Counted from the stretch's first letter, positions 1 through 64,000 are shown. The stretch: 64,000 nucleotides of DNA from Synergistales bacterium (GCA_963666205.1 OY762654.1:608001-672000); one strand, 5' to 3'. Translations and numbers: made by a program. Notes: generated from the letters alone by a model not told the origin.

Positions 1-316
1 CCCCTGAAAAATTTATCCTGTTTGTGGGAAAAAATCAGTACAAGGAGCAACGTGTGAAGGGATAATATGAAAAAAGAATAAAAGTGCAGTCTGCTGGTCA
101 TCATCGTTAATCCCGGGATTAATAAAGTCAACTTACAGGAATATAAATTATCATATACACAGAAAGATCATAGCATAAGTGCAGGGAACTGCCTTGTGAT
201 AACATTATCTGGGATATCCTGTTTGGCAAATTTGTATGCTTCTTGATATTTTTACAACTCTGGCTGCACCAACTGACTGGATTCTCTACCATACATATTG
301 TTGGGATAAACTGAAT

Positions 317-1438
317 TCATTCAATATAGACCCTTGGGACCCTTTTACTGATAGCAGTCGGGATAGTTGTTACAATACCACCCATCTTTTCAGCCATCTC
401 TTCAAGGGAAATAAAATCATTGCCCTGTTTCCCCAACAGGACAACCTCATCCCCTATTTCCACATTCGGAAGATGACTGACATTTACCATGGTCTGATCC
501 ATACATACCCTTCCCACAACAGGACATCTAACACCCCTGACCAGTACTTCCGTTCCCTTGCCGGAAAGATCCCTGTTGAAACCATCAGCGTAGCCAACTG
601 GTAGAACGGCTATCTTTTCAGTACTGGAGGTACGATAGATCAATCCGTAGCTCAGTCCTCTTCCTGCAGGCACATCTCTGAGAGCAACCACCGCTGTTTT
701 GAACTCGAAACCGGGTTTTATTTCAACTGATCGGACTACTTCAGTAGACGGGTACATACCTACAACTATCTGACCCGGTCTGACACCATCCATTGCCAAC
801 TCGGGTAATGCAAGAGTTGCTCCGGAATTACAGCAGTGTCTGATGCGAAAATTGATTCCCGCAGATTCAATTTCTTTCAGAGTTCTTTCAAATTTATGAT
901 ACTGTCCCCAGGTGTAAGTAAGATCTTTATGGTCCGATATGGCAAAATGGGTGAATACACCTTCCATTACCACTCCGGACATTTCCTTTATCTTCCTGGC
1001 AGCATCCACTGCCTCCTCGGGGAAAAAACCGATCCTGCCCATTCCGGAATCTATTTTTACATGACCGTAAGCAGGCATTTTAAGTTTTTGAGATGCGTTG
1101 GAAAGTGCTTTGGCAATTCCAAGATCATTAATGGCAGCTCTTATCCCATACCTGACATACTCTTCTGCAACTGCGTAGGGTGATGGACCCAACACAAGAA
1201 TCGGAATTCCTATCCCTGCTTCTCTCAGTTCAATAGCTTCATCGGGAGTTGCTACTGCAAAAAAATCCGCGCCAACATCTAAAAGCGTCTTTGCAACCTG
1301 CACTGCTCCTAGATTATAGGCATTGCCTTTTACTACTCCAAAGATTCTCTTACCTTGTCCAATATGTTTCTGGATTGCTTTGTAGTTTTCTTTTATATTC
1401 CCAAGGTGTACTTCCATCCGAGTTGGTCGCCAGGTCAT
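317..1438 (-). CDS. alr: Alanine racemase-family PLP enzyme
   Basis: N-terminal GVVKGNAYNLG (variant of the VKANAYGHG PLP-lysine motif), HVKIDSGMGRIG, FTHFA, NSGA, SYG catalytic Tyr, PVGYADG, GRVCMDQ. Confidence 0.9.
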   Translation of the reverse strand: MTWRPTRMEVHLGNIKENYKAIQKHIGQGKRIFGVVKGNAYNLGAVQVAKTLLDVGADFFAVATPDEAIELREAGIGIPILVLGPSPYAVAEEYVRYGIRAAINDLGIAKALSNASQKLKMPAYGHVKIDSGMGRIGFFPEEAVDAARKIKEMSGVVMEGVFTHFAISDHKDLTYTWGQYHKFERTLKEIESAGINFRIRHCCNSGATLALPELAMDGVRPGQIVVGMYPSTEVVRSVEIKPGFEFKTAVVALRDVPAGRGLSYGLIYRTSSTEKIAVLPVGYADGFNRDLSGKGTEVLVRGVRCPVVGRVCMDQTMVNVSHLPNVEIGDEVVLLGKQGNDFISLEEMAEKMGGIVTTIPTAISKRVPRVYIE

Positions 1439-1553
1439 AATATTCAGCTCCCTTTAATTTTATATCATGAGATGCCTGGATCTATATCTGAACTGGGAAA
1501 TGGATGGGGCAAGAGAAAAAACTCCCCTTGCCCCTCATTGAATAGTAAAGTTT

Positions 1554-3152
1554 TTATCGTTTTCTTAACACTTTACCAGCAGTTTTCCCGGTATGTTTTC
1601 CATATTCTATCGTTTTAACTCCGTTGACGAATACATATTCTATCCCCAGAGGATCCTGACAAGGATTTTCATAAGTAGCCGTATCCTGGATCTTATCCTG
1701 GTCAAAGATGACAAGATCGGCATCCATTCCCTCTCTTACAATGCCCTTTTGCTGAAGTCCAAGTCTGGCCGCGGGGAAACCACTCATCTTATAAACAGCT
1801 TCTTCAAGAGAAAGAGTTTTCTCTTCCCGTACATATTTGCACAGTACCCTGGGGTTAGTTCCATAGGTTCTCGGATGAGCTTTAGCACCCTCTGCAGCTG
1901 GAATAGAATCTGATGCAACCATCGATGAGTGATGCTTCATCACACACTTGACATCATCCTCTGAAATGGAATCATAGCATGCGTTGTCTGCTCCCCTGTT
2001 TGCTATGATTATGTCGAAGGCTGCTTCAAGGGGATCCTTACCCATACTCTCCCCTATTTCAACGAGGGATTTACCTTCGTATTGAGGAGTTTCAGGAGAA
2101 TACAACACTCGGACTCCTTCACAACCATTCGCATGTTGTACCATGTTTTCCCAGTCAGAAGTGGTATTTATCTCTTCTTTAATCCTTTTCCGTATAGAGG
2201 AGTCTCTAAGACGTTCAACAACCTTATCCAGTCCTCCTTCCTGAATCCAGGGGGGAAGAATAGACCTTAAAGTGGTACTGCAGGAGGTATAGGGATAGTG
2301 GTTGACTGTAATATCCACACCCCTGTCACGTGCCTTTTCTATCTCTTCCAGGGTCATTTTGACCAGTCCCCAGTTATTTCTTCCCAGTACCTTATGATGA
2401 GATACCTGAACAGGGATCCCGTTTTTATCTGCTATTTCAATGGTTTCCAGAACTCCTTCTACCACACCTTTCGATTCACTTCTCATGTGAGATTCGTACA
2501 ATCCGTTCCGGTTCTGTAATCCCGCACATACTCGTCCTATCTCTTCGTTAGAAGAGTAAACTCCGGGAGGATAGATCAGGCCGCTGGACAATCCGAAAGC
2601 ACCTTCATTCAAAGAAGATTCAACGAGATATTTCATTTGTGCAATTTCTTCTTCAGTTGCATCTCGTCCTTCAAAGCCCATAACTGATATCCGAATAGTG
2701 CCATGACCAGCAAAAGCAGCTATGTTGGTACCGAGATCGAGACCATCAAGGACACCAAGCCAGTCCGCAAAAGAACTCCATTTCCAGTCAGGTTTGGCCC
2801 CTGCCTTGATAAAGCCGAGGTACTGATCGAGAAGCTTCATCTTGTCCTTCGAGATTGGAGCAGGGCTTAAACCGCACTGGCCTATTCCCTGGGTGGTAAC
2901 ACCCTGTTTCAGTTTAGAGAGAATAAGAGAATCTCTTAAAAGTAAAAAGTCTGAATGTGTATGGATATCTACAAATCCGGGGCATAATATTTTCCCATTT
3001 GCATCTATTATTTCCCCTGTCTCGATATTTTCAGGCAGTTTACCTACAAAAGATATCTTGTTTCCAGTAACCCCGAGATCACTTTTAAACCAGGGCGCCC
3101 CTGTACCATCCACTATCTTTGCATTTTTAATTACCAGATCAAAAGACATCAA
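1554..3152 (-). CDS. N-acyl-D-amino-acid deacylase (D-aminoacylase, amidohydrolase superfamily)
   Basis: DLVIKNAKIVDGTG, PGFVDIHTHSD, QGVTT..GQCG, GLIYPPG, SHMRSE, SHHK, HPRTYG motifs. Confidence 0.88.
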   Translation of the reverse strand: MMSFDLVIKNAKIVDGTGAPWFKSDLGVTGNKISFVGKLPENIETGEIIDANGKILCPGFVDIHTHSDFLLLRDSLILSKLKQGVTTQGIGQCGLSPAPISKDKMKLLDQYLGFIKAGAKPDWKWSSFADWLGVLDGLDLGTNIAAFAGHGTIRISVMGFEGRDATEEEIAQMKYLVESSLNEGAFGLSSGLIYPPGVYSSNEEIGRVCAGLQNRNGLYESHMRSESKGVVEGVLETIEIADKNGIPVQVSHHKVLGRNNWGLVKMTLEEIEKARDRGVDITVNHYPYTSCSTTLRSILPPWIQEGGLDKVVERLRDSSIRKRIKEEINTTSDWENMVQHANGCEGVRVLYSPETPQYEGKSLVEIGESMGKDPLEAAFDIIIANRGADNACYDSISEDDVKCVMKHHSSMVASDSIPAAEGAKAHPRTYGTNPRVLCKYVREEKTLSLEEAVYKMSGFPAARLGLQQKGIVREGMDADLVIFDQDKIQDTATYENPCQDPLGIEYVFVNGVKTIEYGKHTGKTAGKVLRKR

Positions 3153-3198
3153 AGAACGCCTTCTTTCAGAAAATGAATTGTGAACTTATCCCGAACAT

Positions 3199-4536
3199 TT
3201 ACCATGGCCCCACAACCTGAGATCCAAGAAGTAGACTTGGCAACCAGCATGAAAGAGCGGGGATATATGTTGTAAGTAACAAAACAGGAATTCCGACAAA
3301 AAAGAGGAATAACAACATTATTGGGACAAGATCGGTATATGAGCATCCGGATAATCTGCTTCCAACAAATATAGACATCGCAAAGGGAGGGGTAACAACT
3401 CCAAGACCTACATTAAGGATTACGATTGCTCCTAAATGCACCAGATTGACTCCTATTTCCTGCATCAGGGGAAGAATCAGGGGGACAGAAAGGATAAGAA
3501 CAGGCACACCGTCCATGAACATTCCAAGCAGGAGCAGGAAGATATTCAGCGAGAGCAGGATCAAGGCTTTGCTTTCAAACAAGCCGAGGATAAAACCAGC
3601 CAGCTCCTGGGCTACCCCAACCCTGATCAGATATCTTGCAAATACTGTACCCGAGGCAATGAGCAGGGCAATAACCCCCATAGAAACAAGGGAAGAATAT
3701 GTAGCAGACCATAGCTTTTTGAGTGTCAATTCCCTGTAAACCCAAAAACCTATTATCAGACAGTAAACTACCGCTATCGCACCAGCCTCGTTAGGTGTAC
3801 ATATTCCTCCGTATATCCCTATCAGGATCACCAGGGGACACCCCAGAGCTGGTAAGGCAACCCATGTAGATTTTTTGAGTTCTATAAACCTCTCTTTTAA
3901 GGATTGAGACTCTTCCGGTATTTGGGTAGCGATAGTCTGGTCCATATAACGGGGACAGATAAAGTAATTAAGGATAGCATAACCGATTGCGAGCAACAGA
4001 CCAGGGAAAACAGTAGAAAGAAAAAGGGCTGATACAGATTGCTGAGCAACAAGACAATAGATCAAAGCGGGAACACTTGGCGGAATCAGATAACCCAGAA
4101 AACTGGAAGAACAAAGGAGAGCTGTAGTGTATTTCCTTTGATAACCGTATTTCTCCAATCTTGGAACCAGCAAAGGTATCAAGGCAGAGATACAGGGAAC
4201 CGATGAACCAGTAAGAGCACTCAGGAATACAGTAGATACTATCCCTACTGCTTCCATGCCCCCCCTGACTTTCCCGACCAGAGCATAAGAAAACCTTACA
4301 ATACGATCGGCAAGACCAGCCTCGGATATAAGGCTGCCTGCATACACAAAGAAGGCTATAGCCATGATCACATAACTGTTCAGGGAATGGTAAAAGGTAT
4401 TGGCAATAAAAGATAAAGGCATTCCTCCAACAAGGACCCCGGTCGCTGAACTCGCAATAAAGAGCCATCCCAGAGGAACTCCTCCAAAAAGACCAAAGAA
4501 AAACACAGCAAGAGCTAAAAAAATCCCCAAAGTCAT
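3199..4536 (-). CDS. dctM: TRAP transporter large permease (DctM)
   Basis: Polytopic membrane protein with LIPPSVP, GICTPNEAGA and GVVTPPF motifs; adjacent to DctQ/DctP. Confidence 0.9.
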   Translation of the reverse strand: MTLGIFLALAVFFFGLFGGVPLGWLFIASSATGVLVGGMPLSFIANTFYHSLNSYVIMAIAFFVYAGSLISEAGLADRIVRFSYALVGKVRGGMEAVGIVSTVFLSALTGSSVPCISALIPLLVPRLEKYGYQRKYTTALLCSSSFLGYLIPPSVPALIYCLVAQQSVSALFLSTVFPGLLLAIGYAILNYFICPRYMDQTIATQIPEESQSLKERFIELKKSTWVALPALGCPLVILIGIYGGICTPNEAGAIAVVYCLIIGFWVYRELTLKKLWSATYSSLVSMGVIALLIASGTVFARYLIRVGVAQELAGFILGLFESKALILLSLNIFLLLLGMFMDGVPVLILSVPLILPLMQEIGVNLVHLGAIVILNVGLGVVTPPFAMSIFVGSRLSGCSYTDLVPIMLLFLFFVGIPVLLLTTYIPALSCWLPSLLLGSQVVGPW

Positions 4537-5066
4537 TCCTCTTGACCCTCCTCATTTGTGGAAACGATCTTCTTCATACCTTTGAATCTTGAAAATAGAA
4601 TAAAGATCATATGGAAAATACAGAGTATAAGCATTACAAACATTGATTCAGCAAGCCAGCTGGTGTTAAACCATCTTACCAATGTTCCATACTCTGGATA
4701 GTTCAGTGCTCTGAGGGTAAACCTCCATACCGGAGACGCAAAAACAAAGAGGATAATCAGTGATATCAGATTAAGTATTGTTTTATAAATAGAATGCATT
4801 CTGGGATTTTTCCCAAAGAACATCTCTGCAAAAACATCTACGGAAGTATGTCCTTCTTCTCTTGTAGTAAGAGATATTGTAAGAAACATTGAAAACACAA
4901 ATAAATAAAGAGCCAGGTCATTCAGCCACATGATCTCCATATGCAACCAATAACGGTTAATTACCTGAAAAAAGACCAGGAAGGTTGTTAATATCAGACC
5001 AACCGAACACACAGCATTTTCAAACAAGCGGATAAACCTGTTCAAATTGTTAATTAAAGAACTCAT
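4533..5066 (-). CDS. dctQ: TRAP transporter small permease (DctQ)
   Basis: Four TM segments, QVINRY, GHTSVD; start moved to MSSLINN (ATG at 5066) behind a GGGGGG RBS-like run. Confidence 0.85.
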   Translation of the reverse strand: MSSLINNLNRFIRLFENAVCSVGLILTTFLVFFQVINRYWLHMEIMWLNDLALYLFVFSMFLTISLTTREEGHTSVDVFAEMFFGKNPRMHSIYKTILNLISLIILFVFASPVWRFTLRALNYPEYGTLVRWFNTSWLAESMFVMLILCIFHMIFILFSRFKGMKKIVSTNEEGQEE

Positions 5067-5140
5067 ACAATTCCCCCCTGAAGGAAATGGTAATGGATAG
5101 TGGGGCCACTGCGATAAAGGAATCAACAATTTTGAGAATC

Positions 5141-5170
5141 ATTAGTGGGATGGATACCCATCCCACTAAT
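5141..5170. other. Perfect intergenic hairpin between dctP and dctQ (probable mRNA-stabilising/processing stem)
   Basis: ATTAGTGGGATGG-ATAC-CCATCCCACTAAT, 13-bp perfect stem without a U-tract. Confidence 0.6.
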
Positions 5171-5241
5171 AGTGCGGTTCTTACTTATCAATCAGATAGA
5201 TATGTCGCAAATGGCATATGATTCAAAGATTCTGTGCCAGG

Positions 5242-6315
5242 TTATTTTTTTGCCAGGACTTCCTCATGAATGCTCTTTAATTCATCCTGTACTTTCTGAG
5301 TCATATTCTGTCCAGGATAATGTTTTTCCAGCCAGGGCTTACACAGTTCTTCCCATATCCCCGTCATACTGGACTTTGACCTCCACTCTTCCCTTTCTTC
5401 TGCTGTCAGACGAACAATTGTAAATCCCTCTTTGCCTTCAAGTTCTTTTACAAAGTCCGCTTCAGCAGCCTCACCTCTCTCGTAAAGGAAAGCTTCTGCT
5501 TCGGAAGCAGCCCTGTTGACCGCTTCCTGTAATTCAGGTGACAGGGAATCCCAGAGTTTCTTGTTAATAACTATGTTATTGTTATCCCAGAGAAAGTTGA
5601 CATCTGAATAGAATTTAAGAACCTCATAGTGTCTTTCCTGAATCAGGGAAGGCCACATGTCCCAACAGCCATCAACAACTCCTCTGGAAAGTGCATTGTA
5701 AAGCTCTGCCCATGGAAGGGTCTGAAGGGTCATACCGGTTCCCTTGCCCATATTTTCCAGCATTTTGACAGCAGCGAGAGAAGCAGAAACTCTCATTTTC
5801 AGGTCTTTCAGATCTGAAGGAGTTCTAAGGGCTCTGACAGTATTGCCCAAACCGTATGAACCCTGAGAAACGTTAAACAGGAGATGGCCGCCTACTTCAT
5901 TCCATGCTGTTTCCATTACCCTGTACAGGATGCCGGAAGGATTGGCATAGGCTATCTTTGCTTCATCCCAGCTCTCGATTGTCCAGGGCATCCAGTTCAT
6001 CATTCCGCCAGGAACTATACTCACATAGGGCGAGAATGCGCCGACTTCGATGCTGCCATCCTGCATTCCATGGAAAGATTCGTCATGAGTTCCAAGCAAT
6101 CCATCTCCAAAAAACTTGATCTTGATCTGACCATTGGAATACTCTTCCACTTTTTCACAAAAAAGCTTATAGCCTTCATTGCTAAGAGGACGAGTCCAAG
6201 GCTGAGCAAATGACCAGTTATACTTCGCTTTAGCGATAGCAGAACCAGGGATTAAACATACAAAAAGAGCTAAAATAACAAAAAAACACAAATGTTTCCT
6301 TGTAAACCTGAACAT
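5242..6315 (-). CDS. dctP: TRAP transporter substrate-binding protein (DctP)
   Basis: Signal peptide, SNGQIKIKFFGDGLLG, DLKDLKMRV, ELYNALSRGVVDG; start at MFRFTRK behind GAGAGGTG. Confidence 0.88.
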   Translation of the reverse strand: MFRFTRKHLCFFVILALFVCLIPGSAIAKAKYNWSFAQPWTRPLSNEGYKLFCEKVEEYSNGQIKIKFFGDGLLGTHDESFHGMQDGSIEVGAFSPYVSIVPGGMMNWMPWTIESWDEAKIAYANPSGILYRVMETAWNEVGGHLLFNVSQGSYGLGNTVRALRTPSDLKDLKMRVSASLAAVKMLENMGKGTGMTLQTLPWAELYNALSRGVVDGCWDMWPSLIQERHYEVLKFYSDVNFLWDNNNIVINKKLWDSLSPELQEAVNRAASEAEAFLYERGEAAEADFVKELEGKEGFTIVRLTAEEREEWRSKSSMTGIWEELCKPWLEKHYPGQNMTQKVQDELKSIHEEVLAKK

Positions 6316-6711
6316 TTCGCAACACCTCTCTGGATTAAAGTTTAGTAACACGGTCTCTACTCTATTTACACAAAATCTGTCTTGTTAGCCTCCTTTCTAA
6401 AAAATGGTCAGGTAAAATTTATGTCATTGGAATGGTTTATATCTGGTAATAAATATCAAAAAGAGGTCCTCATAAAGAAGGAGATAAAACAGACTGGCAA
6501 TAACTCGCAGTTATGAATGAAAAATGATCTGAACAAGAATTACTAATTATAATTAATACAGGATACATTTAAGTAATAAGCTGAAATAATGAAATTATTA
6601 TAAAGATATTTTCGATTATATCAATATTCTGATATCACATATTTCCCAGAGATCTTTGTTCTGTTGTAATAAAAGACTATTGGACGAAGTTCTGACGGGT
6701 ATTTAAAAACT

Positions 6712-8328
6712 CTAGTGCTGAAAATATATTTTGAGGCAAAAGGCTAAATTCAGGCGGGTTTCTGGATCGTTAGTGTCAATATCCAGAATCGATTCAATTA
6801 AATTAATCCGGTATTTAACAGTATTATAATGAATGGATAAAGAGCGTGCTGCTTCTCTATAAACCCAATTATGCTCTAAAAGGCAAAGCAAGGTGTCAAT
6901 TAGACCTGAATGATGAAGATCATCATACTGGACGATCTTTCCCAGGAAACTATCAAAATACACTTGGAATTCCTGTGAATCCAAAGAATGGAAAAACTTA
7001 TACAATCCAAGTTCATCCCAGAACAGGACATCCTTGGGTTGGGTTGAATTTAAAAAAGACAAGGTTTTTTCTGCTTCTTTATAGCTCTTATGTGCATCTC
7101 TAAGCCTCTGATGGAAACCTCCAATCCCTATTTTAATCTTGGGATTACCTGCGGATGATATGTCCTTTATCAGATGTTCGAGAAGATTTCTAAAATGTTC
7201 CACCTGTTGCTCATATTCTTCTCGAGAAGAATTTATCAGGAAGATTATGGAACGACTCATCGTTGTATAACAATAATTATTTGAGAACGATTCAATATGT
7301 TTCTTTGTAACTAAAAGAGCCTGATCTCTAAATTTAAATAAAGAATCTTCATCTGGAATAGCATTTTCCAGGGTTTGACTCATTGGGAGAATACGTAAAA
7401 TAAGTGCAAGAACACCTCCGGAAGAATCCCAATCAATAAACCCTGACCTATGTCTTATTTCTTCTTCACTTGATATTCGATTATAAAGAAGATCAAAAAC
7501 AAACTCGTCTCTTCTCCGGCTTTCTCTATAAAGATCAGATTCTTTTCTTTGGAGTTCAAGTTTCAGAACTGTACTCCCATGTATAAGAGCATTCTGAGTT
7601 ATTACATGAGTTTTAGAGGATTTCTGTAAACTGTCCAGGATAAGAAAACCATATACAGTTTCACCTATTTGCACCTTCTCGTAAATGTAAAATGACAGAA
7701 TCTGATCTAAAGGCAAAGATTTAATGTTGAATAAAAATTCCTCTGAAATACCCGAATAGTATCTTTTTTTAAAATGAACATCGATAAAACATACATCAAG
7801 ACCGGTAATCTCATGAAGAGCTTCCACGATTTTCTGTGAACCTCCTCCATCTGCTACCAGGTTAGTTAAGGTCCTATGGATGTAATATGAGTTCTTTAAA
7901 TCCTGAGCCTGAGTATTTATTATCATGGATAACGCAGGATTCAATATATCGATAAATGCAAAGTCCATAGGATAAGACAGTATGGGGAAAGACAGTTCAT
8001 CTGATATCTCATAGACTTTCCGGGGTAACACATCAATAAATCGGCCCACTTTAAGGCAAAGACCTGCTGCATTTCGGGAATTCAATCCCTTGATGACTTC
8101 ACATAAATGCAAAGGATTGTCCTTCCAAAGGAATCCCGTAGATAAAATTATTTCTCCCCCTCGAATATATTGCCAGAAATCAAGATTATCGAGGACAGTA
8201 ATTGACTGGACACTCCGTTTTAACCCCAGAGCACCAGAGAGTACCTGAATATCTTTAAGCTTTTCGTGATTCAGGAAAGATCTTAAAGTTAGACTGGAAT
8301 TGAAAATTAGATTATCAGTGCGATCCAT
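6712..8328 (-). CDS. PucR/CdaR-family transcriptional regulator
   Basis: N-terminal PucR ligand domain (GGEIILSTG), C-terminal HTH (AARSLSIHYNTVKYRINLIE). Confidence 0.88.
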   Translation of the reverse strand: MDRTDNLIFNSSLTLRSFLNHEKLKDIQVLSGALGLKRSVQSITVLDNLDFWQYIRGGEIILSTGFLWKDNPLHLCEVIKGLNSRNAAGLCLKVGRFIDVLPRKVYEISDELSFPILSYPMDFAFIDILNPALSMIINTQAQDLKNSYYIHRTLTNLVADGGGSQKIVEALHEITGLDVCFIDVHFKKRYYSGISEEFLFNIKSLPLDQILSFYIYEKVQIGETVYGFLILDSLQKSSKTHVITQNALIHGSTVLKLELQRKESDLYRESRRRDEFVFDLLYNRISSEEEIRHRSGFIDWDSSGGVLALILRILPMSQTLENAIPDEDSLFKFRDQALLVTKKHIESFSNNYCYTTMSRSIIFLINSSREEYEQQVEHFRNLLEHLIKDISSAGNPKIKIGIGGFHQRLRDAHKSYKEAEKTLSFLNSTQPKDVLFWDELGLYKFFHSLDSQEFQVYFDSFLGKIVQYDDLHHSGLIDTLLCLLEHNWVYREAARSLSIHYNTVKYRINLIESILDIDTNDPETRLNLAFCLKIYFQH

Positions 8329-8429
8329 ATATCCATTCCCTCTAGTTACAGTCTCTAAAACTGAAATAATATCCTTCCATATTTGGAACTCTTACTCTAA
8401 CTATCCATCAGATAAAAGTATAGTAAGGC

Positions 8430-8455
8430 AAAAAGGCGGGTTTCCCCGCCTTTTT
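8430..8455. terminator. Bidirectional rho-independent terminator
   Basis: AAAAAGGCGGG-TTTC-CCCGCCTTTTT. Confidence 0.75.
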
Positions 8456-8534
8456 AATCCCTTTTATCTTTCTGTACGATAAACATCTCATCATCAGAAG
8501 ACATTCTTGCTGTTCTAACTAATTCAGCTTAGCT

Positions 8535-9254
8535 CTATTCTCCGTTCAGAATAGTTTCAAGTTCGGAAATTACAGCTGAAAGCTTGTCCAGTTCAGCCTT
8601 CTTTGCCTCAAGATCCTTCTTGAGCCATTCCTCATGACGATTCGCAGTGGATTGGATACCATTTACCTCTGTGTCAAAATCGTTCATGCTGTTTTTGATA
8701 GACGTGATATATCTTTCAGCCTTTTTGATGCGAACTTCCTGCTTCTCAGATGCAGCCAGAAGATTATCATAGTTAGCCTTCAAATCTTCCATGGCTTTGG
8801 TCTGGGCTGCAGTCGTTTCAACCATCTGGGCATTCATATTATCCAGTTTGGCATCTATCTTGTTCCAGAGTGTATTGAATACAGAAATAACTATGATCAC
8901 AAGAAGGATTATCAGCCACCACGACTTCTTCTTGTGATTGGTAACCATAGGTTCTTCCTCAATTACCTCTTCTACTGGTTCCTCATCTTCTTCGGGAGTT
9001 TCTACAGATTCTTCTTTCATCTCAGCACATTCTTCCGAGCATTCCTGACTTGCTTCTTCAGAACACTCTTCTTCAGAACACTCCTCATCAGGACATTCTT
9101 CAAGACACTCCTGACATTCTTCTTCAGGACATTCTTCAGATTCACAAACAGGCTCGGGATCTTCCGGCTTCAGCTCAGGATTTTCTTCCGGCTCAAGGAT
9201 TTCTTCGGGTTCAAGATTCTCTTCCGGTATTTGTTTGTTCATATCTTCTGGCAT
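8535..9254 (-). CDS. Hypothetical bitopic membrane protein with Glu/Cys-rich acidic N-terminus and C-terminal coiled coil
   Basis: EEC-type repeats, KKKSWW followed by one TM helix, then a heptad-rich tail; GGAGGGG RBS. Confidence 0.7.
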   Translation of the reverse strand: MPEDMNKQIPEENLEPEEILEPEENPELKPEDPEPVCESEECPEEECQECLEECPDEECSEEECSEEASQECSEECAEMKEESVETPEEDEEPVEEVIEEEPMVTNHKKKSWWLIILLVIIVISVFNTLWNKIDAKLDNMNAQMVETTAAQTKAMEDLKANYDNLLAASEKQEVRIKKAERYITSIKNSMNDFDTEVNGIQSTANRHEEWLKKDLEAKKAELDKLSAVISELETILNGE

Positions 9255-9508
9255 TCTATCCCCTCCAAGCTAGTATTATGAGAAAACCCTCTGCAAGTAC
9301 AAAAAGGCACAGAGCTCTCCCTGAAAGTACACCTCTGGAAAGATTCTACGACAACCCTTCCTAAACCTCAATATTATAACAGCAAAAAAGAGATCCTTGC
9401 GGCCTGATTTATGCTTTCTTCTCGTAGGGAAAATGAAAAGACAAAGGGGAAATTATGATAATATCATTAGAGGCTGACTAAAAGCAGGATAAATAAAGGA
9501 GCAAAGAG

Positions 9509-9994
9509 ATGGTCTGGAAAATAATGAGAGGTACAAAAAAAAAGAAGGTCCCGCTTTCAACTTCTGAAATCATTCGAAGAGGACTACTTTCTCATGAGAG
9601 CCTTGAGTGGGCCAGGGAGAAAAGACTCACCATATTCAACCCCCCCTTCTGGGGGATCCACCATGTCTATATAGATCAACAACTGTGCCATGCAGTTATC
9701 TGCATAAAAGAAAACCGGACAGCATATGTATTTCTGGGTAATTCCACTGGAGCATCAAGCTGGGTCAGCTATGACCCTTTGCAAAAACCCGTTGAAGAAA
9801 ATTTCATTTCAGAGGAGAAGCTCCAATGGAGCATCTTTGACGATTATGTGATCTATAGAGGCTCTCTTCTTCCAGCCACCAGAGATCCATATCACTGGGG
9901 CAAGGTCATAGAATGCCAAAGCTTTAAAGAAAAGATAACGCCTGTCTGGATAGCTGGTCAGATAAGAGAACTCATTAGTGAATTTTCCTGTTGA
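9509..9994 (+). CDS. Hypothetical protein
   Basis: 161-aa ORF with AAGGAG RBS; no family recognised. Confidence 0.6.
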   Translation: MVWKIMRGTKKKKVPLSTSEIIRRGLLSHESLEWAREKRLTIFNPPFWGIHHVYIDQQLCHAVICIKENRTAYVFLGNSTGASSWVSYDPLQKPVEENFISEEKLQWSIFDDYVIYRGSLLPATRDPYHWGKVIECQSFKEKITPVWIAGQIRELISEFSC

Positions 9995-10011
9995 TCCCGG
10001 AATAAATCCTC

Positions 10012-10656
10012 TCAGGTCCTCTGGCCATAGGATTGAAATTTTTCAGTTATCCTGACCATCTCTTCTTCGGGAAGGACAATGGGCTCACCGACACACCTGG
10101 TTCTCCAGTAGACCTGGGATATAAATTCGACAGTTTCGGCCCTGTTGAAGCCTGATTCCAGGTCTTCCCCCACTGTAACCAGTCCATGATTTGCCATTAG
10201 AACTGCATTAAAGTCCTTTATATATTCAGTGACTACTGTGGCGAGTTCAGAAGTTCCATAAGTAGCATAGGGAGCAACGGGTACTTTTGAACCAGACAGG
10301 GCGACAAGGTAACTGATGGGAGGAATTTCCCATCCAAGAGAGGCAAGGGTGGTAGCAAAAACGGAATGGACGTGAATTACAGCATTAACATCAGATCTTG
10401 CCCTGTAAAGATAAAGATGAAGATCCTTTTCGCTGGTAGGTTTCCTTTTTCCTTCCACCAGGTTCCCCTCAAGATCAAGGATAACCACATCTTTCTTAAG
10501 GGTTTTAAAATAATCCATACCGCTGGGACTAACGGCGATAAGTCCTTCTCTGCGATTGAAAATACTGAGGTTACCTCCGGTGCCACTGGTCAATCCACTG
10601 GAAACAAGTTTCTGACCATATTCAACTATCAATTCCCTTTCTCTGTCAAGTTTCAA
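10012..10656 (-). CDS. Class II aldolase (L-fuculose-phosphate aldolase-like)
   Basis: GTGGNLS, SPSG, PTSE, HVHS, NHG Zn-binding motifs; TTG start behind GGAGGAGG. Confidence 0.85.
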   Translation of the reverse strand: MKLDRERELIVEYGQKLVSSGLTSGTGGNLSIFNRREGLIAVSPSGMDYFKTLKKDVVILDLEGNLVEGKRKPTSEKDLHLYLYRARSDVNAVIHVHSVFATTLASLGWEIPPISYLVALSGSKVPVAPYATYGTSELATVVTEYIKDFNAVLMANHGLVTVGEDLESGFNRAETVEFISQVYWRTRCVGEPIVLPEEEMVRITEKFQSYGQRT

Positions 10657-10793
10657 ACAAATCCTCCTCCCGGTCAGACAGGATCCCGTGGCGCAGATTC
10701 CTGAATTTAGCAAATTCACAATGATAATTTATAATACCACCAGCGAGAGAAAAATAATTCGAACAATTCATAAAAGTGATTGAGGGAGAATTT

Positions 10794-12746
10794 ATGATAA
10801 CCATAGCTGATATTTCTATAAAATTCGGGGAAAGGACCATACTGGCGAACCTTAACTGGTCCATCAATGAAGGGAGCAGAATAGGCCTTGTGGGAGATAA
10901 CGGGGCTGGCAAGACCACCCTTCTTAAAGCCCTGACAGGTATCCAGCAGCTTGACAAGGGAACGATCTCCATTCCGAAAATACTGAAGACCGGTTACCTT
11001 CCCCAGGACCTGGTTGAATTACAGGATTCGACTCTGATCGATTTTATCAGGGAAGAAACCGGTATCGCAAAACTTGAAAAAGAGATAACAGAACTCGAAA
11101 CAGCGGTAGAACATTCAGCCCGTGGGTCAGGAGAATATAAAAGTCTTCTGAATCAGCTCGAGAATAAGAGAAAGATATATGAGAACAGGGACGGATATTC
11201 TTTCGATGCAATGGCTAAAAAGGTTTTAAAAGGACTTGGTTTCAGTGAAGATGACAGCAACAGGAAATGCAGTGATTTTTCCGGTGGATGGAAGATGAGG
11301 ATACTCCTTGCATCTGTCCTGCTCTCTGAGCCTGACATTCTCCTTCTGGACGAACCTACCAACCATCTCGATACGGAAAGTATGGAATGGCTGGAAGGCT
11401 GGTTATCATCCTTTCCAGGTACTATCATCGCCATATCCCATGACAGACGTTTTCTCGACAAGATCTGCAGGCAGATAGCTGAAGTCTACAGAGGCACCAT
11501 AACCCTTTTCAAAGGTAATCTTAGCCAATATCAGACAGTGAAAGAAAAAAACAGGGAACTTCAGGAACGGGCACTGAAAAAACAACATAAAGAGATAGAA
11601 AAGACAGAAGCATTTATATCCAGGTTCCGATATAAGGCTTCAAAAGCATCGCAGGTACAGAGCAGGCTAAGAAAGCTGGAAAAAATGGAAGTAGTCAATA
11701 CAATTGAAAAGGGAATATCAGTTCATCTTCGTTTCCCTCCCTGCGAAAGAAGCGGTTATGAAGTTGTGAAACTTGATAACGTTTCGCAGGCATATGATGG
11801 GAAACAGGTTTTCTCCGGGATAAACTTCACTGTGACCAGGGGACAGAAAATAGCCCTGGTAGGGGTTAATGGCGCAGGGAAATCCACTCTTTCCAGACTT
11901 CTTGGAAATGAGGAACCTCCCTTTCTAGGAAAAGTCATACATGGACATAAAGTCAAGATAGGATTTTTTTCACAGGAAAGCTCAAAGAATCTGAATTACG
12001 ACAACAGTATATGGCAGGAAATAGCTCCCATTGGATCACTCAACGAACAGGAAAAGAAGGGGCTGCTGGGTTCTTTCCTCTTCAGCGGTGACGATATCCA
12101 TAAACCCATATCGGTTCTATCAGGAGGGGAAAAATCACGTTTAGCCCTATTGAAGATCCTCCTGGAAGATTTTAATTTCCTTATCCTGGACGAACCTACG
12201 AATCATCTTGACATGAAGACAAGGGAACTGTTCCAGCAGGCCCTTCTTTCATACGACGGGACCCTGATCATAGTTTCACATGACAGGTATTTCCTTGATG
12301 AACTCGTGGAAAGGGTCATCGAGATCAGGAATGGGAAACTTTTCGATTATCCGGGCAACTATTCCTATTTCATTGAAAAACGAACTGCTTCATTAACCGG
12401 ACCTATGGGAAATGGATACATCGGAAACGTCGAATCTGAGAAACAGAAAAATAATTCAGATCCCCGACAGAAAAAGCGGGAAGAGGCTGAAAAAAGAAAC
12501 CATCTTTTTCAAATCAGGAAAAAGATCATGATAAGACTTAAACCTGTAGAAGAAAGAATTTCATCTCTTGAAAACGAGAGATCCGGCCTGGATGAAAGAC
12601 TTTGCTGTAGTGAACACCTTCAGAATTCAGGAAAGGTCCAGGAAATACTTAAGAGAAGATCGGAAATCGAGAATGAACTGGAAAGTCTCATACTGGAGTG
12701 GGAAAATCTCATGATGGAACTTGAAGCGGTATCTGAAACTGTTTAG
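10794..12746 (+). CDS. ABC-F family ATPase
   Basis: Two ABC domains (GDNGAGKT/FSGGWKMR/LLLDEPTNHLD and GVNGAGKS/LSGGEKSR), no TM segments, C-terminal coiled coil. Confidence 0.92.
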   Translation: MITIADISIKFGERTILANLNWSINEGSRIGLVGDNGAGKTTLLKALTGIQQLDKGTISIPKILKTGYLPQDLVELQDSTLIDFIREETGIAKLEKEITELETAVEHSARGSGEYKSLLNQLENKRKIYENRDGYSFDAMAKKVLKGLGFSEDDSNRKCSDFSGGWKMRILLASVLLSEPDILLLDEPTNHLDTESMEWLEGWLSSFPGTIIAISHDRRFLDKICRQIAEVYRGTITLFKGNLSQYQTVKEKNRELQERALKKQHKEIEKTEAFISRFRYKASKASQVQSRLRKLEKMEVVNTIEKGISVHLRFPPCERSGYEVVKLDNVSQAYDGKQVFSGINFTVTRGQKIALVGVNGAGKSTLSRLLGNEEPPFLGKVIHGHKVKIGFFSQESSKNLNYDNSIWQEIAPIGSLNEQEKKGLLGSFLFSGDDIHKPISVLSGGEKSRLALLKILLEDFNFLILDEPTNHLDMKTRELFQQALLSYDGTLIIVSHDRYFLDELVERVIEIRNGKLFDYPGNYSYFIEKRTASLTGPMGNGYIGNVESEKQKNNSDPRQKKREEAEKRNHLFQIRKKIMIRLKPVEERISSLENERSGLDERLCCSEHLQNSGKVQEILKRRSEIENELESLILEWENLMMELEAVSETV

Positions 12747-12834
12747 CACAATACAAATATTTATTTCTAACCTTGTTAATACAGTTGTTTCAATTTAAAC
12801 TATTAATATCTTTTTTCTGACAAGGTGATTTATC

Positions 12835-13617
12835 ATGAATTCTTTAAAAATACTGCTATCACTCATGCTGGTTATAGTTTTTGTTACACCCGCTACTTCC
12901 CAGAACCTCTATGAATATCGTGGACAGGTAACTCCAGATACCAGGGGTGCAAGGCTGCTGCAGGAGTTTACAGAACAGATGAAGCCGGAAATGGTGGAAA
13001 TGATTTTGGACGAGGAACCTGATGGCTCCGGAAGAGTACGGTCCCTCTTCATGGATATGAAGGGCGCGGTCATAGGGGGAGTTCGGATAGAGCGACTAAC
13101 CCTTGATGCCTTTGATGTTCAATTCACCCCTCCCTCTGAATGGAACGGAGATGAGATCGAGATCCTTGATATACTTCTGGTTCATGCCCATACGAGCATA
13201 ACTGAAAAGGACGTTAATGAAACCCTTTCGAAAAAGGCCTTTGGAGATTATGAACACTGGCATGACCTTAAACTGGATTTCAGACCTGAGGGGATATATG
13301 CACGGGGAAACTATCTGGCGAAGTTTCTCATAAAACTGGATATCCTGATAGAAATAACTGGTGATTTCAAGATTGTTAAAAAACAGCAGATCTGGCTTGA
13401 TGATTATACGATTAAAGTCAACAGAGTTTCAATTCCTGAAACTGTTACAGAGCGGGCTATCGCCAAGATCCAACCCGTGATAGACCTCAGCAGGTTCATT
13501 TTTCCACTGGAACTCGATTCTGTAAAACAGGATGAAGAACGTATCTACATAAGAAGCCGCATACTCCCAGAACCCTTTGATGGTATAACTTACAGATACT
13601 TTGCCGATCCTGAGTAA
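12835..13617 (+). CDS. Exported hypothetical protein (possibly DUF2993/LmeA-like)
   Basis: Signal peptide; ITEKDVNETL and QPVIDLSRFIFPLEL resemble DUF2993-type proteins. Confidence 0.5.
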   Translation: MNSLKILLSLMLVIVFVTPATSQNLYEYRGQVTPDTRGARLLQEFTEQMKPEMVEMILDEEPDGSGRVRSLFMDMKGAVIGGVRIERLTLDAFDVQFTPPSEWNGDEIEILDILLVHAHTSITEKDVNETLSKKAFGDYEHWHDLKLDFRPEGIYARGNYLAKFLIKLDILIEITGDFKIVKKQQIWLDDYTIKVNRVSIPETVTERAIAKIQPVIDLSRFIFPLELDSVKQDEERIYIRSRILPEPFDGITYRYFADPE

Positions 13618-13620
13618 AGT

Positions 13621-14493
13621 TCACGATTCAGTAAGACAGGCCGCACCAATAAGGGCAGCATCATTTCCCAGTTCGCTTATCCTTATATCCATGTGGGGAT
13701 AAAACGCTGGAGCTGTATACCTGATAATATATGGTTCAAGTTCTTCTAACAGGCCTTGAGCCCGGCTCATTCCTCCTCCGATAATTATCATCTCCGTATC
13801 AAGAATATGGGTTAAGGAAGCAATCGCTCGCGCCAGAGCGTCAAGAGCCTTGTCCCATATTGGCCATATTTCCTGTTCGTACCTTTTATTCCAGAGGATC
13901 TCGACATTTGCAGGTAGACCTTCCCTGCGGGCCATTTTTTCTATTCCATCAGCCGCCGAAAGGGTTTCAATATGTCCAATTGCTCCACACCCACACTCAC
14001 CTGAATCAGCTATCGCAATATGACCGAGTTCACCAGCCATACCATGAGACCCTCTTAACAGTTTCCCCCCACAGACTATGCCCCCCCCTATACCTGTACC
14101 AAGGGTTAGAACCACATAATCTGTTTTACCCCGAGCTTTCCCTGCAACCCCCTCCCCAAGGGCATAACAGTTTCCATCATTTTCAATAACCAGTGGAAAG
14201 GGCAATACCTCCTCAAAGATCTTTTTAAGGTCGCCACCCTTCCATTCCGGGAAATTCGAGAGTTTATATACTTTTTCTCTCCTGACATCGATCATGCCGG
14301 GAATACCTAAGCCAATGCCTGAACATTTACAATCTTTTGAAAGCTCTGCAACCATATCAGATATACACGACAGGATCTCGTCCACTTTTCTGGAAGGAGG
14401 AGTTTTTAATTCTATCTTATGAAGGATCCTGTGTTCGTTATTGACCAGGGCAGAGGAAAGGGTATGTCCTCCAAGGTCCACTCCTATCTTCAT
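13621..14493 (-). CDS. ROK-family sugar kinase (glucokinase-like)
   Basis: IGVDLGG, ENDGNC, LTLGTGIGGG, GELGH, CGCG motifs. Confidence 0.9.
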   Translation of the reverse strand: MKIGVDLGGHTLSSALVNNEHRILHKIELKTPPSRKVDEILSCISDMVAELSKDCKCSGIGLGIPGMIDVRREKVYKLSNFPEWKGGDLKKIFEEVLPFPLVIENDGNCYALGEGVAGKARGKTDYVVLTLGTGIGGGIVCGGKLLRGSHGMAGELGHIAIADSGECGCGAIGHIETLSAADGIEKMARREGLPANVEILWNKRYEQEIWPIWDKALDALARAIASLTHILDTEMIIIGGGMSRAQGLLEELEPYIIRYTAPAFYPHMDIRISELGNDAALIGAACLTES

Positions 14494-14533
14494 TCGTTCA
14501 CCTCCCCGAACAGGCTTAACGGATTATATTCAA

Positions 14534-15556
14534 CTACTTCAGGGGAGCAACCTCATCGCAAATACACTCATGAAGACTGGTCCCCACATCCAAGGAAGAA
14601 ACATGTGGAAGGATAACCATGAGCTTGGTTATTATGGCCTCCTTGGTCATATCCCTTCCAGATATAACTCCAAGATCCAGGGTCTTTCTTCCAACCTCGT
14701 AAACAGTAAGATCCACACCACCATAAACACACTGGGTGGTTATTACAACAGGAATAACTTTCTCCCTGGCCATTGCAAGGGCAGGAAGAAGGTTTTCCCC
14801 TATATAGGGTACTCCTCCCAACCCAAGACTTTCCAGAACTACTGCACGAGGAGACATGTCAAGGACATGTTCCAGGAAAGAAGCCTGAAAACCGGGATAT
14901 ATCTTGAGTAGAACTATATTCTTTTCAAGGGGATAATTTGCGTCTCTGAACGTGGATTTCCCCGATAGGAGGGGTCTATGATCAATCCTGACATCCCCAT
15001 TTAGATCATAGCCAACAAGAGGGTAATTTATGCTTTCAAAAGCGGTCTTTTCCCTACTCACAATTTTTTCTGACCTGGGCCCGTGAATGAGCTTACCGGC
15101 GAAACTTATGGAGACACCTGCCTGTTTCCTGCTGATAAGGTGATCGGCAAACCTGAAGGTAGAAACAATATTATCAACAGCATCCGTATCAGGTTCAGTA
15201 ATGGTTTTCATGGAACCGGTAAGTATAACTGGCTTGAGAAAGTCACACAAAAGAAAGGAGAGAGCAGAAGCAGTGTAAGCCATTGTATCGGTACCATGTA
15301 GAATGATAAAAGAATGAAAAATCTGTTCATTCTGTCTTACCACTCTAGCTATTTCAGCCCAGTCGGAAGGAACCATATTGGAACTGTCCTTAGACATAAT
15401 ATCTTCGATGCCGATCATGTGAGCCCGACCTTCCAGCTGAGGTACCTGTCGAATAAGGTCTTCTCCGGTTATTGTCGGTTTGAGTCCATTATCCCCCCTG
15501 CTGGAGGCTATTGTTCCGCCTGTTGATATAACAAGATAATCCTTCAAATTATCCAC
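14534..15556 (-). CDS. ansA: L-asparaginase (type I, cytoplasmic)
   Basis: TGGTIAS, DSSNM, HGTDTMAY, LTGSM motifs; no signal peptide. Confidence 0.88.
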   Translation of the reverse strand: MDNLKDYLVISTGGTIASSRGDNGLKPTITGEDLIRQVPQLEGRAHMIGIEDIMSKDSSNMVPSDWAEIARVVRQNEQIFHSFIILHGTDTMAYTASALSFLLCDFLKPVILTGSMKTITEPDTDAVDNIVSTFRFADHLISRKQAGVSISFAGKLIHGPRSEKIVSREKTAFESINYPLVGYDLNGDVRIDHRPLLSGKSTFRDANYPLEKNIVLLKIYPGFQASFLEHVLDMSPRAVVLESLGLGGVPYIGENLLPALAMAREKVIPVVITTQCVYGGVDLTVYEVGRKTLDLGVISGRDMTKEAIITKLMVILPHVSSLDVGTSLHECICDEVAPLK

Positions 15557-15683
15557 CTCTTTAAAATACTTTTATTAAAGGAAAACAAAAGGGATCAGAA
15601 TTCATAAATGTTCCGGGACGGAAAAAATAAAAAAGGGAAATGAATCAGTCAAAACATGACAGATACAGGAATCGTCTGTCCGA

Positions 15684-16688
15684 TCATTTGCCTGAAAGAT
15701 ATCTCATAAATCCACGAATACTGTTCTTAAGGAAAAAACCTTCCCTCTGCTTAACTGCCTCTACAAGAAATTCAAACGCCCTCAGATTCAGATCTACCTT
15801 TAAAAGCCTCTGAAAACCGATCTCTATCAGATCATCTTCAGAGTGATTTGCATCTGATCCATTCTCTTCCTTCAGGATACAATTTATTTCTCTTTCCCAA
15901 AGGAGAAGCTGTGAACGGCTGGACTGAAGCATCATAGATGGGTAATGCGAAAATCCATAGTGACAGTAACAGATGGTAGAAGCACCACTTGCATTCAGCA
16001 AGCCCAGAGATAGAAGGGTCGTACTCATCTGAAATGGCGGAGGAGTTGCAGGCCTGATATAGTCTGGCAGACCCTTCATAATGGATTCAAGACAATCCTC
16101 TCTCCATATTACATTCATTCCTGTCTGGAGATCTCTGGATAAATAAACACCGGCTGCCTCCCCTGCAAAGAGAAGATCTTCGTAAAGGAATGATAAATGG
16201 TGTGGGGCATGCCCCGGAGTATCCAGGATCTTCAATGGGAGTAGATCCTGGCCAGGGTCGACTATTACTGAGGGTGGCACGGGGATCGGTTTGCCGTAGG
16301 CTTCGGCCATTCTACCCAACGTGGCAAGACTCCCCTCCCATAGACGGGAAGGGTCAGATATATGCCTGGAACCTCTTGGTGACACAACTACTTGTGTAAG
16401 GGGAAACTTTTCATGAAAATGACCCGCTCCTCCTCCATGATCAAGATGCACGTGGGTAAGGAGAAGATAATCTACCCTATCTATCCCTAGAGATGAAAGA
16501 GTCTTTTCAAGAAAGGGGATGGTAGAAGCAGGACCCGTGTCGACAAGGATAACTTTGTCCCTGGTATGATCAATGATCAGCCAGCAGTTAAGGAATTTCT
16601 GAAAACCCCTTACCGGAAGTGGAAGATCTATAAGGTAAAGGTCCATAGTTTTATCGTTTTTAACCAGGCTGCTTAAGGACTCATTCAT
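15684..16688 (-). CDS. Metallo-beta-lactamase-fold hydrolase
   Basis: VDTGP, THVHLDHGGG, TPGHAPHH motifs. Confidence 0.85.
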   Translation of the reverse strand: MNESLSSLVKNDKTMDLYLIDLPLPVRGFQKFLNCWLIIDHTRDKVILVDTGPASTIPFLEKTLSSLGIDRVDYLLLTHVHLDHGGGAGHFHEKFPLTQVVVSPRGSRHISDPSRLWEGSLATLGRMAEAYGKPIPVPPSVIVDPGQDLLPLKILDTPGHAPHHLSFLYEDLLFAGEAAGVYLSRDLQTGMNVIWREDCLESIMKGLPDYIRPATPPPFQMSTTLLSLGLLNASGASTICYCHYGFSHYPSMMLQSSRSQLLLWEREINCILKEENGSDANHSEDDLIEIGFQRLLKVDLNLRAFEFLVEAVKQREGFFLKNSIRGFMRYLSGK

Positions 16689-16745
16689 AAGGCTCACTCC
16701 CATTACAGTGGATCCGGACAAGGGGAAAAGAAAGCACAGAACCTA

Positions 16746-17216
16746 CTACATTTCATTTATAAAGGTATCTATACCCTCTTCCATTCCGAGCATATGTTCG
16801 AGAAGATGAGTCCTGCTTATTATCCCCACCATCACTCCATCCCTTAGCACGGGAGCCAGTTTTATATTCTTTTTAAGCACAATACTTGCAACATTAAAAT
16901 CGCTGTCATCCTCGTTGAAAGTAATCACTTCAGTTCTCATAAATTTTTTTACAGGTTCATCGCTTATATCAAGAAGATGTTTCCTGAATTGACCGTAATC
17001 AGGTAGGAAAGAAGAATCTGTAAGCATGTTCATATACTTTGGAAGAGCCGCTTTCACAATGTCCTTTTCGCTGATAAAACCTGTAACATGGTTTTCTTCG
17101 TCCACCACAGGAAGCCCTGACATCCTGTGAATATGAAGTATCCTTATCGCTTTTCCTATGGGGCAGGTTTCAAGGATAGCGGTTAGATCCCTGTCCATTA
17201 TTTCGGCAACTCTCAT
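16746..17216 (-). CDS. CBS-domain-pair protein
   Basis: Two CBS repeats (GLPVVD..GFISEKD; APVLRDGVMVGIISR). Confidence 0.85.
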   Translation of the reverse strand: MRVAEIMDRDLTAILETCPIGKAIRILHIHRMSGLPVVDEENHVTGFISEKDIVKAALPKYMNMLTDSSFLPDYGQFRKHLLDISDEPVKKFMRTEVITFNEDDSDFNVASIVLKKNIKLAPVLRDGVMVGIISRTHLLEHMLGMEEGIDTFINEM

Positions 17217-17371
17217 AAATTACCCTCCTTTTAAAACGTCGTAAGAGAATAAAGAACAGAACCAGTAAAATAAAAGGGAACCCTGGAATATTTCCTCCCT
17301 GGTTCCCAATATTACCTGTTACCCGAGCACAGTCAATATCTTTTATTTAAAATATTTTAAACCCGACAAGG

Positions 17372-18652
17372 TCAGATCCCCCGAAAACGAAAAACAACAT
17401 ATAGACTACATATCAGAAGGGAAAGAATAACAACCTTTAATCCAATCTTGACAAAGTAGCCAAAGGAAAGTGGATGGCCATTTCTCTCTGCAACATCAGC
17501 AAGGACAACGTTGGCTGTTGCTCCCAGGTAGCTGCCGTTTCCGCCGAAGCAGGCTCCCATGGCGAGAGCCCAGAATAAGGGTGCACTATCCATACCCAGG
17601 CCAAGAGCCAGTTCGTTAACTACCTGAACAAATATTGCAGCAAACGCCACCGGGTTGATAAAAACACAGGAAAAACCGGACACCCAGAGAACTGCAAGAA
17701 CAGCCAGAAATTTATGTCCCACAAGCATTCTGGACATAAGTGTTGCGAGATTAAGGATAACACCTGTTTCTTTAAGGGCTCCAACCATTATGAAAAGGGA
17801 ACCGAAGAATACCAGGGTCGGCCATTCCACATCCTCATGTATTACTTCAGGCCCGGCTACAGGAATGATGGTGAGGAGAAGACCAGCTCCAAAAAGGGCT
17901 ATCACCGATGCTTCGAGGTGAAGAATATGGTGGACCACAAAACCTGAAAGAACCAGAATCATAGCAACAAGGGACTGTTTCATGAGGGCTGGATCTTTTA
18001 TCAGCCTGGTCTCGTCAACAGCATCGAGACGTTCAGTCCTGTCAGACTGGATCTTGAGGTCCTTGCGATAAACAAAAGCCAGGAAAGAACCGCAGACCAG
18101 AAGAATAACAATTGCTATGGGTGATAGATTTATCAGGAAATCAACAAAGGAGAAACCGGCAAATGAACCAACTATGATATTCGGAGGATCTCCGATAAGG
18201 GTAGCCGCTCCTCCAATATTGGACGCGAAGGCCTCACTCACAAGAAAGGGGACAGGGTTAAGGCCAAGAAGATCTGTCAGAGAAAGGACAATAGGGCTTA
18301 TGAGAAGAACGGTTGTTACGTTATCAAGAAAGGCGGACAGGATAGCAGTGACGATTATGATAGAGAAAAAAAGCAGGAACCCGTTGCCTCCTGTAAGTTT
18401 GATGGTCTTTACTGCAACATATTGAAAGACTCCGGATCGGGAAAGTACACCTACGATGATCATCATGCCGATGAGAAGACCGATCGTATTAAAATCAATG
18501 AACCCAAAGCCGACATCTGCCGGTATGACCTTGGCAAACATCAGGAATGAGGCTCCTAAAAGAGTAGCTGTAGCCCTTGTAAGATACCCTCTTGCAATTG
18601 TAAAAATAGCTCCCACAAATACAAGAATTGAAATCCAGGCATGTAAAGACAT
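17372..18652 (-). CDS. ArsB/NhaD-family (IT superfamily) permease
   Basis: SAFLDNVTTVL, SNIGGAATLIGDPPN, GACFGGNG..GATAN; start moved to MSLHAW behind GGGGGAGG. Confidence 0.87.
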   Translation of the reverse strand: MSLHAWISILVFVGAIFTIARGYLTRATATLLGASFLMFAKVIPADVGFGFIDFNTIGLLIGMMIIVGVLSRSGVFQYVAVKTIKLTGGNGFLLFFSIIIVTAILSAFLDNVTTVLLISPIVLSLTDLLGLNPVPFLVSEAFASNIGGAATLIGDPPNIIVGSFAGFSFVDFLINLSPIAIVILLVCGSFLAFVYRKDLKIQSDRTERLDAVDETRLIKDPALMKQSLVAMILVLSGFVVHHILHLEASVIALFGAGLLLTIIPVAGPEVIHEDVEWPTLVFFGSLFIMVGALKETGVILNLATLMSRMLVGHKFLAVLAVLWVSGFSCVFINPVAFAAIFVQVVNELALGLGMDSAPLFWALAMGACFGGNGSYLGATANVVLADVAERNGHPLSFGYFVKIGLKVVILSLLICSLYVVFRFRGI

Positions 18653-18798
18653 ATCAGATCGACCTCCCCCGAACAAGTTATAAAGTATACGCCAATGGCG
18701 GAAAAGAGGCAAGATTTCGCTTATTTTCCCTTTTTTGACAATGGGAATAAAAAAAACCGGCATTTCAGCCGGTTAAAGATCAGGAAAAAGTCATATTC

Positions 18799-19416
18799 TT
18801 ATTCTTCGATTATCACAAGCGTTCCATTGCTGACACTATCGACAAGTTCCCTGAGTTCATCATTCAGCATCCGTATACATCCGGCAGTAACATTCGTGCC
18901 AATGGAGGAAGGGTCATGGGTACCGTGGATCCCGATACCGTCCCACCCTGTTTTCAGCCTTATGAAAAAGGGGCCGTATGCTCCTTCTATGGGCCCCTTG
19001 CCATCTCCGAAATCATAAACCCAGTGGGTGGAATCCTCTATCTGAACAACTGTGAATGAACCTTCCGGTGTCCGATTGTCCCCAGAGCGTTCCTTGTTGC
19101 CCATGCCGGCTCCAACAGCTATGGAGTACTGTTTCTCCATTTCCGGCCCCTTGTAGAGTTCCAGGATATGGTCTTTTTTGCTGATCCTTACCCAGTACTG
19201 TTCTACGGCAATATCATTGGAGGCGACCAGAAGAGCTATCCTTCTTACGGAACCATCATCTACGGTATTTATCTCTACTGCCACAGGAGCTTCCCGGTTT
19301 GATCGATAGGCCATCCAGCCCCACCTTCCCGCAAAACCAAGGCCCAGTAAAATAACAATGCATAGCACAAAAACAGGTAGTCTGTTTTTTCTTCTATATC
19401 CGTAATATCCTCTCAT
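18799..19416 (-). CDS. L,D-transpeptidase (YkuD family)
   Basis: N-terminal TM anchor, GDNRTPEG, GIHGT...TAGCIRM catalytic motif. Confidence 0.88.
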   Translation of the reverse strand: MRGYYGYRRKNRLPVFVLCIVILLGLGFAGRWGWMAYRSNREAPVAVEINTVDDGSVRRIALLVASNDIAVEQYWVRISKKDHILELYKGPEMEKQYSIAVGAGMGNKERSGDNRTPEGSFTVVQIEDSTHWVYDFGDGKGPIEGAYGPFFIRLKTGWDGIGIHGTHDPSSIGTNVTAGCIRMLNDELRELVDSVSNGTLVIIEE

Positions 19417-19579
19417 AGTCTAACGCTCCTTTGATATGGGAAAGGGCCACTTATCCGCGGATATTTGTATCCTTTGGGGGATTCCCTTTTCATCAAGAAT
19501 ATCACAAAAGAATGAAAACAAAGTAAAAAAGAGGGCACATTCAATCCCTCTCTTTTGGTGTTATTTGTCTTCCTTTATT

Positions 19580-20329
19580 CTACTTTGCCTTGCCCTGGTT
19601 TGCGACAGCAGCAGCAGCCTTAGCTATGTCATCAGGATCGCCGAGATAATAATGTTTAAGAGGTACCAGGTCATCATCAAGCTCATAGACAAGGGGAATT
19701 CCTGTTGGAATATTAAGCCCGACTATCTCATCTTCGCCCACATTATCGAGGTATTTCACCAGGGCTCTGAGACTGTTTCCATGGGCCGCGATAATAACTT
19801 TTCGGCCTTCTTTTATAGCCGGGGCTATGGTTTCTTTCCAGTATGGCAGAAAGCGGGAAACCGTATCCTTAAGACACTCGGACCCGGGAATGTCATTCGG
19901 ATCAAGGGTACTGTAACGGGGATCCTTTCCTGGATGCCTCGGATCCGTTTTTTCCAGTTCCGGAGGCCGGATGTCATAACTGCGCCTCCAGATGAGGACC
20001 TGTTCCTCTCCTACCTTACCTGCCATTTCGGCCTTGTTGAACCCCTGAAGATCACCATAGTGTCTTTCATTAAGCCTCCAGGAACGGAAAACAGGGATCC
20101 ACATAAGATCCATTTCTTCCAGGACTATCCATAAAGTTTTTATTGCTCTCTTGAGCACAGAAGTATAGGCTGAATCAAAGGTATAGCCCTTTTCTTTAAG
20201 TATTTTCCCAGCATTAAGAGCTTCAGTAACACCCTTTTCGGAAAGATCCACATCGGTCCAGCCCGTAAAACGGTTTTCCCTGTTCCATTCACTTTCCCCA
20301 TGTCTTAAAAGTACTATTTTATATGTCAA
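19580..20329 (-). CDS. gpmA: 2,3-bisphosphoglycerate-dependent phosphoglycerate mutase
   Basis: [32 protein letters not shown]. Confidence 0.96.
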
Positions 20330-20400
20330 AATAATACCTCCCTGTTTTATTATTTTTCATAGGTCAATCAGATAAAACTATAAAACCCCAAAGAGCTATC

Positions 20401-21618
20401 TCAATAATATCGATTTATATTTTCTGGAAACACTTCTGTAAAGATCGGATCGAAGGACACGGGTTTACGGCCAAAACAGACATCCAGCTGTTCATAGAAA
20501 GAGACCATATCAAGGTCTACAAGTTTTCTCTTTATAGCCTCTCGAGTAGGCATATATTTAATCTCGGACCCTGATACTTCATAGACTGTAACGCCTGTTA
20601 TGCCATGAAGAAGGAGAATAACTGACGCAGCACCTATCTGTTTCCCAAAGCTTACATCAAAGGCAGAAGTTCCACCCGAGCGTACGAGGTGGCCAGGAAC
20701 AACCTCCCTTATCTCGGGATACTCGAACTGGCCGGGAACATACATGCCATTATCCCGCAGGAATTCCTTTATCTCAATATCTTCCTTCATGCGGTCTTCG
20801 AGTTGTTTATGTACATATTTGGCTGCTCCAAAAAGCTTTTTATGTCCAAAGGCATCTATCCCTGCGTCTTCATCGACAATGTATTTACCTGAAGCATCAG
20901 TCATTCCTTCTGCAGCTACAATGGTATAGGTTCCAGATTTGACATCACTCTCGATTATCCGTCTCATATAATATCTTTTCATGTGTTCATAGACCTCATC
21001 AAAATCTACAGGGATCTCCGGTATAAGGATACAATCTGCATCAGCTCCTATACCTCCCCTGAAAGCAGTATGGCCGGTATATCTTCCAAAAACCTCAACT
21101 ATCATTATCCTGTTGTGGGTTCTTCCGGTAGTTTTGATGTCCTGCACAAAATTGGCTATCTTGTTTGCAGAAGAATCTCCTCCAACAGAGTATGTCTGAA
21201 GGTCAAGATCCATGGTCTTGGGGGCATGGACACAAGGGAACCCATGTTCAGCGAGATCGACCATTACACTCCCCGTATCGTCTCCTCCTGAAATGACAAG
21301 TCCCCCAATATCGAATTTTTTCAGGCCTTCCAATATCCTGAGATATTTATTGGGATCCTCAATTCTGGAGATCTTTACCCTGGAGTGCCCTGCCTCGGAC
21401 CCTGCAAAAAAGGAAAGAACATGATCTACCCTTGACTCGTCCAGTTTAACCAGGTGATCCGTATCTACAAGATTATAAAGACCAGCGTAACCATGATGAA
21501 TAATATAGGCATCCACTCCCATGTGGTCAGCCATCCTGGCCGCTCCTCTTACAACTGCGTTGAGGCCACCGCAGTCTCCACCAGCTGTTAGAATGCCAAT
21601 GTTTTTGATCTTTGACAT
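20401..21618 (-). CDS. 6-phosphofructokinase, probably PPi-dependent
   Basis: TAGGDCGGLN, SGGDDT, APKTMDLD, EVFGR. Confidence 0.85.
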   Translation of the reverse strand: MSKIKNIGILTAGGDCGGLNAVVRGAARMADHMGVDAYIIHHGYAGLYNLVDTDHLVKLDESRVDHVLSFFAGSEAGHSRVKISRIEDPNKYLRILEGLKKFDIGGLVISGGDDTGSVMVDLAEHGFPCVHAPKTMDLDLQTYSVGGDSSANKIANFVQDIKTTGRTHNRIMIVEVFGRYTGHTAFRGGIGADADCILIPEIPVDFDEVYEHMKRYYMRRIIESDVKSGTYTIVAAEGMTDASGKYIVDEDAGIDAFGHKKLFGAAKYVHKQLEDRMKEDIEIKEFLRDNGMYVPGQFEYPEIREVVPGHLVRSGGTSAFDVSFGKQIGAASVILLLHGITGVTVYEVSGSEIKYMPTREAIKRKLVDLDMVSFYEQLDVCFGRKPVSFDPIFTEVFPENINRYY

Positions 21619-21852
21619 TTATGACACCTCCGAAAAACTTTTTCTATGGTATTTTCTCTTTCATCCAATTTGTAATATTATCATAGAGTAGAGATATTTC
21701 AGACTCAGAGAAGGACTTACCCATGGATGATTAGAGCCTGATCTCCATGAATGAAATTCAAGATGTCCTGAAGATTTGAAATGTCTCAAGGACCAGGGAT
21801 ACGTTAAAATAAAGTCGGGATTTATCCCGGTTCAATGAAAGGATGTTTTCCT

Positions 21853-22533
21853 ATGGCAGAGTTAGACCCTGTATCCTGGTTTCAGGGGAAAATTTCCGAT
21901 AGAAATATGAATCGTATAATAAGGCTTACCATGTCCCTTATATGTACAGGTTTTCTGGTAAGAAGGCTAATGGAATATCATTTTTACTATTTCAAACCCC
22001 TGTGGTTTGTCGAAACACTCATATATATTATTCTTATAGCCGCCTTCCTGACAAGGATCGATCCCCAGGTGCGGTCTAAAGGATTTACCGAGATCGTGAT
22101 CCCCCTTGTGGGAAGCGCATTCCCTTTCCTGCTCCTTTTTACACCACCCTCCCCGTGGATCATCGGCGAACCTTTTCTCCTCAGAGGGACATTTGCTGCA
22201 ATGACCGGAACGACGGCCCTTACAATCTGGGCACTTTTCTATCTCCGACGCTCCTTCAGTCTTACTGTAGAGGTCAGGGCTCTGGTAAGGGAAGGTCCCT
22301 ACCGCTGGATAAGACATCCCATGTACCTTGGTGAGATCCTGACTGCCGGTTCTGTCTGTTTCTGGAGATTTTCTCATCAGAACCTGGTCTTTTTTGCTGT
22401 TTTTGTCTCAATTCAATTGTTCAGGGCCAGGATAGAGGAAAAAAAGCTGGCAGAATATCTGGGTAAAGATTACCAGCTCTTTGCCTCTTCCAGATGGTGG
22501 TTTCTGCCCCCAAATGCCCCTGTAGAAAAATAG
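21853..22533 (+). CDS. Isoprenylcysteine carboxyl methyltransferase (ICMT/PEMT)-family membrane protein
   Basis: Multiple TM segments, GPYRWIRHPMYLG and RARIEEKKL motifs. Confidence 0.8.
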   Translation: MAELDPVSWFQGKISDRNMNRIIRLTMSLICTGFLVRRLMEYHFYYFKPLWFVETLIYIILIAAFLTRIDPQVRSKGFTEIVIPLVGSAFPFLLLFTPPSPWIIGEPFLLRGTFAAMTGTTALTIWALFYLRRSFSLTVEVRALVREGPYRWIRHPMYLGEILTAGSVCFWRFSHQNLVFFAVFVSIQLFRARIEEKKLAEYLGKDYQLFASSRWWFLPPNAPVEK

Positions 22534-22555
22534 ACTGCTTCTAAACAGAAAAGAA

Positions 22556-22582
22556 ACAGGAAGGAGAGGACTCTCCTTCCTG
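22556..22582. terminator. Hairpin terminator between convergent genes
   Basis: ACAGGAAGGAGA...TCTCCTTCCTGT inverted repeat. Confidence 0.65.
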
Positions 22583-22586
22583 TCAG

Positions 22587-23189
22587 TTAACCATTATAAA
22601 GTTCTTCCTGATGTTCAGTCCAATACTGAAGATTGACCTTTTCCTGGGCTTTCGAAAGATTAGAACCATATAGCCTCGTTCCTGGGCCTATCCGGGGAAG
22701 TCCTCCTTCATTTTTCCCCATTGACGGGGGAATCTTTTCTTTCCCGTTTTTCCTCTCTATTCCTCTATCCGGATTTGAATTTTGTGGAGACATATTTTTC
22801 CGGGAACGTGATATAGCAGAAACCGTCTTTGAAAGTCCATTATTCAAAGGTTTTATTTTCCCGGCCATAATGCAATCAAACCTCTCCGGATCACTGAAAA
22901 TATCGAGTATCTCAGCCTGCAAACGTCTTCTTAAGTTCAATGTCTTATCAATAGTCCTTATAACATCCCTGCATATCCCTGACTGCTGGTTCCCTGTACC
23001 ACCTTCTAATGCAGACCAGAATTGGGAAGGCCTGTTCCAAAGATAGGACCTTATGCAGTCCTCGATCATGTCCCTGTTACAACTGCACTTCCATTTTCTC
23101 AAAGAAAAAAGAGTTTCAACAATATTTCCAAAGGAAAGAGCGACATTTTCAATAATAACTGCATAGGCATCATTCGACGTTTTTTTCAT
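22587..23189 (-). CDS. Hypothetical protein
   Basis: 200-aa ORF with AAAGGAGG RBS; no family recognised. Confidence 0.55.
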   Translation of the reverse strand: MKKTSNDAYAVIIENVALSFGNIVETLFSLRKWKCSCNRDMIEDCIRSYLWNRPSQFWSALEGGTGNQQSGICRDVIRTIDKTLNLRRRLQAEILDIFSDPERFDCIMAGKIKPLNNGLSKTVSAISRSRKNMSPQNSNPDRGIERKNGKEKIPPSMGKNEGGLPRIGPGTRLYGSNLSKAQEKVNLQYWTEHQEELYNG

Positions 23190-23369
23190 GGGAATTCAAT
23201 TCCTCCTTTGTTGAGCGGCCAGATGAAATTGTATAGAAAAATGAAAAGGCGGCGAGTACGACATAACTTAAACAGAAAAAGGGAAAAGACAGGACCGGAA
23301 TCCGGGGTCAGCCCCGTGATAGTTGAATACGGGAATATGGGAAAAGTTCAGCTGTCAAGGTACTTGTTA

Positions 23370-23416
23370 TACCCCTTCTCTGCCAGTGCATTTAAAAAGC
23401 AGGCAGAGAAGGGGTA
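23370..23416 (-). terminator. Stem-loop downstream of C25 peptidase gene
   Basis: TACCCCTTCTCTGCC...GGCAGAGAAGGGGTA inverted repeat. Confidence 0.6.
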
Positions 23417-23430
23417 AATTCTGAAACTGA

Positions 23431-25677
23431 TCACTTCTTTATAGACGATGACGGGATAAGGAGACCGGCAAGAGGGATCAGCAGCAGAATAGCTCCCCAA
23501 GGAAGAGAAGAAGCATTGCATCCACCTCCACCGCCTCCTCCACTTGCAGTTGTTGTCGATGTGGTAGTTGTTGTACTGGAAGAAGGAAGAGCGAAAAAGT
23601 CCTGGTTACTGACATTGGTTCCTTCAACTGTAACACTTGAAGATGAAGGGTTAAAAACATAATTTGACTTGCTTACCGAGATAGTATAATCACCTTCAGG
23701 AACTTCCAGGCTATAGCTTCCCGTAGAGGAAGTGTATGTCTGTCTTGTCAGGAAATTTCCGCTAGCAGTAACTGTAACTCCGGAAAGTACTCCATCTTCT
23801 GTCGTAATCCTTCCGGAAAGCAGATACTGTTCTGTTGATGACGAAGCTCCCAGGCTGACAGAAGGATCACCATAGAGATTAAAGTCGGTAAAGTTCATCC
23901 ACCAGGTTGAGGTGGGGTATCTTCCCTGTTTAACAAGAAAAAGGGCAGTTCCAAAATCTTCCTCATACTCTATTATCCTTTTGGAAAAATCATAGGTCAT
24001 CCCTGCGCTGGTAACACTTCCGGAGAATGATGTCTGGCCAGGAGAGTACCACGAATACCTGGTTGCACCTATAGAGGCAATGGCACCATTTTTTAAAAGC
24101 GAATATGAAAGATTATTGGAGGTCTCGGGATGGGCATTCATACATGACCCCTGAAAGACCACTGCGGGATGGCTATTATCGAGGGTGGCCACATGTGAAA
24201 GATCCATTACATCACTTGCTGTTGTATACCAGCCATGGGTCCACCATAACACCGCTCCGAAATTGCTCTGGTTCCAGCTATTCGTAACATTGGTAGTAGT
24301 ACAGGGAGTTTTTTCTGGAGAAACTCCATAATTCTCGTCATAGACCCTGGTATAACCCCATCCTGCAGGGAGTATGTCATTTTTTACAGCTTCACCGAGG
24401 TGATATCCCGGAGTACGGTCATCACTGGGTTTCATTGGTAAAAGGACATTTTCTCTCCAGCCCGATTCATCCTGAGCCGTATTCTCGTAAGTCATGATCT
24501 TGAGAAGAATTGAATCCAGGTCGGAAATGCTGCCATAGTAAGGAATCCGGCCTATAAAGACTTCCCAGTTAGTATCAATCCCGCCGGTAACCATATCATG
24601 ATCACCCTCGCCATATCTACCATCCCCATCTTTGTCCCAGTTACCTGTAAGATCAGCGTAGTAAAGATCGGAAGGTGACTGCCTGTATCCATCTTCTGTG
24701 TAGGAGGAAGCATTATTCCTTGGCCACAGCATCTTCATGGGAACATCTCCCGTGGATGGATCAGGGTTGCCAAGCAGGAGGACGTACTTCAGGCTTCTGG
24801 ACTGATAGTTGTTTTTCAGCCATGTTCTTATCCTTTCAGCAGCAGTATTACCAGTTCCTCCGCCCCAGCCGGATTCAGTAACAAGTTGAACCGAAAACCC
24901 TCTTGAAGTTTTCCATTCCATAAAGTTTGAAAGCTGGCTTGAGGAATTCACAATGTTTGAAGTGGTAATGATGGCATAACCAGTACCAGCCTGGGGTTCT
25001 GATGAAGAAGACAGGGAAGATGGACCATCGGGAAAGTTAATTACCGATTTTTTGACAATCGATTCGGTAATGCTGTCCATACCGGATGAAGACAATACCT
25101 CTCCACTGCTTTCATAGTTAACTACAATTTCGGCTTCCCTGAGTTTAAACAGATTTCCCTGAACAGGATTGTACCTGTAAACTGCAATGGGAACATCAAT
25201 TACATTTTCCCCTCTAATCTGTCCAGTCCGGATCCCATATATATGTTCAGCAGGGAAGACCTCATCCTTTGTATAGACAGCCATGTCACGGCCTTCTATC
25301 AGGTTTCTGTCTTCGGGCCAGAGATGAACATCCTCTTCTCCATTCCACGTTGCGGCAGGAGATACAGGACTGATATCAAAAGGACCGGTAATAAGCTCTT
25401 CTTCGACATTTTCAAGAGAAATTGAAATACTTTCAGGAACTGTTCCACGGGGAAGGAGAATCTTATAATTTACGTAGGGAATTGAAGGTTCTCCCGTTGC
25501 TGAGAGGAACTGAAATTCAGACCCGGAAAAGGTTATGACATTGCTATAGTCTGCTTCGTCTATAACTTCTACTGGCGGTAAGGGTACAGTGAAAACTTCT
25601 GCAAAAGCGATCGAAATACTTAAAATGCTCAATAGTACGGTGAAAAAGACAATAATTACCCGGTCAGATATTTTCAT
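23431..25677 (-). CDS. Peptidase C25 (gingipain-like) cysteine protease with propeptide, C-terminal beta-sandwich, Thr linker and Synergist-CTERM-like anchor
   Basis: Signal peptide; GEPSIP propeptide; YAIIT, YVLLLG, SDLYYADL, FIGRIP, WTHG (His), GSC (Cys), FNLYGDP; tail GGGGGCN-hydrophobic-KK. Confidence 0.85.
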   Translation of the reverse strand: MKISDRVIIVFFTVLLSILSISIAFAEVFTVPLPPVEVIDEADYSNVITFSGSEFQFLSATGEPSIPYVNYKILLPRGTVPESISISLENVEEELITGPFDISPVSPAATWNGEEDVHLWPEDRNLIEGRDMAVYTKDEVFPAEHIYGIRTGQIRGENVIDVPIAVYRYNPVQGNLFKLREAEIVVNYESSGEVLSSSGMDSITESIVKKSVINFPDGPSSLSSSSEPQAGTGYAIITTSNIVNSSSQLSNFMEWKTSRGFSVQLVTESGWGGGTGNTAAERIRTWLKNNYQSRSLKYVLLLGNPDPSTGDVPMKMLWPRNNASSYTEDGYRQSPSDLYYADLTGNWDKDGDGRYGEGDHDMVTGGIDTNWEVFIGRIPYYGSISDLDSILLKIMTYENTAQDESGWRENVLLPMKPSDDRTPGYHLGEAVKNDILPAGWGYTRVYDENYGVSPEKTPCTTTNVTNSWNQSNFGAVLWWTHGWYTTASDVMDLSHVATLDNSHPAVVFQGSCMNAHPETSNNLSYSLLKNGAIASIGATRYSWYSPGQTSFSGSVTSAGMTYDFSKRIIEYEEDFGTALFLVKQGRYPTSTWWMNFTDFNLYGDPSVSLGASSSTEQYLLSGRITTEDGVLSGVTVTASGNFLTRQTYTSSTGSYSLEVPEGDYTISVSKSNYVFNPSSSSVTVEGTNVSNQDFFALPSSSTTTTTSTTTASGGGGGGGCNASSLPWGAILLLIPLAGLLIPSSSIKK

Positions 25678-25756
25678 GTTATAGCACCTCCACTCAGACT
25701 TAAGAACACCCCAGGGGTATACCCGGAGGTGTTAATCCAAACAGAGGTGCCGCAAC

Positions 25757-25838
25757 TTCGGCGACCCGGCTGTCATGGCCTTCCGGCTTTAGACCCGTGG
25801 TTTTGCGTCACCGCCTTTCAGCGGTTTTGCCTTTTCGG
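25757..25838 (-). ncRNA. c-di-GMP-I (GEMM-I) riboswitch #1
   Basis: Minus strand CGAAAAGGCAAAACCGCT-GAAA-GGCGGTGACGCAAAACCACGGGTCTAAAG...ATGACAGCCGGGTCGCCGAA; about 80 nt upstream of the C25 start codon. Confidence 0.92.
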
Positions 25839-26319
25839 CTACTTTTGCTTTCAGAAGTTCCCGTAAAAATTCACTATTTCAAATTAAAAAAGCAGATGCT
25901 CAGGTTTAGATAAAGTAGCGGATCCGGGAATGTCGAAAAGATTAAAAGAAACCGAATAGAATGATCTGACTCTGAAATTCTCGCTTCATTGTTTGTTAAA
26001 TAGATTATGATACGTCAGGTACAGTTATTATTCGACAGTAAATGATAATTGAATTTCAGGAGCACCCGCATAAAATGTTGCATCCTGAAAAAGAAGCAGA
26101 TGCTCAGCCTTGTCAATAAAAAGGTGTCAGGTACAAAGATAGTTCAGGACTTTTCCGCTTAAATCCCTGCTTGAAATTAAGGCTGAAAATAGTGAGGTGC
26201 AAAATTCCGGAATATGATCATAAAGGAGAAGAAGGACAATGAAAGGAATAGTTAAAATGCAAAAATAGAAAGAACTGGAAATTTGGAGCATCTGCAAACT
26301 TGTTTAAAAATCAAGGTTC

Positions 26320-26356
26320 AAAAAAAAGTGCCCTTGGAAAACCTCCAAAGGCACTT
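26320..26356 (-). terminator. Intrinsic terminator (expression platform of riboswitch #2)
   Basis: AAGTGCCTTTGGA-GGTTT-TCCAAGGGCACTTTTTTTT on the minus strand, about 20 nt downstream of the aptamer. Confidence 0.82.
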
Positions 26357-26378
26357 GACATGACCAGGTAATTACCTT

Positions 26379-26463
26379 TTCGGCGACCCGGCTGTCATGG
26401 CCCTTTGGGGGCTGTAGACCCGTAGCTTTGCGCCGCCACCTTTCGGTGACTTTGCCTTTCTCG
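26379..26463 (-). ncRNA. c-di-GMP-I (GEMM-I) riboswitch #2
   Basis: GAGAAAGGCAAAGTCACC-GAAA-GGTGGCGGCGCAAAGCTACGGGTCTACAG...ATGACAGCCGGGTCGCCGAA. Confidence 0.92.
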
Positions 26464-26489
26464 ACGCTCACAAACTCTAGCGCATTCAA

Positions 26490-26518
26490 AAGATATAACA
26501 GAACGATCCTTTTGTCAA
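26490..26518 (-). promoter_or_regulatory. Sigma70-type promoter driving the riboswitch #2 leader
   Basis: TTGACA-17 nt-TATCTT on the minus strand. Confidence 0.65.
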
Positions 26519-26567
26519 GACTTCAATGTAAAAAAAGTACAACAATATCTATTTTTCTTCTTTTGAC

Positions 26568-26598
26568 AAAAAAAGAGAGGGGACAAAGTCCCCTCTCC
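26568..26598 (-). terminator. Rho-independent terminator after Cys-rich protein 1
   Basis: GAGAGGGGAC-TTT-GTCCCCTCTC followed by a T-tract. Confidence 0.8.
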
Positions 26599-26615
26599 AT
26601 ATAGATTAAACTAAC

Positions 26616-28532
26616 CTAGAACCTTCTGAACCAGAGTGCTCCAAGAGGTGCAAGAAGCAGGAGTACTGCTGCTCCGGTTCCTACGTTACATCCGCCGCCG
26701 CTTGAAGAAACTGGACCGTTTGTTCCACTGTCGTCGTCATCGTCATCGTCTCCGCCAGGTGCAGGAGCTTCGGTCGGGAAATCTGCAGGATCGCCTGCTC
26801 CCCAAATTGTTCCAAGAAGTGCTGACGCATCACCCTCATAGGTTGCGCAGACTTCTCCAGTTCCCTCTGCGAGAGAGATCCAGAGCCCCGTATCTTCGTC
26901 GAAGAGGAATATTCCGAAGTCGCCATTTGAAACATCCTCCATGCAGATGACGATCTTGCAGATACCTTCACCATCAGCAGGAACGAACTTGGGTTCGAAG
27001 AATAGATCGCCACTGGTACATGGGTCGGGGCATTCTGCCTCTACGATATCTGCCGTCACACATTCTGTCGGATCACAGGCATACGTCTTGACTTTATATA
27101 CGACAGAACCAAAGTTTCCCTCCATGTACTGAGGCAGATACCAGCCAAGTGCAAAGGTATCCCCTTCAAGGGCACAGAGTTCTCCAGAATTGCAGTCGTC
27201 TGCACAGGCTCCGCTGAGTGCAAGCTCCAGGGAGCAGTCGCACTCTTCATCTCCACATGCTGGAGTATCGCAATTCTCGTTGAAGGTTGTATCAAGGGGT
27301 TCCCAGACACAATCTTCATCGCATTCATCAACCTCAACCATTTTCCAGATGCCCCACTCCGCATCAGCATCGCAGGGACAGCAGACTGGAAATTCGAGGT
27401 TGATGCCGCTGATGTTATCGCAGTTGAGAAGATCCATAGTGAAATACCTTACGAACTGGTAAGTGGCATCGCAGCAAGGCTCACAGGCATCGTCGTCATC
27501 ATCATCGCATTCCACGTGGCATGTCTTCCAGAGGACAACGTCGCCAGGCTCTTCGCACTCATCACAGTTGATGACTTCATAGTCATACCATTTGTACCTG
27601 GTGAGGAAGGTGGTTTCTCCGGCCCTGTAGTAATCCTTCCAGCATTTCAGGCAGTCAGAATCACGGACTTTAAGTTTTCTGCCACCATAGATAACTTCAG
27701 AGAAAGTCGGCCTGGTTGCCTCGTCATTTTCCCTGGTGAATTCGAGATCCGGGTGGAACCAGCTGCACAGGATCTCCTTGTCACAGCCATCACAATCATC
27801 GTCGTCATCGCACTGGCTGTCGCCGAGAACACAAGGACCACAATCATCGTCGTCATCATCAAGTACACAGACGGTGTCCTCATAAGTGCAGTAAAGAACC
27901 TCTACATCACAGGGTATACAATAAGGATAAGGAGCAGTATCGAAGTACTCATCCCACTTATCCTCGTCGAAGCACCTTTCCTCATCTGCATCTCTGTTGT
28001 AGCACATGTAATCAATGTATTCGCAACCGGGTTCAATGGTTACCTTGGTCACGAAATCCGCCCATGAGAACTTGTCGTAATAGCTGCTATCCCAGCTATC
28101 CAGGGGGTTCCAGCAGCTCTGCCAGTCGAGGTCAGTATCGAATATAAGACTGAAGGCAGCGATGTCATCTCCACAACACCTGTCTTTATCGTCTCTTTTA
28201 ATTACTCCCTGATGGCGTGGAACCTCACAGCACATGCAGTTGTACCATTCGCATCTCTGATCCTTGAACATCTCATCGCCTGGCTCCCAACACTCACAGT
28301 ATCTGGACTGAATAAAATCCCAATCCTGAGCACAGGGAAATTCGTTAGTCTGCTGACAGGCATCAACATTCTTTACGAATTCCACAAGCCACCTTGTGCC
28401 GTTGATCTCCTTGTCATATGTCTGTGTAGGATTCGTATACACTATCTGGGGGGTTAATTCTTCTGCAAGAACAACTCCACCAAGAACGAAAACCATACAT
28501 ATGGCAAGAGCAAAACACATAAGTTTCTTCAT
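26616..28532 (-). CDS. Secreted Cys-rich/Asp-rich surface protein with Synergist-CTERM sorting domain
   Basis: Signal peptide (MKKLMCFALA...VLA), about 55 Cys, poly-Asp runs, tail SSSGGGCNVGTGAAVLLLLAPLGALWFRRF. Confidence 0.85.
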   Translation of the reverse strand: MKKLMCFALAICMVFVLGGVVLAEELTPQIVYTNPTQTYDKEINGTRWLVEFVKNVDACQQTNEFPCAQDWDFIQSRYCECWEPGDEMFKDQRCEWYNCMCCEVPRHQGVIKRDDKDRCCGDDIAAFSLIFDTDLDWQSCWNPLDSWDSSYYDKFSWADFVTKVTIEPGCEYIDYMCYNRDADEERCFDEDKWDEYFDTAPYPYCIPCDVEVLYCTYEDTVCVLDDDDDDCGPCVLGDSQCDDDDDCDGCDKEILCSWFHPDLEFTRENDEATRPTFSEVIYGGRKLKVRDSDCLKCWKDYYRAGETTFLTRYKWYDYEVINCDECEEPGDVVLWKTCHVECDDDDDDACEPCCDATYQFVRYFTMDLLNCDNISGINLEFPVCCPCDADAEWGIWKMVEVDECDEDCVWEPLDTTFNENCDTPACGDEECDCSLELALSGACADDCNSGELCALEGDTFALGWYLPQYMEGNFGSVVYKVKTYACDPTECVTADIVEAECPDPCTSGDLFFEPKFVPADGEGICKIVICMEDVSNGDFGIFLFDEDTGLWISLAEGTGEVCATYEGDASALLGTIWGAGDPADFPTEAPAPGGDDDDDDDSGTNGPVSSSGGGCNVGTGAAVLLLLAPLGALWFRRF

Positions 28533-28573
28533 AACGCTTTTACACCTCCCCTAAGGTTTGAAACGCATTTAGG

Positions 28574-28659
28574 TTCGGCAACCCGGCGGTCGTAGTCCCC
28601 CTTTAGAACCTTAGACCCGTGGCTTTGCGCCCCGGCCTTTCGGACGGTTTGCCTTTTCG
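28574..28659 (-). ncRNA. c-di-GMP-I (GEMM-I) riboswitch #3
   Basis: CGAAAAGGCAAACCGTCC-GAAA-GGCCGGGGCGCAAAGCCACGGGTCTAAG...ACGACCGCCGGGTTGCCGAA; ends about 40 nt before the start codon. Confidence 0.9.
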
Positions 28660-28992
28660 TTTTAAGATTCTTTACTCATACTCTCAATATTTTCTGTTTA
28701 TACACCTCCCTCTTTCCCAGGAATTCAAGCGGAAATTAGAACATTGATAAAGCAGCTTTCCCATAACCTCATCTGTTCAACTAAGGTTATCAAAACAAGA
28801 CTACTTTTCTGAAGAGTTCGACTAAAAAGGTGGATCAATGCGTAAAAATAGATGGTTCAGAAATGTGAAAAAGGGGTAAAAGAATTGCAGTTTTAACATA
28901 AAGAAAAGTCATCAACAAGAGGATTAAATTGTAAAAAAAGATATGTAAATGAAAGATTCAATTAATAATCAAATGATATTCAAGTTTTGTTA

Positions 28993-29021
28993 ATAATACT
29001 ATTCTATACTCTAACTGTCAA
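28993..29021 (-). promoter_or_regulatory. Near-consensus sigma70 promoter upstream of Cys-rich protein 1
   Basis: TTGACA-17 nt-TATTAT on the minus strand. Confidence 0.72.
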
Positions 29022-29178
29022 CCGTATTAACTTATCGAATAGTCATCTGTTTTTCTATTTTTTCTGGCTTTATATTAATTATAAACCCAGGCATGTAATT
29101 AGCATAGTCCTTATGGATGATTCTATATGATTATCCTGGACTATGCAACATGAGTCTTAAGGCCCATCAGGCTAATAC

Positions 29179-29214
29179 AAAATAACCAGGGGGTATTTTA
29201 TCCCCCTGGTTATT
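29179..29214 (-). terminator. Rho-independent terminator after Cys-rich protein 2
   Basis: AATAACCAGGGGG...CCCCCTGGTTATTTT. Confidence 0.78.
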
Positions 29215-29261
29215 GACAACTTCATATGATTCATTGAAAAGTCAAGCTTCTGATTTCAGAA

Positions 29262-30725
<1,464 letters not shown>

Positions 30726-30758
30726 TTGATATACCTCCCCTATAACTTGAGCAATAGG

Positions 30759-30842
30759 TTCGGCAGCCCGGCTGTCATGGCTCTTATAAAGCGTTAGACC
30801 CGTGGCTTTGCGCCCCGGTCTTTTGACCGGTTTGCCTTTTCG
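30759..30842 (-). ncRNA. c-di-GMP-I (GEMM-I) riboswitch #4 (AAAA loop variant)
   Basis: CGAAAAGGCAAACCGGTC-AAAA-GACCGGGGCGCAAAGCCACGGGTCTAACG...ATGACAGCCGGGCTGCCGAA. Confidence 0.88.
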
Positions 30843-31120
30843 TTCAAACAAAAAATATCTTCAAAGAACGAACATCATACGACAGTGCAAGATTCACATG
30901 GTCAGTGGTACTACAACTGCTCCCTCCTTCCCTCTTCGGGTATTTAAGCGGAATCCTCAAAAATGAGGAAATTAAGACTTTAGTAATTTATCAGCTTTGA
31001 ATTCGAAATAAGGACTTAAAGTAATTTAAAAGATCAAAAAAAGATACATGACCAGGATGGATGGAAAAATCACAGGAGTATAGATCAGAAACATCGCGTT
31101 CTTTCACATGTAAAGAAATA

Positions 31121-31149
31121 ATACTATTATCCACCTGATCACTTGTCAA
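31121..31149 (-). promoter_or_regulatory. Sigma70-type promoter upstream of Cys-rich protein 2
   Basis: TTGACA-17 nt-TAGTAT on the minus strand. Confidence 0.65.
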
Positions 31150-31383
31150 GCGCTTTAAAGCATTGCACTGAAGAATAGAATCTCCAAGATGCTACACTTA
31201 ATAACAATTTAGCACCTTGTAGAATAATCTGGTGAGTTTGATAGACCATACTATAGGGATTTTTGTACTATTTCCATAGTAACTTGAGAACTATCGTGAT
31301 AATGAAACATGAGAGTTTGTACCTGTTAATATTTAACAATATCTCTGGAAGGCAACTCTTGAGAGGATAGCATTACCTGGCTG

Positions 31384-31965
31384 TTATACGAAATTTCCCT
31401 CAGAGCGGACGATCCCTTCTTTTAATGCGGTCAGTGCGATTTCTGGTTTGGATGTCGAAAATGCCACTTCATTAAACAGGTCTGACTTCATTTGACACAC
31501 TACCTTCGGTTTCCCGGGAACAGAGTAAGACAGACGCATCCCTTCTTCGATGGAGGTAAGAGTAATTCCCCAGCCTTTAACAGATCCTTTGATCCCATCA
31601 GAAGGGATATATGCTTGTTTTATATCTCCCCATGGGGTTTCATAATGAAGTATCCCGAAACGGAGGAAAAGACCCCATAAGGTTATTTTGACTTTTAAGA
31701 CACTGAAATTAACTGCTATAGCGAGCATAAGGAAAAATGGTAAAAGCATATCCTGCCCCTTAATTGGAAGGTACATATCAGCATCAAATCTTTCAGCAAG
31801 AAAAAGGAACAGGAAAGCAATGGCAAGAAACATAAAGGTAATATTACGGCTGAATATCCGCTCTTCATATATCACTCTGTCCTGGGTGGGCAAATCAGTA
31901 CGCATCTGTTTTCTGCCCATTCGAATTAACTGGCTCAGCTTTCTGAGAAACGGCATTTGAAACAT
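31384..31965 (-). CDS. Hypothetical membrane protein (two TM segments plus a possible PH-like soluble domain)
   Basis: Two hydrophobic helices followed by TPWGDIK...KGWGI. Confidence 0.6.
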   Translation of the reverse strand: MFQMPFLRKLSQLIRMGRKQMRTDLPTQDRVIYEERIFSRNITFMFLAIAFLFLFLAERFDADMYLPIKGQDMLLPFFLMLAIAVNFSVLKVKITLWGLFLRFGILHYETPWGDIKQAYIPSDGIKGSVKGWGITLTSIEEGMRLSYSVPGKPKVVCQMKSDLFNEVAFSTSKPEIALTALKEGIVRSEGNFV

Positions 31966-31996
31966 GCTTACAACTCCCTGGAAATAAGGGTGATCA

Positions 31997-32830
31997 TTAC
32001 ACTGTGTATATGTGTTTTTTAAGATCCTTCATGCCTTTGAGATCTCTAGAATATATGAAACTTCTTGGCCATCCCAGGCCACAGGCTGCAGAGAAAAGGG
32101 TTATACAGGTCCCAAAATTGATCTTATAGCCCTTGAGGGGAACATGTTGATGTCCTCTCACAATAAAAGAGCACTCAACAAGCCTCAGGAAATCCTGGCA
32201 TTCTCTATCATTAAAAGCCCTGGTCCCTCCACCCCTGTTCATATAATATTCATCATCGGGATCACTCCATAGAACATGCATGCCCCGGGTTTCTTTAAAA
32301 CTAATATCCGAAATCTCTTTGAATGTTGTGGGAACAGGAAATGGAGGTCCTCCGTGAACCATAGCGATGGGAGGGATAACCGCAATGAGGGGAAGACTTT
32401 CATACCACTCTATGATAAGACACGACAGGTTATCCATATTATGAAGATGAAGTTCCCATGCAAAACCATAATGAAGATTCATTCTCCAATCCTCATGATT
32501 CCCGCGGAGAAAAAGAACCCTGCCTGGATTTTCCAACCGAAAAGAGATAAGTCTTGTCAGAAGTTCCAGACTATCGGGTCCTCTGTCAACATAGTCTCCA
32601 AGGAAAAACCAGTTTATCTCTTCTCCCTTCAATTCCCGGTTCATTGCACAGACCCTGTTAATTATCTGTTCCAGACTCTCGATCTCTCCATGGAGATCAC
32701 CAACAATTGCAACAGCTCCGTCAATTTCTCGTCGAACAAGAGATCCCTGTCGGCCTGCAAGTGTTCTGTTTAATGAAATGTCTTTTTGGAGGATTTCTTT
32801 AAAATCGTTCATACAGGGCAGCATCCCCAT
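31997..32830 (-). CDS. PPP-family Ser/Thr protein phosphatase (calcineurin-like metallophosphoesterase)
   Basis: GDLHG, GDYVDRG, RGNHE, HGG, LWSDP, RGHQ, TLFSA motifs. Confidence 0.88.
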   Translation of the reverse strand: MGMLPCMNDFKEILQKDISLNRTLAGRQGSLVRREIDGAVAIVGDLHGEIESLEQIINRVCAMNRELKGEEINWFFLGDYVDRGPDSLELLTRLISFRLENPGRVLFLRGNHEDWRMNLHYGFAWELHLHNMDNLSCLIIEWYESLPLIAVIPPIAMVHGGPPFPVPTTFKEISDISFKETRGMHVLWSDPDDEYYMNRGGGTRAFNDRECQDFLRLVECSFIVRGHQHVPLKGYKINFGTCITLFSAACGLGWPRSFIYSRDLKGMKDLKKHIYTV

Positions 32831-32902
32831 TCCGGTATTCTTTCCCTGTGTGGCTCTGCTGGAGATAGAGATATCTGATTAGTGGTAAGTATGGAAGTCC
32901 TC

Positions 32903-33820
32903 TTAATATGACCCTTTCAGGGTTCTGATAACACCTTCTGCCTGATGAAGAAATGTACGGGATTCATTTATCAGGTCTGCCATTTCAAAGGATAGATCCT
33001 TATTATCTACAGAACTGCCATACATATCGAGGACCCTGATCATGTAGAGACTGTAAGCACGGTAAAGGGATGAGCAGTTTACCACATCACGAAAGGCTGG
33101 ATTTTCGATTTCTCGAGGAAAGACCATATTATTCAGATCAACCATGGAATGGAACGAAGCATCTCTTGCTTTAACTGAAGCAAGGAAGATCCTGTCCGGG
33201 GGAACATCCTCTTCCAGCATCTGGCAAAAAAAAGTATTTGCCATAATGGCTGGATCCATTATGGACTTCATTTTCGCCAGAAGATCAAAAAGGACCCCTT
33301 TTTCCAATTGATTCTTCTGCCTCTTTTCATTGATAACCCGGGTTAAATCGAGATACTTACCCATATTGAATAAATAGTCGGTCCATAGTCTTTCTTTTGG
33401 CTGTCCGTCCACCAGGCCTACCAGGTATGAGTAAAGGCTTTTCAAGGCCTGGTTGGCATATTGACAGGCTTCCATGTAAGATGCTGTCTCTTCAGATTTC
33501 CCTGAAATCTGCAGTTGATCCAGAACCGATTCTGCAGTGGACAGGGCGCTCCTGCTTCTTACCAGGAGTTCACCCAGCTGCTCCGGGTGATTTTTTGTAT
33601 CTTTGAAATCAACATTCTTTTCGATGGCCACAAGTACCTGCTGAACAGCGCCATAAAGCTGTTTACAAGAAGCATCAAGATCAATAGAAACCAGAGACTT
33701 CAAGAGCAGGTCCCGGGACTCTTCCTTGGCTGATATGCAAAGAACCGGAGCTCCTGGACATAAAATCAGTACAAAAATTAACAAAAAAAGAAGTAAAGAT
33801 CTTTTAACTAAAAATAACAT
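32903..33820 (-). CDS. Exported helical hypothetical protein
   Basis: N-terminal signal-like hydrophobic segment; no family recognised. Confidence 0.6.
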   Translation of the reverse strand: MLFLVKRSLLLFLLIFVLILCPGAPVLCISAKEESRDLLLKSLVSIDLDASCKQLYGAVQQVLVAIEKNVDFKDTKNHPEQLGELLVRSRSALSTAESVLDQLQISGKSEETASYMEACQYANQALKSLYSYLVGLVDGQPKERLWTDYLFNMGKYLDLTRVINEKRQKNQLEKGVLFDLLAKMKSIMDPAIMANTFFCQMLEEDVPPDRIFLASVKARDASFHSMVDLNNMVFPREIENPAFRDVVNCSSLYRAYSLYMIRVLDMYGSSVDNKDLSFEMADLINESRTFLHQAEGVIRTLKGSY

Positions 33821-33911
33821 ATTTATTGCCTCTTTATTTAAGAATAAGTAAAAAGAATTAAAATACTTTTTAATGATATCACAACACCAGGCAGAAGCGA
33901 AAATGGCTCGG

Positions 33912-33952
33912 AGATGAAAAGATCCCCCGGATTTCGGGGGATCTTTTCATCT
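33912..33952. terminator. Terminator after the pilus minor-pilin operon
   Basis: AGATGAAAAGATCCCCCG...CGGGGGATCTTTTCATCT. Confidence 0.75.
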
Positions 33953-33977
33953 AACCTTTTGGTCATAAGTAATGATG

Positions 33978-34322
33978 TCACATATTAACCGGTCTTACTT
34001 CCAGTGCTATGTTATTTTGATCCAGCCATATCCCTATCCCTCTATTTTTAAATGATTCCAGGAATTTGACTGCTGATATCCTATTTCCCTCAAAATCATA
34101 AAAATTAGTGTAGCCATTCTGCCAGAGAATAGATTCTTTCTTTACATCAATTGTTATTGAATACGGCTTTGTCCCCATTTCTTTCAGAACTCCCCATAGG
34201 GGTTCCTTAAGCTCTATTTTAGGTTCAACTTCACGAATATTTTTTTTCGCTGCCAATGCATATCCTGTGAAAAAAGATACGATCAAACATGCGAGGCAAA
34301 CAATTAGCATTATTTTTTTCAT
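33978..34322 (-). CDS. Small exported protein translationally coupled to pilY1
   Basis: Signal peptide MKKIMLIVCL...ALA; ATGA overlap with the pilY1 stop. Confidence 0.7.
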   Translation of the reverse strand: MKKIMLIVCLACLIVSFFTGYALAAKKNIREVEPKIELKEPLWGVLKEMGTKPYSITIDVKKESILWQNGYTNFYDFEGNRISAVKFLESFKNRGIGIWLDQNNIALEVRPVNM

Positions 34323-37300
34323 GGTTTCCACTCCCTCCAGTATCTTGAACGCATCTGACCGCTTGCAATCGGAAAGGACGAACTCGCAACAGGATCGGGA
34401 ACATCAAAGGTCAGGACGTTACCCTGCTGAGAAGCGTTGAGAGAATCGAGTTCATCAGGAAGAGAATTTTCAGAAGTACCTCCTGAATAATCGGTAACAC
34501 CAACAAAGACCCTATCATCATTCAGGGTTATTCCACTTATTTTATAACCTTCAAATTCAATGTAGCGGTTACTCCCTGAACCCCATCCAGAAGCTCCAGT
34601 TCCAGCTTTAACAATATATAATCGGCTCGTACCAACCTGGCACGGGTCTACATTATTTTTAAAGGTGGAAAAGAAAACATATCCATTGTAGACAAGGGGC
34701 GGTGTCGTAGCCAATTCTTCCTCATCCGTCGGGAATTCAAGGTACCAGCCATCAGGGTCTGAGTTGACCTCATCATCTACTAGTTTGTTAAGATCATCAA
34801 AGGTTATCGGGAAATTGTTCGTACCCTCAACATTAAAGGCAATAAAATAATTAGTATCAGCATTTGCAACAAGAGGATCATTATCTCCCGTTATTACAAA
34901 GACCCAGAGATCACCATTAAGCTCTGCTATATCCATCCTGTAGGAGGAACCAACAGAGGCATTCATATCGAAAACTTCTGTACCAGCCCAATCATTACCC
35001 ACATTCCAGAGATAAACATGACCGTCATTATCCCCCACAAGGAACGTTTCGATAATCTGGGCACTGCTTGTATTCAGCACTGTTACAGGAGTTACTACCT
35101 CTTTCATCCCCGATTTTGTAAGGGTCCTTATTATCTCACCGTTTTCGATATCTATAACATATACTGCTCCATCTGGGGAATCTCCAACGATCTGACGAGA
35201 ACTACCATTGCCCATAACAGCTACCCAGTGATTGGTTCCACTTAGTTTCATGGAACCAATGGCCGGAACACTCAATGTAAACCGTAATTGCCGGTAATCA
35301 AGATCTGAAGGTATTGTACTGTCGTGATCATAGTTTATCCTTGTAATATGATCTCCCGATTCAACCCAGTAAGAAACAGTGTGGTACTCATCTCCGCCAG
35401 GGATAATATCCAAATCATCCGGGGTATAGATTGCGTTTTCAACGGCCCAGAGAAAATCAGGTTCATCTGGATCGGTAATATCAATTGCATACATTCCTGC
35501 ACCTGAATAACCCAGCAGATTCAACAATACGGTTCTCCAGGACCCTCCAAGATATACATCCTCTGCAACGAGAGGCCCATCGAGAAGGAAGCGGGGGATG
35601 GAAACTCGTTCATTGTCCTCCTTAACTCTGAAAACCCAGTCATGTGCGGCTTGTTTATATACATAGTAGCCTCTGAGACCCATGAGCCGCCCACAGCCAA
35701 GGACATTCGGAGGAATAAAAGCCCATCTCTCCTTTCCACCAACCGATTCACCCGCTGTTTCGGAGTTGAAGGCATGAAGCATTCCATCATTAGCCTGTAT
35801 ATAAACAATTTTGGCCCTGTCAAGATTATTCTGCATGAAAGCCCGATACTCTGAGTGTGGGTTAGATCCCAAGGGGGGGCCAACTTCAGTAATACCACTG
35901 TGGTAAATATCGCCCAGTTTCCATCTTTCATCTCCGACATTTTCATCCCATTCGTCACTTCCAAGAACCCACCTGACAAATTTCCTTGTGGCACCAGTCC
36001 CGGGTGCTTCACTCCCATCGTTAGCCGCCGTAGGTCCATAGGTTCTTAGATCAGGGTTCCAGAATACTTCACTCCTCAGGTTAAGAGCCTCGTCATTATT
36101 GAAAGAAGCAAAATTACTTCCCGTGATCGGCATATCCGCATAAGGAGATTGCCAATCGACGGTATAAACAGTGCGGTCATCATAATTGATGGCATTAAGT
36201 TGATCTCCAGCACTCCAATCAGCGGAATCAGGTATGATATCGCCACTTAGAGTGTATTTGAGCAGGTCACCTTCCCACTGTCGTTCTTCCTTTGGAACAT
36301 AGGTCGAAACAAATACTGCACCACTTTCACCCTCCAGCCTTGCAGGGCTAACAAGAGGAGCACCTCCAGTGCCAGACCTGACCTGGATAATACTGAAGAT
36401 CTCCCTGAAAGAACTTAGAAGAGTTTCTACATCTGTCGGGAAATAAGCGGTAGCGGAATCGTTATCGATTCCGTCATCTCCCCAATCCGCCATCTGGTTA
36501 AGGTCATCCACCAGGCCTACAAAGTCATCGTCATCTGGAGCTATCAGACCGATAACAAATGTACGGACAGGTTGAGCCTGTTCTCCAAAATCATCCGTCC
36601 AGCTTGAATTCTCAGCGTAATCGTAAAGGTCTTTAACAGCCTGAACGGGATCGCCTCCCCCAGTTTCCTGGCCATCCGTTAATACAATAAGCCAGTTTTC
36701 CTGACACCAGTTCGTGATGGCGCCCTGGCTACTGTGGAAGAAAAAGTCCTTTGCGGAATCAAAATCCGAAGTACTGGAATCGTAAATGGAATATCCTAGA
36801 GGAGTATGGCCGTTGGCGCGAAGCTCTTCATTGGTATTGGATTCATAACCATCGATCCAGGATTTAAGCTCATCCATGTGTTCCACATCATCAGTACTAC
36901 CAAAAGGAACTCTAAGACTTGCCTTACTGCCACTATAGGTACTGTACTCCCAACTGATATTCTCATATCCTCCTCCGTAGTAGTACCAGTCACTCGTATT
37001 CCACTGGGAATATTGATAGTAGGTAGCCATACCAAGGTTTAATCCCGCTGTCATCACAGGATCTTCAAGAATTTCCCAAAGCACCAGTTTAAGCTGGTAC
37101 ATCCTGCTATCATTTGGATAAAGATAACCAGAAATTGAATCTCCTCCCAAATAAGCTCTATCATAGAAGGGAAGTTCCTCATCTGGTATATATGTCAATT
37201 GGGAATGATAGTTATAGGCCACATCAGGATCATTATTCGAGGAATCAACATCTCGACCATAGTAATACTGATTCGAATAGGGACGGCTTCCATCTCCATA

Positions 37301-37543
37301 GGTGGAGGATTGGGAATAGGTCCGATAGGTCATGGACCCACTTGTATCCAGAAGCATAAGGACATTGGGCTGCAGCATCCTGCCAAAACCCAAAGGGGTC
37401 GTTTTGGAAAGAGGTGCCAGAATCGAGTCTTCATCATATGCCAAAGAAAGAGAACTTGAGCAAAGGGTCAGAATTGCAATCATTCCCATAGCAAATAACA
37501 TTTTTGCTTTCGGGGAAAGGAGCCTGTTACATAAGGTTTTCAT
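34319..37543 (-). CDS. pilY1: PilY1/PilC-type type IV pilus tip adhesin with vWA domain
   Basis: PNVLMLLDTSGSM (MIDAS), IVLTDG, KLGDIYHS, ANDGMLHAF, ERWAFIP, LDGP, DPC..GTSRLY; lies downstream of pilV/W/X-like genes. Confidence 0.85.
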   Translation of the reverse strand: MKTLCNRLLSPKAKMLFAMGMIAILTLCSSSLSLAYDEDSILAPLSKTTPLGFGRMLQPNVLMLLDTSGSMTYRTYSQSSTYGDGSRPYSNQYYYGRDVDSSNNDPDVAYNYHSQLTYIPDEELPFYDRAYLGGDSISGYLYPNDSRMYQLKLVLWEILEDPVMTAGLNLGMATYYQYSQWNTSDWYYYGGGYENISWEYSTYSGSKASLRVPFGSTDDVEHMDELKSWIDGYESNTNEELRANGHTPLGYSIYDSSTSDFDSAKDFFFHSSQGAITNWCQENWLIVLTDGQETGGGDPVQAVKDLYDYAENSSWTDDFGEQAQPVRTFVIGLIAPDDDDFVGLVDDLNQMADWGDDGIDNDSATAYFPTDVETLLSSFREIFSIIQVRSGTGGAPLVSPARLEGESGAVFVSTYVPKEERQWEGDLLKYTLSGDIIPDSADWSAGDQLNAINYDDRTVYTVDWQSPYADMPITGSNFASFNNDEALNLRSEVFWNPDLRTYGPTAANDGSEAPGTGATRKFVRWVLGSDEWDENVGDERWKLGDIYHSGITEVGPPLGSNPHSEYRAFMQNNLDRAKIVYIQANDGMLHAFNSETAGESVGGKERWAFIPPNVLGCGRLMGLRGYYVYKQAAHDWVFRVKEDNERVSIPRFLLDGPLVAEDVYLGGSWRTVLLNLLGYSGAGMYAIDITDPDEPDFLWAVENAIYTPDDLDIIPGGDEYHTVSYWVESGDHITRINYDHDSTIPSDLDYRQLRFTLSVPAIGSMKLSGTNHWVAVMGNGSSRQIVGDSPDGAVYVIDIENGEIIRTLTKSGMKEVVTPVTVLNTSSAQIIETFLVGDNDGHVYLWNVGNDWAGTEVFDMNASVGSSYRMDIAELNGDLWVFVITGDNDPLVANADTNYFIAFNVEGTNNFPITFDDLNKLVDDEVNSDPDGWYLEFPTDEEELATTPPLVYNGYVFFSTFKNNVDPCQVGTSRLYIVKAGTGASGWGSGSNRYIEFEGYKISGITLNDDRVFVGVTDYSGGTSENSLPDELDSLNASQQGNVLTFDVPDPVASSSFPIASGQMRSRYWREWKP

Positions 37544-37574
37544 AAAATATCACTCCCTTTTATTATCCTGTAAA

Positions 37575-38204
37575 TCACAACCTGGCTACCATAGATTGTT
37601 CTACGATCTCCCTTTTATCTTCAAATGTAGCAGTACTCCTGATCAGGTAGAAACCGAGGGAAATACTTCCCCCTCCGCCTACGCTACCTTCACCTCTATT
37701 TGCTCCCGCATAGGAAGAACCCTGATGCAGTGACATTGCGACTTCGTAAGTATAATCCAGGCGTGGAGGAAACCCTGCTATATAGTCGTCACTTTCTATA
37801 TCCAGACCAATTCTCCAGTCCATATCATAGATATCCACAGTCACCGCAACCTGACCTATGGAATAATTTATATTGGGCAGGTTCCCATCAATATCCCTAA
37901 CCTTGAGTACATCGTAATTGCCACCAGATAAATTGTCCCTGTTAAGCTCACCAAAGGGATTATCTGCCTCCCAGCGAGGTAGTTGTCCATCAGCAGACAT
38001 TGTACCTCTTATCCATATCTTACCCTTTTCAAGCCCGTCAACAGCAGCATTATAAAGCTCGACCTTCTCCACAACGTTCGTTGAAGATGCAACCAGATTA
38101 TTAACAATATTATAGGTAACAGAAACAAGAACTCCTCCCAATACCAGGATAACAAGAACCATTGGAAGAGCAAAACCACCCGCATTTTTAAAATGTTTTC
38201 GCAT
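37575..38204 (-). CDS. PilX-like minor pilin
   Basis: Class III signal G|FALPMVLVIL lacking Glu5; LYNAAVDGLE; C-terminal YLIRSTA. Confidence 0.75.
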   Translation of the reverse strand: MRKHFKNAGGFALPMVLVILVLGGVLVSVTYNIVNNLVASSTNVVEKVELYNAAVDGLEKGKIWIRGTMSADGQLPRWEADNPFGELNRDNLSGGNYDVLKVRDIDGNLPNINYSIGQVAVTVDIYDMDWRIGLDIESDDYIAGFPPRLDYTYEVAMSLHQGSSYAGANRGEGSVGGGGSISLGFYLIRSTATFEDKREIVEQSMVARL

Positions 38205-39106
38205 CAGTTCCTCACCCTCCAACTGCTTCTGACTACGGTCAAGCGATAATGTCTGGCTTCTTCAGGTAAAGCCCCAAGATCAGCTTCTGGCCAATCATCG
38301 ATCTGGGCAGGAGTAACAAGATCATCACTTCTCTGGTTGCCCCGTGCAAGAACATATGCCGTAAGAACACCGGGGCTACTGGTATCAAAATGAATTGAAT
38401 ATATGCCTTCCACACTGCCAAGCAGTTCTCCTCTGGTAAGATCTTCCATCTCAAATCGGCTCCCGTTAACCCTTGCTCGGGCGGCCCTCACAAGGTGCAT
38501 TTCGTCAAAGAACTGAACAGTACCTCTCTCATGAGGTTCTATTTCAATGGAAGATGATCCAAGATCTGTAACCTTACAGGGAGTTGCTCCGGCCGGGAAA
38601 ACCACCCAGGCCTCTGTCGTAATGGGCGGATCATCATCCACAATATCAAGGGTACCCGGGTCTCCTGTAAGGTCTATTGTACTTTTGACATTCGGCCGAA
38701 GTTCTAACTCCCCAACCGCGGCCAGTCCGGAGGGTACCGAATAAACAACATCAAGGACCTGATCGGAACTGCTTATTCGAAGGGCAGAACCAATATTATC
38801 AACTGTGGGTATTTCGTTGAAAACAGTTCCAAAATCTGAAGAGGTATTTGGAATTCCCAGGCTCGCAGCCAGAACGGGGCCGTTCAATATCGTGAATACC
38901 ATTTCTCCCCTCTGGCGTGCTGCTGTAAGATCAGTATCAAGCTCATAATGACTGAGAAAGGCAGAGAACAACCCAATTACGGAACCCATTATGATAAGAC
39001 CGACCACAATGACGATAAGGATCTCCACAAGAGTAAAACCATCCTTGCGCAGTCCCTTGTAATCCTTCATCTTGATAACAGAAGATTGCCTAAAGTAGGA
39101 ATTCAT
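38204..39106 (-). CDS. PilW-like minor pilin
   Basis: Prepilin motif KDG|FTLVEILIVIVV. Confidence 0.8.
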   Translation of the reverse strand: MNSYFRQSSVIKMKDYKGLRKDGFTLVEILIVIVVGLIIMGSVIGLFSAFLSHYELDTDLTAARQRGEMVFTILNGPVLAASLGIPNTSSDFGTVFNEIPTVDNIGSALRISSSDQVLDVVYSVPSGLAAVGELELRPNVKSTIDLTGDPGTLDIVDDDPPITTEAWVVFPAGATPCKVTDLGSSSIEIEPHERGTVQFFDEMHLVRAARARVNGSRFEMEDLTRGELLGSVEGIYSIHFDTSSPGVLTAYVLARGNQRSDDLVTPAQIDDWPEADLGALPEEARHYRLTVVRSSWRVRN

Positions 39107-39115
39107 AGCCTCACC

Positions 39116-39484
39116 TCAATCTAAGACTTCATTGTCCGCAAACTCGCTTATTTCCCTCTGAATGGTAAAGCTAGAATTATCACGCAACACACCATCCCAG
39201 GTAACGATCATAGTAACATTCTTTGAATGGGAATCTTCAGACACAGCCCACGACCTGGTATAAATGCCTGCCTGATCACTCGAAGTAACTATGGTGTCAT
39301 AATCTCCTGCTTCAAGAACATCCAGCCGTTCCGACCCAAGCATTACGGCTTTCTCCTTCTCATAGGTATGTACCATCAGTTGCGAAGAAACTATAAAAGT
39401 TGAAGCAATCGCAAAAAGTGCAATGACAAGCAGGACCAGAGCAATCAATACTTCTACAAGACCGAAACCAGCTTTCCTCTTCAT
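39116..39484 (-). CDS. PilV-like minor pilin
   Basis: Prepilin motif KAG|FGLVEVLIALVLL; small size; first gene of the V-W-X-Y1 order. Confidence 0.8.
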   Translation of the reverse strand: MKRKAGFGLVEVLIALVLLVIALFAIASTFIVSSQLMVHTYEKEKAVMLGSERLDVLEAGDYDTIVTSSDQAGIYTRSWAVSEDSHSKNVTMIVTWDGVLRDNSSFTIQREISEFADNEVLD

Positions 39485-39791
39485 GGTACAACTCTCCCGA
39501 TCATGACAAGACCTCTTTTCTTAGGAGCATACTGAACCTATCCTGATGGAAACGCTTAAGAACACCCTTTCCTAATCTCCAATTACTACACAAGAATATA
39601 ACTATGTATTTAGTATATCTTAACTTTAAAGCAACTTCTAGTTCCAACATACTATAGCTAATGGGCCAGATAGCACAATTGATATGGGCCTTATGGTGGG
39701 TTATTACATTTACAAGATAAATCCTGCTGATGTTCGGCATGATACAATACATCTTCAGTGTAACTAAAAGGAACATCAGGGAGGAGATTCA

Positions 39792-39986
39792 TTGTCTGGA
39801 ACGGAAAAAGTTAATCTAAGACCTGGTTTAAAAGTGAAAATAGTACAGAAACAGGACCAGAGATCAGGAAAACTGACTGAAGGCATTGTAAAGGATCTGC
39901 TCACAAAAAGCTCTCATCATCCACATGGGATCAAAGTGCGTCTGAATAACGGAATAGTAGGAAGGGTTAAGGAAATACTTGGATAG
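39792..39986 (+). CDS. YwbE-family (DUF2196) small protein
   Basis: VQKQDQRSGKLTEGIVKDLLTKSSHHPHGIKVRL; GGAGGAG RBS, TTG start. Confidence 0.85.
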   Translation: MSGTEKVNLRPGLKVKIVQKQDQRSGKLTEGIVKDLLTKSSHHPHGIKVRLNNGIVGRVKEILG

Positions 39987-40103
39987 AAATGTAATCAGGG
40001 TACCCATTAACTATCTCACAAGGGATAACCAGGTTCGAGTCATGTCTGATTGAATATAATATAAAAAAAGACGATCAGGAAATCTGACCGTCTTGTCATA
40101 TTC

Positions 40104-40154
40104 TGGCTCCTCGGGCAGGACTCGAATCCGCCAGCTGGCGGATTAACAGCCACC
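40104..40154 (-). pseudogene. Partial tRNA-Asn copy (part of the anticodon arm to CCA) interrupted by a 20-bp palindrome
   Basis: GGTGGCTGTTAA-TCCGCCAGCTGGCGGA-TTCGAGTCCTGCCCGAGGAGCCA; 5' half absent. Confidence 0.8.
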
Positions 40155-40268
40155 TACTTCCAGTATAGATTTACGGATAGACTCCCGACCTCGGAATGTC
40201 TTAAGCTGTATTTCCCTTTTCATAGCCTCTGAACGAGTAGGATATTCCTCCTGATACTCCAAAGACAG
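40143..40268 (-). pseudogene. C-terminal remnant of a GIY-YIG (YazA/UPF0213-like) nuclease
   Basis: Translates as LSLEYQEEYPTRSEAMKREIQLKTFRGRESIRKSILEVGGC*; no N-terminal GIY-YIG motif, and an in-frame stop lies 11 codons upstream. Confidence 0.7.
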
Positions 40269-40362
40269 CAGTTGGAGTATCCCATGAGCAGGTTCGAGTC
40301 ATGTCTGATTGAATATAATATAAAAAAAGACGATCAGGAAATCTGACCGTCTTGTCATATTC

Positions 40363-40438
40363 TGGCTCCTCGGGCAGGACTCGAACCTGCGACCTAGTGG
40401 TTAACAGCCACCCGCTCTGCCAATTGAGCTACCGAGGA
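40363..40438 (-). tRNA. tRNA-Asn(GTT)
   Basis: Cloverleaf TCCTCGG...CTGTTAA...GTTCGAGTC...CCA. Confidence 0.96.
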
Positions 40439-40465
40439 ATATTGAAACATATTGTATATATTTAG

Positions 40466-40539
40466 TGGAGGCGGCACCCGGATTCGAACCGGGGATAAAG
40501 GATTTGCAGTCCTCTGCCTTACCACTTGGCTATGCCGCC
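40466..40539 (-). tRNA. tRNA-Cys(GCA)
   Basis: GGCGGCA...CTGCAAA...GTTCGAATC...CCA. Confidence 0.96.
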
Positions 40540-40556
40540 AACAAATTTTCAGGTAA

Positions 40557-40631
40557 TGGAGCGGAAAACGGGATTCGAACCCGCGACCCCAACCTTGGCA
40601 AGGTTGTGCTCTACCGCTGAGCTATTTCCGC
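40557..40631 (-). tRNA. tRNA-Gly(GCC)
   Basis: GCGGAAA...TTGCCAA...GTTCGAATC...CCA. Confidence 0.96.
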
Positions 40632-40653
40632 CCGTCATTTATCGTTATCAAAA

Positions 40654-40729
<76 letters not shown>

Positions 40730-40750
40730 TCAGTGATAAGGACAAATAAA

Positions 40751-40827
40751 TGGCGGGGCTGACGAGACTCGAACTCGCGACCTCCGGCGTGACAGGCCGG
40801 CGCTCTAACCGACTGAGCTACAACCCC
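40751..40827 (-). tRNA. tRNA-Asp(GTC)
   Basis: GGGGTTG...CTGTCAC...GTTCGAGTC...CCA. Confidence 0.96.
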
Positions 40828-40863
40828 GCATTGCAAAGATTATCAATGTCCTGCTTTAAACAA

Positions 40864-40938
40864 TGGTGGGCGGAACAGGGTTCGAACCTGTGACCCCCTG
40901 CGTGTAAGGCAGGTGTTCTTCCGCTGAACTATCCGCCC
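40864..40938 (-). tRNA. tRNA-Val(TAC)
   Basis: GGGCGGA...CTTACAC...GTTCGAACC...CCA. Confidence 0.96.
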
Positions 40939-40997
40939 TTATGCCCGCCATTACTGCCTTGACGCGAAGGATAGTATAACTAGGACTGCCTTTTATG

Positions 40998-41840
40998 TCA
41001 ACACCTTTTTTCAAGGAATTTTATGGCATTTTCACCCAGGACCATTTCCTTCTGTAAATCAGTAAGGCCTGACTGTTCGAGTATTTTAACATATCTGTTA
41101 CTTTTTAGTATAGGGAAATCAGAACCATACAGGATCTTTTCTCCTATACCCGCACTGAATACCGAATCGAACATCCCCGATGTATAAAGCCATGGGGTTG
41201 CCGCGGTATCGTAGAATGTATTCTGAAGATACATTTTCATCTCCGGCATAAGCTCGTAAAGCCACAGGCCACCTCCCCAGTGAGCAAATATCACTTTTAC
41301 TTCCGGATGGTTAGTACTGAAGGCGGCTGCTTCTTTCGGCCCTACGTCACCCTTCCCCCCGTATTCATGACCCACAGGCTCTGCCGAATGGAACATAAGA
41401 AACATTTCAAGTTCATCGACTAGCCCAGCTATTTTCCATGTCTGACGCATATCAGTAAGGTTAAAACCCTGGCCCTGGGGGAAAAGCTCCCCTATCCCTA
41501 TAAAACCGGCCTCGGCGCATCTGCCTGCCTCTTCTTCCACTCCCCTGGAAATAGGGTTGACCACTCCCATACCCTTCAGCTTTCCAGGATATTGTCTGAC
41601 AGCTTCCATGACGTAGTCGTTACACTCCCGGCATAAGCCAATGTCATCAAAGGCGAATCCGAATATCCAGGACTGGTCAATGTTATCCTTCTCCATCTGT
41701 TCTATTACATCTTCTGCCGTTGCCCACTTATGGACATTATTGGTTACAAGGGTTCGGAAGTGATCCTCCCTTTCAGCTATCTTTTCCCAGTTCTTTATTA
41801 TTTCCGGGGGATATACATGTACATGACAATCTATGACCAT
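40998..41840 (-). CDS. Amidohydrolase-family (amidohydro_2) protein
   Basis: IDCHVH, GIGEL, AHWGGG, YDTA, LYGSDFP. Confidence 0.85.
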   Translation of the reverse strand: MVIDCHVHVYPPEIIKNWEKIAEREDHFRTLVTNNVHKWATAEDVIEQMEKDNIDQSWIFGFAFDDIGLCRECNDYVMEAVRQYPGKLKGMGVVNPISRGVEEEAGRCAEAGFIGIGELFPQGQGFNLTDMRQTWKIAGLVDELEMFLMFHSAEPVGHEYGGKGDVGPKEAAAFSTNHPEVKVIFAHWGGGLWLYELMPEMKMYLQNTFYDTAATPWLYTSGMFDSVFSAGIGEKILYGSDFPILKSNRYVKILEQSGLTDLQKEMVLGENAIKFLEKRC

Positions 41841-41931
41841 CGAAGAGCCTCCAGATCTTTAAGTACAGATTTTACAAAACAACTTTTATTCTACTTCAGA
41901 TTTCTTTGAAATGGGAGAAAGGGAAATTGTC

Positions 41932-42636
41932 TTATTTTAATAACTGCTGTCTAAGCATCGTTACAAAATTGTGGGCAGCCCTTGCAGGTTCTGGAAGACG
42001 GTATTTTGTGCAGCAGGAAAGGACGATTTCAGGAGCCTGAACGATGGAAACCTTGTGACCGGGACTTATGTAAAGGGGACGAACGTTACTTCGGGTCCTG
42101 AGAACTGTGCCTATAATCTCTTCTCCATCATACAGGGGAACTCTGGCCCCCTTTTCGGATGGAACAGGTTCATGATTTCCCGTAAGACGGCTCTTGGCAA
42201 CACCCACCGTAGGCTGGTCGATGGTTACCCCGAAATGGGATGCGAGGCCAAGGCGTCTCGGATGGGCAATCCCTGCTCCATCTACAAGCCATATATCCGG
42301 CATGTTCTGTAATTTTTCACAGGCATCCATGAGAACAGGGAGTTCACGAAAGGAAAGCAGCCCCGGAATGTAGGGAAAGGATATGTCTTTTACTGCATAA
42401 ACCCTTTCCACCACATTCCAGGTTCCGTATTCCATGATAATTATACCGGCCACGGCCATGGTTTCTTTACCGATACGAGAGTAGGACACGTCGGTACCAG
42501 CGATAGATAATATCGAATGGATAGCAGATTGACTTAGATGGACGTTACAAGATTGTTTTTTTTGCTCTTCAATAGCCTCAATATAATAATCATTGATCTG
42601 CATCCAGCTATAATCTCCTCCATCAGAAATATTCAT
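41932..42636 (-). CDS. nfi: Endonuclease V (deoxyinosine 3'-endonuclease)
   Basis: AGTDVSY, FPYIPGLLSFRE, VDGAGIAHPRRLGLASH, GVAKS, RLPEP. Confidence 0.93.
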   Translation of the reverse strand: MNISDGGDYSWMQINDYYIEAIEEQKKQSCNVHLSQSAIHSILSIAGTDVSYSRIGKETMAVAGIIIMEYGTWNVVERVYAVKDISFPYIPGLLSFRELPVLMDACEKLQNMPDIWLVDGAGIAHPRRLGLASHFGVTIDQPTVGVAKSRLTGNHEPVPSEKGARVPLYDGEEIIGTVLRTRSNVRPLYISPGHKVSIVQAPEIVLSCCTKYRLPEPARAAHNFVTMLRQQLLK

Positions 42637-42738
42637 AAACTATCCCTGTCTATAGCGCTGATAGAAAAACAGAAAGGGGACCCAATAACACTCAGTCCCC
42701 TTTAGGTATGTAATTTAACTTAGTCGGATGGTGTAATC

Positions 42739-45408
42739 TTAATTCCGAACCCTCCAATAGACCTGAACAGTATCGGCGAAATCAGCAGATACATCACCTG
42801 AGTCCTCAGTTATACCGAACTCAATACCCAAGTCTTTGCTATAAACTGTACCATCTGTTTTAGGAATGTAAAGGACACCATCGGAACCAACGGTTGCCGC
42901 TACAAATTCCTCTCCAGGAAAATCAACATAATCACCATCTTCTCCCTCAGTAAGCTTAGTTGAAGCTCCGTTAACTTGTGAATCAAGAAGATCATCCATC
43001 TCTAAAGTATAGAGTCTGCTCAAGCCAATACCATCTTCTGCAGTGGTACTATAAACAGCTAAATAGAGAACACCATCTAAAAAGAGAGGTGTAGCGACTA
43101 GTTTTTCGAATTCATCAGCATTGGCTCCATTTCCCGTCTGAAGTTCAACTTCAAAAGAATCATCTATTTCAAAATTCCCTCCATCAATCCTGTCTTTTAC
43201 CATTGTAACGGTTTCTCCAGCCTGCCCCTGAGCAGATTGAAAAGCCAGGATCTTTGGCTCATAATCTTCCGCCATATAATCACCCAAGGCTGACTCCATA
43301 TCTAGAACAAATAAATTTGTAGTATCGTGGGGGTTACTGGCGTTAAAATCTATTTCTAAAACAGCAGCCATGTAAGTATGTGTCTCTATTCCACTCTCAC
43401 CCTGTTCATCAAAATAGGCAATGTCAAAATCCTGCAGAGGGGGAGCTGGATTTGTATTATGAGTTGAAATATTTGTTACAGTTGAAAAAAGTTTCCATGG
43501 ATCATTCCCTGCCTGAATATTCCACAAATAACAGGACCCATTAGAAAGATAAACATAAACATCACTTAATACAGGTAACCCTCCATATTGATTAGGCTCT
43601 TTGGGATAGGCAGCAAGCATTCGGGTAGGATCCCAATCCTCAGCACTCCATTCACCATTCAGGATATACCACAAAGTCTCATCATTCCCGGAATATTGAT
43701 CTGTAAACCGTTTATGCCCCTTAATATTACCTGTGAGCGGATCAAGATCATACCAGTGGTAATAATATGTTCCATAATCCTCATCATATTCCATGCCAAC
43801 AATAAGAGCATGCCAATCCAGGTTTCCCTTCTCTCCTGTCAGACCGATCAAAGGTCTGGCACAAACATAATCAAGGTAGAGATCACGAGGATTTGATGAT
43901 GAGAAATTTTCTGATTCTTTATCTCTATCCCAGAAAATATTAGTTTGTTCCCATAAAAAGATCGGGTTGTCTGGATCAGTTACGTCAAATGCATATATGG
44001 CAAAGTTTTTCCCAACTTGATGAGCAGGTTCCAGTTCTTCTTCTGCCGGAGCCAGATTATAATCCTGGAGTTCCTCTCTCCACCCAGAAAGAACCTTATT
44101 CTTCAAATGGATTCCCAGACCCGAAGTTCCGATGAGTATTCTTTTCCATTCTCCATCACTGCCATCTTCCTGGACATCATGAACAAATATGGGACCATCA
44201 AGGTTGGTCAATCTGGGATAATACCCAAGGATTGCATTAAGGTTTTCCTGGTAAGGTGCAGTCCTTAATGCAGGTTCAGGAATCACTGCCCAATTTCGTT
44301 TGACGTATGGATCTGTATCGGGATCATCTATGTCCAATTTGTTTAAAAGTCCATCATTGGTAGGAAGAAAAACTACAGGTTCATCTTCTGGCCAATCTTC
44401 TGGCAGTCCATCAGGATCAACAAATCGGGTTATCCAATAGTTTGTCTTCCAAACAAGCAGAGGAGGAGCATGGCCTGAGTCCGCAAGGATTTCCCCAGCT
44501 TTAAGAGAGGTATCCGTCCCCTCAAGAAATGTATACCAGTTGATCAACCAATCAGTATAGAATTCCTGGTTCGCATAAAATTCCTCTGGTTCTCCTTCAG
44601 GATCTTCTTCATCCTGAAAATAGAACCAGTTCTCCACATACTCCGGTGTAACGGATATATCTCTCAAGGTTGGTTTCATTCTGATACTTATAGATTCATT
44701 ATCTTTTATCTTAATAAGATTCTCGTTATCTGTATCAAAAAACCTCAATCCATATCCTGTGTTTCCCAGTTCGTGATCAACTGCCAGGGTTGGAAAGGCG
44801 GTCTCATCTTCTTTCCTTAATACGTTAAGATTCCCTCCCCAGGCGGACAAGGAATTAGAAGGCTTAATAAAGGAAACCGATGCAATAACGTTCCTTCCTA
44901 CACTGGTAAAGGAAAGAGGGGCGTTTGGTCTGTCTGATACTTCTGTCTGGTCTGGCCACAGGGGCCACATGGAAAGATCTGAAATAGCCGCATTCCCTTG
45001 ATCTGGTGAAACAACTATTTCAGTAATAGTTACAGAGATTGTAGCAGTGCTCATATGAGCACTGTGCTCGTTACCAACTCTTCCATTATCTTTCCGCCAA
45101 TCAGTTACGGTATATTGGAAAGAGTCGGTACCAGAATAACCTGTGTCTGGAGTATAAACAACATAGCTACCTTCTGCACTAGCTGAACCATGTGAAGGAT
45201 CTGAGCAATTAATAGCATAGAGTTCATCACCGTCAACATCTGTATCGTTACCAAGAACTGCGATAGAAACAGAATTATTCTCATAGGTTGTTGCAGTATC
45301 ATCCTGTGCAACTGGTGCAACATTTGCAGTAGAAATACCAGAAAGGGAAAAAAGCAGTGCTCCTAAAATGATGAATAAAGAGAACAGTAACTTCAGACAA
45401 TTTCGCAC
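42739..45408 (-). CDS. Divergent PilY1-like adhesin with N-terminal Ig-like/cadherin-like domain
   Basis: Signal peptide; NVAPVAQDDTATTYEN...NDTDVDGD...GTDSFQYTVTD Ig-like unit; TNDGLL, WAVIP, LDGP, YAFDVTDPDNP, GLSRLY, C-terminal YWR as in pilY1 #1. Confidence 0.72.
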   Translation of the reverse strand: MRNCLKLLFSLFIILGALLFSLSGISTANVAPVAQDDTATTYENNSVSIAVLGNDTDVDGDELYAINCSDPSHGSASAEGSYVVYTPDTGYSGTDSFQYTVTDWRKDNGRVGNEHSAHMSTATISVTITEIVVSPDQGNAAISDLSMWPLWPDQTEVSDRPNAPLSFTSVGRNVIASVSFIKPSNSLSAWGGNLNVLRKEDETAFPTLAVDHELGNTGYGLRFFDTDNENLIKIKDNESISIRMKPTLRDISVTPEYVENWFYFQDEEDPEGEPEEFYANQEFYTDWLINWYTFLEGTDTSLKAGEILADSGHAPPLLVWKTNYWITRFVDPDGLPEDWPEDEPVVFLPTNDGLLNKLDIDDPDTDPYVKRNWAVIPEPALRTAPYQENLNAILGYYPRLTNLDGPIFVHDVQEDGSDGEWKRILIGTSGLGIHLKNKVLSGWREELQDYNLAPAEEELEPAHQVGKNFAIYAFDVTDPDNPIFLWEQTNIFWDRDKESENFSSSNPRDLYLDYVCARPLIGLTGEKGNLDWHALIVGMEYDEDYGTYYYHWYDLDPLTGNIKGHKRFTDQYSGNDETLWYILNGEWSAEDWDPTRMLAAYPKEPNQYGGLPVLSDVYVYLSNGSCYLWNIQAGNDPWKLFSTVTNISTHNTNPAPPLQDFDIAYFDEQGESGIETHTYMAAVLEIDFNASNPHDTTNLFVLDMESALGDYMAEDYEPKILAFQSAQGQAGETVTMVKDRIDGGNFEIDDSFEVELQTGNGANADEFEKLVATPLFLDGVLYLAVYSTTAEDGIGLSRLYTLEMDDLLDSQVNGASTKLTEGEDGDYVDFPGEEFVAATVGSDGVLYIPKTDGTVYSKDLGIEFGITEDSGDVSADFADTVQVYWRVRN

Positions 45409-45424
45409 ATTTAAACAAAGATTA

Positions 45425-46039
45425 TTAATGAATCATCACCACCATGGATTCGAGCTCGAAGCTCTTAGATCCATCCTTCGTTGACGCTGTAGAGCGAATG
45501 ACAAAAGGATGATATTTCAAACCAACACTTCCGCTGAAAGTCATTACACGGTTCGGATCTATTATCATGGAATAACCCCTTGGAACATCTATAGTGCCTC
45601 CACCATCCTCACTGGCATCATACGGTAACCGGATTATGGGGAGATCACTGTTGTAGGTCTGACCTAAACCCATCTTATAATTACAATCAAGGATATCAAC
45701 TGTCAGTTCTAGGTTTTGAGAGTCATAAATAGAAGTATCGGGTATACTGTCAATATTGCTGGCAACCAAATCAGGCTGGATCTTTGCCCTTATATCATCA
45801 AGGTCCCCATTGTAAGTCTGCAACCCCACATACAAATCTTCACGCTCCTCATATAATCGAATTTTTCCCCATTCAATTCCGCTCTGGGCTGCGTCGTAGA
45901 GTTTCTGGTGATCTATGGTAGCCTGGGAGGAACCAACATAGTTTGTTGTCATGTCCATTATCACTGCACTGATACCAATAATAACAACCATCAGAATAAG
46001 CACCATTCCAAGGGCAAAACCTTTTTGTTTTCGCATCAT
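45425..46039 (-). CDS. PilX-like minor pilin (paralog of 37575-38204)
   Basis: KQKG|FALGMVLILM; LYDAAQSGIE; FVIRSTA. Confidence 0.75.
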   Translation of the reverse strand: MMRKQKGFALGMVLILMVVIIGISAVIMDMTTNYVGSSQATIDHQKLYDAAQSGIEWGKIRLYEEREDLYVGLQTYNGDLDDIRAKIQPDLVASNIDSIPDTSIYDSQNLELTVDILDCNYKMGLGQTYNSDLPIIRLPYDASEDGGGTIDVPRGYSMIIDPNRVMTFSGSVGLKYHPFVIRSTASTKDGSKSFELESMVVMIH

Positions 46040-46181
46040 ATAATCACCTCGAATAATGAGTATAAAGAACAAATGAAGATTCCTGACAATCTTCAGTTAT
46101 ATAACTTTCACACATACAATAGACCATAGACTACGGTATTTTTTTTCAAAGTCCTTGATTTATTAAAAAATTAAAACCCAT

Positions 46182-46460
46182 TGACCTGCTCCCCGAAAAG
46201 TGGTCCAGTCGAAATGCGAAAAAGTTGTTAAAATTGGACCCATTGGGGAGGAAATGACATGAAGAAAAAAGATTTTCCGAGGAACAGATCATATCCATAC
46301 TGAAAGAGAACGAGGCTGGAATCCCGATCAGGGAACTAGCCAGGAAATACGGTTTTTGCGAACAGACCTTCTATAGATGGAAAAGCAAGTTCGGAGGCAT
46401 GGAGGTAAGCGAAGCCAGGAAACTCACATTGAAAATGGACCTAATACAGGAGGCAGGTCA
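46182..46460 (+). mobile_element. Internally deleted IS3-family element (279 bp) with both terminal IRs and a 4-bp target duplication
   Basis: IRL TGACCTGCTCCCCG..TGGTCCA, IRR TGGACC..GGAGGCAGGTCA, CCAT on both sides; frameshifted OrfA remnant RFSEEQIISILKE...TFYRWKSKFGGME; no OrfB. Confidence 0.88.
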
Positions 46461-46600
46461 CCATTAGTATCTTAATCGTAAAAAGAAATATTATATAGTC
46501 CTTTATTACTATGTCGAGGAAATTGGCCTATTTCTACATTTCTAAGGCCCATTACACTTGCCATTTGAATCAAAAGTTTATGAGAAAAGGATTGATAACA

Positions 46601-46626
46601 GAAAAACCCTTCGGTTGCCCAAAGGG
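46601..46626 (-). terminator. Intrinsic terminator (expression platform of riboswitch #5)
   Basis: CCCTTTGG-GCAA-CCGAAGGG-TTTTTC. Confidence 0.75.
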
Positions 46627-46639
46627 AAGTATAGACCCA

Positions 46640-46720
46640 ATAAGCAGCCCGGCTGTCATAGTTAAAACACTTTAGACCCGCAGCTTTGCGTCACCACCTT
46701 TCGATGGTTTTGCCTATATA
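46640..46720 (-). ncRNA. c-di-GMP-I (GEMM-I) riboswitch #5
   Basis: TAGGCAAAACCATC-GAAA-GGTGGTGACGCAAAGCTGCGGGTCTAAAG...ATGACAGCCGGGCTGC; TTGACA-16-TAGAGT promoter at 46734-46761. Confidence 0.88.
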
Positions 46721-46864
46721 ATTATACAATGTAACTCTAGGGCTTTAAGGGGGTTTGTCAATCACACTTTAGCAGTGTGAATATTCACTTTAAGGATGCA
46801 GAATCAACATAGAGAAATCGGGGGGAATTTTAAAAAAGGAAAGATAACTGGTCTGTATAAATTC

Positions 46865-46900
46865 AAAAAAAAAAGGGGGTGGCTTTAAGCCACCCCCTTT
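46865..46900 (-). terminator. Terminator of the rplJL operon
   Basis: AAAGGGGGTGGC-TTAAA-GCCACCCCC followed by T10. Confidence 0.85.
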
Positions 46901-46917
46901 CATAAGCAATGAAAGAA

Positions 46918-47295
46918 CTACTTGAGCTCGACTTCTGCTCCAACTTCTTCGAGTTTCTTCTTGAGCTCTTCAGCCTCTTCCTTGGAGACACCCTCTTTAA
47001 TGGGCTTGGGAGGATTGTCGACAAGCTCTTTGGCTTCCTTGAGTCCAAGGCCTGTAAGCTCACGTACAACCTTAATGGTTGCGATCTTGTTTGATCCAAC
47101 GGTCTTGTAGATTACGTCAAACTCGGTCTGCTCTTCTTCAACAGCTGCAGCGCCAGGCATGGCACCCATCATGGGCATGGCAGCCATAGGGGCAGCAGCG
47201 GAAACACCAAATCTGTCCTCAAGTTCCTTAACGAGCTCGGAAAGCTCAAGAACTGACATTTCTTCAATTGCCTTGATAAGATCTTCACGGTTCAT
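46918..47295 (-). CDS. rplL: 50S ribosomal protein L7/L12
   Basis: [23 protein letters not shown]. Confidence 0.98.
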
Positions 47296-47397
47296 AATAT
47301 TTGTTTCCTCCTTAAGAAATCTTTCTTGGGTAATTTTGTATTTTCATATTGAAATCAGGCTGCGTAGAAAAGATATAGTTTTAAATATCCTTTATTC

Positions 47398-47931
47398 TCA
47401 AGCAGCGTCCTTTTCTTTCTTTTCCTTAAGCTGAGAGAGGCACGTAACAAGTCCCCTCTGGGGGCCGGAAAGAACTGTAACGAGTCCACGAAGAGGAGCC
47501 GCAATGGTACCGACAACCTGTGCAATAAGCTGGTCTCTGGATGGAAGTTCTGCCAGGGCATTTACCTCATCGGCATTAAGAACTTTCTTTCCAAGGATTC
47601 CGCCTTTCACTACAAGGGCCTTGTTCGTTTTTACCTTTGCAAAGTCTTCAAGAGCCTTTGCTACAGCTACAGGATCCTGGTAGGCAACTGTATAGACATT
47701 GGGACCAAGTGTAATTTCCTCTGGAACTGGAAGACCTTCTTCCTGAAGGGCCAGTCTCATAAGGGTGTTCTTGGAAACCTTCATTTCGCCGCCGGCTTCC
47801 CTGACCTTGGCACGGACCTCGGTTATCTGGGCAACAGTAAGTCCCCTGTATTCGCAGATAAATACTGCTTCAGTTCTACCTAACATTTCGCGAAGTTTCT
47901 GTACCTGTTCTATTTTATATTTTGCAGGCAT
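47398..47931 (-). CDS. rplJ: 50S ribosomal protein L10
   Basis: EYRGLTV, VSKNTL, LAELPSR. Confidence 0.97.
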   Translation of the reverse strand: MPAKYKIEQVQKLREMLGRTEAVFICEYRGLTVAQITEVRAKVREAGGEMKVSKNTLMRLALQEEGLPVPEEITLGPNVYTVAYQDPVAVAKALEDFAKVKTNKALVVKGGILGKKVLNADEVNALAELPSRDQLIAQVVGTIAAPLRGLVTVLSGPQRGLVTCLSQLKEKKEKDAA

Positions 47932-47950
47932 TCGCTCACCTCCCTCCTGT

Positions 47951-48082
47951 AAAAAAATCTCCCGGGTCCACCAGGACCCGGGAGATCAGAAATCAATGAT
48001 CGTCAGAGGACACTACTCCTCTGACCGGGAACCTCGGTGGGTTGTATATATTAAGTGCTGGTGCACACCCGCTGTCTTCAGT
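47951..48082 (-). promoter_or_regulatory. L10 leader (autoregulatory RNA) with attenuator terminator
   Basis: AAGACAGCGGG...TTAA...CCCACCGAGG core followed by TCTCCCGGGTCC-TGGT-GGACCCGGGAGA-TTTTTTT upstream of rplJ. Confidence 0.78.
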
Positions 48083-48150
48083 TCAGTTAATATTTATTAA
48101 ATTGTCAATTTGTAGAGGGTGCTTTCTTCCTCCGGCAAAAAATGCCAGGA

Positions 48151-48858
48151 TCAGTCAACTATCTCTTTCTGCGCCACATTGGTATCGACCTTGATACCCA
48201 CACCCATGGTGGGGGCAATGGCTATGCTCTTGATATATGTACCCTTTACAGCTGCCGGCCTGGACTTCACTATAGCAGCAAGCAGGGTTTTTGCATTTTC
48301 AAAAAGCTGATCATTAGTGAAACTCTTTTTACCAACTGAATTATGAATAATGGCAAATTTGTCAACCCGGTATTCAACTTTACCAGCCTTGATTTCCTCT
48401 ACGGCATGGGCAACATCAAAGGTAACAGTTCCGGTCTTTGCACTGGGCATAAGGCCCCGGGGACCAAGGACTTTTCCAAGACGACCAACGACCTTCATCA
48501 TATCAGGCGTTGCTATGACTGAATCAAAATCAAGCCAACCTCCGCTGATCTTCTGGACCATGTCTTCTCCGCCAACGAAATCGGCCCCTGCTTCCTGGGC
48601 TTCCTTCATCTTCTCACCAGCCGCGATCACAAGTACCTTTTTAGTGATACCAGTACCATGTGGAAGTACTACTGTGCTGCGGACCTGCTGATCGGCATGC
48701 CTGGGATCAACTCCAAGGCGAACATGTACTTCAAGGCTTTCGTCAAACTTTGCAGTTGCAACATCCTTGAAAAGTTCAATGGCTTCCCTAAGTCCATAAA
48801 GCTTGTTTGAATCCACTTTTTCTACTGCTTCTTTGTATCTCTTACTCCGTTTTGTCAT
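48151..48858 (-). CDS. rplA: 50S ribosomal protein L1
   Basis: [27 protein letters not shown]. Confidence 0.98.
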
Positions 48859-48873
48859 GAGTTTTTCCTCCTC

Positions 48874-48902
48874 GTGGTACCAACGGGCTTTCGCCCTCCC
48901 AC
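48874..48902 (-). promoter_or_regulatory. Probable L1-binding regulatory hairpin before rplA
   Basis: GTGGGAGGGC-GAAA-GCCCGTTGGTACCAC immediately upstream of the rplA RBS. Confidence 0.55.
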
Positions 48903-48920
48903 AGATAGTTCAAAGAACCT

Positions 48921-49346
48921 TCAGTCGACTATTTCGATGCCCATGGAACGGGCGGTTCCCTCGATCATCCTCATGGCTGCTTCTGTATCGTTGGCATTCA
49001 GGTCCTCTTTCTTGATCTCGGCGATCTCACGAACCTTGTCCCTTTTGATCTTGGCAACCTTGACCTTGTTAGGCTCCCCTGATGCACTCTCGAGACCAGC
49101 TGCCTTTTTAAGCAGGACGGCTGCTGGCGGGGTTTTGGTGATGAAAGAAAAACTTCTGTCAGCATATACTGTCAGAACTGCGGGAATTATCATCCCTGGC
49201 TGATCAGAAGTCTTGGCATTGAACTGCTTACAGAATTCCATAATGTTGACACCGTGCTGACCAAGTGCCGGCCCGACCGGAGGTGCCGGTGTTGCCTTAC
49301 CTGCAGGCAACTGAAGCTTGATCTGCGCAATAACTTTTTTGGCCAT
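48921..49346 (-). CDS. rplK: 50S ribosomal protein L11
   Basis: [25 protein letters not shown]. Confidence 0.98.
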
Positions 49347-49415
49347 TATCCTTTATCTCCTCTCGTAACTGCTGATACAAATTACATAAGCCCTTTTACA
49401 GGGCTGAATTTTATA

Positions 49416-49958
49416 CTAAAGCTTTTCCAACTCTGTATAATCTATTTCAACGAGTGTTTCTCTACCGAAAACGGTTACGGAGAACTTGATCTTTCCTTTT
49501 TCAGCATTGATCTCCGCTACAGGGCCAACCTGTCCATCAAAGGGGCCACTCTTGACTTTAACGATGTCACCAGGCTTGAGATTGATCTCAAATTTCGGCT
49601 TGGCATGATCCTGGCCTATCTTGTTCATTATTTCCTTGACTTCTCTTTCGCTCAGTGGGATAGGATGATTGCCCGCTCCCACGAAACCTGTCACACCGGG
49701 AGTATGACGGACCACATACCAGGACTGATCGGCAAGGCACATCTCAACGAGCACATAACTTGGGAAAAGCTTCCTTGTCACATGCTTGCTTTTACCATCC
49801 TTGACAAAAAGCTTATCTTCCAGCGGAACGAGCACATCAAAGATCTGATCTTCCATGCCCATTGTGGCTATCCTCTGCTCAAGATTGGCTTTTACTCTAT
49901 TCTCATATCCTGCATATGTCTGTACAATGTACCAACGTCGCTCAGAACTTGATTCCAT
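49416..49958 (-). CDS. nusG: Transcription termination/antitermination factor NusG
   Basis: WYIVQTYAGYE, TPGVTGFVG, KOW motif GPFDG, FGRET. Confidence 0.97.
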   Translation of the reverse strand: MESSSERRWYIVQTYAGYENRVKANLEQRIATMGMEDQIFDVLVPLEDKLFVKDGKSKHVTRKLFPSYVLVEMCLADQSWYVVRHTPGVTGFVGAGNHPIPLSEREVKEIMNKIGQDHAKPKFEINLKPGDIVKVKSGPFDGQVGPVAEINAEKGKIKFSVTVFGRETLVEIDYTELEKL

Positions 49959-50048
49959 GCTTAAAAGGGGACCCGACTTGCGGCCCCCTCACCTCCCCCG
50001 CCAATAAAGTGGACTGTATGTTCATCTGAAAATACAATCTGGCAGTTG

Positions 50049-50228
50049 CTAGATCAACTTGGCGAATACCCCGGTGAGGGCTATATCAACTAAACCAAGA
50101 TAGGCCGCCACGAAAAGGGTAAAAGCTATAACAACCAGAGTCGAATACCAAACCTGCTGTCGGCCTGGCCATGTAACTTTTTTTAATTCAGCTCTTGCTT
50201 CTCTGATGAAGCTGAAGATCTTTCCCAA
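50049..50228 (-). CDS. secE: Preprotein translocase SecE (59 aa, not in ORF track)
   Basis: TTG start behind GGAGG; FIREARAELKKVTWP plus one TM segment; lies between tRNA-Trp and nusG. Confidence 0.92.
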   Translation of the reverse strand: MGKIFSFIREARAELKKVTWPGRQQVWYSTLVVIAFTLFVAAYLGLVDIALTGVFAKLI

Positions 50229-50273
50229 ACTTTGCGGCCTCCTATTCTATTACATTAACTTTAAAAATAATTA

Positions 50274-50349
50274 TGGCAGGCCCGGCAGGACTTGAACCTG
50301 CAACCCCCGGTTTTGGAGACCAGTGCTCTGCCAATTGAGCTACGGACCT
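50274..50349 (-). tRNA. tRNA-Trp(CCA)
   Basis: AGGTCCG...CTCCAAA...GTTCAAGTC...CCA. Confidence 0.95.
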
Positions 50350-50370
50350 GCGAGCAGAGTACATTCTACA

Positions 50371-50520
50371 CTACTTGGTTTCTTTATGCAAGGTATGTTT
50401 CTTGCAGAATTTACAGTACTTGCTCAATTCAAGTTTACCCTTCATGTTCTTTTTGTTAACTGAGGTTACATAATTCCTGCGTTTACACTCTGTGCACTGC
50501 AGGCCGATATTATCTGCCAT
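50371..50520 (-). CDS. rpmG: 50S ribosomal protein L33 (Zn-ribbon form, 49 aa, not in ORF track)
   Basis: [17 protein letters not shown]...[16 protein letters not shown]. Confidence 0.95.
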
Positions 50521-50540
50521 AACTTTTCACTCCAAACGTT

Positions 50541-51740
50541 TTACTCAAGGATTTCGGTAACTACGCCGGCGCCAACGGTATGTCCGCCTTCACGGACTGC
50601 AAAACGAAGTCCCGGCTCCATGGCGATGGGAACTATAAGCTTGACTTCGAAGTTAGCGTTGTCTCCGGGCATTACCATTTCTACTCCCTCTGGAAGCTTG
50701 ATCTCACCTGTTACGTCCGTGGTCCTGAAATAGAACTGAGGCTTGTATCCAGCAAAGAACGGGGTATGCCTTCCGCCTTCCTCTTTCTTCAATACATATA
50801 CCTCGCCCTTGAACCATGTGTGAGGTGTAATGGATCCAGGCTTGGCCAGTACCTGGCCTCGCTCTACTTCTTCCTTGCCTACTCCCCTCAGAAGTACTCC
50901 TACATTGTCTCCTGCCATGGCATTGTCAAGGATCTTACGGAACATCTCAAGAGATGTGGCTACACTCTTGACTATGTCCGTCTTCATTCCGATGATGGCT
51001 ACTTCCTCTCCAGCATTGATGACTCCTCGCTCTACCCTGCCCGTTACCACTGTCCCTCGACCCGTTATGGTAAATACATCCTCTATGGGCATAAGGAAAG
51101 GCTTGTCCATCTCCCTGGCTGGCTCCGGAATGTAACTGTCACATGCATCCATAAGCTCCCAGATACACTTGGCTTCGGGAGTCTCCTTCGTTCCTTCGCT
51201 CTCAAGAGCCCTGAGAGCACTTCCCCTGACAACCGGAATGTCATCTCCAGGGAACTCATAGGCACTCAGAAGCTCACGCACTTCCATCTCTACAAGATCA
51301 AGAAGCTCTTCGTCATCCACCTGGTCTGTCTTGTTCATGAATACTACAAGGGCCGGCACATTAACCTGACGGGCTAGAAGTACATGCTCCCTCGTCTGGG
51401 GCATGGGTCCGTCCGCTGCACTTACCACCAGAATGGCTCCGTCCATCTGGGCCGCTCCAGTGATCATGTTCTTGATGTAGTCTGCATGTCCCGGACAGTC
51501 AATATGGGCATAGTGCCTGTTATCTGTCTGGTATTCCACGTGGGCTATATTGATGGTTATTCCGCGCTCACGCTCTTCCGGTGCCTTGTCAATATCCTCA
51601 AACTTCGAAAAATCCGCAAGTCCAGCAGTCGCAAGACACTTCGTGATCGCCGCTGTTAGCGTTGTCTTTCCGTGGTCTATGTGACCTACTGTCCCTATGT
51701 TCAAATGCGGCTTCGATCTTTCAAATTTCGCCTTTGCCAT
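50541..51740 (-). CDS. tuf: Elongation factor Tu
   Basis: [25 protein letters not shown]. Confidence 0.99.
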
Positions 51741-51896
51741 TTTCAGCTGACCTCCCTATACATATATATACATATATAGACCGCCCGTACTGGGCACTAC
51801 GCTCAGAGATTTTAACATATTTAACTGAAAACAAGAATAATACACGCAAAAAATCCGGAGCTCACACACTCCGGACTTTTAATTATTTTGAAAAAA

Positions 51897-51972
51897 TGGA
51901 GCCGACTTCCGGACTCGAACCGGAGACCCCATCCTTACCATGGATGTGCTCTACCTACTGAGCTAAGTCGGC
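51897..51972 (-). tRNA. tRNA-Thr(GGT)
   Basis: GCCGACT...ATGGTAA...GTTCGAGTC...CCA. Confidence 0.95.
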
Positions 51973-51986
51973 CCGTTGTTAAGGAA

Positions 51987-52071
51987 TGGTGGTGGGAGAA
52001 GGATTCGAACCTTCGTAGACGGAGTCGGCAGATTTACAGTCTGCTGCCTTTGACCACTCGGCCATCCCACC
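51987..52071 (-). tRNA. tRNA-Tyr(GTA)
   Basis: GGTGGGA...CTGTAAA, long variable arm, GTTCGAATC...CCA. Confidence 0.95.
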
Positions 52072-52091
52072 ACTACTCAGCTTTGTTTTCA

Positions 52092-52167
52092 TGGAGCCGG
52101 CGATCCGACTTGAACGGACGACCTGCTGATTACAAGTCAGCTGCTCTACCAACTGAGCTACACCGGC
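52092..52167 (-). tRNA. tRNA-Thr(TGT)
   Basis: GCCGGTG...CTTGTAA...GTTCAAGTC...CCA. Confidence 0.95.
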
Positions 52168-52217
52168 TTGACGCTGGTTTATTATAGCGAGTCAGTTGTA
52201 ATTGTCAACAGGATAAA

Positions 52218-52517
52218 CTAAATAATTTCTTCCGCATTATTCATTAGAACCTTTATACCGGCCCTACTGACATATGGATTTTTTACGAAGGATCTGAATT
52301 TTTCCTTAAAACTGGAGATATCCTCATCTCCGCAGAAAATCATGAAAACCCAGTTCTTTCCAGGGAAAACATCGTTTCCCCAGTGAGTTTTCCCGGTCCG
52401 GATGTCCCTTCCGAGAACATTCTGCCACACTGTATAACCTGTGATCCCGTCATTATCAAGGATCTCCATCACTTCACCGGCTATACTTTCATTACAGAAG
52501 ATCCATACCATTTTCAA
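52218..52517 (-). CDS. PII-like transporter-associated small protein (PG0541-like)
   Basis: GYTVWQNVLGR...THWGNDVFPGKN; 4-nt overlap with the RND gene. Confidence 0.7.
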   Translation of the reverse strand: MKMVWIFCNESIAGEVMEILDNDGITGYTVWQNVLGRDIRTGKTHWGNDVFPGKNWVFMIFCGDEDISSFKEKFRSFVKNPYVSRAGIKVLMNNAEEII

Positions 52518-55500
52518 GATTTACCCGCCTCCCTGGCTTCTTCAAAACGGGGTTCCCGCCGTATTCTTTCCTCTATGATACTGTAAACAACGGGTATAAG
52601 AACAAGAGTTACAACCATGGAAACCACCAGTCCTCCCATTACAGAAACAGCCAGAGGACGCCACATTTCTGCCCCCTGACCCTGGCTTAACGCCATGGGA
52701 AGCATTCCGAAAAAGGTGGTCAGGGTAGTCATAAGAATGGGTCTGAGCCTTCTTTCCCCTGCACTTATAAGGGCATCCCTCAATTTCTGTCCCCTGGCCC
52801 TGAGAAGATTGATGTAATCCACCAGCACTATGGCGTTATTGACCACTATCCCGATTAGCATTATAACGCCAAGCATTCCCTGAAGAGACATGTAAAGCCC
52901 TGTGGCAAGATAAGCCATGACCACACCGGTAAGGGCAAAGGGGATACTGAACATTATCACAAATGGATCAAGGTAGGCCTCGTATTGCCCAGCCATTACC
53001 ATATAGACAAGCAAGATCCCGAGAAGAACAAGATAGCCCATCTGGCGAAAGGCATCTCCCTGTTCCTTTATCTCTCCTCCGAATTCGATCCTGATCCCGG
53101 AGGGAGCTTCCATTCTATCAATGAATTTTTTTGCGTCTCCAGTTACCTGACCAAGGGACCTGCCTTGAACATTACCTTGAACAACTACATAACGCTGTTT
53201 GTTCTTTCTGTCTATCTGGGGTGGCCCAAGAGAATCTTTCACCTTCGCAATGGTGGAAAGGCGAACAAGGGAACCTGTGACTGAAGGGACAGTGATCCTG
53301 TCAAATATTTCAAGATCATTACGCTGATCCTCGCTCAATTGGACCCTTATGGGATAATCATCTTCATTATCCCAGAAGCTCTCACTGGTCTCGAAACCGT
53401 ATAAATAAGTTCTCAGAGTTCCTGCTATGGCAGCTGTGTTAACTCCCATGAGAGCCGCCCTTTCCTTATCTATAGAAATCCACATCTCGGGCCTGCCCTG
53501 TTTCTGGCTTAGAGAAAGATCCACTGCCCCCGGGATCTTTGCAAGACCCTCCCTGACCTTATCCGCCACCTTCATAACCTGCTCCAGATCATCTCCATAG
53601 ACTTCGATATTCAGAGGTTTTGCTCCGAGAAAAAGAGATTTTATGGGCGAGGTTACCTGAACTGTCATCTTTTCGATCCCAGGTATGGCTCTCAACCATT
53701 TCCTTACAAGCTGGGCTACCTCAAAGGCTGATCGTTCACGGTCACCCTTATCCACAAGTTTCATTCCCACTGTTCCTATATTTGGACCGGATTCCTGTCC
53801 TGCTGCGACTGCGAAACCATCATCTCCCGAACCGTCATAACCATATACCGTAATTGCCTCAGGAATGTTATCTTCACTGAAACGTATGACCTTCCTTACA
53901 AGTTCATCTGTGGCTTCTACACGAGTCCCTTCAGGAAGGGTAAAGGTTATTTCCACATCTCCGGTATCCGGATCAGGGGTAAGTTCGGTACCTATAAACT
54001 TGAAACCGGTGAATGTCATCACCAGGAGGAGTATGGACATGGCAATTATTTTCTTCCTGTTGTTCAAAGCCCAGCCCAGGAGATCTGCATAACCTTTCTC
54101 CATCCTGGCAAGGCCCTTATCTGTAATACGATGGAGGAATGCATTGGATACATCCCTGTGGAAAAACCTGCTCGCCATGGTAGGTATGAATGACAGACTG
54201 ACAAAAAGCGAAGCAACCACTGCAAGGACCATAACCACTGTGAGGGATGAGAAAAAGACACCCACCAGTCCGGAAATAAAGGCCAGCGGCAAAAGGACTA
54301 CCGCTGTTGTAAGCGTAGATGCAATAAGCGCTGAACCAACCTCACCCGATCCCAGAACGGCGGCAATATGCTTTCTTTCTCCCTGTTCAATATGATGGAT
54401 TATCTGATCAGTCGCAACAATTGAGTTATCCACCACCATCCCGGAGGCCACCGCAAGGGCAGAGAGAGTAAAGATATTGATCGTATAGTCAAGTTTCCCC
54501 ATGGCAATGAAGGTAATGATCAACGAAAAGGGAATGGAACTGCATACAACAAGAGACGCAGGAAGCCGCTTGAGAAAGAGCCATGTCACAAGGAATACAA
54601 GCAGTATCCCTGCCAGGAGGGAATGGGTAAGATTACGAAGGGCCATTATTATGAAATCCGCAGTATCCATGGCAATATGATATTCCACACCACTGGGAAA
54701 AACGGTTGCCTCCATCTCCTTCAGTTTTTCGTGAATAGCCCTGGATACCTCTATTGTGTTTGCATCGCTGTTCTTCAATACAGCCATAAACAGAGCGGGC
54801 TGATCAAAGTGCCAAGAGTAGAGTTTCTGTTCCCTGTAGGTATCCCTGATATCAGCTACCTGAGACAGGTAAACAGCTTTACCATTGTTGGTGCCAATTA
54901 CCAGATCTCCTATTTCCTCTACACTTGAGAAACGCCCCGGGACCCTCACATAATATTCGGTACTTCCCTGTTTCATGGAACCGGCAGGAATATTTACATT
55001 AGATCTCTCAAGGGCCCCGGTAACAGCTTGTGGTGGGAGATGAAGAGCTTCCAGCTTTTCCAGGTCAAGCTCGACCCTTATCTCCCTGTTCATACCTCCA
55101 TATACCAGCACTTTGCCCACTCCAGGGATCCTGGAGAGTTCTTCAATAACCACATCATCTGCAAAGTGGGCCAATCCCTGAAATCCTTTTTTGGTAGTAA
55201 GGGACATACCTATAACCGGAATGGCCCCTGATGTTATCTGCAATAGAACAGGTTCATCGATATCATCGGGCATTTCGGCCTTTGCCATGGGGATTATATC
55301 CCGCACATCACCCGCCTTTACATCAAGATCTGTTCCCCATTTGAACTTAACTGTTACTACTGAAATGTTATCCAGTGATTTGGAATATATATCGTCTACT
55401 CCCTCTATTAAAGAAACATAATCCTCCATAGTCTTGGTCACCCGCTGTTCCACATCGCTTGCAGAAGCTCCGGGCCAGGGAACAATAATATTGATCATAG

Positions 55501-55627
55501 GAGGCTCAATGTCGGGCAGCATATCCATTTTAAGGTGCATAAGGGAGATACTTCCTACCAGGATTATGGCCAGAAAGAACATGAGAGCTGCCACATGACG
55601 CCTGACGGATATTTCGGGCAGTTTCAC
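52514..55627 (-). CDS. RND efflux permease (AcrB/AcrD/AcrF family)
   Basis: 1037 aa; PGASASDVE, GMVVDNSIV, GIVVNNAIVLVD, RLRPILMT. Confidence 0.95.
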   Translation of the reverse strand: MKLPEISVRRHVAALMFFLAIILVGSISLMHLKMDMLPDIEPPMINIIVPWPGASASDVEQRVTKTMEDYVSLIEGVDDIYSKSLDNISVVTVKFKWGTDLDVKAGDVRDIIPMAKAEMPDDIDEPVLLQITSGAIPVIGMSLTTKKGFQGLAHFADDVVIEELSRIPGVGKVLVYGGMNREIRVELDLEKLEALHLPPQAVTGALERSNVNIPAGSMKQGSTEYYVRVPGRFSSVEEIGDLVIGTNNGKAVYLSQVADIRDTYREQKLYSWHFDQPALFMAVLKNSDANTIEVSRAIHEKLKEMEATVFPSGVEYHIAMDTADFIIMALRNLTHSLLAGILLVFLVTWLFLKRLPASLVVCSSIPFSLIITFIAMGKLDYTINIFTLSALAVASGMVVDNSIVATDQIIHHIEQGERKHIAAVLGSGEVGSALIASTLTTAVVLLPLAFISGLVGVFFSSLTVVMVLAVVASLFVSLSFIPTMASRFFHRDVSNAFLHRITDKGLARMEKGYADLLGWALNNRKKIIAMSILLLVMTFTGFKFIGTELTPDPDTGDVEITFTLPEGTRVEATDELVRKVIRFSEDNIPEAITVYGYDGSGDDGFAVAAGQESGPNIGTVGMKLVDKGDRERSAFEVAQLVRKWLRAIPGIEKMTVQVTSPIKSLFLGAKPLNIEVYGDDLEQVMKVADKVREGLAKIPGAVDLSLSQKQGRPEMWISIDKERAALMGVNTAAIAGTLRTYLYGFETSESFWDNEDDYPIRVQLSEDQRNDLEIFDRITVPSVTGSLVRLSTIAKVKDSLGPPQIDRKNKQRYVVVQGNVQGRSLGQVTGDAKKFIDRMEAPSGIRIEFGGEIKEQGDAFRQMGYLVLLGILLVYMVMAGQYEAYLDPFVIMFSIPFALTGVVMAYLATGLYMSLQGMLGVIMLIGIVVNNAIVLVDYINLLRARGQKLRDALISAGERRLRPILMTTLTTFFGMLPMALSQGQGAEMWRPLAVSVMGGLVVSMVVTLVLIPVVYSIIEERIRREPRFEEAREAGKS

Positions 55628-56715
55628 TCCCCGATCACCTCTACTTTCAGACCATCCCTCAGTTTCTCTGTAATGGTCGAGATCACCTTTTCATCAGGAG
55701 ATAGTCCCTGGGGAATCTCCACCATATTTTTATCCTCGGTTCCAATTCTGACCACCCTACGTGAAACCTGATCTCCAGAGACAACAAAGAATTGGAATTC
55801 ACCGGTTCCAGGAAGAGGTCTAACCACATCTTTTGGAATAGCCAGACCTTCATTAGACCCGGTTTCAATTGAAACCCTCGCAAAGGCACCAGGTTTAAGG
55901 ATTCCTTCTGAATTTAGCATCACTTCTACCTGCCCTGTCCTTGTAACAGGATCCAATGTAGGAGAAAGGCGTCTAACCTTTGCCTCAAAAAGCCTCCCAG
56001 GAAGAGCATCAACGGTTATAGACACAGGCTGCCCCTTATTGATCCTGAAAAATGCAGACTCGGGAACTGAACCTGTAACCTTGACCTCGTCCTGCTGATT
56101 TATTATGAATGAAGGGATCTGGGCTGAAGACGTATCTCCAGGATCAATATTTCTTTTACTTATGATCCCTGAAACAGGAGAATTGATCCGGTGATAACCA
56201 AGCATTAACTCCATCTGTTCAAGAGAAGCTTCGGCCTCCCTGACCTGACTAAGTGAGGCACAGTACTCCGCATCCACATGGTCAAAGTACTGCTGGCTTA
56301 TGACCTGTTCTTTCAAAAGGTTCTTCATCCGCTTGTGATCACTCTTGAGGGTTTCACACTGAACTCTGGCCTTGGAGAGGAGAGCTTTCACCCTCTCCAT
56401 ATCCTGCCTTACCAGACTATCGTCCACTACTGCAAGTACATCACCCGCGTTAACAGGATCTCCCTCTTCCACGTTTACCCTGAGGACTGTTTTTCCAGGA
56501 ACTTTGCACACCACCGCGGCCATGTTCTCCGGTCTTATTTCCGCTGTAAAGGAGACCGTTTCAATGAATCGATAGTTACAGGGTCTTACTACTTTCACTT
56601 TCGGAATTTCCACTTTCACTGTCTGTTTCTGCTGAATACCATGCTGATACCCTCGAAAAACAAGCAATGCTGCAAATGCTGCAACAATACTGAAAATGAA
56701 GAGGATCTTCTTCAA
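55624..56715 (-). CDS. RND efflux periplasmic adaptor (MFP)
   Basis: VEEGDPV..GDVLA, INSPVSGII, LKPGAFARV. Confidence 0.92.
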   Translation of the reverse strand: MKKILFIFSIVAAFAALLVFRGYQHGIQQKQTVKVEIPKVKVVRPCNYRFIETVSFTAEIRPENMAAVVCKVPGKTVLRVNVEEGDPVNAGDVLAVVDDSLVRQDMERVKALLSKARVQCETLKSDHKRMKNLLKEQVISQQYFDHVDAEYCASLSQVREAEASLEQMELMLGYHRINSPVSGIISKRNIDPGDTSSAQIPSFIINQQDEVKVTGSVPESAFFRINKGQPVSITVDALPGRLFEAKVRRLSPTLDPVTRTGQVEVMLNSEGILKPGAFARVSIETGSNEGLAIPKDVVRPLPGTGEFQFFVVSGDQVSRRVVRIGTEDKNMVEIPQGLSPDEKVISTITEKLRDGLKVEVIGE

Positions 56716-56727
56716 ACTCTCTTCCCC

Positions 56728-58110
56728 CTATTCTTCGACAAAGTAAGAATGCAGACCCAAAGCAAAGAGCAGATCAGCCCTGGATTGAAAGACATCGTAA
56801 ACGGAATCCACCAGCTGGTTGCGGGCGTTTATGAGGGCGACCCTGGAGTCGAGTACATCCAGGTTGGTTCCCACCTGGGACCTGTAACGGCGGAGGGCCA
56901 TGCGGTAATCCTCTTCTGCGCTCTTCACCTGATCCTTTGCTACGGATACCCGCTGACCCGACGACCGGAGATTAAGAAGGGCCGTTGAAAGCTCCAGGCC
57001 TATCTGCTTTTTCAGGTCCTCTAACCGGTAGAGAAGTTCATCCGCTGCAGCCTTCGCCTCCGCTGACCTGGCCCGGCTCTGTCCTCCGTCATATAACTTC
57101 CAGCTGGCTGCTATGGAAACCTTCCAGTCATCCTGAAGTTCCGGGAAGAACTCATCATCCACCACGTAAGTCTCTCCCCTGAGCACCACCTGTGGACCGC
57201 CCTGTCCTGCGGCTGCCTTCGACAGGGCCAGGGCTGAGAGGCGGGACCTATCGAGGGCCTTAAGTTCAGGCCGGTTATCAAAGGCCGTTTCCTGAAGGTT
57301 CTGTGGTATTTCGAAACTGCCTGGGGATGTTTCTCCTTCGGGCAGTACATACCGATTCCTCAGATCCACTCCCACTGACCTCTCCAGGGCCGACCATGCC
57401 ACATCCACGCTGTTGGCCCCTTTGATACGGTTGAGCTCGGAGTTGGAAACCTCCACCTGGACCCTCAGCACCTCGTTCTTTGCCACCACTCCATTTTCGA
57501 AGAAGAGGGTAACTTCCCTGAGATGTTCCTTTGCAAGGTTAAGGGCCTCCTCTGCAACTGACAGGCGGGCCCTCGCCCGCTGGAGGTTGTAGTAGGAAGT
57601 GTAAACATTGTTATCAACTGCCTGGTATGTCCTCCTCACCCTGGCTTTGACAGCTTCCAGCTCCAGGTCCTTTTCCTGGACGCTGTGTTTTACTGCCCCG
57701 CCTGTATAGAGGAGGTAGGTGAAGTTGAGGGCGGCCCTGTAGGTATCTTCAAAACCGTTGACAGCATTGCCCAGGTAGGAACCGTCTGTTCCATAGACCG
57801 GAAGTAAAGGTTCCTCTCCGCTCTTCTGGTATATAAGTTCCGTACCCAGGGAGGGATAGAGGGAAGACTTTGCCTGGTTCAGCTGTTCCTCCGACTGTTT
57901 CACCTGCTGCCGTGCTGCGGACAGTAACGGGTTGTTCTGTGAGGCCAGCTCAAGGGCTGTTTCAATGGTCAGAAGGGATAACCCTTCTGATGACCAGGCC
58001 TGACGGCCAATAAAAAGGACCACAAAACAGCAGAGGAACAGGAAATAATGCCCTTTACTGGTACGCAGACAAAATGAATATATATTTGCCTTGCTTTTCT
58101 GCCCTTTCAT
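56728..58110 (-). CDS. TolC-family outer membrane efflux protein
   Basis: ALELASQNNP, LYPSL, NRPEL, GTNLDVLDSR repeat halves. Confidence 0.9.
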   Translation of the reverse strand: MKGQKSKANIYSFCLRTSKGHYFLFLCCFVVLFIGRQAWSSEGLSLLTIETALELASQNNPLLSAARQQVKQSEEQLNQAKSSLYPSLGTELIYQKSGEEPLLPVYGTDGSYLGNAVNGFEDTYRAALNFTYLLYTGGAVKHSVQEKDLELEAVKARVRRTYQAVDNNVYTSYYNLQRARARLSVAEEALNLAKEHLREVTLFFENGVVAKNEVLRVQVEVSNSELNRIKGANSVDVAWSALERSVGVDLRNRYVLPEGETSPGSFEIPQNLQETAFDNRPELKALDRSRLSALALSKAAAGQGGPQVVLRGETYVVDDEFFPELQDDWKVSIAASWKLYDGGQSRARSAEAKAAADELLYRLEDLKKQIGLELSTALLNLRSSGQRVSVAKDQVKSAEEDYRMALRRYRSQVGTNLDVLDSRVALINARNQLVDSVYDVFQSRADLLFALGLHSYFVEE

Positions 58111-58715
58111 TTTTGTTCTCCTTCTGTTAACAGTTTATTGACAAGAAATCTCCAGAATTTTTTAACAAGTGCTGGATTTCTTTTGAATTGAAGATCCAGT
58201 AATAGGCCGTTGAATACGGCTTCAAGGAGAAGGATGAGTTCCTTTAGATCCAACTCTTCCCTGGATCTGCTGATATCCGGAGCAAATTCAGTTATCTTTG
58301 CGATAAGTTCATTTATTGTTGAATCCAGAATATCTATAGCGATATCGGCAACTTCAGTATTCCCTCTCTGGGCTTCAACACTGATATGAAGCCATAACAG
58401 GGTATTTTCCCTGCTTGACAGGTGAAAATCGATGAGTCTTTCCCCTCTTTCAAGAAAGAACTGTTTCAGGTCTTTGTCCTGCAGATCCTCTTTTCGGGGA
58501 AACACGATCTTTTTTACATTAGCGGCTTCATTCTCCAGAACTGCCTTGAAGAGATCCCGCTTGCTTTTGAAATGCCAGTAAATAGCTCCCTTGCTAAGTC
58601 CGGTTTTTTTTGTAATGGAGTCCATACTTGTCGCATAATAGCCACGAGCAGCAAATTCTGAACGGGCAATATTCAGGATATGCAGTTTTGTGTTCCCTTC
58701 TTTATTTTTGTCCAT
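58107..58715 (-). CDS. TetR/AcrR-family transcriptional regulator
   Basis: ILNIARSEFAARGY..TSMDSI...GLSKGAIYWHFKSK. Confidence 0.93.
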   Translation of the reverse strand: MDKNKEGNTKLHILNIARSEFAARGYYATSMDSITKKTGLSKGAIYWHFKSKRDLFKAVLENEAANVKKIVFPRKEDLQDKDLKQFFLERGERLIDFHLSSRENTLLWLHISVEAQRGNTEVADIAIDILDSTINELIAKITEFAPDISRSREELDLKELILLLEAVFNGLLLDLQFKRNPALVKKFWRFLVNKLLTEGEQK

Positions 58716-58728
58716 TGCTCCACCTCCC

Positions 58729-58800
58729 GACCGGTCAGTCTATAGTTATCTTAAATTAATACCGACTGACCGGTCTGTCAAGGTCAGTCGGTATTAATTT
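58729..58800. promoter_or_regulatory. Probable TetR operator array
   Basis: GACCGGTCAGTC (58729) / GACTGACCGGTC (58764) and a 19-bp inverted repeat AAATTAATACCGACTGACC...GGTCAGTCGGTATTAATTT directly upstream of tetR. Confidence 0.7.
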
Positions 58801-58848
58801 GCAAAAAAAAGCTGCCCTGTGATGGGCAGCAAGGAATCAGATATCGAG

Positions 58849-60198
58849 CTAAAGTACCAGAACATATCTGGCAATTTCAAAATAGACTATAAGTCCGAAG
58901 ACGTCCACAATGGTAGTTATAAAAGGACCGGACATTATAGCCGGATCTATCTTAAGCATTCGAGCAATGACCGGAAGAAATGCTCCTGCCAGATTCCCCA
59001 GAAGAACAACCGCAATTATTGCGAGGGCTACAGTAATAGCCACCCCGCTTCCGGTACCCAGCATATAAGCCCTTCCCAGACCAAGGACAGCCAAGGCGCA
59101 TCCAAGCATTAGACCTGTAATGGTCTCCCTTGCTATAACCTTCCAGATATCCTTCCATTCTATCTCGCCAAGGGTCATTCCTCGAATAACAAGCGTTGCT
59201 GCCTGGGTTCCTGCATTTCCACCTGTGCCTATTAGAAGGGGGATAAAAAATGTTAGCGAGACGACACTCTGGAGAGCGAATGAATACTTTTTTAATACTG
59301 TTGAAGTAATAGTTTCTGTCAGGATACATATAAGAAGCCACATAAACCTTTTCCTGGCTATGGTGAACATATTTGCATCCATATAACTTTCTTCTACAGG
59401 CTGAATACCAGCCATTCTCTCAAAGTCCTCAGTGGCCTCTTCTTCCAGAATATCAAGAACATCATCAAAAGTAACTATTCCAACAAGTCTTTCCTCCCTG
59501 TCAACAACGGGAATAGCCTGCATATCATACCTTGACATCACTTGAGCAACTTCTTCCTGGTCTGTCTGGGTATGAACGTAGATCGGTTCATCCATTAGAG
59601 ATGAAAGAGATGTATGTGGTTCTGCCATTATCAGATCTTCAAGTTCAACTACCCCCTTGAGATGTCTCTTGGATTCCAGGACAAAACAGGTGTATATGGT
59701 TTCCTTGCTTCTGGCATTTTTCCGGATCCTATCTATGGCTTCCTCTGCGGTCATAGCTTCTTTCAGATCAATATACTCAGGTGTCATTATTCTTCCTGCT
59801 GAATCATCAGGATAGTTCAGGAGGGTATTAGCTACCTTCCTTTCATCTGGAGAAAGTTGAAGTAAGAGTTTTTTTACAGTCTTGGCAGGAAGTTCATCAA
59901 AGAGGGCTGTGCGGTCATCATCAGACATTTCTTCGATTATCTCCCGCATTTCTTCGTCTGTCGAATGATGAAGAAGTTCTTCCCTTTCTGGACCTTCCAT
60001 CATTTCGAAAACATCTATGGCAAGATCCTTTGGAAGAAGCCTGAAAAGAAGGACCCTGGTTACAGGCTGAAATTCATATAACATTTCAGCAATGTCAGCG
60101 GGTTCAACTGGAGAAAGGATTTCCTTGACCTTCCTGTAATCCTTCTTTTTCAGCAGGTCACTTATATCATGTAAAAGTTTCTCGAAATTATAAATCAT
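58849..60198 (-). CDS. mgtE: Magnesium transporter MgtE
   Basis: SAGRIMTPEY, CBS pair, GTGGNAGTQ, DPAIMSGPFITTIVD; start MIYNFEK behind GAAGGGAG. Confidence 0.95.
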   Translation of the reverse strand: MIYNFEKLLHDISDLLKKKDYRKVKEILSPVEPADIAEMLYEFQPVTRVLLFRLLPKDLAIDVFEMMEGPEREELLHHSTDEEMREIIEEMSDDDRTALFDELPAKTVKKLLLQLSPDERKVANTLLNYPDDSAGRIMTPEYIDLKEAMTAEEAIDRIRKNARSKETIYTCFVLESKRHLKGVVELEDLIMAEPHTSLSSLMDEPIYVHTQTDQEEVAQVMSRYDMQAIPVVDREERLVGIVTFDDVLDILEEEATEDFERMAGIQPVEESYMDANMFTIARKRFMWLLICILTETITSTVLKKYSFALQSVVSLTFFIPLLIGTGGNAGTQAATLVIRGMTLGEIEWKDIWKVIARETITGLMLGCALAVLGLGRAYMLGTGSGVAITVALAIIAVVLLGNLAGAFLPVIARMLKIDPAIMSGPFITTIVDVFGLIVYFEIARYVLVL

Positions 60199-60579
60199 TG
60201 GGGCATCTCTCCCTTCTTTATGGGAATACCACAAATCTGCACAAGGATAAATCCTCTGGAAATGAATATCCGTGAACAAAGTTGTAAAAAAGTACAATTT
60301 GATAGATCAAGGGGAGTGGCTTTCTGGGAATGACGCCACACCCGGCAGACGCCGGGCATGGGAATGAATAAAAGGATTAAGGGAACATGCCTGGAGCCTG
60401 GATTTACATTTCAGATTCGTAACTGCTACACAAAGGAACCGAGCCGCTTTCCATTTACATCTCCTTCTCGTTTTATGAAATATGAAAGAACAATATATTA
60501 AAAAATAACACACAGGGCGCCCTCTGTCGAGGTACGCCCTGTGATATAGAACAAACCAGATTTCAGGAAAGTGCTTCTG

Positions 60580-60975
60580 TTAACGCTTGGAGTACTGGTA
60601 GCGCCCGCGGGCACCCTTGAGACCGAATTTCTTTCTTTCGACCATACGGGGATCTCTCGTAAGCATTCCAGCCTTTTTAAGTACAGGGCGAAGCTCTGGA
60701 TTCAGCTTTAAAAGTGCACGAGCTATACCAAGACGAACTGCACCAGACTGACCGGTAAGTCCGCCTCCGCTGGTCCTGACAAAGACATCTACCTTACCTT
60801 CAATGCCAGCGACCTTCAGTGGTTCAAGCGCATGGGATTGCCAGGAAGACCTTGGGAAATAATCCTCAACTACTCTTTCATTGACAAGAATTTTTCCATC
60901 CCCGGGACGTACCCGTACCCGAGCAAGGGCATTCTTTCTTCTTCCCGTTCCCCAATAATACGAAGGAGTCTGCAT
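60580..60975 (-). CDS. rpsI: 30S ribosomal protein S9
   Basis: GTGRRK, GGGLTGQ, ERKKFG, QYSKR. Confidence 0.98.
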   Translation of the reverse strand: MQTPSYYWGTGRRKNALARVRVRPGDGKILVNERVVEDYFPRSSWQSHALEPLKVAGIEGKVDVFVRTSGGGLTGQSGAVRLGIARALLKLNPELRPVLKKAGMLTRDPRMVERKKFGLKGARGRYQYSKR

Positions 60976-60996
60976 GTCTTTTAACCTCCCCTCAGC

Positions 60997-61425
60997 CTAA
61001 AAGTTAAACTCTACGGGCTTCTGAGCCGCGTGAGGATGGTTCGGACCTGCATAAACCTTGAGCTTAAGATGCATTTTCAGACGGTTTCTGGGAAGCATTC
61101 CCTTAACCACATGCTCAACAAGTTTTTCAGGCTTTTTCTCCATAAGGGTTCCGTAGGTTACAGTTTTAAGTCCACCAGGATGTCCACTGAAGTGGTGAAC
61201 CACAGACTGTTCTTTTTTTCTTCCAGTAAGCTTCACCTTTTCAGCATTGACCACTATAACGAAATCTCCACAATCAACATGAGGAGTATATACCGGCTTA
61301 TGTTTGCCCATCAGGACCCTTGCGATCTGAACAGCAAGTCTCCCAAGAGGTTTATCTGTAGCATCCACGACATACCAGCTGCGCTCAACTGTTTCGCGTC
61401 TGGCCATGAATGTTTTGTCACTCAT
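60997..61425 (-). CDS. rplM: 50S ribosomal protein L13
   Basis: [31 protein letters not shown]. Confidence 0.98.
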
Positions 61426-61598
61426 GGATTTTCACTCCTTTTAAAAAGATTATCCCTGTTACTCTGTTTATTTAAACAACCCTGGACACTCTCGCTCTTT
61501 TACAGCCTCTAACCAAAGGTATCACAAGGACGTGGCTGGGGTCCTCATAAATACATGGCCGATAAGAACAAGATCATACAAGGAATATATGCCGTAAA

Positions 61599-62642
61599 CT
61601 ATTTCAATCTTTTCAGCTTGGGATTCTCAATGATTCCTGGTAATCTACCCCGTTTAGCTATGGGAATTCCATCTACCTCTTTAATATCCATGGTCATATC
61701 CCTGGGAGTAGCATGAGCGATATAACTACCAACACCAAAAGAATCAACACCTGCTTTGGACAGGATCCTAATCCTATCTGGATCAAGACCACCCGAAGCA
61801 ATTATTTTTACCTTATCATAACCCTTCTTGTCAAGTCTCCACCTTACCTCCCTGACAAGTTCAGGGGTTACTCCACCTCTTTCACCAGGGGTGTCAAGGC
61901 GAACACCCTGGAGACGATCTCCAAGAAGGTCTGCAACCCGGACAGACTCTTCTGTTTCATCCTTGAAAGTATCCACAAGTATTATTCTTGCTTCATCTTC
62001 AGGAAGAAAGGCATCATAGGTCCTGGCTAATTCAACAGTATCTCCTACAACAAGTATTGCCGCATGAGGTATGGTTCCCTTGGGCTCCAATCCTGCCATT
62101 TTGGCTCCCAGAACACAGCTGGCGGCAGAACAACCTCCTATTGCAACTGCAGCTCTTTCCATAACTGGAGCAACTGCAGGATGGACATGACGGGCACCGA
62201 AACACAGAACAGGTTTGCCCTCCGCTGCTTCTACACATTCTCTGGCAGCAGTAGCCCATCCGGTAGAGCTTGCTAGCATTCCCAGAATGACCGTTTCATA
62301 CATTCCGAAATCTTCATAAGAACCTGTTATTCTAAGAACTACGTCCTTGGGCGCGAAGGAATCTCCCTCGTCAAGATGATCTATGACAAGGTCTTTTCCT
62401 TCAAGGAGGCGTAAAACCTCAGGGAGACCAGCAAAGATACCCTGGTTCCTTGTGAAGAATTCTGCTACAACTGGTGTATCCAGTTTTTTACACTGGCGAA
62501 GGACATCCCTTGTTTTTACGAAGTAGACATCAGTGGTCATTCCACTAAATATCTCTTCGTGGGTCGCGCTGAAAAATCGATCTTTCTCTACAGCGGTTGA
62601 ATAGATGTCCTGAAGTGAATCAAGCCTTTTCCCATCCATCAA
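61599..62642 (-). CDS. Nicotinate phosphoribosyltransferase
   Basis: TDVYF, FGARH, GTIPH, LVDTF, GVRLDT, ASGGL, FGVGS, KRG. Confidence 0.85.
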   Translation of the reverse strand: MMDGKRLDSLQDIYSTAVEKDRFFSATHEEIFSGMTTDVYFVKTRDVLRQCKKLDTPVVAEFFTRNQGIFAGLPEVLRLLEGKDLVIDHLDEGDSFAPKDVVLRITGSYEDFGMYETVILGMLASSTGWATAARECVEAAEGKPVLCFGARHVHPAVAPVMERAAVAIGGCSAASCVLGAKMAGLEPKGTIPHAAILVVGDTVELARTYDAFLPEDEARIILVDTFKDETEESVRVADLLGDRLQGVRLDTPGERGGVTPELVREVRWRLDKKGYDKVKIIASGGLDPDRIRILSKAGVDSFGVGSYIAHATPRDMTMDIKEVDGIPIAKRGRLPGIIENPKLKRLK

Positions 62643-62653
62643 GTATTACGTCC

Positions 62654-62884
62654 CTAGCCGGAGATCATTACCAATACGATCGATGTTACCATGAAAAGAG
62701 CAGAAAGGACTACCGTAGTCTTGGTAAGACCCGTGAAACGCTGCCACTGACTCCCACCCATATCTGCCTGAGTGCCTCCTCCAAAAATTCCGGAGAATCC
62801 TCCCTGTTTTCTGTGCTGTAACATTACAACAGATATAAGAGCAACACAAAGAATAATGTGCGCTATCCCTAAAACCATTTTCAT
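62654..62884 (-). CDS. secG: Preprotein translocase SecG
   Basis: VMLQ..KQGGFSGIFGGG, two TM segments, LTKTT. Confidence 0.9.
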   Translation of the reverse strand: MKMVLGIAHIILCVALISVVMLQHRKQGGFSGIFGGGTQADMGGSQWQRFTGLTKTTVVLSALFMVTSIVLVMISG

Positions 62885-62925
62885 TCCTGCACCTCCTAAA
62901 AAAATAACCATACGAGAACAGCTTG

Positions 62926-63519
62926 TTATTCTATCATAGAAAACTCCGCTAGCATATCCATTAAAGCATAAGAAGCTACAGCACGATGAGATATCCGGGT
63001 CTTTACTTCATCTCCCAGTTCAGCAAAAGTCTTCTTGTAACCGGATGGTATAAAGATTGGATCATAGCCGAATCCGCACTGACCTGCGGGTTCTCTTGCG
63101 ATCTCTCCCCAGCAATAACCTTCTGTGAGCCATAGACGGCTATCTTCGGGGAAAAACAGGGCAAAGGCAGCCACATATCGACAGCATCTGTCCTTTGATC
63201 CTTCAAGTCTTTTCAGTATGGTGAAATTCCTGAGACAATCATTAGATGCCAGTCGAGAAGAGTATATTCCAGGTTCCCACCCAAGAGCTCTGACCTCGAT
63301 ACCGCTATCATCAGCCAGGGCAGGCATCCCTGAAAGTTCAGCCCAGGCAACAGCCTTGAGAATGGCATTCTGTGGATAAGACGTTCCTGTCTCATCCACA
63401 TCCAGAGAATACCTGTCAGCACCGAATACAAGTTCAACCCCGATCTTTTTCAGAAGATCAGAGATTTCCCTGAATTTATGCCTGTTTCTGCTTGCAAACA
63501 GGATTCTGAAATTCTTCAA
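62926..63519 (-). CDS. rdgB: Non-canonical purine NTP pyrophosphatase (RdgB/HAM1)
   Basis: [28 protein letters not shown]. Confidence 0.92.
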
Positions 63520-64000
63520 TGGCCTTTATTTCCACCTCCGATAGAGCTAGCACTTCTTTCTGTATTGAAACCAGTTGTTTTATTCCGTCTTCAGCGAGAT
63601 TAAGCATCCCCGTTAATTCATCCCTGTTAAAGGTGTCACCCTCGCCTGTACCCTGGATTTCTATAAAACGTCCTAATTCGGTCATGATAACGTTAAAATC
63701 GACATCAGCCCGGCTGTCCTCCTCATAGCAGAGATCAAGGAGCACTTCTCCTTCTATTTTGCCGGAACTTACTGCGGCAACAAAGGTCTTCACTGGGAGG
63801 GTGTTGATGTCTCCCCTTTCCCAGAGAGTCCTGAGAGCATCAACAAGGGCGACAAAAGCGCCCGTTATGGATGCTGTCCGCGTACCTCCATCTGCCTGGA
63901 TCACATCACAATCAAGCCATATGGTCCGCTCACCGAGAGCGAACAGGTCTACGGAAGATCTGAGAGAGCGCCCTATTAGTCTCTGTATTTCGGAACTTCT
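63476..64000 (-). CDS. rph: Ribonuclease PH (5' part outside the window)
   Basis: [44 protein letters not shown]. Confidence 0.95.

Follow-up and report, generated by a model that had tools for sequence, protein, structure and literature searches.

What are five c-di-GMP aptamers, all on one strand and within about 21 kb, doing in the genome of a Synergistales bacterium? The stretch that holds them (GCA_963666205.1 OY762654.1:608001-672000, 64,000 nucleotides, here called the window, with positions counted from its first letter) had been taken in a preliminary description to encode a local system. That scale proves too small. The genome carries 16 such aptamers, and the window is a slice of a genome-wide and family-wide regulon. 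The reading set out here, with a probability of about 0.75, is that the window belongs to a c-di-GMP-I riboswitch regulon directed mainly at Synerg-CTERM cargo, acting through the mechanisms proposed below.

Scanning the whole window against Rfam with cmscan gives five full-length matches (model positions 1–87) to the c-di-GMP-I model, RF01051, in exact agreement with the positions reported earlier for five GEMM-I aptamers:

30759-30846, minus strand: c-di-GMP-I aptamer ahead of the gene for a 487-aa Cys/Asp-rich CTERM protein (87.1 bits)
28574-28663, minus strand: c-di-GMP-I aptamer ahead of the gene for a 638-aa CTERM protein (82.4 bits)
26379-26466, minus strand: aptamer A, distal in the C25 leader (79.5 bits)
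25757-25841, minus strand: aptamer B, proximal in the C25 leader (83.5 bits)
46640-46724, minus strand: fifth c-di-GMP-I aptamer, GC 0.44 (79.2 bits)

All five pass the covariance model, with scores of 79.2–87.1 bits against a gathering score of 35 and E-values of 7.5e-16 to 6.3e-14, far beyond chance; related clan models score lower. Each aptamer has G at model position 11, which is unpaired and immediately precedes the first G–C pair on its 5′ side, and each keeps the first of the two C's in the 3′ sequence gCCgaa. By our reading of the alignment these bases correspond to G20 and C92 of Vc2, whose roles are treated in PMC6140456 together with the G20-to-A change of cGAMP sensors. The G previously noted at the G20 equivalent is thus borne out: all five aptamers are of the c-di-GMP (G20) type and not the cGAMP type, and binding of c-di-GMP is predicted. 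Each is trailed by a recognisable expression platform, built of terminators or Shine–Dalgarno (SD) hairpins. It had also been stated that each leads into an exported or surface gene. The targets do bear signal peptides or CTERM tails or resemble pilus tips, but aptamer A abuts no gene and the fifth aptamer lies well upstream of its nearest candidate.

The Synerg-CTERM sorting pathway of the Synergistota consists of the MrtS protease and a dedicated type II secretion system (T2SS). Both are represented in this genome, by MrtS (NF040589, 229.1 bits against a cut-off of 130) and by GspL of the Synerg-type T2SS (NF041617, 339.8 against 150). A whole-genome scan finds 16 c-di-GMP-I matches above the cut-off and two below it. 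When the target is defined as the longest ORF starting within 750 nt, a rule that is heuristic, as is the regular expression for CTERM tails, a CTERM-tailed ORF lies downstream in 8 of 15 regulated units. The eight products are the C25 peptidase, the 638-aa and 487-aa proteins of the window, and proteins of 893 aa (Chlam_PMP), 781 aa (beta-helix), 806 aa (BNR_4), 398 aa (InhA-MAM) and 715 aa. Against TIGR04564 (cut-off 22.5 bits) three of their tails reach the cut-off (29.6, 24.6 and 27.9), three have it as a sub-threshold top match (19.1, 21.9 and 13.0), and two are recognised by the regular expression alone, with no HMM match. There are about 25 CTERM-tailed ORFs in the genome, and the hypergeometric probability of the overlap, calculated from 2917 crude ORFs, is 5e-14. 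One riboswitch unit drives a MASE3-GGDEF cyclase, that is, feedback; the genome has 10 GGDEF matches in all.

Across the phylum the aptamer is present in 28 of 151 genomes, and the five genomes of the organism's own family are all rich in it (16, 18, 12, 6 and 14). In the 27 other genomes, CTERM-like tails occur on 21 of 69 complete downstream ORFs, in eight genomes of two families; 12 further ORFs are cut. TIGR04564 is the top match for 28 of 32 tails tested and 17 of the 32 reach its cut-off, while two are false matches of the regular expression. Since 7 of 15 units here and 48 of 69 complete downstream ORFs elsewhere have other targets, including small cytoplasmic-looking proteins, LysO, serpins, a secreted protein of about 311 aa, MCP-like and GGDEF proteins, the regulon is not exclusive to CTERM cargo. 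The combination of two Cys/Asp-rich CTERM proteins with a multi-aptamer C25 protease recurs as a module in all five family genomes, with synteny in G135, G080, G105 and G151 that spans three genera. Double and triple tandem aptamers are also found in other Synergistota families.

Within the window, the simplest units of the module are the two Cys/Asp-rich proteins:

30726-30758, minus strand: compact platform of aptamer 30759 (GCCGAA, CCUAU..AUAGG, GGAGGU; ATG at 30725)
29262-30725, minus strand: gene for the 487-aa secreted acidic protein, Synerg-CTERM tail (TIGR04564 18.8 bits on the whole protein, 24.6 on the 50-aa tail)
26616-28532, minus strand: gene for the 638-aa secreted protein, Synerg-CTERM tail (TIGR04564 24.4 bits on the whole protein, 29.6 on the tail)
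26574-26598, minus strand: terminator 3′ of the 638-aa gene

The larger protein reaches the TIGR04564 cut-off both whole and on its tail, the smaller on its tail alone. The 638-aa protein has 56 Cys (8.8%), 13.9% Asp and a pI of 4.05, and is confined to its own family (3 of 151 genomes); the 487-aa protein, with 4.3% Cys and 11.7% Asp, matches nothing in Pfam or the Atlas. The two had been called paralogous, a relationship that BLASTP does not detect (E 2.5, with the tails alone aligning). Their common ground is composition: Cys, Asp and poly-D runs.

The platform of aptamer 28574 is of the same compact type (CCUAA..UUAGG, then GGAGGU), and GCCGAA followed by a 3–10 bp stem of varying sequence and GGAGG occurs in 13 of 15 family leaders. 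Both aptamers would exert translational control, the covarying hairpin placing the aptamer's 3′ GCCGAA beside the SD sequence GGAGGU; a GCC/GGU extension is seen in the MFE fold. Because a ligand engaging GCC would free the SD sequence, these two are predicted to be ON switches, a direction that we favour only slightly over its opposite.

The leader of the protease gene is a more elaborate construction:

26490-26518, minus strand: promoter-like site 5′ of aptamer A (TTGACA-17-TATCTT, 10/12)
26318-26356, minus strand: intrinsic terminator 3′ of aptamer A (stem of 14 bp, then U8)
26086-26295, minus strand: structured RNA unit U1 (P1 26286-26295/26096-26105; P2 26277-26285/26200-26208)
25886-26069, minus strand: structured RNA unit U2 (P1 26060-26069/25892-25901; P2 26051-26059/25972-25980)
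25680-25756, minus strand: long hairpin 3′ of aptamer B, pairing GCACCUC with the SD sequence GGAGGUGC
23431-25677, minus strand: gene for a gingipain-family (C25) peptidase of 748 aa; propeptide and CarboxypepD_reg domains (Pfam), CTERM-like tail with Gly7-Cys

The peptidase domain covers profile positions 1–374 of 374 (Peptidase_C25, PF01364, 131.3 bits), with lower scores for Propeptide_C25 (PF08126, 24.2) and CarboxypepD_reg (34.9). TIGR04564 is the sole match of the tail, at 19.1 bits and E 0.001, under the cut-off. On visual inspection, about 31 residues separate WWTHGW from FQGSCMN; these may correspond to the His/Cys dyad motifs of gingipains.

The protease had been credited with two aptamers. 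Both are real, but the distal one is followed by a terminator of its own and by a conserved structured spacer, and the leader is therefore multi-stage and not a simple doublet. TTGACA is common to three of four aligned genomes, and a terminator stands at the equivalent place in G080, G105 and G151. The roughly 480 nt between this terminator and aptamer B hold the two copies of the structured RNA. In U1, P2 encloses 68 nt, there is a conserved UUUAAGCGGAAAA block, and a U-run follows P1; in U2, P2 is formed by 9 of 9 pairs around 70 nt, again with a U-run after P1. The helices have 92% of cells paired, compared with 32–48% when the partners are slid, and compensatory changes occur in six pairs. 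The sequence of P2 varies by lineage and the enclosed loop stays constant at 63–70 nt. The units occur in one or two copies per leader, are confined to the C25 leader in all five family genomes, and always lie between the aptamers that precede a C25-like gene. Apart from the flanking aptamers, Rfam 15 gives no match at E<=1 between 25842 and 26378. On these alignments the units are a conserved, covarying RNA structure of about 200 nt without an Rfam match, and a lead to a putative novel RNA.

On two less probable readings the spacer is something other than a leader element. A family of small membrane proteins encoded downstream of c-di-GMP riboswitches is described for C. difficile in PMC13724677, and an ORF of 54–56 aa (26127-26297 in G000), hydrophobic in its product, begins inside the 5′ arm of P1, with AUG in G000 and GUG in other genera. 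A coding function for this stretch is nevertheless very improbable. As read from the sequences, the ORFs of four lineages have 54, 31, 40 and 39 aa and lose similarity after the first two or three residues; the U2 ORF has just 16 aa; the start codon lacks an SD sequence; and the compensatory changes in P1 and P2 are those expected of an RNA helix, not of a coding frame. A stable noncoding RNA formed by U1 and perhaps U2, for example an sRNA or protein sponge, which aptamer A gates or merely precedes while aptamer B alone controls the protease, deserves more attention, though it too is unlikely. The strong terminator stands immediately 3′ of aptamer A, the covarying closing helices and U-runs of both units are features of stable RNAs, and pyrimidines predominate in the P2 loop of U1, which resembles an anti-SD sequence. 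Moreover, summed contig depth in four metatranscriptome runs from two studies is 1301–6126 in the bin 26021-26279, against 0–387 over aptamer A and about 10–57 on most bins of the C25 ORF, although contigs reveal neither single transcripts nor strand and their depth gauges expression poorly. One RNA contig bridges 25484-26165 and so joins U1/U2, aptamer B and the start of the C25 ORF; another bridges 26321-26837, from the end of the upstream gene through aptamer A. There is no convincing promoter between the terminator and U1, a gap of only some 20 nt in G151, and the exclusive location of the units between the aptamers of the C25 leader also speaks against an independent RNA.

In the preferred reading, that of a multi-stage leader, transcription would pass from the promoter through aptamer A, its terminator and the two structured units with their closing helices and U-runs, to aptamer B and the SD-sequestering hairpin. 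Expression of the protease would then require several conditions together. The terminator hairpins of aptamers 26379 and 46640 are separate from the aptamer strands, so that aptamer and terminator can coexist; in the case of aptamer A the terminator could thus form beside the folded aptamer. This is the arrangement described for Cd1, the transcriptional OFF switch of C. difficile flgB (PMC9262584); the antiterminator pairing in the present leaders is a proposed one. By analogy, termination upon c-di-GMP binding, with aptamer A as an OFF switch, seems somewhat the better supported direction.

The fifth aptamer had been assigned to a pilX-pilY1 pair, and its surroundings are as follows:

46602-46626, minus strand: terminator-like hairpin CCCUUUGG-GCAA-CCGAAGGG, then U5, directly after the fifth aptamer (read from the sequence; present in the MFE fold)
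46258-46467, plus strand: IS3-family transposase OrfA remnant (HTH_Tnp_1, 61.2 bits)
45425-46072, minus strand: pilX-like gene on the riboswitch side (PilX_N/GspK-like, weak, under cut-offs)
42739-45408, minus strand: 889-aa PilY1-like gene (Big_9/cadherin N-terminus)
34319-39484, minus strand: riboswitch-free pilV/pilW-like/pilX-like/pilY1 cluster (Pfam and profile matches)
39116-39484, minus strand: pilV
38204-39106, minus strand: pilW-like gene
37575-38222, minus strand: pilX-like gene of the riboswitch-free cluster
34319-37543, minus strand: pilY1, 1074 aa (PF05567, 70.9 bits)

The riboswitch-free cluster is present as it had been described. The pair does lie downstream of the aptamer; the link between them is weak, with the terminator and the antisense OrfA remnant intervening. 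The remnant is truncated and lacks a start codon; a match of 83% identity over 128 nt links this region to genome position 1069110. The two pilX-like proteins of the window share 30% identity (E 4e-11); the 889-aa protein has no match to Pfam PilY1 (PF05567) and aligns with the 1074-aa PilY1 by BLASTP over 177 residues (E 3e-7).

Two histories can be read from this arrangement. In the first, the aptamer with its terminator formerly controlled, and perhaps still controls, a pilX/PilY1-like pair specific to the strain, until an IS3 insertion disrupted the arrangement. Alternatively, with a chance falling a little short of even, the aptamer has been an orphan since that insertion, the pair is expressed from its own promoter, and a c-di-GMP-controlled alternative pilus tip does not exist today. 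The adjoining terminator and the 567 nt to the pilX-like ORF, with the antisense fragment inside, speak for an orphan. No counterpart of the pair turned up in the same-genus genome, and the 889-aa query matched neither G135 nor G105; a single remote match to it, at 29% identity in G080, falls on a contig where no aptamer is matched. Against this, the aptamer is intact at 79.2 bits and no terminator is noted within the remnant. About 290 nt of the gap, namely the OrfA fragment together with the match to position 1069110 (126 nt), is IS-like, so that the original leader would have measured about 230–280 nt, comparable to the 205–256 nt of other leaders.

The closest known counterpart is the C. 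difficile regulon. Strain 630 has 16 c-di-GMP riboswitches, described as more than in any genome outside a few deltaproteobacteria (McKee 2018, PMC6200980). The number per genome is the same, in classes I and II there and as 16 class I matches here, and in both cases pilus genes, a protease and surface proteins sorted by their C-termini are among the targets; the C. difficile members are the sortase-anchored CD2831 and CD3246, ZmpI, type IV pili and flagella. In contrast, the Synergistota are another phylum with a diderm envelope, class I aptamers alone occur in this window, LPXTG cargo is replaced by Synerg-CTERM signals of the myxosortase (MrtS) type, and the place of ZmpI is taken by a C25 cysteine peptidase with a CTERM-like tail of its own. 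In C. difficile most class I switches are OFF, and the protease and its substrates are regulated in opposite directions. Tandem arrangement is also familiar: PMC12452182 names three riboswitch families in which it is enriched, c-di-GMP among them. As in the triple tandem of B. thuringiensis and the long platform of Bc1, at least two complete aptamer–platform units share one leader here, but some 540 nt separate the aptamers, and into this interval one or two copies of a distinct conserved RNA structure are inserted.

The preliminary description had supposed a coordinated sessile switch with the C25 enzyme as processing protease. That role is conjectural, and so is a uniform ON direction in the sessile state: the anatomy of the platforms suggests that directions are mixed across the units. 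These assignments come from short complementarities (7 bp, AAAGGCA/UGCCUUU; 3 bp, GCC/GGU) and could be reversed: unconstrained MFE folds form terminators and SD hairpins beside most of the aptamer, and folding alone thus does not discriminate ON from OFF. For the C25 protease, a direction contrary to that of the cargo is conceivable, on the pattern of C. difficile ZmpI.

Literature searches for Synergistota found no description of a c-di-GMP riboswitch/surface-protein combination, as the preliminary description had supposed. In the Synerg-CTERM/MrtS system (10.1101/2023.06.07.544157) the tail begins with a run rich in Gly and Ser that closes with an invariant Cys, continues with a transmembrane segment containing Pro and many Leu, and finishes with basic residues; the tails found here match the same TIGR04564 model, with MrtS and the Synerg-type T2SS alongside. 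The words 'riboswitch' and 'c-di-GMP' have 0 occurrences in the main text of that preprint. The regulon is thus of a known kind, and what is new is its cargo: the predicted control of Synerg-CTERM proteins by c-di-GMP riboswitches is a new regulatory link.

The reading best supported for this region is that of a c-di-GMP riboswitch regulon: cargo of the Synerg-CTERM sorting pathway forms its core, and a surface C25 protease with an unusually elaborate leader also belongs to it. The five minus-strand aptamers of the preliminary description (starting at 25757, 26379, 28574, 30759 and 46640) are all placed at those coordinates by Rfam. They are full-length c-di-GMP-I elements (79.2–87.1 bits against a gathering cut-off of 35 bits; E 7.5e-16 to 6.3e-14 over the 64-kb window) and account for five of the 16 Rfam matches of all kinds in the window at gathering threshold. 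Of the two ligand guanines, one is contacted by G20 and the other pairs with C92 in aptamers of this class; relatives that sense cGAMP have A instead of G20 (PMC6140456). Model position 11, an unpaired site immediately 5′ to the first G-C pair, would on our own reading be the G20 equivalent. It is G in all five Rfam alignments, and the 3′ gCCgaa block likewise retains its first C in all five; the proposed c-di-GMP type is thus supported at the sequence level. Specificity for cGAMP was rejected, since G and not A stands at the G20-equivalent position.

Three genes downstream of four of these aptamers encode the proteins on which the argument turns:

23431–25677, minus strand, 748-aa Peptidase_C25 protein (131.3 bits) with C25 propeptide and CarboxypepD_reg domain
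26616–28532, minus strand, 638-aa protein, Synerg-CTERM tail 29.6 bits
29262–30725, minus strand, 487-aa protein, Synerg-CTERM tail 24.6 bits

The Synerg-CTERM profile (TIGR04564, cut-off 22.5 bits) thus recognizes two of the three tails, but not fully the third: the Gly7-Cys tail of the C25 protein scores 19.1 bits, below the cut-off, with Synerg-CTERM as its sole match. The true start of the 487-aa gene is the ATG at 30725, and a TTG overlapping the aptamer was set aside. Cysteine is abundant in the 638-aa (56 residues, 8.8%) and 487-aa (21 residues, 4.3%) proteins, against a mean of 1.29% in long ORFs of the same genome; aspartate makes up 13.9% and 11.7%, and poly-D runs and a pI of 4.05 are common to both. 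The two had been called paralogous, yet no relationship is detectable by BLASTP, which aligns the tails only (E 2.5). Neither protein contains a Pfam domain, and look-ups in the ESM Atlas gave a best score of 0.80 or no match and hence no lead; the C25 protein has no usable match among PDB sequences. The 638-aa family was found in three of 151 Synergistota genomes, all from the window's own family. About 900 nt from the C25 gene lies an ICMT/PEMT-family membrane methyltransferase (21835–22533, plus strand; PF04140 36.3 bits, PF04191 37.3 bits). Because MrtS, the Synerg-CTERM sorting protease, is an Rce1-type (CAAX protease) homologue, an isoprenylcysteine-carboxyl-methyltransferase-like neighbor of Cys-tailed cargo is suggestive, though it may be coincidence.

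The complete 2.95-Mb genome contains 16 aptamers above the cut-off and two weaker ones, or 15 riboswitch units when the C25 pair is counted once. Eight of the 15 units precede CTERM-tailed secreted proteins. Three of these lie in the window; the others encode an 893-aa Chlam_PMP-repeat protein, a 781-aa β-helix protein, an 806-aa BNR_4 protein, a 398-aa InhA-MAM protein and a 715-aa protein with no Pfam match. With about 25 CTERM-tailed ORFs in the genome (24 regex matches, one of them false, plus two found among the riboswitch targets), this is far above chance (P = 5e-14 by the hypergeometric test with 2917 crude ORFs). On the eight target tails TIGR04564 reaches its cut-off in three and is a sub-threshold top match in three; two, sharing one tail, are recognized by the regex only. 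Three of the remaining seven units have small proteins of 172–181 aa as targets; the others precede a MASE3-GGDEF cyclase, a LysO-like pair, a 266-aa secreted protein rich in Lys and Gly, and the pilX/Y1-like pair.

The genome also encodes ten GGDEF matches, MrtS (229 bits) and a Synerg-type T2SS GspL (340 bits), and neither of the latter two is near an aptamer; the GspL match (G000:C1:2637470-2638561, G000 being this genome) contains one in-frame TGA. A 78-bit c-di-GMP-I aptamer precedes the MASE3-GGDEF diguanylate cyclase (G000:C1:1164386-1165771), a possible feedback loop. In the same-genus genome G135 and in two further family genomes, G080 and G151, riboswitches likewise precede ORFs that resemble this cyclase in length and C-terminus, the Pfam scan having covered the G000 protein only. 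Upstream of a gene for a 778-aa BNR_4 CTERM protein, the aptamer at G000:C1:1557543-1557628 scores 32.7 bits and its same-genus orthologue (G135:C4:87587-87673) 88.2 bits; the former looks like a riboswitch in decay. A long aptamer variant of 136–142 nt with an insertion (50–60 bits) occurs in all five family genomes (G135, G080, G105, G151 and, at G000:C1:2072718-2072855, upstream of a split LysO-like exporter). The recurrent 172–181-aa targets lack Pfam domains (G000:C1:1650683-1651213, 2297738-2298283, 2826911-2827429 and relatives). One type starts MSMYFY..VG..V..PLLDP and is seen in two Synergistota families; a second ends ..L.G..L.I.GDETVLEV and is seen only in genomes of the window's own family.

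Across the phylum the aptamer is present in 28 of 151 sampled genomes. All five genomes examined from the window's family, in three genera, are positive, with 16, 18, 12, 6 and 14 copies; other positive genomes have one to seven. When the longest ORF starting within 750 nt of an aptamer is taken as its target, the 27 other positive genomes yield 81 units and one further unit without an ORF; 12 ORFs are cut by contig ends, and of the 69 complete ones 21 carry a CTERM-like tail (eight genomes, two families). TIGR04564 is the top match for 28 of 32 tails tested, 17 of which reach the cut-off; two of the other four are regex false positives that do not lie downstream of aptamers. The synteny check proposed earlier recovered the window's module in G135, G080, G105 and G151: an aptamer with a ~490-aa CTERM protein, an aptamer with a ~630-aa Cys/Asp-rich CTERM protein, then multiple aptamers (three in G151) before a C25-like CTERM protein.

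Other families have different targets, including a ~311-aa secreted protein behind double or triple tandems and serpin-like, MCP-like and GGDEF proteins behind single aptamers. The tandems, spaced ~140–200 nt apart, occur at loci L042, L044, L047, L051 and L052 of family f10 and L045, L048 and L055 of family f6, upstream of conserved secreted proteins of ~300–330 aa (~311 aa in f10). At L069, L078 and L082 (genomes G100, G114 and G107, another family) aptamers precede ~410-aa secreted proteins with C-termini resembling those of serpins.

Two kinds of expression platform can be distinguished. The compact type, found in 13 of 15 short leaders from the five family genomes, has a 3–10-bp hairpin directly after the 3′ GCCGAA, with its 3′ arm abutting GGAGG; the arms vary by lineage (CCUAU/AUAGG, CCUAA/UUAGG, CCUGAAA/UUUUAGG, CCCAA/UUGGG, CCCGGAAGGU/ACUUUUUGGG). 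In MFE folds GCC/GGU pairing extends this helix across a GAA/GGA internal loop and covers the SD. The C92-equivalent base is part of this GCC, so that a bound ligand should free the SD, and on this model the odds that the compact platform is an ON switch are slightly better than even. Terminators that use no aptamer strands follow aptamers 26379 and 46640, the same arrangement as in Cd1, an OFF switch whose terminator forms alongside the aptamer, both competing with an antiterminator (PMC9262584). At 26379 the 5′ arm of the terminator holds UGCCUUU, complementary to the invariant AAAGGCA on the 5′ side of the aptamer, and the segment ACCUGGUCAUG can form base pairs with the 3′ strand of the aptamer. 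In place of UGCCUUU, the terminators of G080 and G105 have GCUUUGC or GUUUUGC, sequences complementary to the aptamer's GCAAAGC. On this reading, ligand binding at 26379 would be somewhat more likely than not to lead to termination. Downstream of aptamer 25757 the MFE fold shows a long hairpin in which GCACCUC pairs with the SD. A direct reading of ON or OFF from unconstrained MFE folds was rejected, as the folds are not discriminating.

Two aptamers do precede the C25 gene, as first described, but they do not form a plain doublet, for the spacer between them holds conserved helices:

26379–26466, minus strand, aptamer A (distal)
26086–26295, minus strand, unit U1 (helices P1 and P2, then a U-run)
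25886–26069, minus strand, unit U2 (same organization)
25757–25841, minus strand, aptamer B (proximal)

In all five family genomes the P1 5′ arm, GCAG[A/G]UGCUCC, follows terminator A and its complement, GAGCA[U/C]CUG[C/U], lies ~180–210 nt later; one P1 position changes from A-U through G·U to G-C across lineages. P2 lies directly 3′ of the first P1 arm and differs in sequence by lineage (CAAAUUUCC/GGAAUUUUG, CAGUAUCCA/UGGAUACUG, CUGAAAUUC/GAAUUUCAG, ACUGAACUU/AAGUUCAGU and, from the alignment, CUGCAUC/GAUGCAG in G151). Among eight units tabulated by script, P2 was correctly placed in all except that of G151, and in these seven it encloses 63–70 nt. A U-run follows seven of the eight, and the units occur as tandem pairs in G000, G135 and G080. 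On a five-sequence alignment, a small sample because two rows are near-identical and from which three U2 units were left out, 92% of cells pair (32–48% with partners slid) and six pairs show compensatory changes, a count reached by four of 500 shuffles.

The overall stability of the spacer is not unusual (global fold z-score 0.08); support is limited to these specific helices. The arm pattern occurs in five of five family genomes and in seven of 263 others, those seven being GC-rich; a control pattern gave four matches in three genomes. Over the whole contig collection the unit-arm pattern was uninformative: it matched at least 120 times in unrelated phyla, against a chance expectation of ~130. 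Searched against the genome itself by BLASTN, the spacer and two long stretches upstream of aptamers matched only themselves. A group I intron or other known ribozyme was rejected, as no Rfam model matches the spacer at E ≤ 1. Logan contigs from four metatranscriptome runs (two studies) were placed on 23431–31200; one (25484–26165) extends over the units, aptamer B and the beginning of the C25 gene, another (26321–26837) over aptamer A and the last part of the upstream gene. In the four runs, contig depth sums to 6126, 5158, 3174 and 1301 in the U1 bin (26021–26279), 12, 0, 387 and 8 over aptamer A, and ~10–57 on most C25 ORF bins. Several contigs at U1 end in sequencing-adapter letters, read as short inserts. 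Since contig depth is a poor measure of expression and carries no strand information, these values hint only weakly at the accumulation of a stable U1 RNA.

The pilus genes are less firmly tied to the regulon. The pilV/W/X/Y1 cluster (34319–39484) has no aptamer in the Rfam scan, as had been noted. The fifth aptamer was thought to lead into a pilX–pilY1 pair. It is of intact length, and the next minus-strand ORF is indeed a pilX-like paralogue of the cluster's pilX-like gene (30% identity, E 4e-11), but that ORF starts 567 nt downstream of the aptamer, and two features intervene:

46602–46626, minus strand, terminator-like hairpin (sequence and MFE fold) directly after aptamer 46640–46724
46258–46467, plus strand, truncated IS3 OrfA with no start codon (HTH_Tnp_1, 61.2 bits), between the aptamer and the pilX-like ORF

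The IS3 remnant is partially similar to a second place in the genome. The 889-aa partner resembles PilY1 weakly (BLASTP E 3e-7) and has no Pfam PilY1 match. With this query its gene was not found in G135 or G105, and G080 gave one match of 29% identity, on a contig without an aptamer match. Given the intervening terminator and IS3 remnant and the lack of a match in G135 and G105, the riboswitch-controlled alternative pilus tip is strain-specific and possibly uncoupled from its aptamer. The 889-aa protein (42739–45408) and the pilW-like protein (38204–39106) share the C-terminus ..WRVRN, which may be a common motif of tip-complex partners; the 1074-aa PilY1 has ..YWREWKP at its end. The rplL terminator immediately precedes the fifth aptamer, and the window also holds two tRNA gene clusters, with six and four genes, and an L10 leader ahead of rplJ–rplL (40366–40938, 50277–52167, 47943–48099).

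The Synergistota, anaerobes that ferment amino acids, live in sediments, in digesters and at animal and oral sites; to our knowledge their c-di-GMP biology is essentially undescribed. The main text of the Synerg-CTERM preprint (10.1101/2023.06.07.544157) mentions neither riboswitches nor c-di-GMP, and among the titles and abstract openings that full-text literature searches brought up, none links Synerg-CTERM or Synergistota with c-di-GMP riboswitches. Already known are the riboswitch class itself and the principle that it controls adhesins, proteases and pili, as established in C. difficile (PMC6200980). Tandem c-di-GMP riboswitches are known as well, and Synergistota are modestly enriched in riboswitches overall (PMC12452182). 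With 6–18 class I riboswitches per 2–3-Mb genome, the window's family rivals C. difficile.

In C. difficile the protease ZmpI is switched opposite to its adhesin substrates (PMC6200980). By analogy, the C25 protease may process the Cys/Asp-rich proteins and may be switched opposite to them. A bolder proposal, to which we would give about one chance in four, is that the ~200-nt P1–P2 units are a new cis-acting sensor, either a riboswitch candidate or a protein-dependent attenuator, that terminates on P1 closure and the U-run; C25 would then be gated by a four- to five-stage RNA chain combining c-di-GMP with a second signal, and switched opposite to a c-di-GMP-induced Synerg-CTERM coat. If true, the C25/coat arrangement would be the counterpart, in a diderm, of the ZmpI/adhesin circuit. 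The conserved RNA structure between the aptamers is a concrete, testable candidate for a new regulatory RNA. For the Synerg-CTERM/MrtS sorting pathway, itself a recent proposal, these results supply a first regulatory context, together with a list of putatively co-regulated cargo for testing: the Cys/Asp-rich coat, the β-helix, BNR and PMP-repeat proteins, and the C25 protease.
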